Assembly: GCA_965655095.1 (NCBI GenBank) | Contig: OZ296648.1 | Coordinates: 123,070,001-123,134,000, forward strand | Reading direction: 5' to 3' | Source of the DNA: Haplodiscus bocki | Lineage: Eukaryota | Length of the DNA: 64,000 bases | In this document: positions 1 to 64,000 of the stretch, one piece after another | Layout of the letters: each line of letters starts with the position of its first letter | Numbering within the stretch: the stretch's first letter is position 1 | The notes under the pieces: generated by a model | What the model was told of the DNA's origin: nothing | What the model saw: the letters and a program-made list of their open reading frames with translations, nothing else | The model's database searches: none | Translations under genes and position numbers: made by a program

Positions 1-469
1 GGTTCGTCAAGTACTGTCAACCCAAGGTTGTCTGGCAGTCCGTCAGGTCTTGGTATTTTCAAGAAAGCGTCAATGTCGCCAACTGCAGGAATGAAATCAG
101 GAATGAACGGCTTCAGTCTATATTCCAAGTCAAGACTCTGCGGGGTGTATTTAGTTATGTAGCGAAATATCTCTTTCACTTCATTGTCGACCTTTAGGTG
201 CTCGTACTCTGCAGGGTCATAAGCTCCTTCAGGGGCATCGTCGTCTTCGTCATCGTCACTGCTGTCCTCTTCGTCGTCTTCATCGTCATTGGCATCGTCC
301 GCGTTCGGAGGTCGTTTAGCCAGAACTGGTTTAGATGAACGACTTTCCGTCGCTGCGCTGGATGGTTTGTTGGTTGAACCTGGCTTAGTCAAGTACTCGG
401 AAGTATCTTCCTCACTCAAATCGTCGTCTCGGTTCATCGCTGAGGGGTTCGGTTTCAGAGGCGCAACTT
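1..469 (-). CDS. IFT46: Intraflagellar transport protein 46, large internal coding exon (3'-partial, continues past window start)
   Basis: Manual minus-strand translation is open: ...EVAPLKPNPSAMNRDDD...DDANDDEDDEEDSSDDDEDDDAPEGAYDPAEYEHLKVDNEVKEIFRYITKYTPQSLDLEYRLKPFIPDFIPAVGDIDAFLKIPRPDGLPDNLGLTVLDEP. The acidic tract followed by EGAYDP..YEHL...LKPFIPDFIPAVGDIDAFLK.PRPDG...LGL.VLDEP is the IFT46 signature. Acceptor TATTCCAACAG ends at 470 (phase 1). Missed by the ORF track because it has no stop in the window. Confidence 0.95.
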
Positions 470-1942
470 CTGTTGGAATAGAATACATTCATTAGCGTCG
501 ACTGAAACTGGATTATGACGTACCAACTCCGATAGAACTACGATTGAATAGTCTTTTAATTCGAAAACTGTTCACGAACTACATGAGCTATAACTCAAGT
601 AACTCATCAATTTTTGGAACTAGCATTTCTAAGCGCTCATTGCTAATTCTAAAGCATAAAATGACTAAATCAAAGCGTTTTGACGCGAATTATAAGACAT
701 TTTTGCCGGCGTTTTATGAAATTTAAAACTCAACTTTCAACAATCACCTGTTTAGTTTAAAATTTATCTGTTACAAGACCATTCTAAAGGACAATAGTAA
801 CTTTTGACGAAACTTGTCAATTTTATTCAAAAAAATTCGATGGTTTCCAAGACAACAACAGTCTCTAAGTGTTTATTTTCAATCTTTCAGTGTTCTGGTC
901 CCTGGGTGCTCTCGGGCAGGGCCCCTGGCTTGTTGTTTCTCGCCCGTTATCTTTCTCTATTGCTCTTTTCCCAGCCAGGCATGTTCGAATGATATCTCAG
1001 ACAGAACATCGAATTTATCAAAAAAATATGCGATCTCAGATCAGGTACCCGAAGGTTTCCACTACAATTTTTTCTTCAATTTTTCAGCGAGATTACATGT
1101 AACTCTGCAAGTCTCCAACTGCATAGAACAGAAAACTAAAACAAATTTACAAATTACACTGACAGATGATCACGCACATTTTGGAGATTTGACCTCCAAG
1201 GAAGACGCGTTATGACCTTCAAAAAATCTAAATCTAATCCAGTCAGTATCCCCAAAATTTTTTCATAAAAGACGAGCATAAACGAACAGACAGTGAAATA
1301 TCAAAACTTTTCATGATTTCTTAGTATGTGTGTACCAGCAAAGAACAGGAGTCACACTCTACTCCTGTAACAAAAAATGTGTACCAAACAAACCCCCAAT
1401 CCAGTGAATCACAACAGAAACTAATATGGCAAAATACGCAAATCGACGCAGAAGAATCAAAAAAGCGGCCATCCTAAAAAATCATGAACGAACCAGTCAA
1501 TAGGCTTCGACGGTATCCGAAATGGTGTGCAGAAAACCTTTCTGATACCCAGCGAAAACTGCCGGCGCTCCTGTCAATTGCCTTAGAAATGTCTTTTTTT
1601 ATACTCCTTGAAAGTCTGGTTTAAAAATGCCAATTTTTGATAATAGGAGCAAAGTAAACATGCTACAGTCATGTCACACATAATGTAATCTGTTCCAAAG
1701 TTTTGAGAAAAAAATCAGTCACACTTACACGCAAGTACAACCACTTCTAAAAGATTGTCAATAAGGATCCCCAGCCCTAAATAATCGGCAGTTTTACGGA
1801 TTCATACAAAAGGTATTTGAGGATTACAACTTACAAGACGGCCGGCCACCACCGGCATATTCTGCGCCCTCCCATTTATGCAAAGAAGGCTTTTAAAAAG
1901 ACCAAAACGTTTTTTTTTCTCGGAAAAACACTCTTTCTTCAT

Positions 1943-1980
1943 AATAGTTTTTAATTTTTCCAATAGTTTTTAATTTTTCC
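1943..1980. repeat. 19-bp tandem duplication
   Basis: AATAGTTTTTAATTTTTCC x2. Confidence 0.85.
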
Positions 1981-2197
1981 AACCTTCAAAGTTTCCTCAA
2001 TTTTTGCCAAAAAAACCTCACAATTAGGGCGGAAGACATTTTTGAGAAACAAAACCATTTGATGAGCATTTTACAGCAAAGTTGCCACCTTTAGCGATTT
2101 TGAATAAAAGTCAAGCTTTTTTTTCGAAAAGCCCATCTATTTTTCCAAAAAAACCCCAAAATTTGAACGTTTCAAGAAATCTCACTATTTCAGTCTT

Positions 2198-2415
2198 GGC
2201 AATTTCTGCAATCTCGGCAATTTATGCAATCTTGGGAATCTCGGCACTCTTGCATTTCTGCCTTTTTTTGGCATTTTTAATATTTTCGGCTTTTTGGCCA
2301 CTCTGGCCATTTTGGCCTTCCTGGCCACTCTCGCCATTCAGGCCAATCTGGCTTGTCTGTCATTCTGGCCATTTTAGCCATACTGGCCATTTTGGCAATT
2401 TTAGCCGTTTTGGCT
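2198..2415. repeat. Degenerate 9-bp-period minisatellite (consensus ~GGCCATTTT/GGCAATTTT)
   Basis: Successive units such as ggccactct ggccatttt ggccttcct ggccactct cgccattca ggccaatct ... agccatact ggccatttt ggcaatttt agccgtttt. Confidence 0.8.
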
Positions 2416-4112
2416 AAAAATTTCACGCGAGCCAACATCGTTTTTACGCGAGCTCAATTGGCAAACATCGGGTAAAAGAACGCACCTATGAGAAAGATTT
2501 TGCTTTCATATTCTTAAGAACATGGTGCAAAATAACAAACTATGAAACAACCAACCTATGGACACTTTATGTGGACTTCTTCTCAGCCTTTGTTAAAGTC
2601 TACTAGCACTAAAGCAGAAAAAATCTAAATCAGCGTAAAGTTCAAGACGTAGTCAAACGCGAGCAGAGATGAAGCGGAAATTCGAAACACAATGCACATT
2701 CTCAAACACAACCTTTTAGGACGCTAATATTCATTTTCCCGACCGATGTTTCAAAAATAAGCACTTCTTTTCAAATATCGAGATTAAGCAAATACCTGCC
2801 ACATATCTTAACAATAGGCTCCCTGGCGGAGATCGACCATCGAAGCGATTTAACTACAAGATCACCGATTTCTTTACATCAATTTTCAACGGCCAGCAAA
2901 ACAGCTCCATAAAAGATCAATAAGTTCAACCAACGCCAAAAAAATACAGTCATGATATTTTGCTTAACATGAAAGTTCTCCGAAAAAAAATGATAGCCTT
3001 GCGTCTACAGAAAATACGACAACGGTAACAGAAGTTTTTCATGATATCCCTTTGCTCACGCCGCAAAACCTGAAGCTCCCAGTGATCTTCCCGATAGTCC
3101 TCCAAAATATCATTGACGGTATGCAGAACATAGTATTTTCTTTAAACATATGAAATTATAATACCCCTACTTAAATACTTGAATTTCAGGTCTTGATTTT
3201 TTTTTGTATTTTGGGAATAGAAGACTACTTTGCCTGAGCGGAAAGAGCTTCATATGCTTGTGTCACAATCCTTTTGCTAAGTTGAAGCCGAACCTTTCAA
3301 TAATTGATATATTACTCCTCTGAGCTGGTTGATAAAAGCTCAGCTTTCTTGAACCCTAAACAATTGGAACAAAACACAAATCTGAAACTTCACAATTTTG
3401 ACATTCATAGCAGATCACCGAGTGGTCGTTCATCCAAATGTCTCAAGTCGACAATTCCATGACCGATAATTGGAAGCGCTGACTTTCATACAATAAAACT
3501 CAACAAACTTGACATTTACAGGGGATAATCGATTGGTGGACTGCGATATTGCGGTAGTAAGCTTTTCTTCGGATATTTTCATTTTCAATAATCTACTTTC
3601 TGTTACCGTCAAAGAAAGTTGAGTTCTTGAATTTGGGAGAAGATACGACTTTCAATTTATTGCGTTGGGTTCGATAGATGATTTAGAAAGTTTCGCCGAA
3701 AATAGTTTTTCTATTTTGACCTGTCTTTGAGAAAAAGGCAGTTTTTATTATGGTTATAATTGAGATCTTCAGAGATTTGATATGACAAAACTGGTCAAAC
3801 TGGTCAAAACGCAACATGTTAGAGACGGTTAATCAAGAGTGCTGAAATTTCGAAATTTTTAGATTTGGCGTTCATGGCCGCTGAACAGAAGCCACGAAAA
3901 AAAACACTGCTCACTAATACAAACGAGGAGTTTTGTAACATTGTAACAAAAAATACCGGAAAAATCGATTGCAAAGGAAGGAAAAACATCGTCAAAACAA
4001 TGTACAGAACACGCCAATGCCCATGAGAACACATAAACCACAAAATGCCAATAATTTACAGGGTGGATCGCGAAATCCGAAAAAAACGTACTCTAGTTTT
4101 GTGTCCAAAATT

Positions 4113-5925
4113 TAAAAAAACCATTTTTTCAGCCAAAACTATGTGAAAACGAGTTGCCTCTTCACCTGTAGCACCGTTATTCTGAAAGAAGAGTGGGGTG
4201 AAGCTAGCGTTTTCAATTTCACATTCACGTTCATTGTATTGGGTCTTTTCAATTGTTTCGTTTTGTTTCAGGATTGTTTTCTAGGTATTATTCACGTGAC
4301 TAAGACAGTTTGGGTGGGTTACTCAGACATCAAAAAGATTTCCGCAGAAGTCGCCAGAAACTCCGACATGATAAATCGAGCATCGCATTTTCATCTGAAT
4401 TAGCTGTGCGAGAGAGAATATTTGAGTTTAAAGGTATCAGAGCCGGTTCAATTTCGACTTCTTTGCATACAATCGATAGTAAGTCCGCTTCAAGATCTCG
4501 TATCGCGTTATGTCCGGGGATTACAAATCCTCAAAGTTGATATGTCATTGCGTGATCATTGCTGTTTTCCTTCCTGCATTCACATAGGCGAGGCATATCC
4601 TTAATACCCGACCCATATGTCAAATGTATTGCATCTTCGAACAATACTCTGTTGGAGTCCATTCCTTGTTGTTTGGATGGTAATGATGTCAACCATGTTG
4701 ATATTCCTTTTGCTTGCAATAGTTCTATGTGCCTCTGCATTTTATCGTCAGTTTTTCCCCAGTACTTCCTAGTAGGACATTTTGTGGTTGATTGCAGTAT
4801 ATTTCTTCAATATCCCGTCAGGATCAGATTGAAAAGCTTCCCCAGATATTATCGCTTCCTTTACTTCTTCAGTTAGAAAATCGGGAGAGCGGAATTGTTG
4901 TCGGCATTGGTGAGACGGATATGAAGTCACGGGTTCTTCATACCGAAGAGGTAGGGCAGTAGTATCTCTCCGTATCAGAAACGTTTTGGTGTCCGATGAT
5001 AACTTCCACGAAGCTACGAAAATCTTCTTCTAAGGGTTTCATCAAATCACTCACATTGTCAAGGGTTCTCTGGAAATAGTTCCAACTGTTCTAGAGAATT
5101 CGATTGTACGCTATGTGGCAGAGATAGGGCTCGGATCGCGCTGCTTTTGATAATGCGCAAACTTGATTTCTCTAGGTTTTGATTTTGTCATCTGCGAACA
5201 TCCTGCAATATTCTATTTCACCTAAAACGGCTCCCAAAATTTTCCGTGCGGTTTGAATGATGTTCATTCCGGTGTTTTGGAAAAATCTGTTAGCTTCAGC
5301 TTTTATTTCTTCAGATTCGCAGATCAGCCAACATTTATATGCCTTGGGAAAGTAACCATACTTTGGGTCAAAGCCGTTTATCTGGTCCCACCATTTTTTT
5401 AACTCTCAAAATTTCACCCAGGCACGCAGCGTCATCCGCAAACCATTCCTATACTATAGTCTCTGCTTCGAGTCTTTCCATTAACGCATTCATACCCATA
5501 GCGTAATAGGCCATTGCAATGTTGTCCCCTTGTGTAGTGCCTTCTTGCAATTCAAGTTCCAAGCCTTTCCACGTGAACAGGCGTGCTGCTTCCTGGTACG
5601 TGATCATTAGATAGCAATGGACTTTGGGACAGATGAATTGAGCGTTGTGTAGGGATCTTTCTCGGCTCATGCTATTGAAAGCGTTGGATGTGTCTGTCTG
5701 AAGCATGCATTCCGTTGAAGGTAAACCATAGATTTTTTGCAGCCTCGTGGATAGCAGCTTCAATGCCACCTTCTTGTCCACCGCAGGTTTGTCGGACGCC
5801 AACTTCTTCGAACACATCCGCCTTCAGAAGCTTCGAAAAAGTTTTACCGATGACTCTTCGTAGAACTTCTTCTATGCCAATCGGTCTGACAGCACTTAGC
5901 CCACCCTTGTCCAAACCAATAGTTC
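4113..5925 (-). pseudogene. CRE-clade RT + restriction-like endonuclease fragment in array unit 1 (representative of all 18 units)
   Basis: Frameshifted fragments across copies: DKGGLSAVRPIGIEEVLRRVIGK, QTCGGQEGGIEAAIH, QTDTSNAFNSMSR, EGTTQGDNIAMAYYA, (Q)EWFADDAACLG, YGYFPKAYKCWLI, KHLGAVVG, KGISTWLTSLP, CECRKENSNDHAMT, VEIEPAL, LDLSCRSFW, ENASFTPLFF..NGATGEEATRFH..LAEK. These match metazoan CRE RT, Zn-knuckle and RLE motifs. Confidence 0.9.
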
Positions 5926-6032
5926 TGCATGCTTTCCTCCACTAAGGCTTTCTGTTACAGTGCATGACACCCCTTTAACTGGATTTCAAATATTAGGACG
6001 CACACATGTAATCTATTTCAGTCAGGTACCAG
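5926..6032. other. ~107-bp inter-unit linker, present between all adjacent units but not at either array end
   Basis: TGCATGCTTTCCTCCACTAAGG...CTATTTCAGTCAGGTACCAG follows CCAATAGTTC in units 1-17. The donor copy instead continues GACAGGCGGTG (51136) and unit 1 is preceded by CAATTGGAAC. Confidence 0.85.
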
Positions 6033-9000
6033 AAAACACAAATCTGAAACTTCACAATTTTGACATTCATAGCAGATCACCGAGTGGTCGTTCATCCACA
6101 TGTCTCAAGTCGACAATTCCATGACCGATAAATGGAAGCGCTGACTTTCATACAATAAAACTCAACAAACTTGACATTTACAGCGGATAATCGATTGGTC
6201 GACTGCGATATTGCGGTAGTAAGCTTTTCTTCGGATATTTTCATTTTCAATAATCTACTTTCTGTTACCGTCAAAGAAAGTTGAGTTCTTGAATTTGGGA
6301 AAAGATACGACTTTCAATTTATTGCGTTGGGTTCGTTAGATAATTTAGAAAGTTTCGCCGATAATAGTTTTTCTATTTTGATCCGTCTTTGAGAAAAAGG
6401 CACTTTTTATTATGGTTATAATTGAGATCTTCAGAGATTTGATATGACAAAACTGGTCAAATTGGTCAAAATGCAACATGTTAGAGACGGTTAATCAACA
6501 GTGCTGAAATTTAGAACTCTTTAGATTTGGCGTTCATGGCCGTTAAACAAAAGCCACGGAAAAAAACACTTCTCACTAATACAAACGAGGAGTTTTGTAA
6601 CATTGTAACAAAAAAACAGGAAAAAATCGATTGCAAAGGAAGGAAAAACATCGTTAAGACAATGTACAGAACACGCCAATGCCCATGAGAACACAAAAAC
6701 CACAAAATGCCAGTAATTTACCTGGTGGATCGCGATATCCGTAAAAAAACAAACGAAATTTCTGTGTCCAAAATTTAAAAAAAAATCAATTTTCAGCCAA
6801 AACTATGTGAAAACGAGTTGCCTCTTCACCTGTAGCACCGTTATTCTGAAAGAAGAGTGGGGTGAAGCTAGCGTTTTCAATTTCACATTCACCTTCATTG
6901 TATTGGGTCTTTTCAATTGTTTCGTTTCGTTTCAGGATTGTTTTCTGGGTATTATTCACGTGACTGAGACAGTTTGGGTGGGTTACTCAGACATCAAAAG
7001 AGATTTCTGCAGAAGTCGCCAGAAACTCCGGCATGATAAATCGAGCATCGCATTTTCATCTGAATTAGCTGTGCGAGAGAGAATATTTGAGTTTCAAGGT
7101 ATCAGAGCCGGTTCAATTTCGACTTCTTTGCATACAATCGATAGTAAGTCCGCTTCAAGATCTCGTATCGCGTTATGTCCGGGGATTACAAATCCTCAAA
7201 GTTGATATGTCATTGCGTGATCATTGCTGTTTTCCTTCCTGCATTCACATAGGCGAGGCATATCCTTAATACCCGACCCATATGTCAAATGTATTGCATC
7301 TTCGTACAATACTCTGTTGGAGTCCATTCCTTGTTGTTTGGATGGTAATGATGTCAACCATGTTCAGATTCCTAGTTCTATGTGCCTCTGCAGTTTATCG
7401 TCAGTTTTTCCTGGTACTTCCTCGAAGGACACTTTGTGGTTGATTGCAGTAAATTTCTTCAATATCCCGTCAGGATCAGTTTGAAGAGCTTCTCCAGATA
7501 TGATCGCTTCCTTTACTTCTTCAGTTAGAAAATCGGGAGAGCGGAATTGTTCTCGGCATTGGTGAGACGGATATGGAGTCACGAGTCCTCCATACCGAAG
7601 AGGTAGGGCAGTAATATCTCTCCGTATCAGAAACGTTTTGACGTCCGATGATAACTTCCACGAAGCTACGAAAATCTTCTTCTAAGGGTTTCATCAAATC
7701 ACTCAGATTGTCAAGGGTTCTCTGGAAATAGTTCCAACTGTCCTGGAGAATTCGAGTGTACGCTATGTGGCAGAGATAGGGCTCGGATCGCGCTGCTTTC
7801 GATTATGCGCAAACTTGATTTCTCCAGGTTTTGGTTTTGTCATCTGCGGACATCCTGCAATATTCTATTTCACCTACAACGGCTCCCAAATGTTTCCGTG
7901 CGGTTTGAGTGATGTTCAACCCGGTGTTTTGGAAAAATCTGTTAGCCTCAGTTTTCATTTCTTCAGATTCGCAGATCAGCCAACATTTATATGCCTTGGG
8001 AAAAAAACCATACTTTGCGTCAAAGCCATTTATCTGGTCCCACCATTTTTTAACTCTCAAAAGTTCACCCAGGCACGCAGCGTCATCCGCAAACCATTCC
8101 TGTACTATAGTCTCGGCTTCGAGTCTTTCCATCAACGCATTCATACCGATAGCGTAATAGGCCATTGCAATGTTGTCCCCTTGTGTAGTGCCTTCTTGTA
8201 ATTCAAGTTCCATGCCTTTCCTCGTGAACAGGCGTGCTGCTTCCTGGTACGTGATCATTAGATAGCAATGGACTTTGGGACAGATGAATTGAGCGTTGTG
8301 TAGGGATAATTCTCGGCTCATGCTATTGAAAGCGTTGGATGTGACTATCTGAAGCATGCATTCCGTTGAAGGTAAACCATAGACTTTTTGCAGCCTCGTG
8401 GATAGCAGCTTCAATGCCACCTTCTTGCCCACCGCAGGTTTGTCGGACGCCAACTTATTCGAACACATTCGCTTCCAGAAGCTTCGAAAAAGTTTTACCG
8501 ATGACTCTTCGTAGAACTTCTTCTATGCCAATCGGTCTGACAGCACTTAGCCCACCCTTGTCCAAACCAATAGTTCTGCATGCTTTCCTCCAATAAGGCT
8601 TTCTATAACAGTGCATGACACCCCTGTACCTGGATTCTAAATATTAGGACGCACACATGTAATCTATTTCAGTCAGGTACCAAAAAATACAAATCTGAAA
8701 CTTCATAATTTTGACATTCATGGCAGATCACCGAGTGGTCGTTCATCCACATGTCTCAAGTCGACAATTCCATGACCGATAATTGGGAGCGCTGACTTTC
8801 ATACAATAAAACTCAACAAACTTGACATTCACAGCGGATAATCGATTGGTGGACTGCGATATTGCGGTAGTAAGCTTTTCTTCGGATATTTTCATTTTCA
8901 ATAATCTACTTTCTGTTACCGTCAAAGAAAGTTGAGTTCTTCAATTTGGGAGAAGATACGACTTTCAATTTTTTGCGTTGGGTTCGATAGATGATTTAGA

Positions 9001-12000
9001 AAGTTTCGCCGATAATAATTTTTCTATTTTGATCTATCTTTGAGAAAAAGGCAGTTTTTATTATGGTTATAATTGAGATCTTCAGAGATTTGATATGACA
9101 GAATTGGCCAAACTGGTCAAAATGCATTATGTTAGAGACGGTTAATCAAGAGTGCTGAAAAATAGAACTCTTTAGATTTGGCGTTCATGGCCGCTAAACA
9201 AAAGCCACGGAAAAAAACACTGCTCACTAATACAAACGAGGAGTTTTGTAACATTGTAACAAAAAGTACCGGAAAAAATCGATTGCAAAGGAAGAAAAAA
9301 CATCCTTAAAACAATGTACAGAACACGCCAATGCCCATGAGAACACATAAACCACAAAATGCCAATAATTAACAAGGTGGATCGCGAAATCCGAAAAAAA
9401 CATACTATATTTTTGTGTCCAAAATTTAAAAAAATTCATTTTTTCAGACAAAACTATGTGAAAACGAGTTGCCTCTTCACCTGTAGCGCCGTTATTCTGA
9501 AAGAAGAGCGGGGTGAAGCTGGCGTTTTCAGTGTCACATTCACGTTCATTGTATTGGGTCTTTTCAATTGTTTCGTTTTGTTTCAGGATTGTTTTCTAGG
9601 TATTATTCACGTGACTGAGACAGTTTGGGTGGGTTACTCAGACATCAAAAAGATTTCCGCAGAAGTCGCCAGAAACTCCGACATGATAAATCGAGCATCG
9701 CATTTTCATCTGAATCAGCTGTGCGAGAGAGAATATTTGATTTTAAAGGTATCAGAGCCGGTTCAATTTCGACTCCTTTGCATACAATTGATAGTAAGTC
9801 CGCTTCAAGATCTCGTAACGCGTTATGTCCGGGAATTACAAATCCTCAAAGTTGATATGTCATTGCGTGATCATTGCTGTTTTCCTTCCTGCATTCACAA
9901 AGGCGAGGCATGTCTTTAATACCCGACCCATATGTCAAATGTATTGCATCTTCGAACAATACTCTGTTGGAGTCCGTTCCTTGTTGTTTGGATGGTGATG
10001 ATGTCAACCATGTTGAGATTCCTTTTGCTTGCAATAGTTCTATGTGCCTCTGCATTTTATCGTCAGTTTTTCCTAGTACTTCCTAGTAGGACAATTTGTG
10101 GTTGATTGCAGTATGTTTCTTCAATATCCCGTCAGGATCAGATTGAAAAGCTTCCCCAGATATGATCGCTTCCTTTACTTCTTCAGCTAGAAAATCGGGA
10201 GAGCGGAATTGTTGTCGGCATTGATGAGACGGATATGAAGTCACGAGTCCTCCATACCCAAGAGGTAGGGCAGTAATATCTCTCCGTATCAGAAACGTTT
10301 TGACGTCCGATGACAACTTCCACGAAGCTACGAAAATCTTCTTCTAAGGAATTCATCAAATCACTCACATTGTCAAGGGGTCTCAGGAAATAGTTCCAAC
10401 TGTTCTGGAAAATTCGAGTGTACGCTATATGGCAGAGATAGGGCTCGGATCGCGCTGCTTTAGATAATGCGCAAACTTGATTTCTCCAGGTTTTGATTGT
10501 GTCATCTGCGAACATCCTGCAATATTCTATTTCACTTACAACGGCTCCCAAACGTTTCCGTGCGATTTCAGTGATGTTCATTGCGGTGTTTTGGAAAAAT
10601 CTGTTAGCTTCAGTTTTTATTTCTTCAGATTCGCAGATCAGCCAACATTTATATGCCTTGGGGAAGTAACCATACTTTGGGTCAAAGCCGTTTATCTGGT
10701 CCCACCTTTTTTTAACTCTCAAAATTTCACCCAGGCACGCAGCGTCATCCGCAAACCATTCCTATACTATAGTCTCTGCTTCGAGTCTTTCCATCAACGC
10801 TTTCATACCGATAGCGTAATAGGCCATAGCAATGTTGTCCCCCTGTGTAGTGCCTTCTTGCAATTCAAGTTCCATGCCTTTCCACGTGAACAGGCGTGCT
10901 GCTTCCTGGTACGTGATCATTAGATAGCAATGGACTTTGGGACAGATGAATTGAGCGTTGTGTAGGGATCTTTCCTGGTTCATGCTATTGAAAGCGATGG
11001 ATGTGTCTGTCTGAAGCATGCATTCCGTTGAAGGTAAACCATAGATTTTTTGCAGCCTCGTGGATAGCAGCTTCAATGCCACCTTCTTGTCACCGCAGGT
11101 TTGTCGGACGCCAACTTCTTCGAACACATCCGCCTTCAGAAGCTTCGAAAAAGTTTTACCGATGACTCTTCGTAGAACTTCTTCTATGCCAATCGGTCTG
11201 ACAGCACTTAGCCCACCCTTGTCCAAACCAATAGTTCTGCATGCTTTCCTCCACTAAGGCTTTCTGTTACAGTGCATGACACCCCTGTACCTGGATTTTA
11301 AATATTAGGACGCACACATAAAATCTATTTCAGTCAGGTACCAAAAAACACAAATCTGAAACTTCACAATTTTGACATTCATGGCAGATCACCGAGTGGT
11401 CGTTCATCCACATGTCTCAAGTCGACAATTCCATGACCGATAATTGGAAGCGCTGACTTTCATACAATAAAACTCAACAAACTTGACATTCACAGCGGAT
11501 AATCCATTGGTGGACTGCGACATTGCGGTAGTAAGCTTTTCTTCGGATATTTTCATTTTCAATAATCTACTTTCTGTTACCGTCAAAGAAAGTTGAGTTC
11601 ATGAATTTGGGAAAAGATACGACTTTCAATTTATTGCGTTGGTTCGATAGATGGTTTAGAAAGTTTCGCCGATAATAGTTTTTCTATTTTGATCTGTCTT
11701 TGAGAAAAAGGCAGTTTTTATTATGGTTATAATTGAGATCTTCAGAGATTTGATATGACAAAACTGGCCAAACTGGTCAAAATGCAACATGTTAGAGACG
11801 GTTAATCGAGAGTGCTGAAATTTAGAACTCTTCAGATTTGGCGTTCATGGCCGTTAAACAAAAGCCACGGAAAAAAACATTACTCACTAATACAAACGGG
11901 GAATTTTGTAACATTGTAACAAAAAACAACGGAAAAAATAGATTGCAAAGGAAGCAAAAACATCGTTAAAACAATGTACAGAACACGCCAATGCCCATGA

Positions 12001-15000
12001 GAACACATAAACCACAAAATGCCAATAATTAACGAGGCGGATGGCGAAATACGAAAAAAACATAACAAATTTTTGTGTCCAAAATTAAAAAAAACCATTT
12101 TTTCAGCCAAAACTATGTGAAAACGAGTTGCCTCTTCACCTGTAGCACCGTTATTCTGAAAGAAGAGTGGGGTGAAGCTAGCGTTTTCAATTTCACATTC
12201 ACCTTCATTGTATTGGGTCTTTTCAATTGCTTCGTTTCGTTTCAGGATTGTTTTCTGGGTATTATTCACGTGACTGAGACAGTTTGGGTGGGTTACTCAG
12301 ACATCAAAAGAGATTTCTGCAGAAGTCGCCAGAAACTCCGGCATGATAAATCGAGCATCGCATTTTCATCTGAATTAGCTGTGCGAGAGAGAATATTTGA
12401 GTTTAAAGGTATCAGAGCCGGTTCAATTTCGACTTCTTTGCATACAATCGATAGTAAGTCCGGTTCAAGATCTCGTATCGCGTTATGTCCGGGGATTAAA
12501 AATCCTCAAAGTTGATATGTCATTGCGTGATCATTGCGGTTTTCCTTCCTGCATTCACATAGGCGAGGCATATCCTTAATACCCGACCCATATGTCAAAT
12601 GTATTGCATCTTCGAACAATACTCTGTTGGAGTCCATTCCTTGTTGTTTGGATGGTAATGATGTCAACCATGTTGAGATTCCTTTTGCTTGCAATAGTTC
12701 TATTTGCCTCTGCATCTTATCGTCAGTTTTTCCTAGTACTTCCTAGTAGGACATTTTGTGGTTGATTGCAGTATGTTTCTTCAATATCCCGTCAGGATCA
12801 GATTGAAAAGCTTCCCCAGATATGATCGCTTCCTTTACTTCTTCAGCTAGAAAATCGGGAGAGCGGAATTGTTGTCGGCATTGATGAGACGGATATGAAG
12901 TCACGAGTCCTCCATACCCAAGAGGTAGGGCAGTAATATCTCTCCGTATCAGAAACGTTTTGACGTCCAATGACAACTTCCACGAAGCTACGAAAATCTT
13001 CTTCTAAGGAATTCATCAAATCACTCACATTGTCAAGGGGTCTCAGGAAATAGTTCCAACTGTTCTGGAGAATTCGATTGTACGCTATATGGCAGAGATA
13101 GGGCTCGGATCGCGCTCCTTTTGATAATGCGCAAACTTGATTTCTCCAGGTTTTGATTGTGTCATCTGCGAACATCCTGCAATATTCTATTTCACTTACA
13201 ACGGCTCCCAAACGTTTCCGTGCGATTTCAGTGATGTTCATTGCGGTGTTTTGGAAAAATCTGTTAGCTTCAGTTTTTATTTCTTCAGATTCGCAGATCA
13301 GCCAACATTTATATGCCTTGGGGAAGTAACCATACTTTGGGTCAAAGCCGTTTATCTGGTCCCACCTTTTTTTAACTCTCAAAATTTCACCCAGGCACGC
13401 AGCGTCATCCGCAAACCATTCCTATACTATAGTCTCTGCTTCGAGTCTTTCCATCAACGCTTTCATACCGATAGCGTAATAGGCCATAGCAATGTTGTCC
13501 CCCTGTGTAGTGCCTTCTTGCAATTCAAGTTCCATGCCTTTCCACGTGAACAGGCGTGCTGCTTCCTGGTACGTGATCATTAGATAGCAATGGACTTTGG
13601 GACAGATGAATTGAGCGTTGTGTAGGGATCTTTCCCGGTTCATGCTATTGAAAGCGATGGATGTGTCTGTCTGAAGCATGCATTCCGTTGAAGGTAAACC
13701 ATAGATTTTTTGCAGCCTCGTGGATAGCAGCTTCAATGCCACCTTCTTGTCACCGCAGGTTTGTCGGACGCCAACTTCTTCGAACACATCCGCCTTCAGA
13801 AGCTTCGAAAAAGTTTTACCGATGACTCTTCGTAGAACTTCTTCTATGCCAATCGGTCTGACAGCACTTAGCCCACCCTTGTCCAAACCAATAGTTCTGC
13901 ATGCTTTCCTCCACTAAGGCTTTCTGTTACAGTGCATGACACCCCTGTACCTGGATTTTAAATATTAGGACGCACACATAAAATCTATTTCAGTCAGGTA
14001 CCAAAAAACACAAATCTGAAACTTCACAATTTTGACATTCATGGCAGATCACCGAGTGGTCGTTCATCCACATGTCTCAAGTCGACAATTCCATGACCGA
14101 TAATTGGAAGCGCTGACTTTCATACAATAAAACTCAACAAACTTGACATTCACAGCGGATAATCCATTGGTGGACTGCGACATTGCGGTAGTAAGCTTTT
14201 CTTCGGATATTTTCATTTTCAATAATCTACTTTCTGTTACCGTCAAAGAAAGTTGAGTTCTTGAATTTGGGAAAAGATACGACTTTCAATTTATTGCGTT
14301 GGTTCGATAGATGATTTAGAAAGTTTCGCCGATAATAGTTTTTCTATTTTGATCTGTCTTTGAGAAAAAGGCAGTTTTTATTATGGTTATAATTGAGATC
14401 TTCAGAGATTTGATATGAAAAAACTGGCCAAACTGGTCAAAATGCAACATGTTAGAGACGGTTAATCGAGAGTGCTGAAATTTAGAACTCTTCAGATTTG
14501 GCGTTCATGGCCGTTAAACAAAAGCCACGGAAAAAAACATTGCTCACTATTACAAACGGGGAATTTTGTAACATTGTAACAAAAAACAACGGAAAAAATC
14601 GATTGCAAAGGAAGCAAAAACATCGTTAAAACAATGTACAGAACACGCCAATGCCCATGAGAACACATAAACCACAAAATGCCAATAATTAACAAGGCGG
14701 ATGGCGAAATACGAAAAAAACATACCAAATTTTTGTGTCCAAAATTAAAAAACACCATTTTTTCAGCCAAAACTATGTGAAAACGAGTTGCCTCTTCACC
14801 TGTAGCACCGTTATTCTGAAAGAAGAGTGGGGTGAAGCTAGCGTTTTCAATTTCACATTCACCTTCATTGTATTGGGTCGTTTCAATTGCTTCGTTTCGT
14901 TTCAGGATTGTTTTCTGGGTATTATTCACGTGACTGAGACAGTTTGGGTGGGTTACTCAGACATCAAAAGAGATTTCTGCAGAAGTCGCCAGAAACTCCG

Positions 15001-18000
15001 GCATGATAAATCGAGCATCGCATTTTCATCTGAATTAGCTGTGCGAAAGAGAATATTTGAGTTTAAAGGTATCAGAGCCGGTTCAATTTCGACTTCTTTG
15101 CATACAATCGATAGTAAGTCCGCTTCAAGATCTCGTATCGCGTTATGTCCGGGGATTAAAAATCCTCAAAGTTGATATGTCATTGCGTGATCATTGCTGT
15201 TTTCCTTCCTGCATTCACATAGGCGAGGCATATCCTTAATACCCGACCCATATGTCAAATGTATTGCATCTTCGAACAATACTCTGTTGGAGTCCATTCC
15301 TTGTTGTTTGGATGGTAATGATGTCAACCATGTTGAGATTCCTTTTGCTTGCAATAGTTCTATTTGCCTCTGCATCTTATCGTCAGTTTTTCCTAGTACT
15401 TCCTAGTAGGACATTTTGTGGTTGATTGCAGTATGTTTCTTCAATATCCCGTCAGGATCAGATTGAAAAGCTTCCCCAGATATGATCGCTTCCTTTACTT
15501 CTTCAGCTAGAAAATCGGGAGAGCGGAATTGTTGTCGGCATTGATGAGACGGATATGAAGTCACGAGTCCTCCATACCCAAGAGGTAGGGCAGTAATATC
15601 TCTCCGTATCAGAAACGTTTTGACGTCCGATGACAACTTCCACGAAGCTACGAAAATCTTCTTCTAAGGAATTCATCAAATCACTCACATTGTCAAGGGG
15701 TCTCAGGAAATAGTTCCAACTGTTCTGGAAAATTCGAGTGTACGCTATATGGCAGAGATAGGGCTCGGATCGCGCTGCTTTTGATAATGCGCAAACTTGA
15801 TTTCTCCAGGTTTTGATTGTGTCATCTGCGAACATCCTGCAATATTCTATTTCACCTACAACGGCTCCCAAACGTTTCCGTGCGATTTCAGTGATGTTCA
15901 TTGCGGTGTTTTGGAAAAATCTGTTAGCTTCAGTTTTTATTTCTTCAGATTCGCAGATCAGCCAACATTTATATGCCTTGGGGAAGTAACCATACTTTGG
16001 GTCAAAGCAGTTTATCTGGTCCCACCATTTTTTAACTCTCGAAAGTTCACCCAGGCACGCAGCGTCATCCGCAAGCCATTCCTATACTATAGTCTCTGCT
16101 TCGAGTCTTTCCATCAAGGCTTTCATACCGATAGCGTAATAGGCCATAGCAATGTTGTCCCCTTGTGTAGTGCCTTCTTGCAAATCAAGTTCCAGGCCTT
16201 TCCTCGTGAACAGGCGTCCTGCTTCCTGGTACGTGATCATTAGATAGCAATGGACTTTGGGACAGATGAATTGAGCGTTGTGTAGGGATCTTTCCCGGTT
16301 CATGCTATTGAAAGCGATGGATGTGTCTGTCTGAAGCATGCATTCCGTTGAAGGTAAACCATAGATTTTTTGCAGCCTCGTGGATAGCAGCTTCAATGCC
16401 ACCTTCTTGTCACCGCAGGTTTGTCGGACGCCAACTTCTTCGAACACATCCGCCTTCAGAAGCTTCGAAAAAGTTTTACCGATGACTCTTCGTAGAACTT
16501 CTTCTATGCCAATCGGTCTGACAGCACTTAGCCCACCCTTGTCCAAACCAATAGTTCTGCATGCTTTCCTCCACTAAGGCTTTCTGTTACAGTGCATGAC
16601 ACCCCTTTAACTGGATTTCAAATATTAGGACGCACACATGTAATCTATTTCAGTCAGGTACCAGAAAACACAAATCTGAAACTTCACAATTTTGACATTC
16701 ATAGCAGATCACCGAGTGGTCGTTCATCCACATGTCTCAAGTCGACAATTCCATGACCAAGAATTCGGAGCGCTGACTTTCATACAATAAAACTCAACAA
16801 ACTTGACATTTACAGCGGATAATCGATTGGTGGACTGCGATATTGCGGTAGTAGGCTTTTCTTCGGATATTTTCATTTTCAATAATCTACTTTCTGTTAC
16901 CGTCAAAGAAAGTTGAGTTCATGAATTTGAGAAAAGATACGACTTTCAATTTATTGCGTTGTGTTCGATAGATGATTTAGAAAGTTTCGCCGAAATAGTT
17001 TCTATTTTGATCTGTCTTTGAGAAAAAGGTAGTTTTTATTATGGTTATAATTGAGATCTTAGAGATTTGATATGACAAAACTGGTCAAACTGGTCAAAAT
17101 GCAACATGTTAGAGACGGTTAATCAAGAGTGCTGAAATTTAGAACTCTTCAGATTTGGCGTTCATGGCCGTTAAACGAAAGCCACGGAAAAAAACATTGC
17201 TCACTAATACAAACGGGGAATTTTGTAACATTGTAACAAAAAACAACGGAAAAAATCGATTGCAAAGGAAGCAAAAACATCGTTAAAACAATGTACAGAA
17301 CACGCCAATGCCCATGAGAACACATAAACCACAAAATGCCAATAATTAACAAGGCGGATGGCGAAATACGAAAAAAACATACCCAATTTTTGTGTCCAAA
17401 ATTAAAAAAAACCATTTTTTCAGCCAAAACTATGTGAAAACGAGTTGCCTCTTCACCTGTAGCACCGTTATTCTGAAAGAAGAGTGGGGTGAAGCTAGCG
17501 TTTTCAATTTCACATTCACCTTAATTGTATTGGGTCTTTTCAATTGTTTCGTTTCGTTTCAGGATTGTTTTCTGGGTATTATTCACGTGACTGAGACAGT
17601 TTGGGTGGGTTACTCAGACATCAAAAGAGATTTCTGCAGAAGTCGCCAGAAACTCCGGCATGATAAATCGAGCATCGCATTTTCATCTGAATTAGCTGTG
17701 CGAGAGAGAATATTTGAGCTTAAAGGTATCAGAGCCGGTTCAATTTCGACTTCTTTGCATACAATCGATAGTAAGTCCGCTTCAAGATCTCGTATCGCGT
17801 TATGTCCGGGGATTAAAAATCCTCAAAGTTGATATGTCATTGCGTGATCATTGCTGTTTTCCTTCCTGCATTCACATAGGCGAGGCATATCCTTAATACC
17901 CGACCCATATGTCAAATGTATTGCATCTTCGAACAATACTCTGTTGGAGTCCATTGCTTGTTGTTTGGATGGAAATAATGTCAACCATGTTGAGATTCCT

Positions 18001-21000
18001 TTTGCTTGCAATAGTTCTATTTGCCTCTGCATCTTATCGTCAGTTTTTCCTAGTACTTCCTAGTAGGACATTTTGTGGTTGATTGCAGTATGTTTCTTCA
18101 ATATCCCGTCAGGATCAGATTGAAAAGCTTCCCCAGATATGATCGCTTCCTTTACTTCTTCAGCTAAAAATCGGGAGAGCGGAATTGTTGTCGGCATTGA
18201 TGAGACGGATATGAAGTCACGAGTCCTCCATACCCAAGAGGTAGGGCAGTAGTATCTCTCCGTATCAGAAACGTTTTGGTGTCCGATGATAACTTCCACG
18301 AAGCTACGAAAATCTTCTTCTAAGGGTTTCATCAAATCACTCACATTGTCAAGGGTTCTCTGGAAATAGTTCCAACTGTTCTAGAGAATTCGATTGTACG
18401 CTATGTGGCAGAGATAGGGCTCGGATCGCGCTGCTTTTGATAATGCGCAAACTTGATTTCTCTAGGTTTTGATTTTGTCATCTGCGAACATCCTGCAATA
18501 TTCTATTTCACCTAAAACGGCTCCCAAAATTTTCCGTGCGGTTTGAATGATGTTCATTCCGGTGTTTTGGAAAAATCTGTTAGCTTCAGCTTTTATTTCT
18601 TCAGATTCGCAGATCAGCCAACATTTATATGCCTTGGGAAAGTAACCATACTTTGGGTCAAAGCCGTTTATCTGGTCCCACCATTTTTTTAACTCTCAAA
18701 ATTTCACCCAGGCACGCAGCGTCATCCGCAAACCATTCCTATACTATAGTCTCTGCTTCGAGTCTTTCCATTAACGCATTCATACCCATAGCGTAATAGG
18801 CCATAGCAATGTTGTCCCCTTGTGTAGTGCCTTCTTGCAAATCAAGTTCCAGGCCTTTCCTCGTGAACAGGCGTCCTGCTTCCTGGTACGTGATCATTAG
18901 ATAGCAATGGACTTTGGGACAGATGAATTGAGCGTTGTGTAGGGATCTTTCCCGGTTCATGCTATTGAAAGCGATGGATGTGTCTGTCTGAAGCATGCAT
19001 TCCGTTGAAGGTAAACCATAGATTTTTTGCAGCCTCGTGGATAGCAGCTTCAATGCCACCTTCTTGTCACCGCAGGTTTGTCGGACGCCAACTTCTTCGA
19101 ACACATCCGCCTTCAGAAGCTTCGAAAAAGTTTTACCGATGACTCTTCGTAGAACTTCTTCTATGCCAATCGGTCTGACAGCACTTAGCCCACCCTTGTC
19201 CAAACCAATAGTTCTGCATGCTTTCCTCCACTAAGGCTTTCTGTTACAGTGCATGACACCCCTTTAACTGGATTTCAAATATTAGGACGCACACATGTAA
19301 TCTATTTCAGTCAGGTACCAGAAAACACAAATCTGAAACTTCACAATTTTGACATTCATAGCAGATCACCGAGTGGTCGTTCATCCACATGTCTCAAGTC
19401 GACAATTCCATGACCAAGAATTCGGAGCGCTGACTTTCATACAATAAAACTCAACAAACTTGACATTTACAGCGGATAATCGATTGGTGGACTGCGATAT
19501 TGCGGTAGTAGGCTTTTCTTCGGATATTTTCATTTTCAATAATCTACTTTCTGTTACCGTCAAAGAAAGTTGAGTTCATGAATTTGAGAAAAGATACGAC
19601 TTTCAATTTATTGCGTTGTGTTCGATAGATGATTTAGAAAGTTTCGCCGAAATAGTTTCTATTTTGATCTGTCTTTGAGAAAAAGGTAGTTTTTATTATG
19701 GTTATAATTGAGATCTTAGAGATTTGATATGACAAAACTGGTCAAACTGGTCAAAATGCAACATGTTAGAGACGGTTAATCAAGAGTGCTGAAATTTAGA
19801 ACTCTTCAGATTTGGCGTTCATGGCCGTTAAACGAAAGCCACGGAAAAAAACATTGCTCACTAATACAAACGGGGAATTTTGTAACATTGTAACAAAAAA
19901 CAACGGAAAAAATCGATTGCAAAGGAAGCAAAAACATCGTTAAAACAATGTACAGAACACGCCAATGCCCATGAGAACACATAAACCACAAAATGCCAAT
20001 AATTAACAAGGCGGATGGCGAAATACGAAAAAAACATACCCAATTTTTGTGTCCAAAATTAAAAAAAACCATTTTTTCAGCCAAAACTATGTGAAAACGA
20101 GTTGCCTCTTCACCTGTAGCACCGTTATTCTGAAAGAAGAGTGGGGTGAAGCTAGCGTTTTCAATTTCACATTCACCTTAATTGTATTGGGTCTTTTCAA
20201 TTGTTTCGTTTCGTTTCAGGATTGTTTTCTGGGTATTATTCACGTGACTGAGACAGTTTGGGTGGGTTACTCAGACATCAAAAGAGATTTCTGCAGAAGT
20301 CGCCAGAAACTCCGGCATGATAAATCGAGCATCGCATTTTCATCTGAATTAGCTGTGCGAGAGAGAATATTTGAGCTTAAAGGTATCAGAGCCGGTTCAA
20401 TTTCGACTTCTTTGCATACAATCGATAGTAAGTCCGCTTCAAGATCTCGTATCGCGTTATGTCCGGGGATTAAAAATCCTCAAAGTTGATATGTCATTGC
20501 GTGATCATTGCTGTTTTCCTTCCTGCATTCACATAGGCGAGGCATATCCTTAATACCCGACCCATATGTCAAATGTATTGCATCTTCGAACAATACTCTG
20601 TTGGAGTCCATTGCTTGTTGTTTGGATGGAAATAATGTCAACCATGTTGAGATTCCTTTTGCTTGCAATAGTTCTATTTGCCTCTGCATCTTATCGTCAG
20701 TTTTTCCTAGTACTTCCTAGTAGGACATTTTGTGGTTGATTGCAGTATGTTTCTTCAATATCCCGTCAGGATCAGATTGAAAAGCTTCCCCAGATATGAT
20801 CGCTTCCTTTACTTCTTCAGCTAAAAATCGGGAGAGCGGAATTGTTGTCGGCATTGATGAGACGGATATGAAGTCACGAGTCCTCCATACCCAAGAGGTA
20901 GGGCAGTAATATCTCTCCGTATCAGAAACGTTTTGACGTCCGATGACAACTTCCACGAAGCTACGAAAATCTTCTTCTAAGGAATTCATCAAACCACTCA

Positions 21001-24000
21001 CATTGTCAAGGGGTCTCAGGAAAAAGTTCCAACTGTTCTGGAAAATTCGAGTGTACGCTATATGGCCGAGATAGGGCTCGGATCGCGCTGCTTTTGATAA
21101 TGCGCAAACTTGATTTCTCCAGGTTTTGATTGTGTCATCTGCGAACATCCTGCAATATTCTATTTCACCTACAACGGCTCCCAAACGTTTCCGTGCGATT
21201 TCAGTGATGTTCATTGCGGTGTTTTGGAAAAATCTGTTAGCTTCAGTTTTTATTTCTTCAGATTCGCAGATCAGCCAACATTTATATGCCTTGGGGAAGT
21301 AACCATACTTTGGGTCAAAGCAGTTTATCTGGTCCCACCATTTTTTAACTCTCGAAAGTTCACCCAGGCACGCAGCGTCATCCGCAAGCCATTCCTATAC
21401 TATAGTCTCTGCTTCGAGTCTTTCCATCAAGGCTTTCATACCGATAGCGTAATAGGCCATAGCAATGTTGTCCCCTTGTGTAGTGCCTTCTTGCAAATCA
21501 AGTTCCAGGCCTTTCCTCGTGAACAGGCGTCCTGCTTCCTGGTACGTGATCATCAGATCGCAATGGACTTTGGGACAGATGAATTGAGCGTTGTGTAGGG
21601 ATCTTTCTCGGCTCATGCTATTGAAAGCGTTGGATGTGTCTGTCTGAAGCATGCATTCCGTTGAAGGTAAACCATAGATTTTTTGCAGCCTCGTGGATAG
21701 CAGCTTCAATGCCACCTTCTTGTCCACCGCAGGTTTGTCGGACGCCAACTTCTTCGAACACATCCGCCTTCAGAAGCTTCGAAAAAGTTTTACCGATGAC
21801 TCTTCGTAGAACTTCTTCTATGCCAATCGGTCTGACAGCACTTAGCCCACCCTTGTCCAAACCAATAGTTCTGCATGCTTTCCTCCACTAAGGCTTTCTG
21901 TTACAGTGCATGACACCCCTTTAACTGGATTTCAAATATTAGGACGCACACATGTAATCTATTTCAGTCAGGTACCAGAAAACACAAATCTGAAACTTCA
22001 CAATTTTGACATTCATAGCAGATCACCGAGTGGTCGTTCATCCACATGTCTCAAGTCGACAATTCCATGACCGATAAATGGAAGCGCTGACTTTCATACA
22101 ATAAAACTCAACAAACTTGACATTTACAGCGGATAATCGATTGGTCGACTGCGATATTGCGGTAGTAAGCTTTTCTTCGGATATTTTCATTTTCAATAAT
22201 CTACTTTCTGTTACCGTCAAAGAAAGTTGAGTTCTTGAATTTGGGAAAAGATACGACTTTCAATTTATTGCGTTGGGTTCGTTAGATAATTTAGAAAGTT
22301 TCGCCGATAATAGTTTTTCTATTTTGATCCGTCTTTGAGAAAAAGGTAGTTTTTATTATGGTTATAATTGAGATCTTAGAGATTTGATATGACAAAACTG
22401 GTCAAACTGGTCAAAATGCAACATGTTAGAGACGGTTAATCAAGAGTGCTGAAATTTAGAACTCTTCAGATTTGGCGTTCATGGCCGTTAAACGAAAGCC
22501 ACGGAAAAAAACATTGCTCACTAATACAAACGGGGAATTTTGTAACATTGTAACAAAAAACAACGGAAAAAATCGATTGCAAAGGAAGCAAAAACATCGT
22601 TAAAACAATGTACAGAACACGCCAATGCCCATGAGAACACATAAACCACAAAATGCCAATAATTAACAAGGCGGATGGCGAAATACGAAAAAAACATACC
22701 CAATTTTTGTGTCCAAAATTAAAAAAAACCATTTTTTCAGCCAAAACTATGTGAAAACGAGTTGCCTCTTCACCTGTAGCACCGTTATTCTGAAAGAAGA
22801 GTGGGGTGAAGCTAGCGTTTTCAATTTCACATTCACCTTAATTGTATTGGGTCTTTTCAATTGTTTCGTTTCGTTTCAGGATTGTTTTCTGGGTATTATT
22901 CACGTGACTGAGACAGTTTGGGTGGGTTACTCAGACATCAAAAGAGATTTCTGCAGAAGTCGCCAGAAACTCCGGCATGATAAATCGAGCATCGCATTTT
23001 CATCTGAATTAGCTGTGCGAGAGAGAATATTTGAGCTTAAAGGTATCAGAGCCGGTTCAATTTCGACTTCTTTGCATACAATCGATAGTAAGTCCGCTTC
23101 AAGATCTCGTATCGCGTTATGTCCGGGGATTAAAAATCCTCAAAGTTGATATGTCATTGCGTGATCATTGCTGTTTTCCTTCCTGCATTCACATAGGCGA
23201 GGCATATCCTTAATACCCGACCCATATGTCAAATGTATTGCATCTTCGAACAATACTCTGTTGGAGTCCATTGCTTGTTGTTTGGATGGAAATAATGTCA
23301 ACCATGTTGAGATTCCTTTTGCTTGCAATAGTTCTATTTGCCTCTGCATCTTATCGTCAGTTTTTCCTAGTACTTCCTAGTAGGACATTTTGTGGTTGAT
23401 TGCAGTATGTTTCTTCAATATCCCGTCAGGATCAGATTGAAAAGCTTCCCCAGATATGATCGCTTCCTTTACTTCTTCAGCTAAAAATCGGGAGAGCGGA
23501 ATTGTTGTCGGCATTGATGAGACGGATATGAAGTCACGAGTCCTCCATACCCAAGAGGTAGGGCAGTAATATCTCTCCGTATCAGAAACGTTTTGACGTC
23601 CGATGACAACTTCCACGAAGCTACGAAAATCTTCTTCTAAGGAATTCATCAAACCACTCACATTGTCAAGGGGTCTCAGGAAAAAGTTCCAACTGTTCTG
23701 GAAAATTCGAGTGTACGCTATATGGCCGAGATAGGGCTCGGATCGCGCTGCTTTTGATAATGCGCAAACTTGATTTCTCCAGGTTTTGATTGTGTCATCT
23801 GCGAACATCCTGCAATATTCTATTTCACCTACAACGGCTCCCAAACGTTTCCGTGCGATTTCAGTGATGTTCATTGCGGTGTTTTGGAAAAATCTGTTAG
23901 CTTCAGTTTTTATTTCTTCAGATTCGCAGATCAGCCAACATTTATATGCCTTGGGGAAGTAACCATACTTTGGGTCAAAGCAGTTTATCTGGTCCCACCA

Positions 24001-27000
24001 TTTTTTAACTCTCGAAAGTTCACCCAGGCACGCAGCGTCATCCGCAAGCCATTCCTATACTATAGTCTCTGCTTCGAGTCTTTCCATCAAGGCTTTCATA
24101 CCGATAGCGTAATAGGCCATAGCAATGTTGTCCCCTTGTGTAGTGCCTTCTTGCAAATCAAGTTCCAGGCCTTTCCTCGTGAACAGGCGTCCTGCTTCCT
24201 GGTACGTGATCATCAGATCGCAATGGACTTTGGGACAGATGAATTGAGCGTTGTGTAGGGATCTTTCTCGGCTCATGCTATTGAAAGCGTTGGATGTGTC
24301 TGTCTGAAGCATGCATTCCGTTGAAGGTAAACCATAGATTTTTTGCAGCCTCGTGGATAGCAGCTTCAATGCCACCTTCTTGTCCACCGCAGGTTTGTCG
24401 GACGCCAACTTCTTCGAACACATCCGCCTTCAGAAGCTTCGAAAAAGTTTTACCAATGACTCTTCGTAGAACTTCTTCTATGCCAATCGGTCTGACAGCA
24501 CTTAGCCCACCCTTGTCCAAACCAATAGTTCTGCATGCTTTCCTCCACTAAGGCTTTCTGTTACAGTGCATGACACCCCTTTAACTGGATTTCAAATATT
24601 AGGACGCACACATGTAATCTATTTCAGTCAGGTACCAGAAAACACAAATCTGAAACTTCACAATTTTGACATTCATAGCAGATCACCGAGTGGTCGTTCA
24701 TCCACATGTCTCAAGTCGACAATTCCATGACCGAGAATTGGGAGCGCTGACTTTCATACAATAAAACTCAACAAACTTGACATTTACAGCGGATAATCGA
24801 TTGGTGGACTGCGATATTGCGGTAGTAAGCTTTTCTTCGGATATTTTCATTTTCAATAATCTACTTTCTGTTACCGTCAAAGAAAGTTGAGTTCAAGAAT
24901 TTGAGAAAAGATACGACTTTCAATTTATTGCGTTGTGTTCGATAGATGATTTAGAAAGTTTCGCCGAAAAAGTTTTTCTATTTTGATCTGTCTTTGAGAA
25001 AAAGGTAGTTTTTATTATGGTTATAATTGAGATCTTAGAGATTTGATATGACAAAACTGGTCAAACTGGTCAAAATGCAACATGTTATAGACGGTTAATC
25101 AATAGTGCTGAAAATTACAACTCTTCAGATTTGGCGTTCATGGCCGTTAAACAAAAGCCACGGAAAAAAACATTGCTCACTAATACAAAGGAGGAATTTT
25201 GTAACATTGTAACAAAAAACAACGGAAAAAATCGATTGCAAAGGAAGCAAAAACATCGTTAAAACAATGTACAGAACACGCCAATGCCCATGAGAACACA
25301 TAAACCACAAAACGCCAATATTTAACAAGGTGGATCGCGAAATCCGAAAAAAACATACTATATTTTTGTGTCCAAAATTAAAAAACAAATTCATTTTTTT
25401 CAGCCAAAACTAAGTGAAAACGAGTTGCCTCTTCACCTGTAGCACCGTTATTCTGAAAGAAGAGTGGGGTGAAGCTAGCGTTTTCAATTTCACAATCACG
25501 TTCAATGTAATGTGTCTTTTCAATTGTTTCGTTTTGTTTCAGGATTGTTTTCTGGGTATTATTCACGTGACTGAGACAGTTTGGCTGGGTTACTCAGACA
25601 GCAAAAGAGATTTCTGCAGAAGTCGCCAGAAACTCCGGCATGATAAATCGAGCATCGCATTTTCATCTGAATCAGCTGTGCGAGAGAGAATATTTGATTT
25701 TAAAGGTATCAGAGCCGGTTCAATTTCGACTTCTTTGCATACAATCGATAGTAAGTCCGCTTCAAGATCTCGTATCGCGTTATGTCCGGGGATTACAAAT
25801 CCTCAAAGTTGATATGTCATTGCATGATCATTGCTGTTTTCCTTCCTGCATTCACATAGGCGAGGCATATCTTTAATACCCGACCCATATGTCAAATGTA
25901 TTGCATCTTCGAACAATACTCTGTTGGAGTCCGTTCCTTGTTGTTTGGATGGTGATGATGTCAACCATGTTGAGATTCCTTTTGCTTGCAATAGTTCTAT
26001 GTGCCTCTGCATTTTATCGTCAGTTTTTCCTAGTACTTCCTAGTAGGACAATTTGTGGTTGATTGCAGTATGTTTCTTCAATATCCCGTCAGGATCAGAT
26101 TGAAAAGCTTCCCCAGATATGATCGCTTCCTTTACTTCTTCAGCTAGAAAATCGGGAGAGCGGAATTGTTGTCGGCATTGATGAGACGGATATGAAGTCA
26201 CGAGTCCTCCATACCCAAGAGGTAGGGCAGTAATATCTCTCCGTATCAGAAACGTTTTGACGTCCGATGACAACTTCCACGAAGCTACGAAAATCTTCTT
26301 CTAAGGAATTCATCAAATCACTCACATTGTCAAGGGGTCTCAGGAAATAGTTCCAACTGTTCTGGAAAATTCGAGTGTACGCTATATGGCAGAGATAGGG
26401 CTCGGATCGCGCTGCTTTAGATAATGCGCAAACTTGATTTCTCCAGGTTTTGATTGTGTCATCTGCGAACATCCTGCAATATTCTATTTCACCTACAACG
26501 GCTCCCAAACGTTTCCGTGCGATTTCAGTGATGTTCATTGCGGTGTTTTGGAAAAATCTGTTAGCTTCAGTTTTTATTTCTTCAGATTCGCAGATCAGCC
26601 AACATTTATATGCCTTGGGGAAGTAACCATACTTTGGGTCAAAGCAGTTTATCTGGTCCCACCATTTTTTAACTCTCAAAAGTTCACCCAGGCACGCAGC
26701 GTCATCCGCAAGCCATTCCTATACTATAGTCTCTGCTTCGAGTCTTTCCATCAAGGCTTTCATACCGATAGCGTAATAGGCCATAGCAATGTTGTCCCCT
26801 TGTGTAGTGCCTTCTTGCAAATCAAGTTCCAGGCCTTTCCTCGTGAACAGGCGTCCTGCTTCCTGGTACGTGATCATCAGATCGCAATGGACTTTGGGAC
26901 AGATGAATTGAGCGTTGTGTAGGGATCTTTCTCGGCTCATGCTATTGAAAGCGTTGGATGTGTCTGTCTGAAGCATGCATTCCGTTGAAGGTAAACCATA

Positions 27001-30000
27001 GATTTTTTGCAGCCTCGTGGATAGCAGCTTCAATGCCACCTTCTTGTCCACCGCAGGTTTGTCGGACGCCAACTTCTTCGAACACATCCGCCTTCAGAAG
27101 CTTCGAAAAAGTTTTACCGATGACTCTTCGTAGAACTTCTTCTATGCCAATCGGTCTGATACCACTTAGCCCACCCTTGTCCAAACCAATAGTTCTGCAT
27201 GCTTTCCTCCACTAAGGCTTTCTGTTACAGTGCATGACACCCCTTCAACTGGATTTCAAATATTAGGACGCACACATGTAATCTATTTCAGTCATGTACC
27301 AGAAAACACAAATCTGAAACTTCACAATTTTGACATTCATAGCAGATCACCGAGTGGTCGTTCATCCACATGTCTCCAGTCGACAATTCCATGACCGAGA
27401 ATTGGGAGCGCTGAATTTCATACAATAAAACTCAACAAACTTGACATTTACAGCGGATAATCGATTGGTGGACTGCGATATTGCGGTAGTAAGCTTTTCT
27501 TCGGATATTTTCATTTTCAATAATCTACTTTCTGTTACCGTCAAAGAAAGTTGAGTTCATGAATTTGAGAAAAGATACGACTTTCAATTTATTGCGTTGT
27601 GTTCGATAGATGATTTACAAAGTTTCGCCGAAATAGTTTTTCTATTTTGATCTGTCTTTGAGAAAAAGGCAGTTTTTATTATGGTTATAATTGAGATCTT
27701 CAGAGATTTGATATGACAAAACTGGCCAAACTGGTCAAAATGCAACATGTTAGAGACGGTTAATCAAGAGTGCTGAAATTTAGAACTCTTCAGATTTGGC
27801 GTTCATGGCCGTTAAACAAAAGCCACGGAAAAAAACATTGCTCACTAATACAAACGGGGAATTTTGTAACATTGTAACAAAAAACAACGGAAAAAATCGA
27901 TTGCAAAGGAAGCAAAAACATCGTTAAAACAATGTACAGAACACGCCAATGCCCATGAGAACACATAAACCACAAAATGCCAATAATTAACAAGGAGGAT
28001 GGCGAAATACGAAAAAAACATACTATATTTTTGTGTCCAAAGTTAAAAAAAAATTCATTTTTTCAGCCAAAACTAAGTGAAAACGAGTTGCCTATTCACC
28101 TGTAGCACCGTTATCCTGAAAGAAGAGTGGGGTGAAGCTACCGTTTTCAATTTCACATTCACGTTCATTGTATTGGGTCTTTTCAACTGTTTCGTTTTGC
28201 TTCAGGATTGTTTTCTGGGTATTATTCACGTGACTGAGACAGTTTGGGTCGGTTACTCAGAGATCAAAAGAGATTGCTGCCGAAGTCGCCAGAAACTTCC
28301 GGCATGATAAATCGAGCATCGCATTTTCATCTGAATCAGCTGAGCGAGAGAGTATTTGATTTTAAAGGTATCAGAGCCGGTTCAATTTCGACTTCTTTGC
28401 ATACAATCGATAGTAAGTCCGCTTCAAGATCTCGTATCGCGTTATGTCCGGGGATTAAAAATCCTCAAAGTTGATATGTCATTGCGTGATCATTGCTGTT
28501 TTCCTTCCTGCATTCACATAGGCGAGGCATATCTTTAATACCCGACCCATATGTCGAATGTATTGCATCTTCGAACAATACTCTGTTGGAGTCCATTCCT
28601 TGGTGTTTGGATGGTAATGATGTCAACCATGTTGAGATTCCTTTTGCTTGCAATAGTTCTATGTGCCTCTGCATCTTATCGTCAGTTTTTCCTAGTACTT
28701 CCTAGTAGGACATTTTATGGTTGATTGCAGTATGTTTCTTCAATATCCCGTCAGGATCAGATTGAAAAGCTTCCCCAGATATGATCGCTTCCTTTACTTC
28801 TTCAGCTAGAAAATCGGGAGAGCGGAATTGTTGTCGGCATTGATGAGACGGATATGAAGTCACGAGTCCTCCATACCCAAGAGGTAGGGCAGTAATATCT
28901 CTCCGTATCAGAAACGTTTTGACATCCGATGACAACTTCCACGAAGCTACGAAAATCTTCTTCTAAGGAATTCATCAAATCACTCACATTGTTAAGGGGT
29001 CTCAGGAAATAGTTCCAACTGTTGTGGAGAATTCGAGTGTACGCTATATGGCAGAGATAGGGCTCGGATCGCGCTGCTTTTGATAATGCGCAAACTTGAT
29101 TTCTCCAGGTTTTGATTGTGTCATCTGCGAACATCCTGCAATATTCTATTTCACCTACAACGGCTCCCAAACGTTTCCGTGCTATTTCAGTGATGTTCAT
29201 TGCGGTGTTTTGGAAAAATCTGTTAGCTTCAGTTTTTATTTCTTCAGATTCGCAGATCAGCCAACATTTATATGCCTTGGGGAAGTAACCATACTTTGGG
29301 TCAAAGCAGTTTATCTGGTCCCACCATTTTTTAACTCTCAAAAGTTCACCCAGGCACGCAGCGTCATCCGCAAGCCATTCCTAAACTATAGTCTCTGCTT
29401 CGAGTCTTTCCATCAAGGCTTTCATACCGATAGCGTAATAGGCCATAGCAATGTTGTCCCCTTGTGTAGTGCCTTCTTGCAAATCAAGTTCCAGGCCTTT
29501 CCTCGTGAACAGGCGTCCTGCTTCCTGGTACGTGATCATCAGATCGCAATGGACTTTGGGACAGATGAATTGAGCGTTGTGTAGGGATCTTTCTCGGCTC
29601 ATGCTATTGAAAGCGTTGGATGTGTCTGTCTGAAGCATGCATTCCGTTGAAGGTAAACCATAGATTTTTTGCAGCCTCGTGGATAGCAGCTTCAATGCCA
29701 CCTTCTTGTCCACCGCAGGTTTGTCGGACGTCAACTTCTTCGAACACATCCGCCTTCAGAAGCTTAGAAGAAGTTTTACCGATGACTCTTCGTAGAACTT
29801 CTTCTATGCCAATCGGTCTGACAGCACTTAGCCCACCCTTGTCCAAACCAATAGTTCTGCATGCTTTCCTCCACTAAGGCTTTCTGTTACAGTGCATGAC
29901 ACCCCTTTAACTGGATTTCTAATATTAGGACGCACACATGTAATCTATTTCAGTCAGGTACCAGAAAACACAAATCTGAAACTTCACAATTTTGACATTC

Positions 30001-33000
30001 ATAGCAGATCACCGAGTGGTCGTTCATCCACATGTCTCAAGTCGACAATTCCATGACCGAGAATTCGGAGCGCAGACTTTCATACAATAAAACTCAACAA
30101 ACTTGACATTTACAGCGGATAATCGATTGGTGGACTGCGATATTGCGGTAGTAAGCTTTTCTTCGGATATTTTCATTTTCAATAATCTACTTTCTGTTAC
30201 CGTCAAAGAAAGTTGAGTTCATGAATTTGAGAAAAGATACGACTTTCAATTTATTGCGTTGTGTTCGATAGATGATTTAGAAAGTTTCGCCGAAATAGTT
30301 TTTCTATTTTGATCTGTCTTTGAGAAAAAGGTAGTTTTTATTAAGGTTATAATTGAGATTTGATATGACAAAACTGGTCAAACTGGTCAAAATGCAACAT
30401 GTTAGAGACGGTTAATCAAGAGTGCTGAAATTTAGAACTCTTCAGATTTGGCGTTCATGGCCGTTAAACAAGAGCCACGGAAAAAAAACAATGCTCACTA
30501 ATACAAACGAGGAATTTTGTAACATTGTAACAAAAAACAACGGAAAAATCGATTGCAAAGGAAGCAAAAACATCGTTAAAACAATGTACAGAACACGCCA
30601 ATGCCCATGAGAACACATAAACCACAAAATGCCAATAATTAACAAGGTGGGTCGCGAAATCCGAAAAAAAACATACTATATTTTTGTGTCCAAAGTTAAA
30701 AAAAATTCATTTTTTCAGCCAAAACTAAGTGAAAACGAGTTGCCTATTCACCTGTAGCACCGATATCCTGAAAGAAGAGTGGGGTGAACCTAGCGTTTTC
30801 AATTTCACAATCACGTTCAATGTAATGGGTCTTTTCAATTGTTTCGTTTTGTTTCAGGATTGTTTTCTGGGTATTATTCACGTGACTGAGACAGTTTGGG
30901 TGGGTTACTCAGACATCAAAAGAGATTTCTGCCGAAGTCGCCAGAAACTTCCGGCATGATAAATCGAGCATCGCATTCTCATCTTAATCAGCTGAGCGAG
31001 AGAGTATTTGATTTTAAAGGTATCAGAGCCGGTTCAATTTCGACTTCTTTGCATACAATCGATAGTAAGTCCGCTTCAAGATCTCGTATCGCGTTATGTC
31101 CGGGGATTAAAAATCCTCAAAGTTGATATGTCATTGCGTGATCATTGCTGTTTTCCTTCCTGCATTCACATAGGCGAGGCATATCTTTAACACCCGACCC
31201 ATATGTCAAACGTATTGCATCTTCGAACAATACTCTGTTGGAGTCCATTCCTTGGTGTTTGGATGGTAATGATGTCAACCATGTTGAGATTCCTTTTGCT
31301 TGCAATAGTTCTATGTGCCTCTGCATCTTATCGTCAGTTTTTCCTAGTACTTCCTAGTAGGACATTTTATGGTTGATTGCAGTATGTTTCTTCAATATCC
31401 CGTCAGGATCAGATTGAAAAGCTTCCCCAGATATGATCGCTTCCTTTACTTCTTCAGCTAGAAAATCGGGAGAGCGGAATTGTTGTCGGCATTGATGAGA
31501 CGGATATGAAGTCACGAGTCCTCCATACCCAAGAGGTAGGGCAGTAATATCTCTCCGTATCAGAAACGTTTTGACGTCCGATGACAACTTCCACGAAGCT
31601 ACGAAAATCTTCTTCTAAGGAATTCATCAAATCACTCACATTGTCAAGGGGTCTCAGGAAATAGTTCCAACTGTTCTGGAAAATTCGAGTGTACGCTATA
31701 TGGCAGAGATAGGGCTCGGATCGCGCTGCTTTTGATAATGCGCAAACTTGATTTCTCCAGGTTTTGATTGTGTCATCTGCGAACATCCTGCAATATTCTA
31801 TTTCACCTACAACGGCTCCCAAACGTTTCCGTGCGATTTCAGTGATGTTCATTGCGGTGTTTTGGAAAAATCTGTTAGCTTCAGTTTTTATTTCTTCAGA
31901 TTCGCAGATCAGCCAACATTTATATGCCTTGGGGAAGTAACCATACTTTGGGTCAAAGCAGTTTATCTGGTCCCACCATTTTTTAACTCTCGAAAGTTCA
32001 CCCAGGCACGCAGCGTCATCCGCAAGCCATTCCTAAACTATAGTCTCTGCTTCGAGTCTTTCCATCAAGGCTTTCATACCGATAGCGTAATAGGCCATAG
32101 CAAAGTTGTCCCCTTGTGTAGTGCCTTCTTGCAAATCAAGTTCCAGGCCTTTCCTCGTGAACAGGCGTCCTGCTTCCTGGTACGTGATCATCAGATCGCA
32201 ATGGACTTTGGGACAGATGAATTGAGCGTTGTGTAGGGATCTTTCTCGGGTCATGCTATTGAAAGCGTTGGATGTGTCTGTCTGAAGCATGCATTCCGTT
32301 GAAGGTAAACCATAGATTTTTTGCAGCCTCGTGGATAGCAGCTTCAATGCCACCTTCTTGTCCACCGCAGGTTTGTCGGACGCCAACTTCTTCGAACACA
32401 TCCGCCTTCAGAAGCTTCGAAAAAGTTTTACCGATGACTCTTCGTAGAACTTCTTCTATGCCAATCGGTCTGACAGCACTTAGCCCACCCTTGTCCAAAC
32501 CAATAGTTCTGCATGCTTTCCTCCACTAAGGCTTTCTGTTACAGTGCATGACACCCCTTTAACTGGATTTCAAATATTAGGACGCACACATGTAATCTAT
32601 TTCAGTCAGGTACCAGAAAACACAAATCTGAAACTTCACAATTTTGACATTCATAGCAGATCACCGAGTGGTCGTTCATCCACATGTCTCAAGTCGACAA
32701 TTCCATGACCGAGAATTCGGAGCGCAGACTTTCATACAATAAAACTCAACAAACTTGACATTTACAGCGGATAATCGATTGGTGGACTGCGATATTGCGG
32801 TAGTAAGCTTTTCTTCGGATATTTTCATTTTCAATAATCTACTTTCTGTTACCGTCAAAGAAAGTTGAGTTCATGAATTTGAGAAAAGATACGACTTTCA
32901 ATTTATTGCGTTGTGTTCGAAAGATGATTTAGAAAGTTTCGCCGAAATAGTTTTTCTATTTTGATCTGTCTTTGAGAAAAAGGTAGTTTTTATTAAGGTT

Positions 33001-36000
33001 ATAATTGAGATCTTAGAGATTTGATATGACAAAACTGGTCAAACTGGTCAAAATACAACATGTTAGAGACGGTTAATCAAGAGTGCTGAAAAGTAGAACT
33101 CTTCAGATTTGGCGTTCATGGCCGTTGAACAAAAGCCACGGAAAAAAAGCATTGCTCACTAATACAAACGAGGAATTTTGTAACATTGTAACGGAAACAA
33201 CGGAAAAAATCGATTGCAAAGGAAGCAAAAACATCGTTAAAACAATGTACAGAACACGCCAATGCCCATGAGAACACATAAACCACAAAATGCCAAAAAT
33301 TAACAAGGTGGGTCGCGAAATCCGAAAAAAAAACATACTATATTTTTGTGTCCAATATTAAAAAAAAAATTCATTTTTTCAGCCAAAACTAAGTGAAAAC
33401 GAGTTGCCTCTTCACCTGTAGCACCGTTATTCTGAAAGAAGAGTGGGGTGAACCTAGCGTTTTCAATTTCACAATCACGTTCAATTTAATGGGTCTTTTC
33501 AATTGTTTCGTTTTGTTTCAGGATTGTTTTCTGGGTATTATTCACGTGACTGAGACAGTTTGGGTGGGTTACTCAGGCAGCAAAAGAGATTTCTGCAGAA
33601 GTCGCCAGAAACTCCGGCATGATAAATCGAGCATCGCATTTTCATCTGAACCAGCTGTGCCAGAGAGAATATTTGATTTTAAAGGTATCAGAGCCGGTTC
33701 AATTTCGACTTCTTTGCATACAATCGATAGTAAGTCCGCTTCAAGATCTCGTATCGCGTAATGTCCGGGGATTACAAATCCCCAAAGTTGATATGTCATT
33801 GCGTGATCATTGCTGTTTTCCTTCCTGCATTCACATAGGCGAGGCATATCTTTAATACCCGACCCATATGTCAAATGTATTGCATCTTCGAACAATACTC
33901 TGTTGGAGTCCATTCCTTGTTGTTTGGATGGTAATGATGTCAACCATGTTGAGATTCCTTTTGCTTGCAATAGTTCTATGTGCCTCTGCATTTTATCGTC
34001 AGTTTTTCCTAGTACTTCCTAGTAGGACAATTTGTGGTTGATTGCAGTATGTTTCTTCAATATCCCGTCAGGATCAGATTGAAAAGCTTCTCCAGATATC
34101 ATCGCTTCCTTTACTTCTTCAGTTAGAAAATCGGGAGAGCGTAATTGTTGTCGGCATTGATGAGACGGATATGAAGTCACGAGTCCTCCATACCCAAGAG
34201 GTAGGGCAGTAATATCTCTCCGTATCAGAAACGTTTTGACGTCCGATGACAACTTCCACGAAGCTACGAAAATCTTCTTCTAAGGAAATCATCAAATCAC
34301 TCACATAGTCAAGGGGTCTCAGGAAATAGTTCCAACTGTTCTGGAGAATTCGAGTGTACGCTATATGGCAGAGATAGGGCTCGGATCGCGCTCCTTTTGA
34401 TAATGCGCAAACTTGATTTCTCCAGGTTTTGATTGTGTCATCTGCGAACATCCTGCAATATTCTATTTCACCTACAACGGCTCCCAAACGTTTCCGTGCG
34501 ATTTCAGTGATGTTCATTGCGGTGTTTTGGAAAAATCTGTTAGCTTCAGTTTTTATTTCTTCAGATTCGCAGATCAGCCAACATTTATATGCCTTGGGGA
34601 AGTAACCATACTTTGGGTCAAAGCAGTTTATCTGGTCCCACCATTTTTTAACTCTCAAAAGTTCACCCAGGCACGCAGCGTCATCCGCAAGCCATTCCTA
34701 AACTATAGTCTCTGCTTCGAGTCTTTCCATCAAGGCTTTCATACCGATAGCGTAATAGGCCATAGCAAAGTTGTCCCCTTGTGTAGTGCCTTCTTGCAAA
34801 TCAAGTTCCAGGCCTTTCCTCGTGAACAGGCGTCCTGCTTCCTGGTACGTGATCATCAGATCGCAATGGACTTTGGGACAGATGAATTGAGCGTTGTGTA
34901 GGGATCTTTCTCGGGTCATGCTATTGAAAGCGTTGGATGTGTCTGTCTGAAGCATGCATTCCGTTGAAGGTAAACCATAGATTTTTTGCAGCCTCGTGGA
35001 TAGCAGCTTCAATGCCACCTTCTTGTCCACCGCAGGTTTGTCGGACGCCAACTTCTTCGAACACATCCGCCTTCAGAAGCTTCGAAAAAGTTTTACCGAT
35101 GACTCTTCGTAGAACTTCTTCTATGCCAATCGGTCTGACAGCACTTAGCCCACCCTTGTCCAAACCAATAGTTCTGCATGCTTTCCTCCACTAAGGCTTT
35201 CTGTTACAGTGCATGACACCCCTTTAACTGGATTTCAAATATTAGGACGCACACATGTAATCTATTTCAGTCAGGTACCAGAAAACACAAATCTGAAACT
35301 TCACAATTTTGACATTCATAGCAGATCACCGAGTGGTCGTTCATCCACATGTCTCAAGTCGACAATTCCATGACCGAGAATTCGGAGCGCAGACTTTCAT
35401 ACAATAAAACTCAACAAACTTGACATTTACAGCGGATAATCGATTGGTGGACTGCGATATTGCGGTAGTAAGCTTTTCTTCGGATATTTTCATTTTCAAT
35501 TATCTACTTTCTGTTACCGTCAAAGAAAGTTGAGTTCATGAATTTGAGAAAAGATACGACTTTCAATTTATTGCGTTGTGTTCGATAGATGATATAGAAA
35601 GTTTCGCCGAAATAGTTTTTCTATTTTGATCTGTCTTTGAGAAAAAGGTAGTTTTTATTATGGTTATAATTGAGATCTCAGAGATTTGATATGACAAGAC
35701 TGGTCAAACTGGTCAAAATGCAACATGTTAGAGACGGTTAATCAATAGTGCTGAAAATTAGAACTCTTCAGATTTGGCGTTCATGGCCGTTAAACAAAAG
35801 CCACGGAAAAAAACATTGCTCACTAATAAAGGAGGAATTTTGTAACATTGTAACAAAAAACAACGGAAAAAATCGATTGCAAAGGAAGCAAAAACATCGT
35901 TAAAACAATGTACAGAACACGCCAATGCCCGTGAGAACACATAAACCACAAAATGCCAACATTTAACAAGGTGGATCGCGAAATCCGAAAAAAACATACC

Positions 36001-39000
36001 ATATTTTTGTGTCCAAAATTAAAAAACAAATTCATTTTTTCAGCCAAAACTAAGTGAAAACGAGTTGCCTCTTCACCTGTAGCACCGTTATTCTGAAAGA
36101 AAATGGGGTGAACCTAGCGTTTTCAATTTCACAATTACGTTCAATGTAATGGGTCTTTTCAATTGTTTTGTTTTGTTTTCTGGGTATTATTCACGTGACT
36201 GAGACAGTTTGGGTGGGTTACTCAGACAGCAAAAGAGATTTCTGCAGAAGTCGCCAGAAACTCCGGCATGATAAATCGAGCATCGCATTTTCCTCCTAAT
36301 CAGCTGTGCCAGAGAGAATATTTGATTTTAAAGGTATCAGAGCCGGTTCAATTTCGACTTCTTTGCATACAATCGATAGTAAGTCCGCTTCAAGATCTCG
36401 TATCGCGTAATGTCCGGGGATTACAAATCCCCAAAGTTGATATGTCATTGCGTGATCATTGCTGTTTTCCTTCCTGCATTCACATAGGCGAGGCATATCT
36501 TTAATACCCGACCCATATGTCAAATGTATTGCATCTTCGAACAATACTCTGTTGGAGTCCATTCCTTGTTGTTTGGATGGTAATGATGTCAACCATGTTG
36601 AGATTCCTTTTGCTTGCAATAGTTCTATGTGCCTCTGCATTTTATCGTCAGTTTTTCCTAGTACGTCCTAGTAGGACAATTTCTGGTTGATTGCAGTATG
36701 TTTCTTCAATATCCCGTCAGGATCAGATTGAAAAGCTTCTCCAGATATCATCGCTTCCTTTACTTCTTCAGTTAGAAAATCGGGAGAGCGTAATTGTTGT
36801 CGGCATTGATGAGACGGATATGAAGTCACGAGTCCTCCATACCCAAGAGGTAGGGCAGTAATATCTCTCCGTATCAGAAACGTTTTGACGTCCGATGACA
36901 ACTTCCACGAAGCTACGAAAATCTTCTTCTAAGGAATTCATCAAATCACTCACATAGTCAAGGGGTCTCAGGAAATAGTTCCAACTGTTCTGGAGAATTC
37001 GAGTGTACGCTATATGGCAGAGATAGGGCTCGGATCGCGCTCCTTTTGATAATGCGCAAACTTGATTTCTCCAGGTTTTGATTGTGTCATCTGCGAACAT
37101 CCTGCAATATTCTATTTCACCTACAACGGCTCCCAAACGTTTCCGTGCGATTTCAGTGATGTTCATTGCGGTGTTTTGGAAAAATCTGTTAGCTTCAGTT
37201 TTTATTTCTTCAGATTCGCAGATCAGCCAACATTTATATGCCTTGGGAAAGTAACCATACTTTGGGTCAAAGCAGTTTATCTGGTCCCACCATTTCTTAA
37301 CTCTCAAAAGTTCACCCAGGCACGCAGCGTCATCCGCAAACCATTCCTATACTATAGTCTCTGCTTCGAGTCTTTCCAACAAGGCTTTCATACCGATAGC
37401 GTAATGGGCCAAAGCAATGTTGTCCCCTTGTGTAGTGCCTTCTTGCAAATCAAGTTCCATGCCTTTCCTCGTGAACAGGCGTACTGCTTCCTGGTACGTG
37501 ATCATTAGATCGCAATGGACTTTGGGACAGATGAATTGAGCGTTGTGTAGGGATCTTTCTCGGCTCATGCTATTGAAAGCGTTGGATGTGTCTGTCTGAA
37601 GCATGCAATCCCTTGAAGGTAAACCATAGATTTTTTGCAGCCTTGTGGATAGCAGCTTCAATACCACCTTCTTGTCCACGGCAGGTTTGTCGGACGCCAA
37701 CTTCTTCGAACACATCCGCCTTCAGAAGCTTCGAAAAAGTTTTACCGATGACTCTTCGTAGAGCTTCTTCTATGCCAATCGGTCAATCAGCACTAAGCCC
37801 ACCCTTGTCCAAACCAATAGTTCTGCATGCTTTCCTCCACTAAGACTTTCTGTTACAGTGCATGACACCCCTTTAACTGAATTTCAAATATTAGGACGCA
37901 CACATGTAATCTATTTCAGTCAGGTACCAGAAAACACAAATCTGAAACTTCACAATTTTGACATTCATAGCAGATCACCGAGTGGTCGTTCATCCACATG
38001 TCTCAAGTCGACAATTCCATGACCGAGAATTCGGAGCGCTGACTTTCATACAATAAAACTCAACAAACTTGACATTTACAGCGGATAATCGATTGGTGGA
38101 CTGCGATATTGCGGTAGTAAGCTTTTCTTCGGATATTTTCATTTTCAATAATCTACTTTCTGTTACCGTCAAAGAAAGTTGAGTTCATGAATTTGAGAAA
38201 AGATACGACTTTCAATTTATTGCGTTGTGTTCGATAGATGATTTAGAAAGTTTCGCCGAAATAGTTTTTCTATTTTGATCTGTCTTTGAGAAAAAGGTAG
38301 TTTTTATTATGGTTATAATTGAGATCTTAGAGATTTGATATGACAAAACTGGTCAAACTGGTCAAAATGCAACATGTTAGAGACGGTTAATCAGTAGTGC
38401 TGAAATTTAGAACTCTTCAGATTTGGCGTTCATGGCCGTTAAACAAAAGCCACGGAAAAAAACATTGCTCACTAATACAAACGAGGAACTTTGTAACATT
38501 GTAACAAAAAACAACGGAAAAAATCGATTGCAAAGGAAGCAAAAACATCGTTAAAACAATGTACAGAACACGCCAATGCCCATGAGAACACATAAACCAC
38601 AAAATGCCAATATTTAACAAGGTGGATTGCGAAATCCGAAAAAAAACATACTATATTTTTGTGTCCACAATTACAAAAAAAAATTCATTTTTTCAGCCAA
38701 AACTAAGTGAAAACGAGTTGCCTCTTCACCTGTAGCACCGTTATTCTGAAAGAAGAGTGGGGTGAACCTAGCGTTTTCAATTTCACAATCACCTTCAATG
38801 TAATGGGTCTTTTCAATTGTTTCGATTTGTTTCAGGATTGTTTTCTGGGTATTATTCACGTGACTGAGACAGTTTGGGTGGGTTACTCAGACAGCAAAAG
38901 AGATTTCTGCAGAAGTCGCCAGAAACTCCGGCATGATAAATCGAGCATCGCATTTTCATCTGAATCAGCTGTGCGAGAGAGAATATTTGATTTTAAAGGT

Positions 39001-42000
39001 ATCAGAGCCGGTTCAATTTCGACTTCTTTGCATACAATCGATAGTAAGTCCGCTTCAAGATCTCGTACCGCGTTATGTCCGGGGATTACAAATCCTCAAA
39101 GTTGATATGTCATTGCGTGATCATTGCTGTTTTCCTTCCTGCATTCACATAGGCGAGGCATATCTTTAATACCCGACCCATATGTCAAATGTATTGCATC
39201 TTCGAACAATACTCTGTTGGAGTCCATTCCTTGTTTGGATGGTAATGATGTCAACCATTTTGAGATTCCTTTTGCTTGCAACAGTTCTATGTGCCTCTGC
39301 ATTTTATCGTCAGATTTTCCCAGTACTTCCTAGTAGGACAATTTCTGATTGATTGCAGTATGTTTCTTCAATATCCCGTCAGGATCAGATTGAAAAGCTT
39401 CTCCAGATATCATCGCTTCCTTTACTTCTTCAGTTAGAAAATCGGGAGAGCGTAATTGTTGTCGGCATTGATGAGACGGATATGAAGTCACGAGTCCTCC
39501 ATACCCAAGAGGTAGGGCAGTAATATCTCTCCGTATCAGAAACGTTTTGACGTCCGATGACAACTTCCACGAAGCTACGAAAATCTTCTTCTAAGGAATT
39601 CATCAAATCACTCACATTGTCAAGGGGTCTCAGGAAAAAGTTCCAACTGTTCTGGAGAATTCGAGTGTACGCTATATGGCAGAGATAGGGCTCGGATCGC
39701 GCTGCTTTTGATAATGCGCAAACTTGATTTCTCCAGGTTTTGATTTTGTCATCTGCGAACATCCTGCAATATTCTATTTCACCTACAACGGCTCCCAAAC
39801 GTTTCCGTGCGATTTCAGAGATGTTCATTGCGGTGTTTTGGAAAAATCTGTTAGCTTCAGTTTTTATTTCTTCAGATTCGCTGATCAGCCAACATTTATA
39901 TGCCTTGGGAAAGTAACCATAATTTGGGTCAAAGCAGTTTATCTGGTCCCACCATTTCTTAACTCTCAAAAGTTCACCCAGGCACGCAGCGTCATCCGCA
40001 AACCATTCCTATACTATAGTCTCTGCTTCGAGTCTTTCCACCAAGGCTTTCATACCGATAGCATAATAGGCCAAAGCAATGTTGTCCACTTGTGTAGTGC
40101 CTTCTTGCAAATCAAATTCCATGCCTTTCCTCGTGAACAGGCGTCCTGCTTCCTGGTACGTGATCATTAGATCGCAATGGACTTTGGGACAGATGAATTG
40201 AGCGTTGTGTAGGGATCTTTCTCGGCTCATGCTATTGAAAGCGTTGGATGTGTCTGTCTGAAGCATGCATTCCGTTGAAGGTAAACCATAGATTTTTTGC
40301 AGCCTCGTGGATAGCAGCTTCAATGCCACCTTCTTGTCCACCGCAGGATTGTCGGACGCCAACTTCTTCGAACACATCCGCCTTCAGAAGCTTCGAAAAA
40401 GTTTTACCGATTACTCTTCGTAGAACTTCTTCTATGCCAATCGGTCAATCAGCACTAAGCCCACCCTTGTCCAAACCAATAGTTCTGCATGCTTTCCTCC
40501 ACTAAGGCTTTCTGTTACAGTGCATGACACCCCTTTAACTGGATTTCAATTATTAGGACGCACACATGTAATCTATTTCAGTCAGGTACCAGAAAACACA
40601 AATCTGAAACTTCACAATTTTGACATTCATAGCAGATCACCGAGTGGTCGTTCATCCACATGTCTCAAGTCGACAATTCCATGACCGAGAATTCGGAGCG
40701 CTGACTTTCATACAATAAAACTCAACAAACTTGACATTTACAGCGGATAATCGATTGGTGGACTGCGATATTGCGGTAGTAAGCTTTTCTTCGGATATTT
40801 TCATTTTCAATAATCTACTTTCTGTTACCGTCAAAGAAAGTTGAGTTCATGAATTTGAGAAAAGATACGACTTTCAATTTATTGCGTTGTGTTCGATAGA
40901 TGATTTAGAAAGTTTCGCCGAAATAGTTTTTCTATTTTGATCTGTCTTTGAGAAAAAGGTAGTTTTTATTATGGTTATAATTGAGATCTTAGAGATTTGA
41001 TATGACAAAACTGGTCAAACTGGTCAAAATGCAACATGTTAGAGACGGTTAATCAGTAGTGCTGAAATTTAGAACTCTTCAGATTTGGCGTTCATGGCCG
41101 TTAAACAAAAGCCACGGAAAAAAACATTGCTCACTAATACAAACGAGGAACTTTGTAACATTGTAACAAAAAACAACGGAAAAAATCGATTGCAAAGGAA
41201 GCAAAAACATCGTTAAAACAATGTACAGAACACGCCAATGCCCATGAGAACACATAAACCACAAAATGCCAATATTTAACAAGGTGGATTGCGAAATCCG
41301 AAAAAAAACATACTATATTTTTGTGTCCACAATTACAAAAAAAAATTCATTTTTTCAGCCAAAACTAAGTGAAAACGAGTTGCCTCTTCACCTGTAGCAC
41401 CGTTATTCTGAAAGAAGAGTGGGGTGAACCTAGCGTTTTCAGTTTCACAATCATGTTCAATGTAATGGGTCTTTTCAATTGTTTCGTTTTGTTTCAGGAT
41501 TGTTTTCTGGGTATTATTCACGTGACTGAGACAGTTTGGGTGGGTTACTCAGACAGCAAAAGAGATTTCTGCAGAAGTCGGCAGAAACTCCGGCATGATA
41601 AATCGAGCATCGCATTTTCATCTGAATCAGCTGTGCGAGAGAGAATATTTGATTTTAAAGGTATCAGAGCCGGTTCAATTTCGACTTCTTTGCATACAAT
41701 CGATAGTAAGTCCGCTTCAAGATCTCGTATCGCGTTATGTCCGGGGATTACAAATCCTCAAAGTTGATATGTCATTGCGTGATCATTGCTGGTTTTCTTC
41801 CTGCATTCACATAGGCGAGGCATATCTTTAATACCCGACCCATATGTCAAATGTATTGCATCTTCGAACAATACTGTGTTGGAGTCCATTCCTTGTTGTT
41901 TGGATGGTAATGATGTCAACCATGTTGAGATTCCTTTTGCTTGCAATAGTTCTATGTGCCTCTGCATTTTATCGTCAGTTTTTCCTAGTACTTCCTAGTA

Positions 42001-45000
42001 GGACAATTTGTGGTTGATTGCAGTATGTTTCTTCAATATCCCGTCAGGATCCGATTGAAAAGCTTCTCCAGATATCATCGCTTCCTTTACTTCTTCAGTA
42101 AGAAAATCGGGAGAGCGTAATTGTTGTCGGCATTGATGAGACGGATATGAAGTCACGAGTCCTCCATACCCAAAAGGTAGGGCAGTAATATCTCTCCGTA
42201 TCAGAAACGTTTTGACGTTTGATGACAACTTCCACGAAGCTACGAAAATCTTCTTCTAAGGAATTCATCAAATCACTCACATTGTCAAGGGGTCTCAGGA
42301 AATAGTTCCAACTGTTCTGGAGAATTCGAGTGTACGCTACATGGCAGAGATAGGGCTCGGATCGCGCTGCTTTTCATAATGCGCAAACTTGATATCTCCA
42401 GGTTTTGATTTTGTCATCTGCGAACATCCTGCAATATTCTATTTCACCTACAACGGCTCCCAAAAGTTTCCGTGCGGTTTGAATGATGTTCATTCCGGTG
42501 TTTTGGAAAAATCTGTTAGCTTCAGTTTTTATTTCTTCAGATTCGCAGATCAGCCAACATTTATATGCCTTGAGAAAGTAACCATACTTTGGGTCAAAGC
42601 AGTTTATCTGGTCCCACCATTTCTTAACTCTCAAAAGTTCACCCAGGCACGCAGCGTCACCCGCAAACCATTCCTATACTATAGTCTCTGCTTCGAGTCT
42701 TTCCATCAAGGCTTTCATACCGATAGCGTAAGAGGCCATAGCAATATTGTCCCCATGTGTAGTGCCTTCTTGCAAATCAAGTTCCATGCCTTTCCTCGTG
42801 AACAGGCGTGCTGCTTCCTGGTACGTGATCATTAGATCGTAATGGACTTTCGGACAGATGAATTGAGCGTTGTGTAGGGATCTTTCTCGGCTCATGCTAT
42901 TGAAAGCGTTGGATGTGTCTGTCTGAAGCATGCATTCCGTTGAAGGTAAACCATAGATTTTTTGCAGCCTCGTGGATAGCAGCTTCAATGCCACCTTCTT
43001 GTCCACCGCAGGATTGTCGGACGCCAACTTCTTCGAACACATCCGCCTTCAGAAGCTTCGAAAAAGTTTTACCGATTACTCTTCGTAGAACTTCTTCTAT
43101 GCCAATCGGTCAATCAGCACTAAGCCCACCCTTGTCCAAACCAAGTTCTGCAAGCATTCTTCCACTAAGGCTTTCTGTTACAGTGCATGACACCCCTGTA
43201 CCTGGATTTTAAATATTAGGACGCACACATGTAATCTATTTCAGTCAGGTACCAAAAAACACAAATCTGAAACTTCACAATTTTGACATTCATGGCAGAT
43301 CACCGAGTGGTCGTTCATCCATATGTCTCAAGTCGACAATTCCATGACCGAGAATTGGGAGCGCTGACTTTCATACAATAAAAATCAACAAACTTGACAT
43401 TTACAGCGGATAATCGATTGGTGGACTGCGATATTGCGGTAGTAAGCTTTTCTTCGGATATTTTCATTTTCAATAATCTACTTTCTGTTACCGTCAAAGA
43501 AAGTTGAGTTCATGAATTTGAGAAAAGATACGACTTTAAATTTATTGCGTTGTGTTCGATAGATGATTTAGAAAGTTTCGCCGAAATAGTTTTTCTATTT
43601 TGATCTGTCTCTGAGAAAAAGGTAGTTTTTATTATGGTTATAATTGAGATCTTCAGAGATTTGATATGACAAAACTGGTCAAAATGCAACATGTTAGAGA
43701 CGGTTAATCAAGAGTGCTGAAATTTAGAACTCTTCAGATTTGGCGTTCATGGCCGTTAAACAAAAGCGACGGAAAAAAACATTGCTCACTCATACAAACG
43801 AGGAATTTTGTAACATTGTAACAAAAAACAACGGAAAAAATCGATTGCAAAGGAAGCAAAAACATCGTTAAAACAATGTACAGAACACGCCAATGCCCAT
43901 GAGAACACATAAACCACAAAATGCCAATATTTAACAAGGTGGATCGCGAAATCCGAAAAAAACATACTATATTTTTGTGTCCAAAATTAAAAAAAAATCA
44001 TTCTTTCAGCCAAAAACTAAGTGAAAACGAGTTGCCTCTTCACCTGTAGCACCGTTATTCTGAAAGAACAGTGGGATGAAGCTAGCGTTTTCAATTTCAC
44101 ATTCACGTTCAATGTAATGGATCTTTTCAATTGTTTCGTTTTGTTTCAGGATTGTTTTCTGGGTATTATTCACGTGACTGAGACAGTTTGGGTGGGTTAC
44201 TCAGACAGCAAAAGAGATTTCTGCAGAAGTCGCCAGAAACTCCGGCATGATAAATCGAGCATCGCATTTTCATCTGAATCAGCTGTGCGAGAGAGAATAT
44301 TTGATTTTAAAGGTATCAGAGCCGGTTCAATTTCGACTTCTTTGCATACAATCGATAGTAAGTCCGCTTCAAGATCTCGTAACGCGTTATGTCCGGGGAT
44401 TACAAATCCTCAAAGTTGATATGTCATTGCGTGATCATTGCTGTTTTCCTTCCTGCATTCACATAGGCGAGGCATATCTTTAATACCCGACCAATATGTC
44501 AAATGTATTGCATCTTCGAACAATACTCTGTTGAAGTCCATTCCTTGTTGTTTGGATGGTAATGATGTCAACCATGTTGAGATTCCTTTTGCTTGCATGC
44601 TTGCAATAGTTCAATGTGCCTCTGCATTTTATCGTCAGTTTTTCCTAGTACTTCCTAGTAGGACAATTTGTGGTTGATTGCAGTATGTTTCTTCAATATC
44701 CCGTCAGGATCAGATTGAAAAGCTTCTCCAGATATCATCGCTTCCTTTACTTCTTCAGTTAGAAAATCGGGAGAGCGTAATTGTTGTCGGCATTGATGAG
44801 ACGGATATGAAGTCACGAGTCCTCCATACCCAAGAGGTAGGGCAGTAATATCTCTCCGTATAAGAAACGTTTTGACGTCCGATGACAACTTCCACGAAGC
44901 TACGAAAATCTTCTTCTAAGGAATTCATCAAATCACTCACATTGTCAAGGGGTCTCAGGAAATAGTTCCAACTGTTCTGGAGAATTCGAGTGCACGCTAT

Positions 45001-48000
45001 ATGGCAGAGATAGGGCTCGGATCGCGCTGCTTTTCATAATGCGCAATTTTGATATCTCCAGGTTTTGATTTTGTCATCTGCGAACATCCTGCAATATTCT
45101 ATTTCACCTACAACGGCTCCCAAAAGTTTCCGTGCGGTTTGAATGATGTTCATTCCGGTGTTTTGGAAAAATCTGTTAGCTTCAGTTTTTATTTCTTCAG
45201 ATTCGCAGATCAGCCAACATTTATATGCCTTGGGAAAGTAACCATACTTTGGGTCAAAGCAGTTTATCTGGTCCCACCATTTTTTAACTCTCAAAAGTTC
45301 ACCCAGGCACGCAGCGTCATCCGCAAGCCATTCCTAAACTATAGTCTCTGCTTCGAGTCTTCCCATCAAGGCTTTCATACCGATAGCGTAATAGGCCATA
45401 GCAATGTTGTCCCGTTGTGTAGTGCCTTCTTGCAAATCAAGTTCCATGCCTTTCCTCGTGAACAGGCGTGCTGCTTCCTGGTACGTGATCATTAGATCGT
45501 AATGGACTTTGGGACAGATGAATTGAGCGTTGTGTAGGGATCTTTCTCGGCTCATGCTATTGAGAGCGTTGGATGTGTCTGTCTGAAGCAGGCATTCCGT
45601 TGAAGGTAAACCATAGATTTTTTGCAGCCTCGTGGATAGCAGCTTCAATGCCACCTTCTTGTCCACCGCAGGTTTGTCGGACGCCACTTCTTCGAACACA
45701 TCCGCTTTCAGAAGCTTCGAAAATGTTTTACCGATGACTCTTCGTAGAACTTCTTCTATGCCAATCGGTCTGACAGCACTTAGCCCACCCTTGTCCAAAC
45801 CAATAGTTCTGCATGCTTTCCTCCACTAAGGCTTTCTGTTACAGTGCATGACACCCCTGTACCTGGATTTTAAATATTAGGACGCACACATGTAATCTAT
45901 TTCAGTCAGGTACCAAAAAACACAAATCTGAAACTTCACAATTTTGACATTCATGGCAGATCACCGAGTGGTCGTTCATCCATATGTCTCAAGTCGACAA
46001 TTCCATGACCGAGAATTGGGAGCGCTGACTTTCATACAATAAAAATCAACAAACTTGACATTTACAGCGGATAATCGATTGGTGGACTGCGATATTGCGG
46101 TAGTAAGCTTTTCTTCGGATATTTTCATTTTCAATAATCTACTTTCTGTTACCGTCAAAGAAAGTTGAGTTCATGAATTTGAGAAAAGATACGACTTTTA
46201 ATTTATTGCGTTGTGTTCGATAGATGATTTAGAAAGTTTCGCCGAAATAGTTTTTCTATTTTGATCTGTCTCTGAGAAAAAGGTAGTTTTTATTATGGTT
46301 AAAATTGAGATCTTAGAGATTTGATATGACAAAACTGGTCAAAATGCAACATGTTAGAGACGGTTAATCAAGAGTGCTGAAATTTAGAACTCTTCAGATT
46401 TGGCGTTCATGGCCGTTAAACAAAAGCGACGGAAAAAAACATTGCTCACTCATACAAACGAGGAATTTTGTAATATTGTAACAAAAAACAACGGAAAAAA
46501 TCGATTGCAAAGGAAGCAAAAACATCGTTAAAACAATGTACAGAACACGCCAATGCCCATGAGAACACATAAACCACAAAATGCCAATATTTAACAAGGT
46601 GGATCGCGAAATCCGAAAAAAACATACTATATTTTTGTGTCCAAAATTAAAAAAAAATCATTCTTTCAGCCAAAAACTAAGTGAAAACGAGTTGCCTCTT
46701 CACCTGTAGCACCGTTATTCTGAAAGAACAGTGGGATGAAGCTAGCGTTTTCAATTTCACATTCACGTTCAATGTAATGGGTCTTTTCAATTGTTTCGTT
46801 TTGTTTCAGGATTGTTTTCTGGGTATTATTCACGTGACTGAGACAGTTTGGGTGGGTTACTCAGACAGCAAAAGAGATTTCTGCAGAAGTCGCCAGAAAC
46901 TCCGGCATGATAAATCGAGCATCGCATTTTCATCTGAATCAGCTGTGCGAGAGAGAATATTTGATTTTAAAGGTATCAGAGCCGGTTCAATTTCGACTTC
47001 TTTGCATACAATCGATAGTAAGTCCGCTTCAAGATCTCGTAACGCGTTATGTCCGGGGATTACAAATCCTCAAAGTTGATATGTCATTGCGTGATCATTG
47101 CTGTTTTCCTTCCTGCATTCACATAGGCGAGGCATATCTTTAATACCCGACCCATATGTCAAATGTATTGCATCTTCGAACAATACTCTGTTGAAGTCCA
47201 TTCCTTGTTGTTTGGATGGTAATGATGTCAACCATGTTGAGATTCCTTTTGCTTGCATGCTTGCAATAGTTCAATGTGCCTCTGCATTTTATCGTCAGTT
47301 TTTCCTAGTACTTCCTAGTAGGACAATTTGTGGTTGATTGCAGTATGTTTCTTCAATATCCCGTCAGGATCAGATTGAAAAGCTTCTCCAGATATCATCG
47401 CTTCCTTTACTTCTTCAGTTAGAAAATCGGGAGAGCGTAATTGTTGTCGGCATTGATGAGACGGATATGAAGTCACGAGTCCTCCATACCCAAGAGGTAG
47501 GGCAGTAATATCTCTCCGTATCACAAACGTTTTGACGTCCGATGATAACTTCCACGAAGCTACGAAAATCTTCTTCTAAGGGTTTCATCAAATCACTCAG
47601 ATTGTCAAGGGTTCTCTGGAAATAGTTCCAACTGTCCTGGAGAATTCGAGTGTACGCTATGTGGCAGAGATAGGGCTCGGATCGCGCTGCTTTCGATTAT
47701 GCGCAAACTTGATTTCTCCAGGTTTTGGTTTTGTCATCTGCGGACATCCTGCAATATTCTATTTCACCTACAACGGCTCCCAAAAGTTTCCGTGCGGTTT
47801 GAATGATGTTCATTCCGGTGTTTTGGAAAAATCTGTTAGCTTCAGTTTTTATTTCTTCAGATTCGCAGATCAGCCAACATTTATATGCCTTGGGAAAGTA
47901 ACCATACTTTGGGTCAAAGCAGTTTATCTGGTCCCACCATTTCTTAACTCTCAAAAGTTCACCCAGGCACGCAGCGTCATCCGCAAACCATTCCTACACT

Positions 48001-49329
48001 ATAGTCTCTGCTTCGAGTCTTTCCATCAAGGCTTTCATACCGATAGCGTAATAGGCCATAGCAATGTTGTCCCGTTGTGTAGTGCCTTCTTGCAAATCAA
48101 GTTCCATGCCTTTCCTCGTGAACAGGCGTGCTGCTTCCTGGTACGTGATCATTAGATCGTAATAGACTTTGGGACAGATGAATTGAGCGTTGTGTAGGGA
48201 TCTTTCTCGGCTCATGCTATTGAGAGCGTTGGATGTGTCTGTCTGAAGCAGGCATTCCGTTGAAGGTAAACCATAGATTTTTTGCAGCCTCGTGGATAGC
48301 AGCTTCAATGCCACCTTCTTGTCCACCGCAGGTTTGTCGGACGCCACTTCTTCGAACACATCCGCTTTCAGAAGCTTCGAAAATGTTTTACCGATGACTC
48401 TTCGTAGAACTTCTTCCATGCCAATCGGTCTGACAGCACTTAGCCCACCCTTGTCCAAACCAATAGTTCTGCATGCTTTCCTCCACTAAGGCTTTCTGTT
48501 ACAGTGCATGACACCCCTGTACCTGGATTTTAAATATTAGGACGCACACATGTAATCTATTTCAGTCAGGTACTAAAAAACACAAATCTGAAACTTCACA
48601 ATTTTGACATTCATGGCAGATCACCGAGTGGTCGTTCATCCACATGTCTCAAGTCGACAATTCCATGACCGAGAATTGGGAGCGCTGACTTTCATACAAT
48701 AAAAATCAACAAACTTGACATTTACAGCGGATAATCGATTGGTGGACTGCGATATTGCGGTAGTAAGCTTTTCTTCGGGAAATTTTCATTTTCAATAATC
48801 TTCTTTCTGTTACCGTCAAAAAGAGTTGAGTTCATGAATTTGGGAAAAGATACGACTTTCAATTTAATGCGTTGGGTTCGATAGATGATTTAGAAAGTTT
48901 CGCCGATAATAGTTTTTCTATTTTGATCTGTCTTTGAGAAAAAGGCAGTTTTTATTATGGTTATAATTGAGATCTTCAGAGATTTGATATGACAAAACTG
49001 GTCAAACTGGTCAAAATGCAACATGTTAGAGACGGTTAATCGAAATTGCTGAGATTTAGAACTCTATAGATTTGGCGTTCATGGCCGTTAAACAAAAGCC
49101 ACGGAAAAAAACATGGCTCACTAATACAAACGAGGAATTTTGTAACATTGTAACAAAAAACAACGGAAAAAATCGACTGCAAAGGAAGCAAAAACATCGT
49201 TAAAACAATGTACAGAACACGCCAATGCCCATGAGAACACATAAACCACAAAATGCCAATAATTAACAAGGTGGATCGCGAAATCCGAAAAAAACATACT
49301 ATATTTTCGTGTCCAAAAGTTAAAAAAAT

Positions 49330-52205
49330 TCATTTTTTCAGCCAAAACTATCTGAAAACGAGTTGCCTCTTCACCTGTAGCACCGTTATTCTGAAAGAAG
49401 AATGGGGTGAAGCTAGCGTTTTCATTTTCACATTCACGTTCAATGTAATGGGTCTTTTCAATTGTTTCGTTTTGTTTCAGGATTGTTTTCTGGGTATTAT
49501 TCACGTGACTGAGACAGTTTGGGTGGGTTACTCAGACAGCAAAAGAGATTTCTGCAGAAGTCCGCAGAAACTACGGCATGATAATCGAGCATCGCATTTT
49601 CATCTGAATTAGCTGTGCGAGAGAGAATATTTGATTTTAAAGGTATGAGAGCCGGTTCAATTTCGACTTCTTTGCATACAATCGATAGTAAGTCCGCTTC
49701 AAGATCTCGTATCGCGTTATGTCCGGGGATTACAAATCCTCAAAGTTGATATGTCATTGCGTGATCAATGCTGTTTTCCTTCCTGCATTCACATAGGCGA
49801 GGCAGATCTTTAATACCCGACCCATATGTCAAATGTATTGCATCTTCGAACAATACTCTGTTGAAGTCCATTCCTTGTTGTTTGGATGGTAATGATGTCA
49901 ACCATGTTGAGATTCCTTTTGCTTGCATGCTTGCAATAGTTCAATGTGCCTCTGCAATTTGTCGTCGGTTTTTCCTAGTACTTCCTAGTAGGACATTTTG
50001 TGGTTGATTGCAGTATGTTTCTTCAATATCCCGTCAGGATCAGATTGAAAAGCTTCTCCAGATATGATCGCTTCCTTTACTCTTCAGTTAGAAAATCGGG
50101 AGAGCGGAATTGTTGTCGGCATTGGTGAGACAGATATGGAATCACGAGTCCTCCATACCGAAGAGGTAGGGCAGTAATATCTCTCCGTATCAGAAACGTT
50201 TTGACGTCCGATGATAACTTCCACGAAGCCACGAAAATCTTCTTCTACGGGTTTCATCAAATCACTCTTATTGTCAAGGGTTCTCTGGAAATAGTTCCAA
50301 CTGTTCTGGAGAATTCGAGTGTACGCTATGTGGCAGAGAGGGCTCGGATCGCGCTGCTTTTGAAAATGCGCAAACTTGATTTCTCCAGGTTTTGATTTTG
50401 TCATCTGCGAACATCCTGCAATATTCTATTTCACCTACAACGGCTCCCAAAAGTTTCCGTGCGGTTTGAATGATGTTCATTCCGGTGTTTTGGAAAAATC
50501 TGTTAGCTTCAGTTCTTATTTCTTCAGATTCGCAGATCAGCCAACATTTATATGCCTTGGGAAAGTAACCATACTTTGGGTCAAAGCAGTTTATCTGGTC
50601 CCACCATTTCTTACCTCTCAAAAGTTCACCCAGGCACGCAGCGTCATCCGCGAACCATTTCTGTACTATAGTCTCTGCTTCGAGTCTTTCCATCAAGGCT
50701 TTCATACCGATAGCGTAATAGGCCATAGCAATGTTGTCCCCTTGTGTAGTGCCTTATTGCAATTCAAGTTCCATGCCTTTCCTCGTGAACAGGCGTGCTG
50801 CTTCCTGGTACGTGATCATTACATAGCAATGGACTTTGGGACAGATGAATTGAGCGTTGTATAGAGATCTTTCTCGGCTCATGCTATTGAAAGCGTTGGA
50901 TGTCTGTCCGAAGCATGCATTCCGTTGAAGGTAAACTATAGATTTTTTGCCGCCTGGTGGATAGCAGCTTCAATGCCACCTTCTTGTCCACCCCAGGTTT
51001 GTCGGACGCCAACTTCTTCGAACACATTCGCTTTCAGAAGCTTCGAAAATGTTTTACCGATGACTCTTCGTAGAACTTCTTCTGTGCCAATCGGTCTGAC
51101 AGCACTTAGCCCACCCTTGTCCAAACCAATAGTTCGACAGGCGGTGTAAGTCTCAAATGCCACCAGATTGACATTTTCACAACATATTTTTCGGGCAACT
51201 TCGGACACTGTGTTGCAAAACTTTTCACTAACTTGTTTGAAGTTGGTCAAGTAGGCCATTCGTCGAACATTCGGAGCGTCCAGACCACTGGGTCCACTAG
51301 CTCCTCGCGCCTGCAATGCGGCGGTTTAATTCGGAGTGGTCTATGGAATCAAACACAACTGGGTTAAATTCCGCCGGTAATCCCTGAATCATTTCGGATG
51401 TCATTACTTGTCGACGTGGTGGATGCAGTTTGTGGAGTTGTTTCAGCACAATTTCATTTGGCTGTAGGACACCTTTGGAATCTTCCTATTCAATGAGATT
51501 CACTGCTCTTGTCAACCTTCCTTTAAGAACTAATTCGGTAAATTCTTTATTGATACTTGACTTGCGTGTTTTAGATTTGTGCAGCTTTTGTTGGATTGCT
51601 TCACATTCATTAAAAATCAAATCGAATTCTCCATCAATCCACCATTTCAGTCGTTTCTCTAAAAATTTCGAATGATCTTCCGCTTTCGATTTCCTGAAAT
51701 GTTTCTGTAGCATCAACATGCAGTAGACGGAAGATTTTTACTGATTTGTTCTGCAGGTGGGAGATTTTGACAAAGAGTGGGAGAATTCAGTTAGCTTCAG
51801 GAACAAAATGCTTCACTGCATTACCATGGGCTAGATACAAAGTTTTTCTTCAGAAAGACAGCTTTACCGTAAATTTCATCAGTTTTCCGAGAGAATTTTT
51901 CGTCTTTGCTCATCGGGGTGCTCGGCTCCAAGCAAGGTGAGGTAATCGAGAGCACTTGCATGCCCTGGCCTAGGCTACACGAGGCATCATTTTCGTATCT
52001 GGTGTCAATTTTCAGGGCATCCATCCCTGGAGTAAGCCCGGTGTGTGAATCTTTATATTTTTTGGCGTATGAAATCGCTGGTCCAATTCTCCGCCGATGG
52101 AAGTCCACTGCACATGACATGGACATAACCGCATATATGGCTAGAAAGATCTTGATTCTTTTCGAAAGCGCCAATACATGAATTACATTTCATTTGATCG
52201 ACCAT
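49330..52205 (-). pseudogene. CRE ORF2 (PHD-like finger - RT - CCHC - RLE) with multiple frameshifts and stops
   Basis: Starts MVDQMKCNSCIGAFEKNQDLSSHICGYVHVMCSGLPSAENWTSDFIRQK (decayed Cys/His finger). Continues through ORF-track fragments 51821-52174, 51486-51719, 50936-51316, 50274-50726, 49740-49928 and 49121-49504. Confidence 0.8.
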
Positions 52206-52280
52206 TTTATCGTTACTCAAATTCTCGTTTGTGATCTGAGCTGATGAAAGCTACGTAGATCAAAAAAGGCTTACGTTAAA

Positions 52281-52859
52281 TCAGTTGTAAGATGTTTTCT
52301 TCTTTCCTCTCTTTCTGTCATCATTCTCAAGATCCGGATAGTCGTGGATAATAGTTGAAACAAATTGTCGCTCTAGCTGAAGGTTCAGATGAACTTTGCC
52401 GAGTTCAGTTCGTACGATGGGTTCAGTTTTCATACGATGGGATATCAGTTTTTTGTCAACGTCGATAACGTGAAAATCAGTTTCCAGTAACTTGTGGTAT
52501 TTACTCGTAGCTCTGTGGCGCTGACAGTGCAGAATTGCGCGGATACGTGATTTGAAGGAGCGGAGGATAGACCAAAGTTCTCAGGGATCGACAGCTGGGT
52601 ACTCTTTTCTGGGATCGTTTCTTGGATTGAGATGTCGGGATATGGTGTTGTTTATAATGTCGTGCCAAATTATGAGATCAGATTTGGCTCTCAATGGTTG
52701 GTCGCTGTTCAGTAGAGATTGCAATCGCTGTTTCGAATTTGGATGATGTCGGTTGAGCCCAAGCCCTGGAATTGTAGTTAAATTTCCTCTGAGATGGTTG
52801 TTTTCTTTTTCGGCTTCTTCGGCGATTGGTCTAAGACAGCTAGCAGCAATTATATGCAT
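52281..52859 (-). pseudogene. CRE-associated ORF1, 193 codons with one premature stop (52581-52583); SGNH/esterase-like
   Basis: MHIIAASCLR...TIPGLGLN...LIIWHDIINNTI...VDP*ELWSILRSF...IDVDKKL...ELGKVHLNLQLE...KRGKKKTSYN*. Motif order resembles SGNH blocks I (xxxAAS), II (PG), III (IIxHxxxN) and V (xxVHLN). Confidence 0.6.
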
Positions 52860-52901
52860 GTCCACTAGTGAAACAATTAATCTGAAACAAAACGTGATAA
52901 A

Positions 52902-52932
52902 CTTAGCAAGAAGTTTATCACAACAATAAGGC
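52902..52932 (-). other. Spliced-leader-like 31-mer at the 5' end of the CRE element
   Basis: GCCTTATTGTTGTGATAAACTTCTTGCTAAG, directly abutting the candidate TSD and 42 nt upstream of the ORF1 ATG. Shares an exact 18-mer with 55273-55290. Confidence 0.6.
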
Positions 52933-52954
52933 TGTGTCCAAAATTCGAATTCAT
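52933..52954. repeat. Candidate target-site duplication of the CRE insertion (right copy)
   Basis: TGTGTCCAAAATT(CGAATTCAT). The 13-mer recurs at 4100-4112 and at the equivalent site in most units, exactly where CRE protein homology stops. Units 9 and 13 read TGTGTCCAAAATTAAAAAACAAATTCAT, suggesting up to 22 bp before A-run slippage. Confidence 0.65.
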
Positions 52955-53350
52955 GTCTCCTCTCTCGAAAATACTCGGTGTTTTTTTCAAAATTAAGAGG
53001 CGTAGGGGAACTCGGCAACAGATTTTGACTTTTAAGATCACGGATTCCAAAGGACATTTGAAAGCATGATCGGAGATCTGATTGACACTTTGAAATTCTG
53101 CACCAGCTGTGAATCAAGAGTTCATTCGAAAAAGTCAAATTGAGACAAGTACCTGTCACAGTGTCCCACATTCAAAAAATGGATGGATCAATCATGTAAT
53201 TTCGAGTTACGCCATTTTTCTGCCCGAAGTTTAAGAAGTTTGCAAGGTAAACAACGCGAAAATGAACAAGTACCTGCCAAAAAGAGGTCGATCTGATCGT
53301 TTACAACAAATAACTAGAATCCGTCTATCATAGAAAAAATGCAAGTTTTG

Positions 53351-53608
53351 GACTGGATAAAAAATTAAGCATACACCAGTTTGCAACACACATTCTTGCT
53401 TTCAGTCAGAATGTAGTAGTAGTAGTAGAAGACTTGAATTAACAAAATGTGCACTACATAACGACTTCGTTGTCAAATCAAGTCTTCTACTACTACTACT
53501 ACTACTACGTTGTTTAGACCAGGATGCATCATGATGTCAATGGTTGACTTGAAAAAAATCAAGCAAACACCAGTTTCCAACACACATTCTTCCTTTCAGT
53601 CAGAATGT
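53351..53608. repeat. ~63-bp direct repeats flanking a ~130-bp fold-back insert with (GTA)n/(TAC)n arms
   Basis: Direct repeats at 53351-53414 and 53546-53608. Inverted arms GTAGTAGTAGTAGTAGAAGACTTGAATTAACAA (53413-53445) and TTGTCAAATCAAGTCTTCTACTACTACTAC (53470-53508). Confidence 0.8.
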
Positions 53609-53676
53609 GTAGAAAGACGTTTTAGCAGAACCAACTAAGTTCTTAAGGATTATAGAAGAGAGTTACAAAACAATTT

Positions 53677-53722
53677 GCAGAGAAACCACATTTATCTAGG
53701 CAGAGAAACCACATTTATCTAG
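53677..53722. repeat. 23-bp tandem duplication
   Basis: GCAGAGAAACCACATTTATCTAG x2. Confidence 0.9.
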
Positions 53723-54041
53723 CAACTTATTTGCTATTTTGGCCTCTAAGGATTATCCATGACGGGGGGAACAACCAAGATTCAAGTTAAATTTTGGAAC
53801 ATTTTTTTCTACAAAGCTCCAGTATAAAATATATTGAATTTTTCTTGCTACAATATAATTGTTTTCACGAATACGGAAATACATTTTTGTAGAAATACCC
53901 TTGACCGCTGCCCACTGGACCAAAGATAACGTTCGCAATGCCGAGGGGAAAGTAAAAATAAGCATGAATGCTGTTAATAACGTTTTGAGAGAAGCCTTCA
54001 GTGGTTTCATTTTTTTTTCATATAATCATATTCCTGCATAC

Positions 54042-54180
54042 CTGCTTTCTTTCCGTTTCGTGGAGTAGGTGTATACAGAGAGGCAACCTCTTCCCCGTCT
54101 GGAACTTCAACACACTCGTCGTAAGGTTGGTTTATCATCAAAGTCGTGTTCGAAGGCAACTCTTCTTCAGCATATGCCAT
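54042..54180 (-). CDS. IFT46: Probable first coding exon of IFT46
   Basis: Translates MAYAEEELPSNTTLMINQPYDECVEVPDGEEVASLYTPTPRNGKKA + G, then donor G|GTATGC at 54041. NQPYDE..EV...E resembles the N-terminal motif of long IFT46 orthologues (Chlamydomonas NQPHDEEV, from memory). The phase-1 donor matches the phase-1 acceptor at 470 (G+AA = Glu), giving an in-frame join. Confidence 0.75.
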
Positions 54181-54196
54181 AGGACATTTTGCGTAA

Positions 54197-54207
54197 CTGA
54201 AAAAAAA
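54197..54207 (-). promoter_or_regulatory. Strong splice acceptor (TTTTTTTTCAG) 16 nt upstream of the IFT46 ATG; cis 5'-UTR acceptor or trans-splice (outron) acceptor
   Basis: Minus strand reads ...CCTATTTTTTTTCAG|TTACGCAAAATGTCCTATGGCA. Confidence 0.5.
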
Positions 54208-55268
54208 TAGGATGTCTGATTCTCACCCAACCACGTCGCAGCTAAATCAGGGCTTGGTCCTTTTCGGTTTTTTCACAGCACTTAATTGTTCCGAAAAACT
54301 TACCAATTGATTCTCAATCGCATTTTCATCAATCAATGAATCTATACAAAATGGGGCTACAGAACCGTGTCTCTGCACTTCAAACGCCCACAATTTTCTG
54401 ATGCCAATGCTGAAAGAACGAATAGAGGAAATGAAAACATTGTGCCAATTGAAGAGCTGGAATAAACTAAGCGCTTCTGCTTCTTTTATGTCGTTAGCAG
54501 GAGCAGTACTAGTAATTGAAATACGCCCGGAAAATTCTTGCTCAGAGAACGTCTCTTTTCGTCGTTGAAAGCCGGCTAACTACAATCTCCATGTAGCAAC
54601 GACAAGTTCGTTGTATTAGTCTTTGAAGAAACACCAATGAACACGAAGTAGACGTTGTTCAGACCAGGATGCATCGTGAGATCAATGGTTGTTGGTAGCC
54701 CAATTACGAGGGGTTCTCTGCGCTAAAGTTCTCACGATTGCTTCTGGGGATTGTGGCAATCGAAACTAACATCAATAGATGATCAAATGTGGAGCGCACA
54801 GTTCCTCAAACAAAGGTATGGATTAAAAACAAGGTTGTCATAACCCGTCACAAACTTATAGAGGGTAAGCAGACCCTTAAATTGTAGATTTAAAGAAATC
54901 GTTCAGCTTCCTACATTTGTACGTAGTTTGTTTTTTATAAGTGCAATTCCGCTCCGGTGAGACCCACTTAAGACGTCGTTTCTGGAACTACTTTACAGTC
55001 GATATCAGCGTACCAACAGCTGCTCTCACAACTGAGTACCGGAAAAATCAAGGATTCAAAGATGTTCATTCTAGTTGAAAATCGTAAAGAGTAGAACTTC
55101 GATCCAAGAGAACACTGCGTGCTCTACTGCAGGCTGCTTATCATCAACAGTATGCTTGAGGTCACGAGAAATATTTCAACTGAACTTTCTTCGAAAGGAT
55201 TGCTTCCATTCATTGCCTGAAAGCCGAAAACGTCTTTTTGCTGCAGTCAAAGTCAAATTAGGATTGTC

Positions 55269-55299
55269 TTCGTATTGTTGTGATAAACTTATCAAAAAG
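55269..55299 (+). other. Spliced-leader-like 31-mer at the 5' end of the CR1/L2-group LINE
   Basis: TTCGTATTGTTGTGATAAACTTATCAAAAAG, 6 nt upstream of an ATG (55306) that leads into the ORF1 remnants. Confidence 0.55.
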
Positions 55300-55305
55300 T
55301 TTCAT

Positions 55306-55997
55306 ATGATTTATGAAAGATGCTCACCAAAGCACGGTGAAAATCTGTGACAGACAAAACGAGCAATAATGATGGGTCAAAGCATCTCCTCATTCAATGC
55401 ACCAGGACTGGTCCGTACGGCAAAGATTGTTGCGTGGACATCTATAAGGTTGCGAAAGCGCATTACGAGAAACTTCATGGATCACACATTTTTGTGTGGT
55501 TTTTGCGCTGCATCGGGGTTTCAAGATGGCAAAACATCGCCACCATCAAATAACGCCCATATTACGAATTTTTGAGGAGATTCAAATGAACAGTATGGTC
55601 GACGTGACAACATCCGCATTTTTGGGTTCCAGATTCATGACGAGGATGTATATGAGCGTGTGGTAGAGTTGGGGAACGAAAATCGGAGTGACTTTACCAG
55701 AAGGAGAAATCAGGGTGCTTCATCGCTTAACCTCCAGAAACCCAGGATCAAGCCCAGTAATTGCAAAGTTTTATCCGAAGTGAAATCAGAGTTCGCGTTA
55801 TGACACATGAGAAATTTGAAAAACTCATCCAAAACACCTATGATAAGGACGATGTAACACTACTGCGAGCAGTATTAGCAAATACCATTCCCCAGCGCCC
55901 CGACGTGGAATATGTTACTATATTCAGCGGAGAAGTAGTTCTAACAATGTCCAACGATAAAAGGCATTTTTCTAATAATTTTATTCGGTTCACGTAA
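55306..55997 (+). pseudogene. LINE ORF1 remnant (PHD-like finger + L1-type RRM/CTD)
   Basis: LLIQCTR...DCCVDIY....HYEKLHGSHIFVWFLRC (decayed PHD), NEQYGRRDNIRIFGF....EDVYERVVEL, VLHRLTSRNPGSSPVIAKF and RVM...KDDVTLLRA, spread across frameshifts. Confidence 0.75.
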
Positions 55998-56067
55998 ATG
56001 GGACGTGGAACTTGTTGATTCTGATTCTATAGATTTTAGGCATTTTTGGTAGGCGACTTCCCAAAAA

Positions 56068-58869
56068 ATGACCCCACCCATGTATTTAGATGAAGGTAAT
56101 AAAATTTTTAGCAAGGACACTAAAACCACTCGAGAAAGCAAGGAGAGGATTTTCCACGTCAATATTCGTTCGCTTAGTAAAAACTTTGATAAATTAGAGC
56201 TCTTTTAATGACCTTTGGCAATAACAAGCCATCCGTTATTTGTTTATCAGAAGCGTGGATATCAAATGTAAACGAACTTCAATTGTTACACTTACAAAAT
56301 TACTTGCCCCCGATAATTCATAATGGATTCAATAGAAGGGACGGTGAAGTATTTTATGTACAAGAATCCATCAAAAATGACGTGGTATGCACTAAAGCAA
56401 ACCTATGTCCTTAAGTCGTTAAATCATTGAACGAGAACAACCAATAGTTTGTTGTGGTTTGCATGTACATCTCTCCGTCCTTCCAACATTCTTTAATTTT
56501 AAAGGAGGTTGAGTTGATAATAAACGACGTTTCTGATTTTTTGGGTTGCGCCGTTTTTATTGTAGGCGGTATGAAAATTCATCTGCTAAAACAAAACAAT
56601 TTGTCTAATAGTTATTCAGTTTTTCTGCAGTATAACGGAATGACACAACTATTAACGACTGCAACACGAAGTGCTTTAGATAAAACAACTCTGATCCATT
56701 ATGTATTTCATAACCATTTCCTTGACAACCCTGTCTGTGGTACACTTGATTCTGGTTTAATTGACCAATGAGCTACTTTCGTGAAATTAACATTCCTTTG
56801 TAAGAAAAATGATGGTTTTGGAACTACGTACAGACTTTTATCTTTTATTTGTATTGAAAAAGCGAGAAAAGCCTATTTGGAATTACTTTCAAATGAACTG
56901 AAAACGCCCAATCTCCATGATGACTTTGATGAACAATTTGAAATGTTTTTAGAATCCGCACAAAATAGTATTTGAATTATGCAGTTCTGTAAAAAAAAAC
57001 AAAAAGATACAACATAAACTATCTTGCTTCAATAATAAAGTTAAAAATGCTATCAGTAAAAGAAGACAGGTATTGAAGGGTTTTAAAGAAAAACCAACTG
57101 CTTCGAATAAAACGAGACTCTTTAAAATTTGTCGAAAAAGAAGTTTTACTATTAAAAAAGCCGATTGTAATCATTTTTCGATTGTCTTTTCAAATTGTAT
57201 CAATAAAACGAAGAAATTCTCTGAGACGCTCAAGGGAATGACAGGCAAGAGAAGTGTGAAAAGAAGTCTGATAGTTAGTAATGGAAGTAAAGACATCATA
57301 ATGTTTCCTACTTTTTTTCTGGATGTGTTGAACAAAAAATTTGCAACTACTGTTGAAAGTCCAACCACACAGGAGCTCAAGGAATGTTTTAAAGAGAAAA
57401 ATAAAAATGATGACAAGACGTTTGCCTTCTCAATTAATCTGACTGAGGTTTTTAATACGGTAGGTAATTTGGATAACAACATAGCCGTTGGAATTGATGG
57501 TGTCTCAGCTGAAGTGCTTGAAACTTCGCTTTCGGTGATTTTTTTAATTGAGTTTTAAAATCTGTCTTTCTAACGCGGTTGGTTCTCAAAGTTTCTAAAA
57601 GATGCAAAATTTTATCTTTTACACGAATTGAGTGACGTACTGAATATCAAAACTATAGGTCGATATCGATATTACCTTTTGTTAGTAAAGTGTTCGAGAA
57701 AATCTTGTATGAACGATTGCATTCATTTTTCTATTTGAGGAACATGTTTCATCGTAGTAAACGAAGTACAAACGACGTTCTTGCTAAATTTACAGAACAA
57801 ATTAGGGGAGGAAGCACTGATACACTTACATGTTTAATGCTGGGATTTGCGTAAAGCTTTTGATTCCATCAACCATGAAATTTTAGTAGCTAAACTGGGA
57901 AAACATGGTGTCAGAGGAAATTGTTCGTTGTTTGAATCATTTTTGAAAGAACAACGTCAATTTGACAGGGTAAATGATGTACTTCAGGATTTCTTGTATC
58001 TGTTGGCTGGAGTACCGCAAGGCTCAATTCTAGAGATTCTACTAATTTTAAAATACATCAATGACTTACCAAGTGCTTCTGAATTTTCAAACTCAAATTT
58101 TTTTAGTGAAGACACGAATCCTATTTATCGTAAGAGTCAAGTTGATTTGTTTTTGCTAAACAAGATGTTTGAAATTGTTCCGAAAAGGTTGTCTGTCAAT
58201 AAGTTTTCTCTATATATCGATAGAACACAAGCAATAACCTTTTTAAAAAATCAGGGCGAAGAATTTCATTTATCAGATTCCAGCATTGCGCTAAGTAATT
58301 GTGTGAAGAGTCTTGGCTTTTTAAATGATTCACATTTAATTCTTAGTTTTCATATTGCTGAGGTAGTTAAAAGATTATCAAAACATTACTCAGTAATATC
58401 ACGATTTTCACACTATGTTAGAAAGCCTGTGCTTCTCCAGTACTATATCACTTATATTAAACCACTTGTTGGATGTGGTCTCTTAGCTCTTGGTTGTGCT
58501 TTAGGAAACAGATTGACACTTTTTTTTAAAATACTGAAAAAGATATTAAGACAACTTTGCTTTAAAGCTCGTCATTATTCATCTGCAGAGCTTTTTGATG
58601 AATTAAATAAGTTAAATGTGTATGACTATTATACTGTTGAGCTTCTGATTTTTTTCATTAAATCGGTTCAAACTGTTGTACCAACCGAAGAATTTATCGC
58701 GTTAAATGAGCGCAAAGTATGTAATATTGAAACCAGAAAAACTGAAGTTAACCTATTTTCTTTGCCAAATGAATGCTGCTCTGTTAGTCGTAGTTCTTTG
58801 CGTTACGAGGTGCAAAGCCGATCAACTGCCTATCAGAAACAGTTTTGGGTACAGTTGATTTTTCGATAA
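56068..58869 (+). pseudogene. LINE ORF2 remnant (apurinic endonuclease + reverse transcriptase)
   Basis: IFHVNIRSLSKNFDKL, PSVICLSEAW, VCMYISPS, FIVGG and TTLIHYVF (APE). AVGIDGVSAEVL, NYRSISILP, SKVFEKI, DLRKAFDSINHEIL..KL...GVRG, GVPQGSILE.LL.L.YINDLP and FFSEDTN (decayed FADDT) (RT). Many stops and frameshifts. Confidence 0.92.
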
Positions 58870-61800
58870 GAATCAAGTGTAAAACATTAAAACACCTGCA
58901 ACATGTAATAATGTAATAACATAATGTCAAATTTCAAAAAGAGTTCTTCAATGACAATGCTCATCAGGTGATGTTAATTTTTTCGGGCACTCATTTCATA
59001 ATTTGGAGAATCCTGTTTGATAGTGCTTTTTGTATTATATTTCTACTTGCTGTTATTTGTTTATTTACATTCTTGAATACTTATGTTTTTTTTATAATTG
59101 CTCCTTGTCAGAAAGAATTAAATTCTTTATAATTGTTCCTCATCAGAGAAAACAAATTCTTATTCTTCTTCTTATTCCTATCCTTATAGTTAATCTTTTC
59201 CATATGCTTATTTTTTTCTCTTTCTTATGTATACTGACTGGTACATTGTCACTGTTGTTCCATCCTCCTTTACGTTTCAACTCCAACAGCAACTGCAAGG
59301 AACTGGCTTTATTTCAGAGTAAGACGCTATGCATCACCACTGGATAACAAAGTTCTGGATGTCTACAGCGGTTTGGCTGGCCGTTGATATAGAGAACGAA
59401 GAGTAAATACGTGAAAACAGAAGCAGCTGAACCGTCGCCTGGAGACATAAATATTTGCAACAAAACTCCTTCCTTTCTCACATGATATGTGCCGCTAGTT
59501 TTTTTGAAACTACCAAATTGAAAGCTTTACTTCCAATACATACTTTTTGTGTACAGCTTCTTTTCCAGATTACCATGGTGGACGTTATCAGCAACTTTTC
59601 TGTCAACTGGTTAAAAAGAATGAATTTTGTCATCGAAGCCGATGGAAGTGTGTTTTGGTCAAAAACTTATTAAAGGAATAACACAGTAACGTTTTTTCCG
59701 AATTGATTACAGTTAGCCACAGCTGTAAAGAAGGTAGTAATAACGTTAAAACGTAATTGAAGGTAACTCATATGGACCAGTGCCTCCTCAGCATAAAGTT
59801 TCTCAAATTAAGTCTTAGTTTTTTCGAACAGACAATACAAAGAGCTAAATGGTTTTGAAGATATATTTTTCTATTGGGTCCAAATCTAGAGATACACTGA
59901 AGATGTAAGGAAAAAAGTTAGAAGACAGATCTCTTCGCCGTTCAGAATCAGTCTCAACCGCACTTTCTATCAACTTAAATTTATTAGTACGAGCTGACTT
60001 TATAATTCAAAAGCGCTTGAAAAAGACTGGTAGATTGTGTGTTGGACATTTTAGTTCCATAAGAACTTGAACTCGTTCAAGAGATTAGTTGCACAAGACT
60101 TTCGAAAACGGCGCAGTTTCTTATGGTTTTTACATTGGGTTTGTTCGCTTGTTCCCAGTTACTTGATTAGTTTCTAAATATAAGGGTTAACCCAAGGTGA
60201 TAGCTCTGACCGACGTTCCCTTCTACGCGGAACTTTCTGGAACACAAGCAGTTTAGTGAGAGTGCGCCACTGGTCCTCATGAACGCTTATCTTGCTCGAA
60301 CACATTCTTCAGAAAATTTTTAAAGTTTCTCTTCAAATGAGGCAATAAGCTGTCCAGATTTATTTTGCAGTACTCACAATGGCTGTTAGTTTTCCAGGTC
60401 AAAAATAAAGAGATTTCTTATGGCGATTTTTTTGGTCGTTCTAAAAGTACAGTGGTTGAATAATTGAGCGCAATAGTTCTCCACTGAGCCTAATTGAAGT
60501 AACTTCAAGCTTCTTCCTACCGAGTATAGCAACCACTATACCGATGGCAGCGATGGAAAGTTCTATCACCTGCACCACGCCGTTATCGAATATGAAGTCT
60601 TTGCAAAAAATGGTTGTCTGGAGTTTTGCTGGAGAATTGGTTCTAGCCCATGCTTAGTTAGTTGAAGTCGAAGAAAATAAAAACATAACACACTTGATAA
60701 GGTTTTTCCAGAGAAAACCTGAGTTTTGAGCTTGAGGACGGTTTTGCTATGAACTTATTTGCTACTGATCGATATACATTACAAGCAGGCTAAATTTAGC
60801 AGTCGTTCTCCTAAGGTGGTTATGCCAGCCACTATCAAACCAACAAGTGAGCCTTCAATTGCCAAATCTTCCGCAGCCATGACAGATTGCAGACAAATCA
60901 GGAGTCTCCGATGATTTGTTTCCATTGTGCGCGTCTCTTTTTGGTCAGAGAAAACTAAATTTGGATAAAAAAGTATTGGTTCAAAAACGCTGCGGTACTG
61001 TCAAGAATCAATGAACAAACAAACTTCAATGGAAGCTAGTTTGCCTTAATCGCACAAGCAACTAATTCATGTTGCCTAATAGTAATTAATAGTGAATTTC
61101 CAAAACTGAGAACCAGGTGTGACGCAAAGTCAGTTTGCAGATTGCTTCAACAATGATAGTGAAAACTAATCATCATCGTGATTTCACTACCGTTTTCGAA
61201 CGAATCCAAATTGTTGGCTTCAACGTTCGAGGTGTCAAAATTCTAAGTGGAAGTGCTTTTCCATTGTTTGCTCAAGTAATCTTCCGTCTTCTAGTCGTAT
61301 TTTTTTAATAGTGGTCGATCAGCGAAAGTGTTTTTTGTTTGTCTCACTGAAGTCTTTCAATCAACTTGTACGGGATAAGACTTTTGGAATACATTAACGC
61401 AATACTTTTGGAATGTTACAAGTGTGATTAATAGTTGCTGTTGGCACGATAAGATGTCATCACATGACAACTTTCGGTGAGTCTTGACTCAGACGTTTTA
61501 GTCAATTCAGTAACATTTTCGCATTCTCACACCACAACCCCATCGGAAACCAGCTTGTCATTCAAATTGGGACCAATAAACTTGGGTGACTCATGAACAA
61601 TAATTTCATAACCTGTTCAATTTTGAGGTCATTGGGTTGCTTAGAGTTGATTTCATTTGATAAAAACAGAACAGGGTACTTAGCATGTACGTTGGCAATC
61701 GCAGTATTCTCAGAGGATTCTGATTGGACTCCGTTCGAAGTGTTTGTCGGTTTTGTCTGTATTATCATGGTCCTGGTGCAGGGCTTGCAATTCAGATGAC

Positions 61801-64000
61801 ACCATCATATTCCAAAAATTTGATTACTTCAGCAGGTATGTTCGTTAATCGGATGTGAAATCAGTTTCAATACCGGTTGCAGACGTTGTTGTTCTCCCTC
61901 TCGTTTGGAGTTGTCGACGTTTTGGGTAACTTGGAAGTTTCATTCTCACTGGTTCCACTTCTTGTGTTCGTTGTTCGAGCATTCAAGATATGAAATTTTT
62001 TGATAAATTATGATGATCTAGTCGAAAGAAAATAGGTGATTTAAATCAGTCAAGGTGATAGCATGAAACCCCAAATCGAAAACGACGAAAGCATTTTTTG
62101 ATCCAACAAGAAGAGCATTAAAAATGTTAAGAAAAAGATCAACCGAAAATCAAGAACTTATTCCAACTTGATCATTGAAAGACTTATTTCAACTCTAATT
62201 TTTTTAACATCGGTTTTTCAACAACAACCTACTTTTTCCTAGCTGCAAAGTTATCGCAGCGAAAAGTCCAACGAGCAAATGCTTCCGACATCGTGAAAAC
62301 TACATGTGCCGGTCTGGTAAAGGAATTCCTACCTGCAGTATCTTAAAAACTTCCGAAAAGTAATAACGGTGAAAATTCAACGAAGAGATTTCTCTATAAG
62401 TATGAACATTTACTGAAAGCAAAGTGTTTCAGCACGATGATTTCGTTAGCGATTCCTGCAGACACTTGCAGCCTGGTGAACCTTCGGAACCAAAATTTGC
62501 TCGAGGTCATTCGATTCAGCTTTTGACGTGCGTCCTTGAAAACCAACTCGGCACGTTAAAAAAATTCTCCACAAAGTGAATTCGAGGCTTCAGATTTGCA
62601 AAATGTATTGTTCTGAGTCCTTAAATTTCTCTTGTTAATCTTCTGGGAGATCGTGGAAGCAAGACGTTTGGTTCCAAAAAGATTAGCAATTTCACTGTGA
62701 ACGTCAGTTTTCAATCGTCCGCAAACAACATTTTCGAGAATAGTCAATCAAAAGTCAATGCTGTCTAGCAGCTTGTTTTTTGGTTCGAAAATGGTTTTCC
62801 TTCACAATTGTTACACGTAGTTGTAATTAACGTCAAAAATAGGATTTTCCGTCTTTTACAATTTCATTCGGTTCTTGAACCTACGCTCGCTGCGTCCGGA
62901 CATTTAGATTGCATTCAAAAATTATCATCATTCAGCCGTTGATGAAATCGATCTGGCAGTTCATTAGTTTTTAATTTTCCCAAGAATTGAAGCGAGAATC
63001 AGGAAGGATCAGTGCCAACGCAGGAATCACATTTTCTTGGGCATCGAAAACAAAAAGAACTTTAGAAAAGTGTGATAAAGAACATCGTTTCACTGACAAC
63101 CATCCTCCACCTGCTGCGCATTCCTCTTTATGTTCCAACTGCAACTCCCAAATTTCTGGTGACATCGATTGCGAAAACTTTTGCTGAGTTTGGGTCCACC
63201 TTTTTAGTTCCTGGCTTGTACTTTTTCCATTTTTTCAAAATGTCAACTGTGATTTTGTATAAATGAGGATAAATAATTTAAATGAGATCTCACTCGGGAA
63301 ACAGTTTTCCCGTTCTCGTCATGTCAGGTCAGAGTGTGGTAATTGAAATACTTTTTTTGAAGTTGCTGTTTGTGGTGCAAAAGATGCAACTGGCATCAAG
63401 TGCGATTCCAACGGTTTCAAAGTATTAGGGATCAATTAATTGATTAAAAATTCAAACGCTGCAACATTTCCGAGTTGAGAAAACCAAAAAAATTTTGGCT
63501 TTGGAAACACCTATGACAACACATGGCAAAAGTGCAACTGCAGCAGTCCCGGCAGAAATCTGAAGAATGAAACATCCGAAGCTACTCCATTTGAAAGAAA
63601 ACGCTGTTTCTAAGACAACTTTTGGGGAGCGAACTTTGTCAATTTTAATTGGAACAAAACAAGGCGATACTCTATCGAGACCACTAATGTCATTGTAGAA
63701 TAAAGCGCTGAAGCCGCAGGGAATTTTGAAACTTCTTTGTGTAAGAGTGCTGACTCAATTGAGTTTTACTCATTTTATTTTCCAGCAAGATGCTTCATTT
63801 TTGTGACCCTCACAAATTGGCCGGATGACTGGTTAAACGGCAGTTTTCGAACCCTTTTAAAAGAAAGAAAAGCGTTTCAACAACAAGTTCAAAGTTGGAG
63901 ATATAAAACCGGGGTTTTTTGAAATAATTCGACATGTAGGTGACTACTGCGCAAAATTCAAAAGCAAGTTGGGCTCTGAAGGATTCGAAAAAATGCGCCT

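What the first reader, a model, noticed from the sequence alone, without database searches (positions are those of the whole stretch)
3371..51135. 48-kb macrosatellite built from a dead retrotransposon junction, inside an intron of the ciliary gene IFT46
Seen: 18 copies of ~2.66 kb make up ~89% of the predicted intron. The unit is not a retrotransposon monomer. It spans the element's 3' junction (~730 bp of flank + TSD + RLE/RT portion) and breaks in the middle of RT (at TACR|TIGLDK), and the 5'-complete parent is still attached at the right end. This captures a TE-to-satellite transition with the founder in place. Inference: the intron grew from roughly 8 kb to ~54 kb, which could affect IFT46 transcription time, chromatin and copy-number polymorphism.
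Basis: partly seen in the sequence, partly recalled or inferred. Interest (0 to 1): 0.75.

Follow-up and report, generated by a model that had tools for sequence, protein, structure and literature searches.

The report
Jumping-gene junction repeated inside IFT46 intron
A 2.66-kb piece of DNA made of a dead jumping gene's end plus its neighbouring DNA has been copied head-to-tail 18 times and now fills 89% of a 53.6-kb intron of the only cilium gene IFT46 in this acoel worm; it is a clean, well-preserved example of a known way that jumping genes seed satellite DNA, not a new kind of system.

Summary
Window 3371-51135 is a head-to-tail array of 18 copies (units 2649-2665 bp, 0.8-6.1% apart). Each unit holds 730 bp of non-element flank, a 10-13-bp target-site duplication, a short T-run tail and about 1.8 kb of an R2-like (restriction-like endonuclease) non-LTR retrotransposon. 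Every unit is cut at the same point (TACR|TIGLDK). The 5' part of that element continues once, at 51136-52931, and ends at the second TSD copy.

A 107-bp filler of unknown origin sits at all 17 internal junctions. The element copy also lacks about 430 bp near its 3' end. The break lies at the N-terminal edge of the RT core, not in its middle.

IFT46 exon 1 (54180-54042, minus strand) and exon 2 (469 downwards) have canonical, phase-matched GT/AG sites. The intron is therefore 470-54041, and the array fills 89% of it. No RNA of this species was available; transcript-sized contigs from relatives encode the joined form.

K-mer depth in two samples matches the assembled copy number.

Earlier scan notes list many similar arrays in this genome on other DNA. 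Verdict: a real, ordinary member of a known kind.

The parts
3371..51135 (-). Tandem array of 18 copies of flank plus element fragment (17 with filler, the last without). The element and IFT46 sense strands are both the minus strand.
48577..49308 (.). Non-element flank of the last unit, about 730 bp (first unit: 3371-4100). It holds a ~265-bp dispersed repeat; the same repeat lies at 22145-22409 in unit 8.
49309..49318 (.). 3' copy of the target-site duplication GTGTCCAAAA. It is 12-13 bp (TGTGTCCAAAATT) in most units and exact in 13 of 18 units.
49319..49329 (-). Short T-run tail of the element (as read on the minus strand), like the T-run at the 3' end of other genomic copies.
49330..51135 (-). 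Element fragment of the last unit: RT core, linker, CCHC knuckle and most of the RLE. It corresponds to about residues 390-998 of a 1052-aa intact relative.
48470..48576 (.). 107-bp junction filler (one of 17 copies), absent from both outer edges and from the rest of the genome.
51136..52931 (-). Single-copy 5' part of the parent element. It has many frame breaks and begins at 52931 with a spliced-leader-like sequence.
52933..52945 (.). 5' copy of the target-site duplication (TGTGTCCAAAATT).
54042..54180 (-). IFT46 coding exon 1 (46 codons plus 1 nt; motif NQPYDECVEVPDGEEVASLYTPTPR). An acceptor-like tttttttcag ends at 54197 upstream of it, and the donor GT is at 54041-54040.
470..54041 (-). 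Predicted IFT46 intron, 53,572 bp, phase 1.
1..469 (-). Start of IFT46 exon 2. It runs on beyond the left end of the window to the stop at genome C1:123069541 and carries the whole PF12317 domain without interruption.

Best explanation
An R2-like (RLE-type) non-LTR retrotransposon inserted in sense orientation into the first coding intron of IFT46. The insertion made a 13-bp target-site duplication, and the copy decayed.

Later, one non-homologous tandem duplication joined a point at the N-terminal edge of the element's RT core to a point 730 bp outside its 3' end. That join has 107 bp of filler at the new junction. Having two copies then allowed unequal exchange, replication slippage and local gene conversion, which raised the number to 18 and kept the inner units more alike than the edge units.

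The result is a locus-specific, non-coding macrosatellite that enlarged the intron from about 8.4 kb to 53.6 kb. The structure and copy number are shown. The order of events and the exchange mechanism are inferred. No function is indicated; the array is most likely tolerated intronic DNA.
For: - One breakpoint, one filler and one flank are shared by all units. The filler is present 17 times and absent at both outer edges, as expected if one founding junction was propagated.
- The TSD is at the 3' junction of the units and once at the parent's 5' end.
- The parent's 5' part is single-copy in assembly and in reads.
- Flank and filler are unique to this locus.
- Divergence rises with distance between units (97.8% identity at lag 1, 95.8% at lag 11; Mantel r 0.61, p 1e-4). 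Edge units are the most diverged.
- Some disabling stops are private to one unit or shared by only 16 of 18, so decay went on after amplification.
- Depth ratios of 8.9-12.4 match the predicted k-mer multiplicity of 11.3-11.6 in samples S1 and S2.
- The gene model rests on PF12317 at 268 bits in one exon, a unique conserved exon 1, and phase-matched GT/AG sites.
- Transcript-sized contigs of relatives, and the RefSeq isoform X1 of Convolutriloba macropyga, encode exon 1 joined to exon 2.
Against: - No RNA of this species was seen, so splicing across the array is not shown.
- The origin of the filler is unknown. A later deletion of a leftmost filler copy would fit an alternative start point for the duplication.
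- The contigs that cross the breaks carry only 30 letters on one side, one short of the reads tool's 31-letter rule. That is what a k=31 graph gives at a repeat edge, but it is borderline.
- All four runs come from one study, and sample S1 may be the assembled sample.
- A burst of amplification followed by local conversion would give the same identity gradient.
Confidence: 0.85

Rival explanations
1. Single burst. The 2.66-kb segment was excised or copied as a circle (the filler marking the closure), amplified by rolling-circle replication and re-integrated by homology at its source. Later local gene conversion produced the identity gradient.
For: The array starts and ends in register with the source segment, and every internal junction is identical. 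Earlier scan notes list many 35-90-kb arrays of 1.7-2.7-kb units in this genome, which hints at a common process (unchecked notes).
Against: Distance-dependent divergence and strongly diverged edge units are the direct expectation of stepwise unequal exchange; a burst needs an added conversion step. There is no evidence of circles.
Confidence: 0.1
2. The array is intronic only on paper. IFT46 mRNA is mostly made from a start downstream of the array, with the spliced leader added at the exon-2 acceptor (window 470/469), giving a protein that starts at the Met of MNRDDD. The polymerase then need not cross the array.
For: C. macropyga RefSeq lists a 304-aa isoform X2 that starts at the homologous internal Met. 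About 30% of genes are SL trans-spliced in a related acoel (PMC9911081). The exon-2 acceptor is a good polypyrimidine-CAG site.
Against: Exon 1 is intact, unique in the genome and 96% identical in protein to that of a close relative. Its donor matches the phase of exon 2. Transcript-sized contigs of two relatives carry the joined form. The two forms could also coexist.
Confidence: 0.15
3. Assembly artefact: a few copies were over-expanded by the assembler.
For: Long near-identical repeats are a classic source of misassembly, and no spanning read was seen here.
Against: All 18 units are distinct (at least 0.8% apart) with an ordered gradient. K-mer depth of locus-specific array contigs is 8.9-12.4 times single-copy depth, matching the 11.3-11.6 predicted from the assembly, in two samples.
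Confidence: 0.03
4. Repeated independent insertions of a site-specific RLE element into a pre-existing tandem target (as R2 does in rDNA, or CRE/NeSL in SL gene arrays), or tandem element dimers from double insertion.
For: RLE elements are often site-specific, and double insertion is a documented seed of TE-derived satellites (PMC5932611).
Against: Every unit has the identical 5' truncation point, the identical 107-bp filler and the same internal 3' deletion. No RNA gene is in the unit. The unit holds 730 bp of non-element DNA that is unique in the genome.
Confidence: 0.01

Closest known systems
TE-derived satellite and macrosatellite DNA (reviewed in PMC9659126; double-insertion model in PMC5932611)
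   Same: A mobile-element fragment became the monomer of a tandem array that then grew by unequal exchange.
   Different: The monomer is not element-only. It is a junction piece with 730 bp of unique host flank and a 107-bp filler, so the seed was a segmental tandem duplication rather than a double insertion. The single-copy remainder of the founder is still attached.
Human macrosatellites with kb-scale units that contain retro-derived sequence, such as D4Z4 (PMC3616921; survey in PMC2588610)
   Same: The unit is kilobase-sized, there are tens of copies, the array is locus-specific, and the unit holds retro-derived sequence.
   Different: There is no intact gene in the unit, no evidence of function or copy-number polymorphism, and the array lies inside an intron of an essential cilium gene.
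R2-type (RLE) non-LTR retrotransposons
   Same: Intact relatives have a single ORF with an RT, followed by a CCHC knuckle and a restriction-like endonuclease fold that matches R2 structures. The insertion has a TSD.
   Different: Relatives carry an N-terminal PHD finger. The element has a T-run 3' end and a spliced-leader-like 5' end, with no sign of rDNA or SL-gene target specificity.
Other macrosatellites noted by this scan in the same genome (s1-366627: hAT plus ~680 bp of flank, about 32 copies; s1-381270: provirus-host junction with its source beside it)
   Same: The architecture is the same: one mobile-element junction plus neighbouring DNA, amplified into a 40-60-kb array.
   Different: The element classes and loci differ. 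Those notes were not re-checked here.

Membership tests
Macrosatellite (locus-specific tandem repeat with kb-scale unit) | Head-to-tail copies of a unit of 1 kb or more | tested here: met
   18 copies, 2649-2665 bp each, all in one orientation
Macrosatellite (locus-specific tandem repeat with kb-scale unit) | Confined to one locus | tested here: met
   Flank plus filler match only C1:123.07-123.12 Mb in the 1.5-Gb genome
Macrosatellite (locus-specific tandem repeat with kb-scale unit) | Copy number varies between individuals | tested here: inconclusive
   Depth ratios are 8.9-12.4 in S1 and 8.2-11.6 in S2. The spread within one sample is as large as the spread between samples.
TE-derived satellite by double insertion (PMC5932611) | Monomer consists of element sequence only, joined 3' end to 5' end at a shared target site | tested here: not met
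   The monomer holds 730 bp of unique flank and a 107-bp filler, and the element part is an internal fragment
RLE-type (R2-like) non-LTR retrotransposon | Reverse transcriptase domain | tested here: met
   RVT_1 at 38-42 bits in intact genomic relatives of 1047-1052 aa. This copy's pieces are 43% identical to them across the start of the RT. The pieces alone give no Pfam hit.
RLE-type (R2-like) non-LTR retrotransposon | C-terminal zinc knuckle plus restriction-like endonuclease fold, downstream of the RT | tested here: met
   The model of the relative's C-terminal 293 aa (pLDDT 84) hits R2 proteins 9nl3, 9dou and 8gh6 at E 1e-5 to 3e-4. The CxC..H..C, RHN and EP motifs are kept in this family.
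RLE-type (R2-like) non-LTR retrotransposon | Target-site duplication from target-primed insertion | tested here: met
   TGTGTCCAAAATT is at both ends of the composite element. I estimate the chance expectation at about 1e-4 or less.
CRE clade (as named in earlier scan notes) | RT phylogeny places it with CRE/SLACS; inserts in SL genes | not tested
   No phylogeny was run, and no SL RNA gene or other RNA gene is at the target
IFT46 gene | IFT46_B_C domain (PF12317) | tested here: met
   268 bits, positions 1-210 of 211, in one open exon; the only match in the genome
IFT46 gene | Conserved N-terminal exon joined to the rest in mRNA | tested here: inconclusive
   The exon is present, intact, unique and phase-compatible. 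The joined form was seen only in relatives' transcript-sized contigs and in RefSeq models. No RNA of this species was available.

The most novel reading that the evidence does not exclude
This array is one visible product of a genome-wide process in this acoel that amplifies 1.7-2.7-kb mobile-element junction segments into 35-90-kb arrays. The scan holds about 95 'macrosatellite' notes for this genome. The process might run through circular intermediates or a replication-restart pathway. In this case it has split the only IFT46 gene, so the cell may rely on spliced-leader addition at exon 2 to make a shorter protein.
Probability: 0.15. Interest if true: 0.6.

Novelty: new member of a known kind. 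Interest (0 to 1): 0.35.

Why it matters
The locus records the step from a dispersed element to a satellite unusually clearly. The founding junction, the filler, the TSD and the unamplified remainder of the founder are all still readable, and divergence between units shows the edge-versus-centre pattern expected from unequal exchange.

It shows that a segmental duplication of an element-host junction can seed a macrosatellite, and not only double insertion.

It also gives a natural test case for how a single-copy, essential cilium gene tolerates an intron about 20 times the mean intron length reported for a related acoel (2.5 kb, PMC9911081), filled with sense-strand repeats.

Taken alone it is descriptive, and the kind is known.

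Tried and rejected
- Tandem Repeats Finder found nothing because its longest period is 500. K-mer distances and BLAST were used instead.
- Pfam on the ten stop-to-stop pieces of this copy gave no RT hit. Classification had to go through intact relatives.
- Sequence search of PDB with the relative, whole and C-terminal part, gave nothing useful. Only the fold search worked.
- Rfam and tRNA scans found no RNA gene in the unit, which rules out an SL, 5S or tRNA gene array as the target.
- The missing ~430-bp 3' part of the element is nowhere in the window. The filler matches nothing in the window or the genome.
- The sigma-70 promoter scan is meaningless for an animal and is disregarded.
- The sequencing-run search returned only DNA-like Logan contigs from one study, so expression, splicing, and the starts and ends of RNAs could not be tested.
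- The spliced IFT46 model was searched exon by exon only; the joined sequence was never built or searched.
The alignment tools print a consensus line on their own; it was not used.
Full report
**Observation**

The window has no N. The commonest distances between repeated 20-mers are 2649-2665 bp. BLAST of one unit against the window gives an unbroken head-to-tail tiling from 3371 to 51135 at 94-99% identity. Exact junction motifs give 18 unit starts (3371, 6033... 48577) and an end at 51135. There are seventeen units of 2649-2665 bp and a last one of 2559 bp. TRF missed the array only because its period limit is 500.

**Anatomy of the unit**

Genome-wide copies of the element match window 49330 to about 52931 on the minus strand. 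On the plus strand each unit consists of:

- 730 bp of flank.
- The motif GTGTCCAAAA, which is TGTGTCCAAAATT in most units.
- About 11 nt of A-run, which is a T-run on the element's strand.
- About 1.8 kb of element, ending at ...CCAATAGTTC. This is the codon boundary TACR|TIGLDK on the minus strand.
- 107 bp that match neither the left flank of the array, nor the parent element, nor anything else in the window or the genome.

This filler occurs exactly 17 times and is absent at both outer edges. The same TGTGTCCAAAATT lies once more at 52933-52945, two bases beyond the element's 5' end at 52931.

The flank is unique to this locus except for a ~265-bp dispersed repeat inside it. No tRNA or Rfam family lies in the unit.

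**The element**

Other full-length copies (L002-L004, 78-84% identical) share about 430 bp more at the 3' end: about 55 codons plus the UTR, ending in a T-run. This copy lacks that stretch, and it is nowhere in the window. Because the TSD and a T-run tail are in place, the copy was inserted already internally deleted, or from a shortened RNA. It was not cut afterwards.

The composite copy (49330-52931) is broken into at least 15 frame pieces, so 'dead' is right. Some stops are private to one unit or present in 16 of 18, which shows that decay continued after amplification.

Pfam does not see the RT in the pieces. Distant intact relatives in the same genome (33-38% identity, ORFs of 1047-1052 aa) carry RVT_1, and one carries an N-terminal PHD finger. 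This family's CCHC/RHN/EP region aligns to the relative's residues 780-888. An AlphaFold model of the relative's C-terminal 293 residues, built with 36 homologues (pLDDT 84), hits R2 retrotransposon proteins at E 1e-5 to 3e-4 and nothing else convincingly.

The break TACR|TIGLDK maps to residues 389-395 of the relative, about 8 residues before the Pfam RT match starts. The units therefore keep the whole RT core, and the break is at its N-terminal edge rather than in its middle. The 3' end maps to residue ~998 of 1052.

The 5' end resembles the published spliced leader of Symsagittifera roscoffensis (PMC9911081). This agrees with earlier scan notes that LINEs in this acoel start with a retro-copied leader.

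**Host gene**

PF12317 (IFT46_B_C) matches once in the genome, at 268 bits, inside one open 315-aa frame on the minus strand. That frame ends at window 488. Close relatives start at the Met that corresponds to MNRDDD, which at first suggested an intronless gene with the array upstream of it.

However, tblastn of 120 IFT46 homologues finds their conserved N-terminal motif at 54201-54013, minus strand (best E 1e-11). The sequence shows:

- an ATG at 54180;
- 46 codons plus one base;
- a GT donor at 54041-54040;
- a polypyrimidine-CAG acceptor ending at 470, with exon 2 starting at 469;
- phase 1 on both sides.

Exon 1 is unique in the genome. The intron is 470-54041, or 53,572 bp, and the array is 89% of it. 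Without the extra 17 units it would be 8,366 bp.

I did not build or search the joined sequence; the exons were handled separately, by reference. Direct RNA evidence for this species is lacking. A 356-aa protein from 1.3-kb Logan contigs (91% identical to this gene's product), a 349-aa one from a second relative, and RefSeq isoform X1 of Convolutriloba macropyga all carry exon 1 joined to exon 2. That species also has an isoform X2 that starts at the internal Met, so a short form made by an alternative 5' end or SL addition at exon 2 is possible here too. These cluster members also place the organism among convolutid-like acoels.

**Is the copy number real?**

All 18 units differ (0.8-6.1%, mean 3.5%).

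In four runs kept as Logan contigs (samples S1 and S2, one study), contigs over the single-copy parent and intron have k-mer depths of about 12, 27.5, 45 and 60. Locus-specific array contigs have 106-108, 293-326, 403-560 and 491-699, which gives ratios of 8.2-12.4. For the two contigs whose exact sequence could be traced, the assembly predicts a mean 31-mer multiplicity of 11.6 and 11.3. The observed ratios are 9.0 and 11.6 for the first, and 8.9, 11.8 and 12.4 for the second.

A contig from 51106 to 51481 crosses the array-parent break at single-copy depth in X1, X2 and X4. X2 has a 535-nt contig across filler and flank. An assembly expansion is thus very unlikely, though the exact number still needs spanning reads.

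**Dynamics and mechanism**

Identity falls from 97.8% between neighbours to 95.8% at eleven units apart (Mantel r 0.61, p 1e-4). The first two units and the last unit are the most diverged, and units 5-9 are the most alike. There is no higher-order period.

Together with the single shared junction, this fits one founding non-homologous tandem duplication with a filler insertion, followed by unequal exchange and local conversion. Repeated insertion and double insertion (PMC5932611) are excluded by the shared breakpoint, the shared filler and the unique host flank. A rolling-circle burst cannot be excluded, but it needs an extra step to explain the gradient.

Nothing indicates a function.

**Context and verdict**

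TE-to-satellite transitions are well documented (PMC9659126, PMC5932611). Earlier notes of this scan list many similar arrays in this genome on other DNA, including a hAT insertion with ~680 bp of flank copied about 32 times (s1-366627) and a provirus-host junction array with its source beside it (s1-381270). I did not check those notes.

It is a neat specimen of a known kind. Its added value is the preserved founder and its position in the only IFT46 gene. The mean intron length in a related acoel is 2.5 kb (PMC9911081), so this intron is about 20 times that.

Noticed in passing
window 53125-53615: Very high-copy, palindromic MITE-like repeat inside the same intron. K-mer depth is 100-150 times single copy, with many alternative joints in contigs. 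There are weak mir-2797-like hits on both strands at 53413-53502.
   Followed up: partly
window 22145-22409 (and the same place in every unit): A ~265-bp dispersed repeat sits inside the 'unique' flank of the unit. It has about 25 other genomic hits at 69-82% identity, in both orientations.
   Followed up: partly
window 469-488 and P0247/P0248: The C. macropyga RefSeq entry has a 304-aa IFT46 isoform that starts at the Met inside exon 2. Here the exon-2 acceptor could take the spliced leader and give a short form that avoids transcribing the array. The 315-aa database protein P0001 is exon 2 read from a spurious upstream ATG.
   Followed up: partly
window 52902-52931 (minus strand) and L002 5' end: The element's 5' ends resemble the published S. 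roscoffensis spliced leader GCCTAATTGTTGTGATAAACTTATTAAATAGA, as earlier scan notes proposed.
   Followed up: partly
window 55075-58869 (+ strand): A second, unrelated LINE with an RT ORF (57847-58869) lies upstream of IFT46 exon 1. A leader-like sequence near 55250 translates to ...YCCDKLIKKF, like the one at 52931.
   Followed up: no
genome-wide (scan notes): About 95 notes mention macrosatellites in this genome, often units of mobile-element or virus fragments with the source beside them. This suggests that kb-unit arrays are unusually common in this acoel.
   Followed up: no
L030 (G000:C10:90174500-90183500) and L031: Intact 1047-1052-aa ORFs of a related RLE-type family (PHD, RT, CCHC/RLE), possibly still active. 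Hundreds of unnamed homologues at ~50% identity are in public assemblies.
   Followed up: partly

Follow-up and report, generated by a model that had tools for sequence, protein, structure and literature searches.

A long-standing problem is how LINEs restore, generation after generation, a 5' end that is complete and can be translated; internal promoters and self-cleaving 5' ribozymes are the known answers. The locus analyzed here, a stretch of 64,000 nucleotides from Haplodiscus bocki (hereafter the window), bears on this problem, as two LINE copies lying on opposite strands start with variants of the same short motif. The question is what this motif is, and by which process it came to stand at the head of both elements.

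An exact 18-mer, TATTGTTGTGATAAACTT, is present twice in the window, at 52911-52928 on the minus strand and at 55273-55290 on the plus strand, and was matched in none of 100 shuffles of the window (0/100), with two mismatches permitted. The corresponding 31-mers (52932-52902, minus; 55269-55299, plus) each agree with the spliced leader (SL) described below at 25 of 31 positions. The letters of the 18-mer and of both 31-mers, as well as the count of matches, had been reported in an earlier reading of this DNA made from the letters alone (the sequence-only reading), and all of them were reproduced. Both junctions between leader and element were spanned with zero differences by contigs of short reads (public DNA-like runs from a single study, which may derive from the source sample), and the window junctions are therefore not a chimera of the assembly.

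The canonical SL of this genome, taken as the majority of its dispersed copies, is GCCTAATTGTTGTGATAAACTTATTAAATAG, with a length of 31 nt. Martinez et al. arrived at the same sequence for Symsagittifera roscoffensis, starting from transcript 5' ends that did not map; in this species, 30.2% of the genes are trans-spliced (PMC9911081). The acoel SL cited in the sequence-only reading was thus right, and the dispersed 31-mer, letter for letter the transcript-derived S. roscoffensis SL (PMC9911081), is a motif of host mRNA 5' ends; this identity also places the genome very near to, if not within, that species. In the 1.5-Gb genome, 1,546 occurrences of a core 16-mer of the SL were counted (reversed control: 0 and 1). 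The genome-wide search for the motif, which the sequence-only reading had proposed, distinguished true SL RNA genes, provided with a donor, from donor-less copies heading LINEs. There are 663 true SL RNA genes (SL followed by a GTAAGTA donor) in the genome, organized in tandem arrays beginning at C9:72.47 Mb, whose repeat unit also holds a 5S rRNA gene. In the SL RNA gene, two predicted stem-loops flank a U-rich, Sm-like stretch that is single-stranded, and all the features expected of such genes (exon, GT donor, Sm-like site, stem-loops and tandem repeats) were found in the C9 array. Judged from these sequence data, the shared 31-mer is the spliced-leader exon of this animal.

In addition to the SL RNA genes, the genome contains dispersed SL exons that lack a donor; they number at least ~880, which is a lower bound, as only about one third of the old copies of the plus-strand family (family 2, see below) keep an intact core. 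Alignment on the SL core of a sample of 30 dispersed sites on C1 showed similarity beginning at (A)GCCTAA and ending directly after ATAG, with unrelated sequence on both flanks. The dispersed leaders hence start at the first base of the SL RNA and stop at the exon/intron boundary, without the SL intron. The 30 sites formed 18 clusters at the DNA level, and at least 20 of them head LINEs, with a PHD-finger ORF1 and/or an APE ORF2 after the SL. In these SL-headed LINEs, ORF1 begins 0-300 nt past the SL junction and ORF2 opens with the APE endonuclease. Two more sites showed a Cys-rich ORF1 of similar look, 8 of the 30 were left unclassified, and no host-gene retrocopies were recognized among the 30 SL-headed sites. 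Identity among SL-headed copies of the same family ranged from 92 to 98%.

The minus-strand element of the window (family 1) is a degraded LINE copy of 3,611 nt (49322..52932, minus), bracketed by a TSD. The 5' copy of the TSD, AATTTTGGACACA (52933-52945, minus; 13 bp), abuts nt 1 of the SL, and the 3' copy, AACTTTTGGACACG (49308-49321, minus), adjoins the 3' end of the element. As this TSD encloses the 3,611-nt insertion, the inserted DNA has the SL at its very 5' end, which is the position that the sequence-only reading had assigned to it. The leader is represented here by nt 1-22 of the SL exon, with 1 mismatch (52911..52932, minus), and is followed by CTTGCT (52905-52910, minus), which replaces 20 nt of the undeleted copies. 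This amounts to a 14-nt deletion across the junction, which removed SL nt 23-31 together with ~11 nt of the element. That the minus-strand motif has AG at position 31 is consequently a coincidence, and the statement that both elements end in AG at the same position had to be abandoned.

Family 1 comprises 14 copies, those outside the window having been compared by alignment coordinates and short patterns only; on this basis, at least four other copies carry the SL, located on C9, C5, C7 and C3841. With a junction-spanning query, alignment begins at SL nt 2 in the C9 copy and at nt 5 in the C5 copy, and neither aligns upstream of the SL, while the C7 and C3841 copies have the canonical ...ATTAAATAG followed by AAGTATTTGATAAGTTTATCAC. 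In undeleted copies of this family, the first 20 nt of the element approximate the reverse complement of SL nt 12-31, and leader and element are predicted to form a perfect hairpin of 19-20 bp (-22 kcal/mol, z -8). A remnant of this hairpin, formed by the SL 3' half and the first bases of the element, is predicted in the window copy (52894..52921, minus), with a stem of 11-12 bp, a 6-nt loop and -12.2 kcal/mol.

The protein fragments of the window family 1 copy include a C2H2-like zinc finger, the reverse transcriptase (RT) motifs SNAFNS, QGD and FADD, and a C-terminal CxC..H..(R/G)HNAIRD..VEIEP module that resembles a restriction-like endonuclease (RLE). An RVT_1 domain was found in the RT fragment via Atlas; searches of the window RT fragments against Pfam and PDB gave nothing significant. 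In full-length relatives, the protein measures 950-1,120 aa; RVT_1 occupies a central position, APE is absent, and the C-terminus holds a conserved module (CxCG..H..C..RHN..EP..ARLD..FFDVRV). The sole PDB match of the C-terminal profile was a weak one (E = 1.4) to residues 937-988 of 8ibw_C, named in the PDB table as "Reverse transcriptase-like protein", which we take to be the Bombyx R2 protein. Family 1 is thus a LINE without APE, probably of the RLE type and with an R2-like look; the CRE clade named for it in the sequence-only reading is a candidate placement.

LINEs that insert into SL RNA genes are known from trypanosomatids (CRE1/SLACS/CZAR) and nematodes (NeSL-1). They resemble the present case in that a LINE is physically tied to the SL, and family 1 shares with them a single-ORF layout with no APE and an RLE-like C-terminus. 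Targeting of SL genes in the same manner, with the SL as target DNA or co-transcribed from the SL gene promoter, would fit the resemblance of the family 1 C-terminal module to the R2/CRE/NeSL group, and also the truncated SL 5' piece that in some copies lies immediately upstream of the complete SL. The upstream flanks are, however, unrelated both to each other and to the upstream sequence of the SL gene, the exon runs whole to the donor boundary, SL intron sequence being absent both there and past the 3' end of the element, and the TSD flanking the window family 1 copy is not SL sequence. Moreover, the known elements interrupt the SL gene, which is their target, whereas here the SL exon is part of the inserted copy, outside SL genes. 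For the sampled copies, insertion into SL RNA genes was excluded, as no SL gene sequence is present on both sides, and targeting of SL genes is altogether a very improbable source of the leaders.

The plus-strand element starts with a decayed, full-length SL exon (55269..55299, plus; 25/31), which forms the 5' end of an old, APE-type LINE copy with many stops (family 2; 55300..58869, plus), including an RT fragment at 57847-58869 (plus). A search for this family returned 173 candidate copies, of which 28 distinct, 5'-complete ones were compared. In 26-27 of these 28, the SL stands at one fixed junction, directly on TTTCATATGATTTATG; the majority SL letters of the family equal the canonical SL at 31/31 positions, and the flanks upstream of the SL are random, with a pairwise identity of 0.29, which leaves no family sequence reaching upstream of the leader. 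ORF1 (MPTKA... in the better copies) begins ~17 nt after the SL junction and gave no match against Pfam. The family also showed an APE domain (in locus L064) and a weak RVT_1 match, and the CR1/L2 group to which the sequence-only reading had assigned it is a candidate placement. For the window copy, a TSD and the 3' end were searched for and not found. In this same copy, ATCAAAAAG corresponds to a mutated ATTAAATAG, and the plus-strand AAGTTT is composed of the decayed SL end (ATAG changed to AAAG) and the family's own start, TTTCAT; the "N6 then AAGTTT" that had been listed as a feature shared by both elements is accordingly fortuitous.

The two window elements belong to unrelated LINE types, one APE-type and the other without APE and RLE-like in appearance, in agreement with the sequence-only reading. 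Other SL-headed families, distinct from family 2, combine a PHD ORF1 with APE. Sequence comparison thus puts the SL at the 5' end of no fewer than two unrelated LINE types and of twelve or more families defined at the DNA level. As far as DNA can show, the motif is found on host mRNA 5' ends and at LINE 5' termini genome-wide, and family sequence does not extend beyond it; these were the three points on which the sequence-only reading had made its proposal of a trans-splicing route depend. Three marks of a relic SL in DNA were likewise found, namely a leader identical to the mRNA SL, exact exon ends, and unrelated flanks together with a TSD abutting the leader, the latter in the window family 1 copy.

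The dispersed leaders were probably made by SL trans-splicing onto LINE RNA, followed by full-length reverse transcription. According to this mechanism, the SL would be trans-spliced onto LINE transcripts, and the reverse transcriptase encoded by the element would copy the product as far as its 5' end. Insertions of full length would therefore start with the SL exon, which would make up the 5' terminus of the element and nearly its entire 5' UTR. Trans-splicing plus reverse transcription is the simplest process that accounts for exact exon ends, the absence of the SL intron, a fixed junction in each family, and the occurrence of the leader in unrelated LINE types. We infer that trans-splicing is the joining step; it would also cap the LINE RNA and free promoter-less copies from read-through transcripts. 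A scan of the 5' ends of both window elements against Rfam gave no match, to a ribozyme or to anything else.

A leader could also be joined to a LINE during reverse transcription, if the reverse transcriptase, on reaching the 5' end of the LINE RNA, changed template to the SL RNA. Template switching of this kind gives rise to U6/L1 chimeras, and template jumps could have a part in the partially duplicated SL that some copies show at the 5' end. Yet only the exon is found, the intron part of the SL RNA never being present, and the junction is fixed in each family instead of lying at variable truncation points. Given the absent intron sequence and the fixed junctions, template switching onto SL RNA was excluded, and the chance that it produced the leaders is close to nil.

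A different matter is whether trans-splicing still operates on these elements. The SL may have been captured once or a few times and then inherited, with an internal promoter that initiates at SL nt 1 and no current role for trans-splicing. In a tree based on body sequence only, three family 2 copies (L063, L064 and L089) form a clade with the SL variant G26 in common, which indicates that the SL can pass through DNA, even if the signals of the tree were mixed overall. Moreover, identity between family 2 copies was lower in the SL (0.74) than in the adjacent sequence (0.83), which argues against the simple prediction of a fresh SL at each insertion and shows that decay of the SL is no slower than that of the body. 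The absence of 5' transduction of flanks is also what precise internal initiation predicts. On the other hand, the majority SL of the old family 2 is still canonical at 31/31 positions, and the SL heads many families with unalignable 5' UTRs as well as an unrelated, non-APE LINE. Inheritance would thus need either many independent captures, themselves products of trans-splicing, or strong selection on all 31 nt. The variants G26 and A24, in addition, recur across unrelated SL-headed families. Variant SL genes were considered as the source of this recurrence and rejected, as the genome search gave no SL gene in which a leader with G26 or A24 precedes GTAAGT. On balance, capture followed by inheritance alone appears unlikely.

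With trans-splicing retained as the origin of the leaders, we propose only tentatively, as somewhat less likely than not, that LINEs of this animal regularly form their 5' ends by SL trans-splicing when they replicate, with a fresh SL in each cycle. Under such a cycle, a promoter-less genomic copy would be transcribed within a longer RNA, and the terminal AG of its relic SL would serve as acceptor. A new, capped SL would then be exchanged for the old one ahead of reverse transcription. In family 1, the 20-nt anti-SL stretch, a mimic of stem I of the SL RNA, may assist in this exchange. As decayed copies differ from the canonical SL, the 5' ends of their RNAs could reveal whether the leader is renewed.

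Dinoflagellates provide an established case of retrogenes with relic SLs (PMC5585692, PMC12014239); there, as here, an SL encoded in DNA at the 5' end marks passage through a trans-spliced RNA and reverse transcription. In dinoflagellates, host genes are marked and the relics are 5'-truncated and stacked (PMC5585692, PMC12014239), whereas here the mark is on LINEs, whose SL is complete and constitutes the canonical 5' end of entire families. Among flatworms, six SL exons merged to transposable elements were described in Schistosoma mansoni, with misassembly not excluded (PMC5832876), and 597 discarded SL-like loci of parasitic flatworms were associated with LTR/LINE elements (PMC12582326). A similar idea was expressed in both cases as a side remark; the loci were treated as noise and described as partial leaders, without a family-level analysis of 5' ends. 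The present case differs in phylum, in the full length of the SL, in the junction fixed per family, in the presence of one TSD, and in the involvement of two LINE types. In the literature on SL-headed retrotransposons, nothing fuller than these flatworm remarks (PMC5832876, PMC12582326) was found. SL-headed LINEs are unmentioned in the S. roscoffensis genome paper (PMC9911081), as are SL-headed retrotransposons in the A. vaga Penelope and M. lignano SL papers. The novelty lies in the scale of the phenomenon and in how cleanly its anatomy shows at the level of families, for two LINE types of an acoel.

In terms of function, and by analogy, the closest counterpart is the HDV-like ribozyme found at the 5' ends of R2, RTE and L1Tc elements (PMC3185411, PMC3383444). 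In both cases an RNA processing event would set the 5' end within a co-transcript, and no promoter would need to be carried. Self-cleavage by a ribozyme leaves an uncapped end to which nothing is added, whereas trans-splicing would provide a 31-nt exon bearing a cap, and this exon would become part of the DNA copy. Two unrelated LINE types with the host SL as their first 31 bases point to trans-splicing as a third route to a 5' end. Were it indeed a regular step of LINE replication, trans-splicing would stand as a third general answer beside internal promoters and 5' ribozymes. On the practical side, the at least ~880 dispersed SL exons will confound the finding of SL genes, the mapping of trans-splice sites and the annotation of genes in acoels, and the flatworm papers hint at a similar annotation problem (PMC5832876, PMC12582326).

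Two further observations concern the surroundings of the minus-strand element. The sequence-only reading had placed this element in sense orientation within an intron of IFT46. A host IFT46 exon was detected at 3..488 (minus; PF12317, E 1.4e-35), on the same strand as the element; no upstream IFT46 exon was identified, and the element may lie either in an IFT46 intron or upstream of the gene. Between the exon and the element, the latter heads a 49-kb tandem array that the sequence-only reading had missed. The array (3371..49307, minus) consists of 17 full units of ~2.66 kb, 94-97.5% alike, plus 1 partial unit. Each unit is composed of the TSD motif, 826 nt of locus-specific sequence and the 3' 1.82 kb of the family 1 LINE, and the TSD motif is accordingly repeated every ~2,660 bp down to position 4100. 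The 826-nt part is found in the genome at this locus only, except for a ~250-nt sub-repeat, and the junction of TSD motif and SL is unique in the genome. For the same two reasons, an array that is itself a mobile element and a pile-up of independent insertions were both rejected. As read from its unit structure, the array is the product of local amplification, after insertion, of a segment made up of the 3' half of the LINE, the TSD and neighboring DNA.

The base preceding GCCTAA in the spliced-leader (SL) sequences of the sampled genome loci (L001-L090) was A in most retrocopies, and likewise in the SL gene. Because of this agreement, the SL RNA probably has AGCC... as its 5' end, which would give an exon of 32 nt. 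In the SL RNA gene array of contig C9, every repeat unit also contained a 5S rRNA gene (e.g. L049:1734-1852, plus strand, 118 bits).

The SL variants A24 and G26 appeared repeatedly across unrelated families (L003, L008, L009, L012, L023, L063, L064, L066, L076, L078, L079 and L089, among others), and no SL gene with A24 or G26 followed by GTAAGT exists in the genome. This recurrence could stem from SL genes that have since died out, from RNA editing or from a mutational hot spot.

Immediately 3' of the SL junction, an acceptor-like YTTCAG was found within the first 12 nt at 7 of 30 sites, belonging to several clusters (L003, L012, L020, L022, L023, L025 and L027); the window family carries TTTCAT in its place. 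In family 1, the minus-strand LINE of the window, the ~20 nt right after the SL were almost fully reverse-complementary to SL nt 12-31, so that in undeleted copies the two segments form a perfect hairpin of 19-20 bp (G000:C7:3523725-3523760; G000:C3841:10782-10817), of which 11-12 bp remain in the window copy (52894-52921, minus strand). The same ~20 nt were also similar to the intron strand of stem I of the SL RNA. This anti-SL stretch could help to bring SL RNA to the acceptor site, and the hairpin may account for the 14-nt deletion that the window copy carries.

Truncated SL pieces, spanning roughly nt 3-7 to nt 15-20, were located immediately upstream of complete SL-headed elements at L001, L023, L027, L033-L036, L063, L064 and L067-L069, and contig C1 contained several same-strand SL pairs spaced 26-230 nt apart. 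Both arrangements suggest either that older SL relics served as insertion targets or that the template was switched by jumps.

Beside the family 1 LINE, a 49 kb tandem array (window 3371-49307, minus strand) comprised 17 full units of ~2.66 kb and one partial unit, 94-97.5% alike, each composed of the target-site duplication motif, 826 nt of locus-specific DNA and the 3' 1.82 kb of the LINE. Since the unit-specific part is present at this locus only in the genome, the array is a local amplification that postdates the LINE insertion. A very high-copy repeat (window 53044-53663; contig depth in the thousands vs. ~12 in the flanks) looks like a MITE, and encloses a long palindrome around (TAG)n (53413-53507) with sub-threshold miRNA-precursor matches on both strands. 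Elsewhere, two more tandem arrays, with periods of ~15.6 kb (L033-L036, G000:C2:147.40-147.45 Mb) and ~9.5 kb (L040-L047, G000:C7:57.91-57.99 Mb), carried an SL-headed sequence in each unit, the first bases of which are, as it happens, GT.
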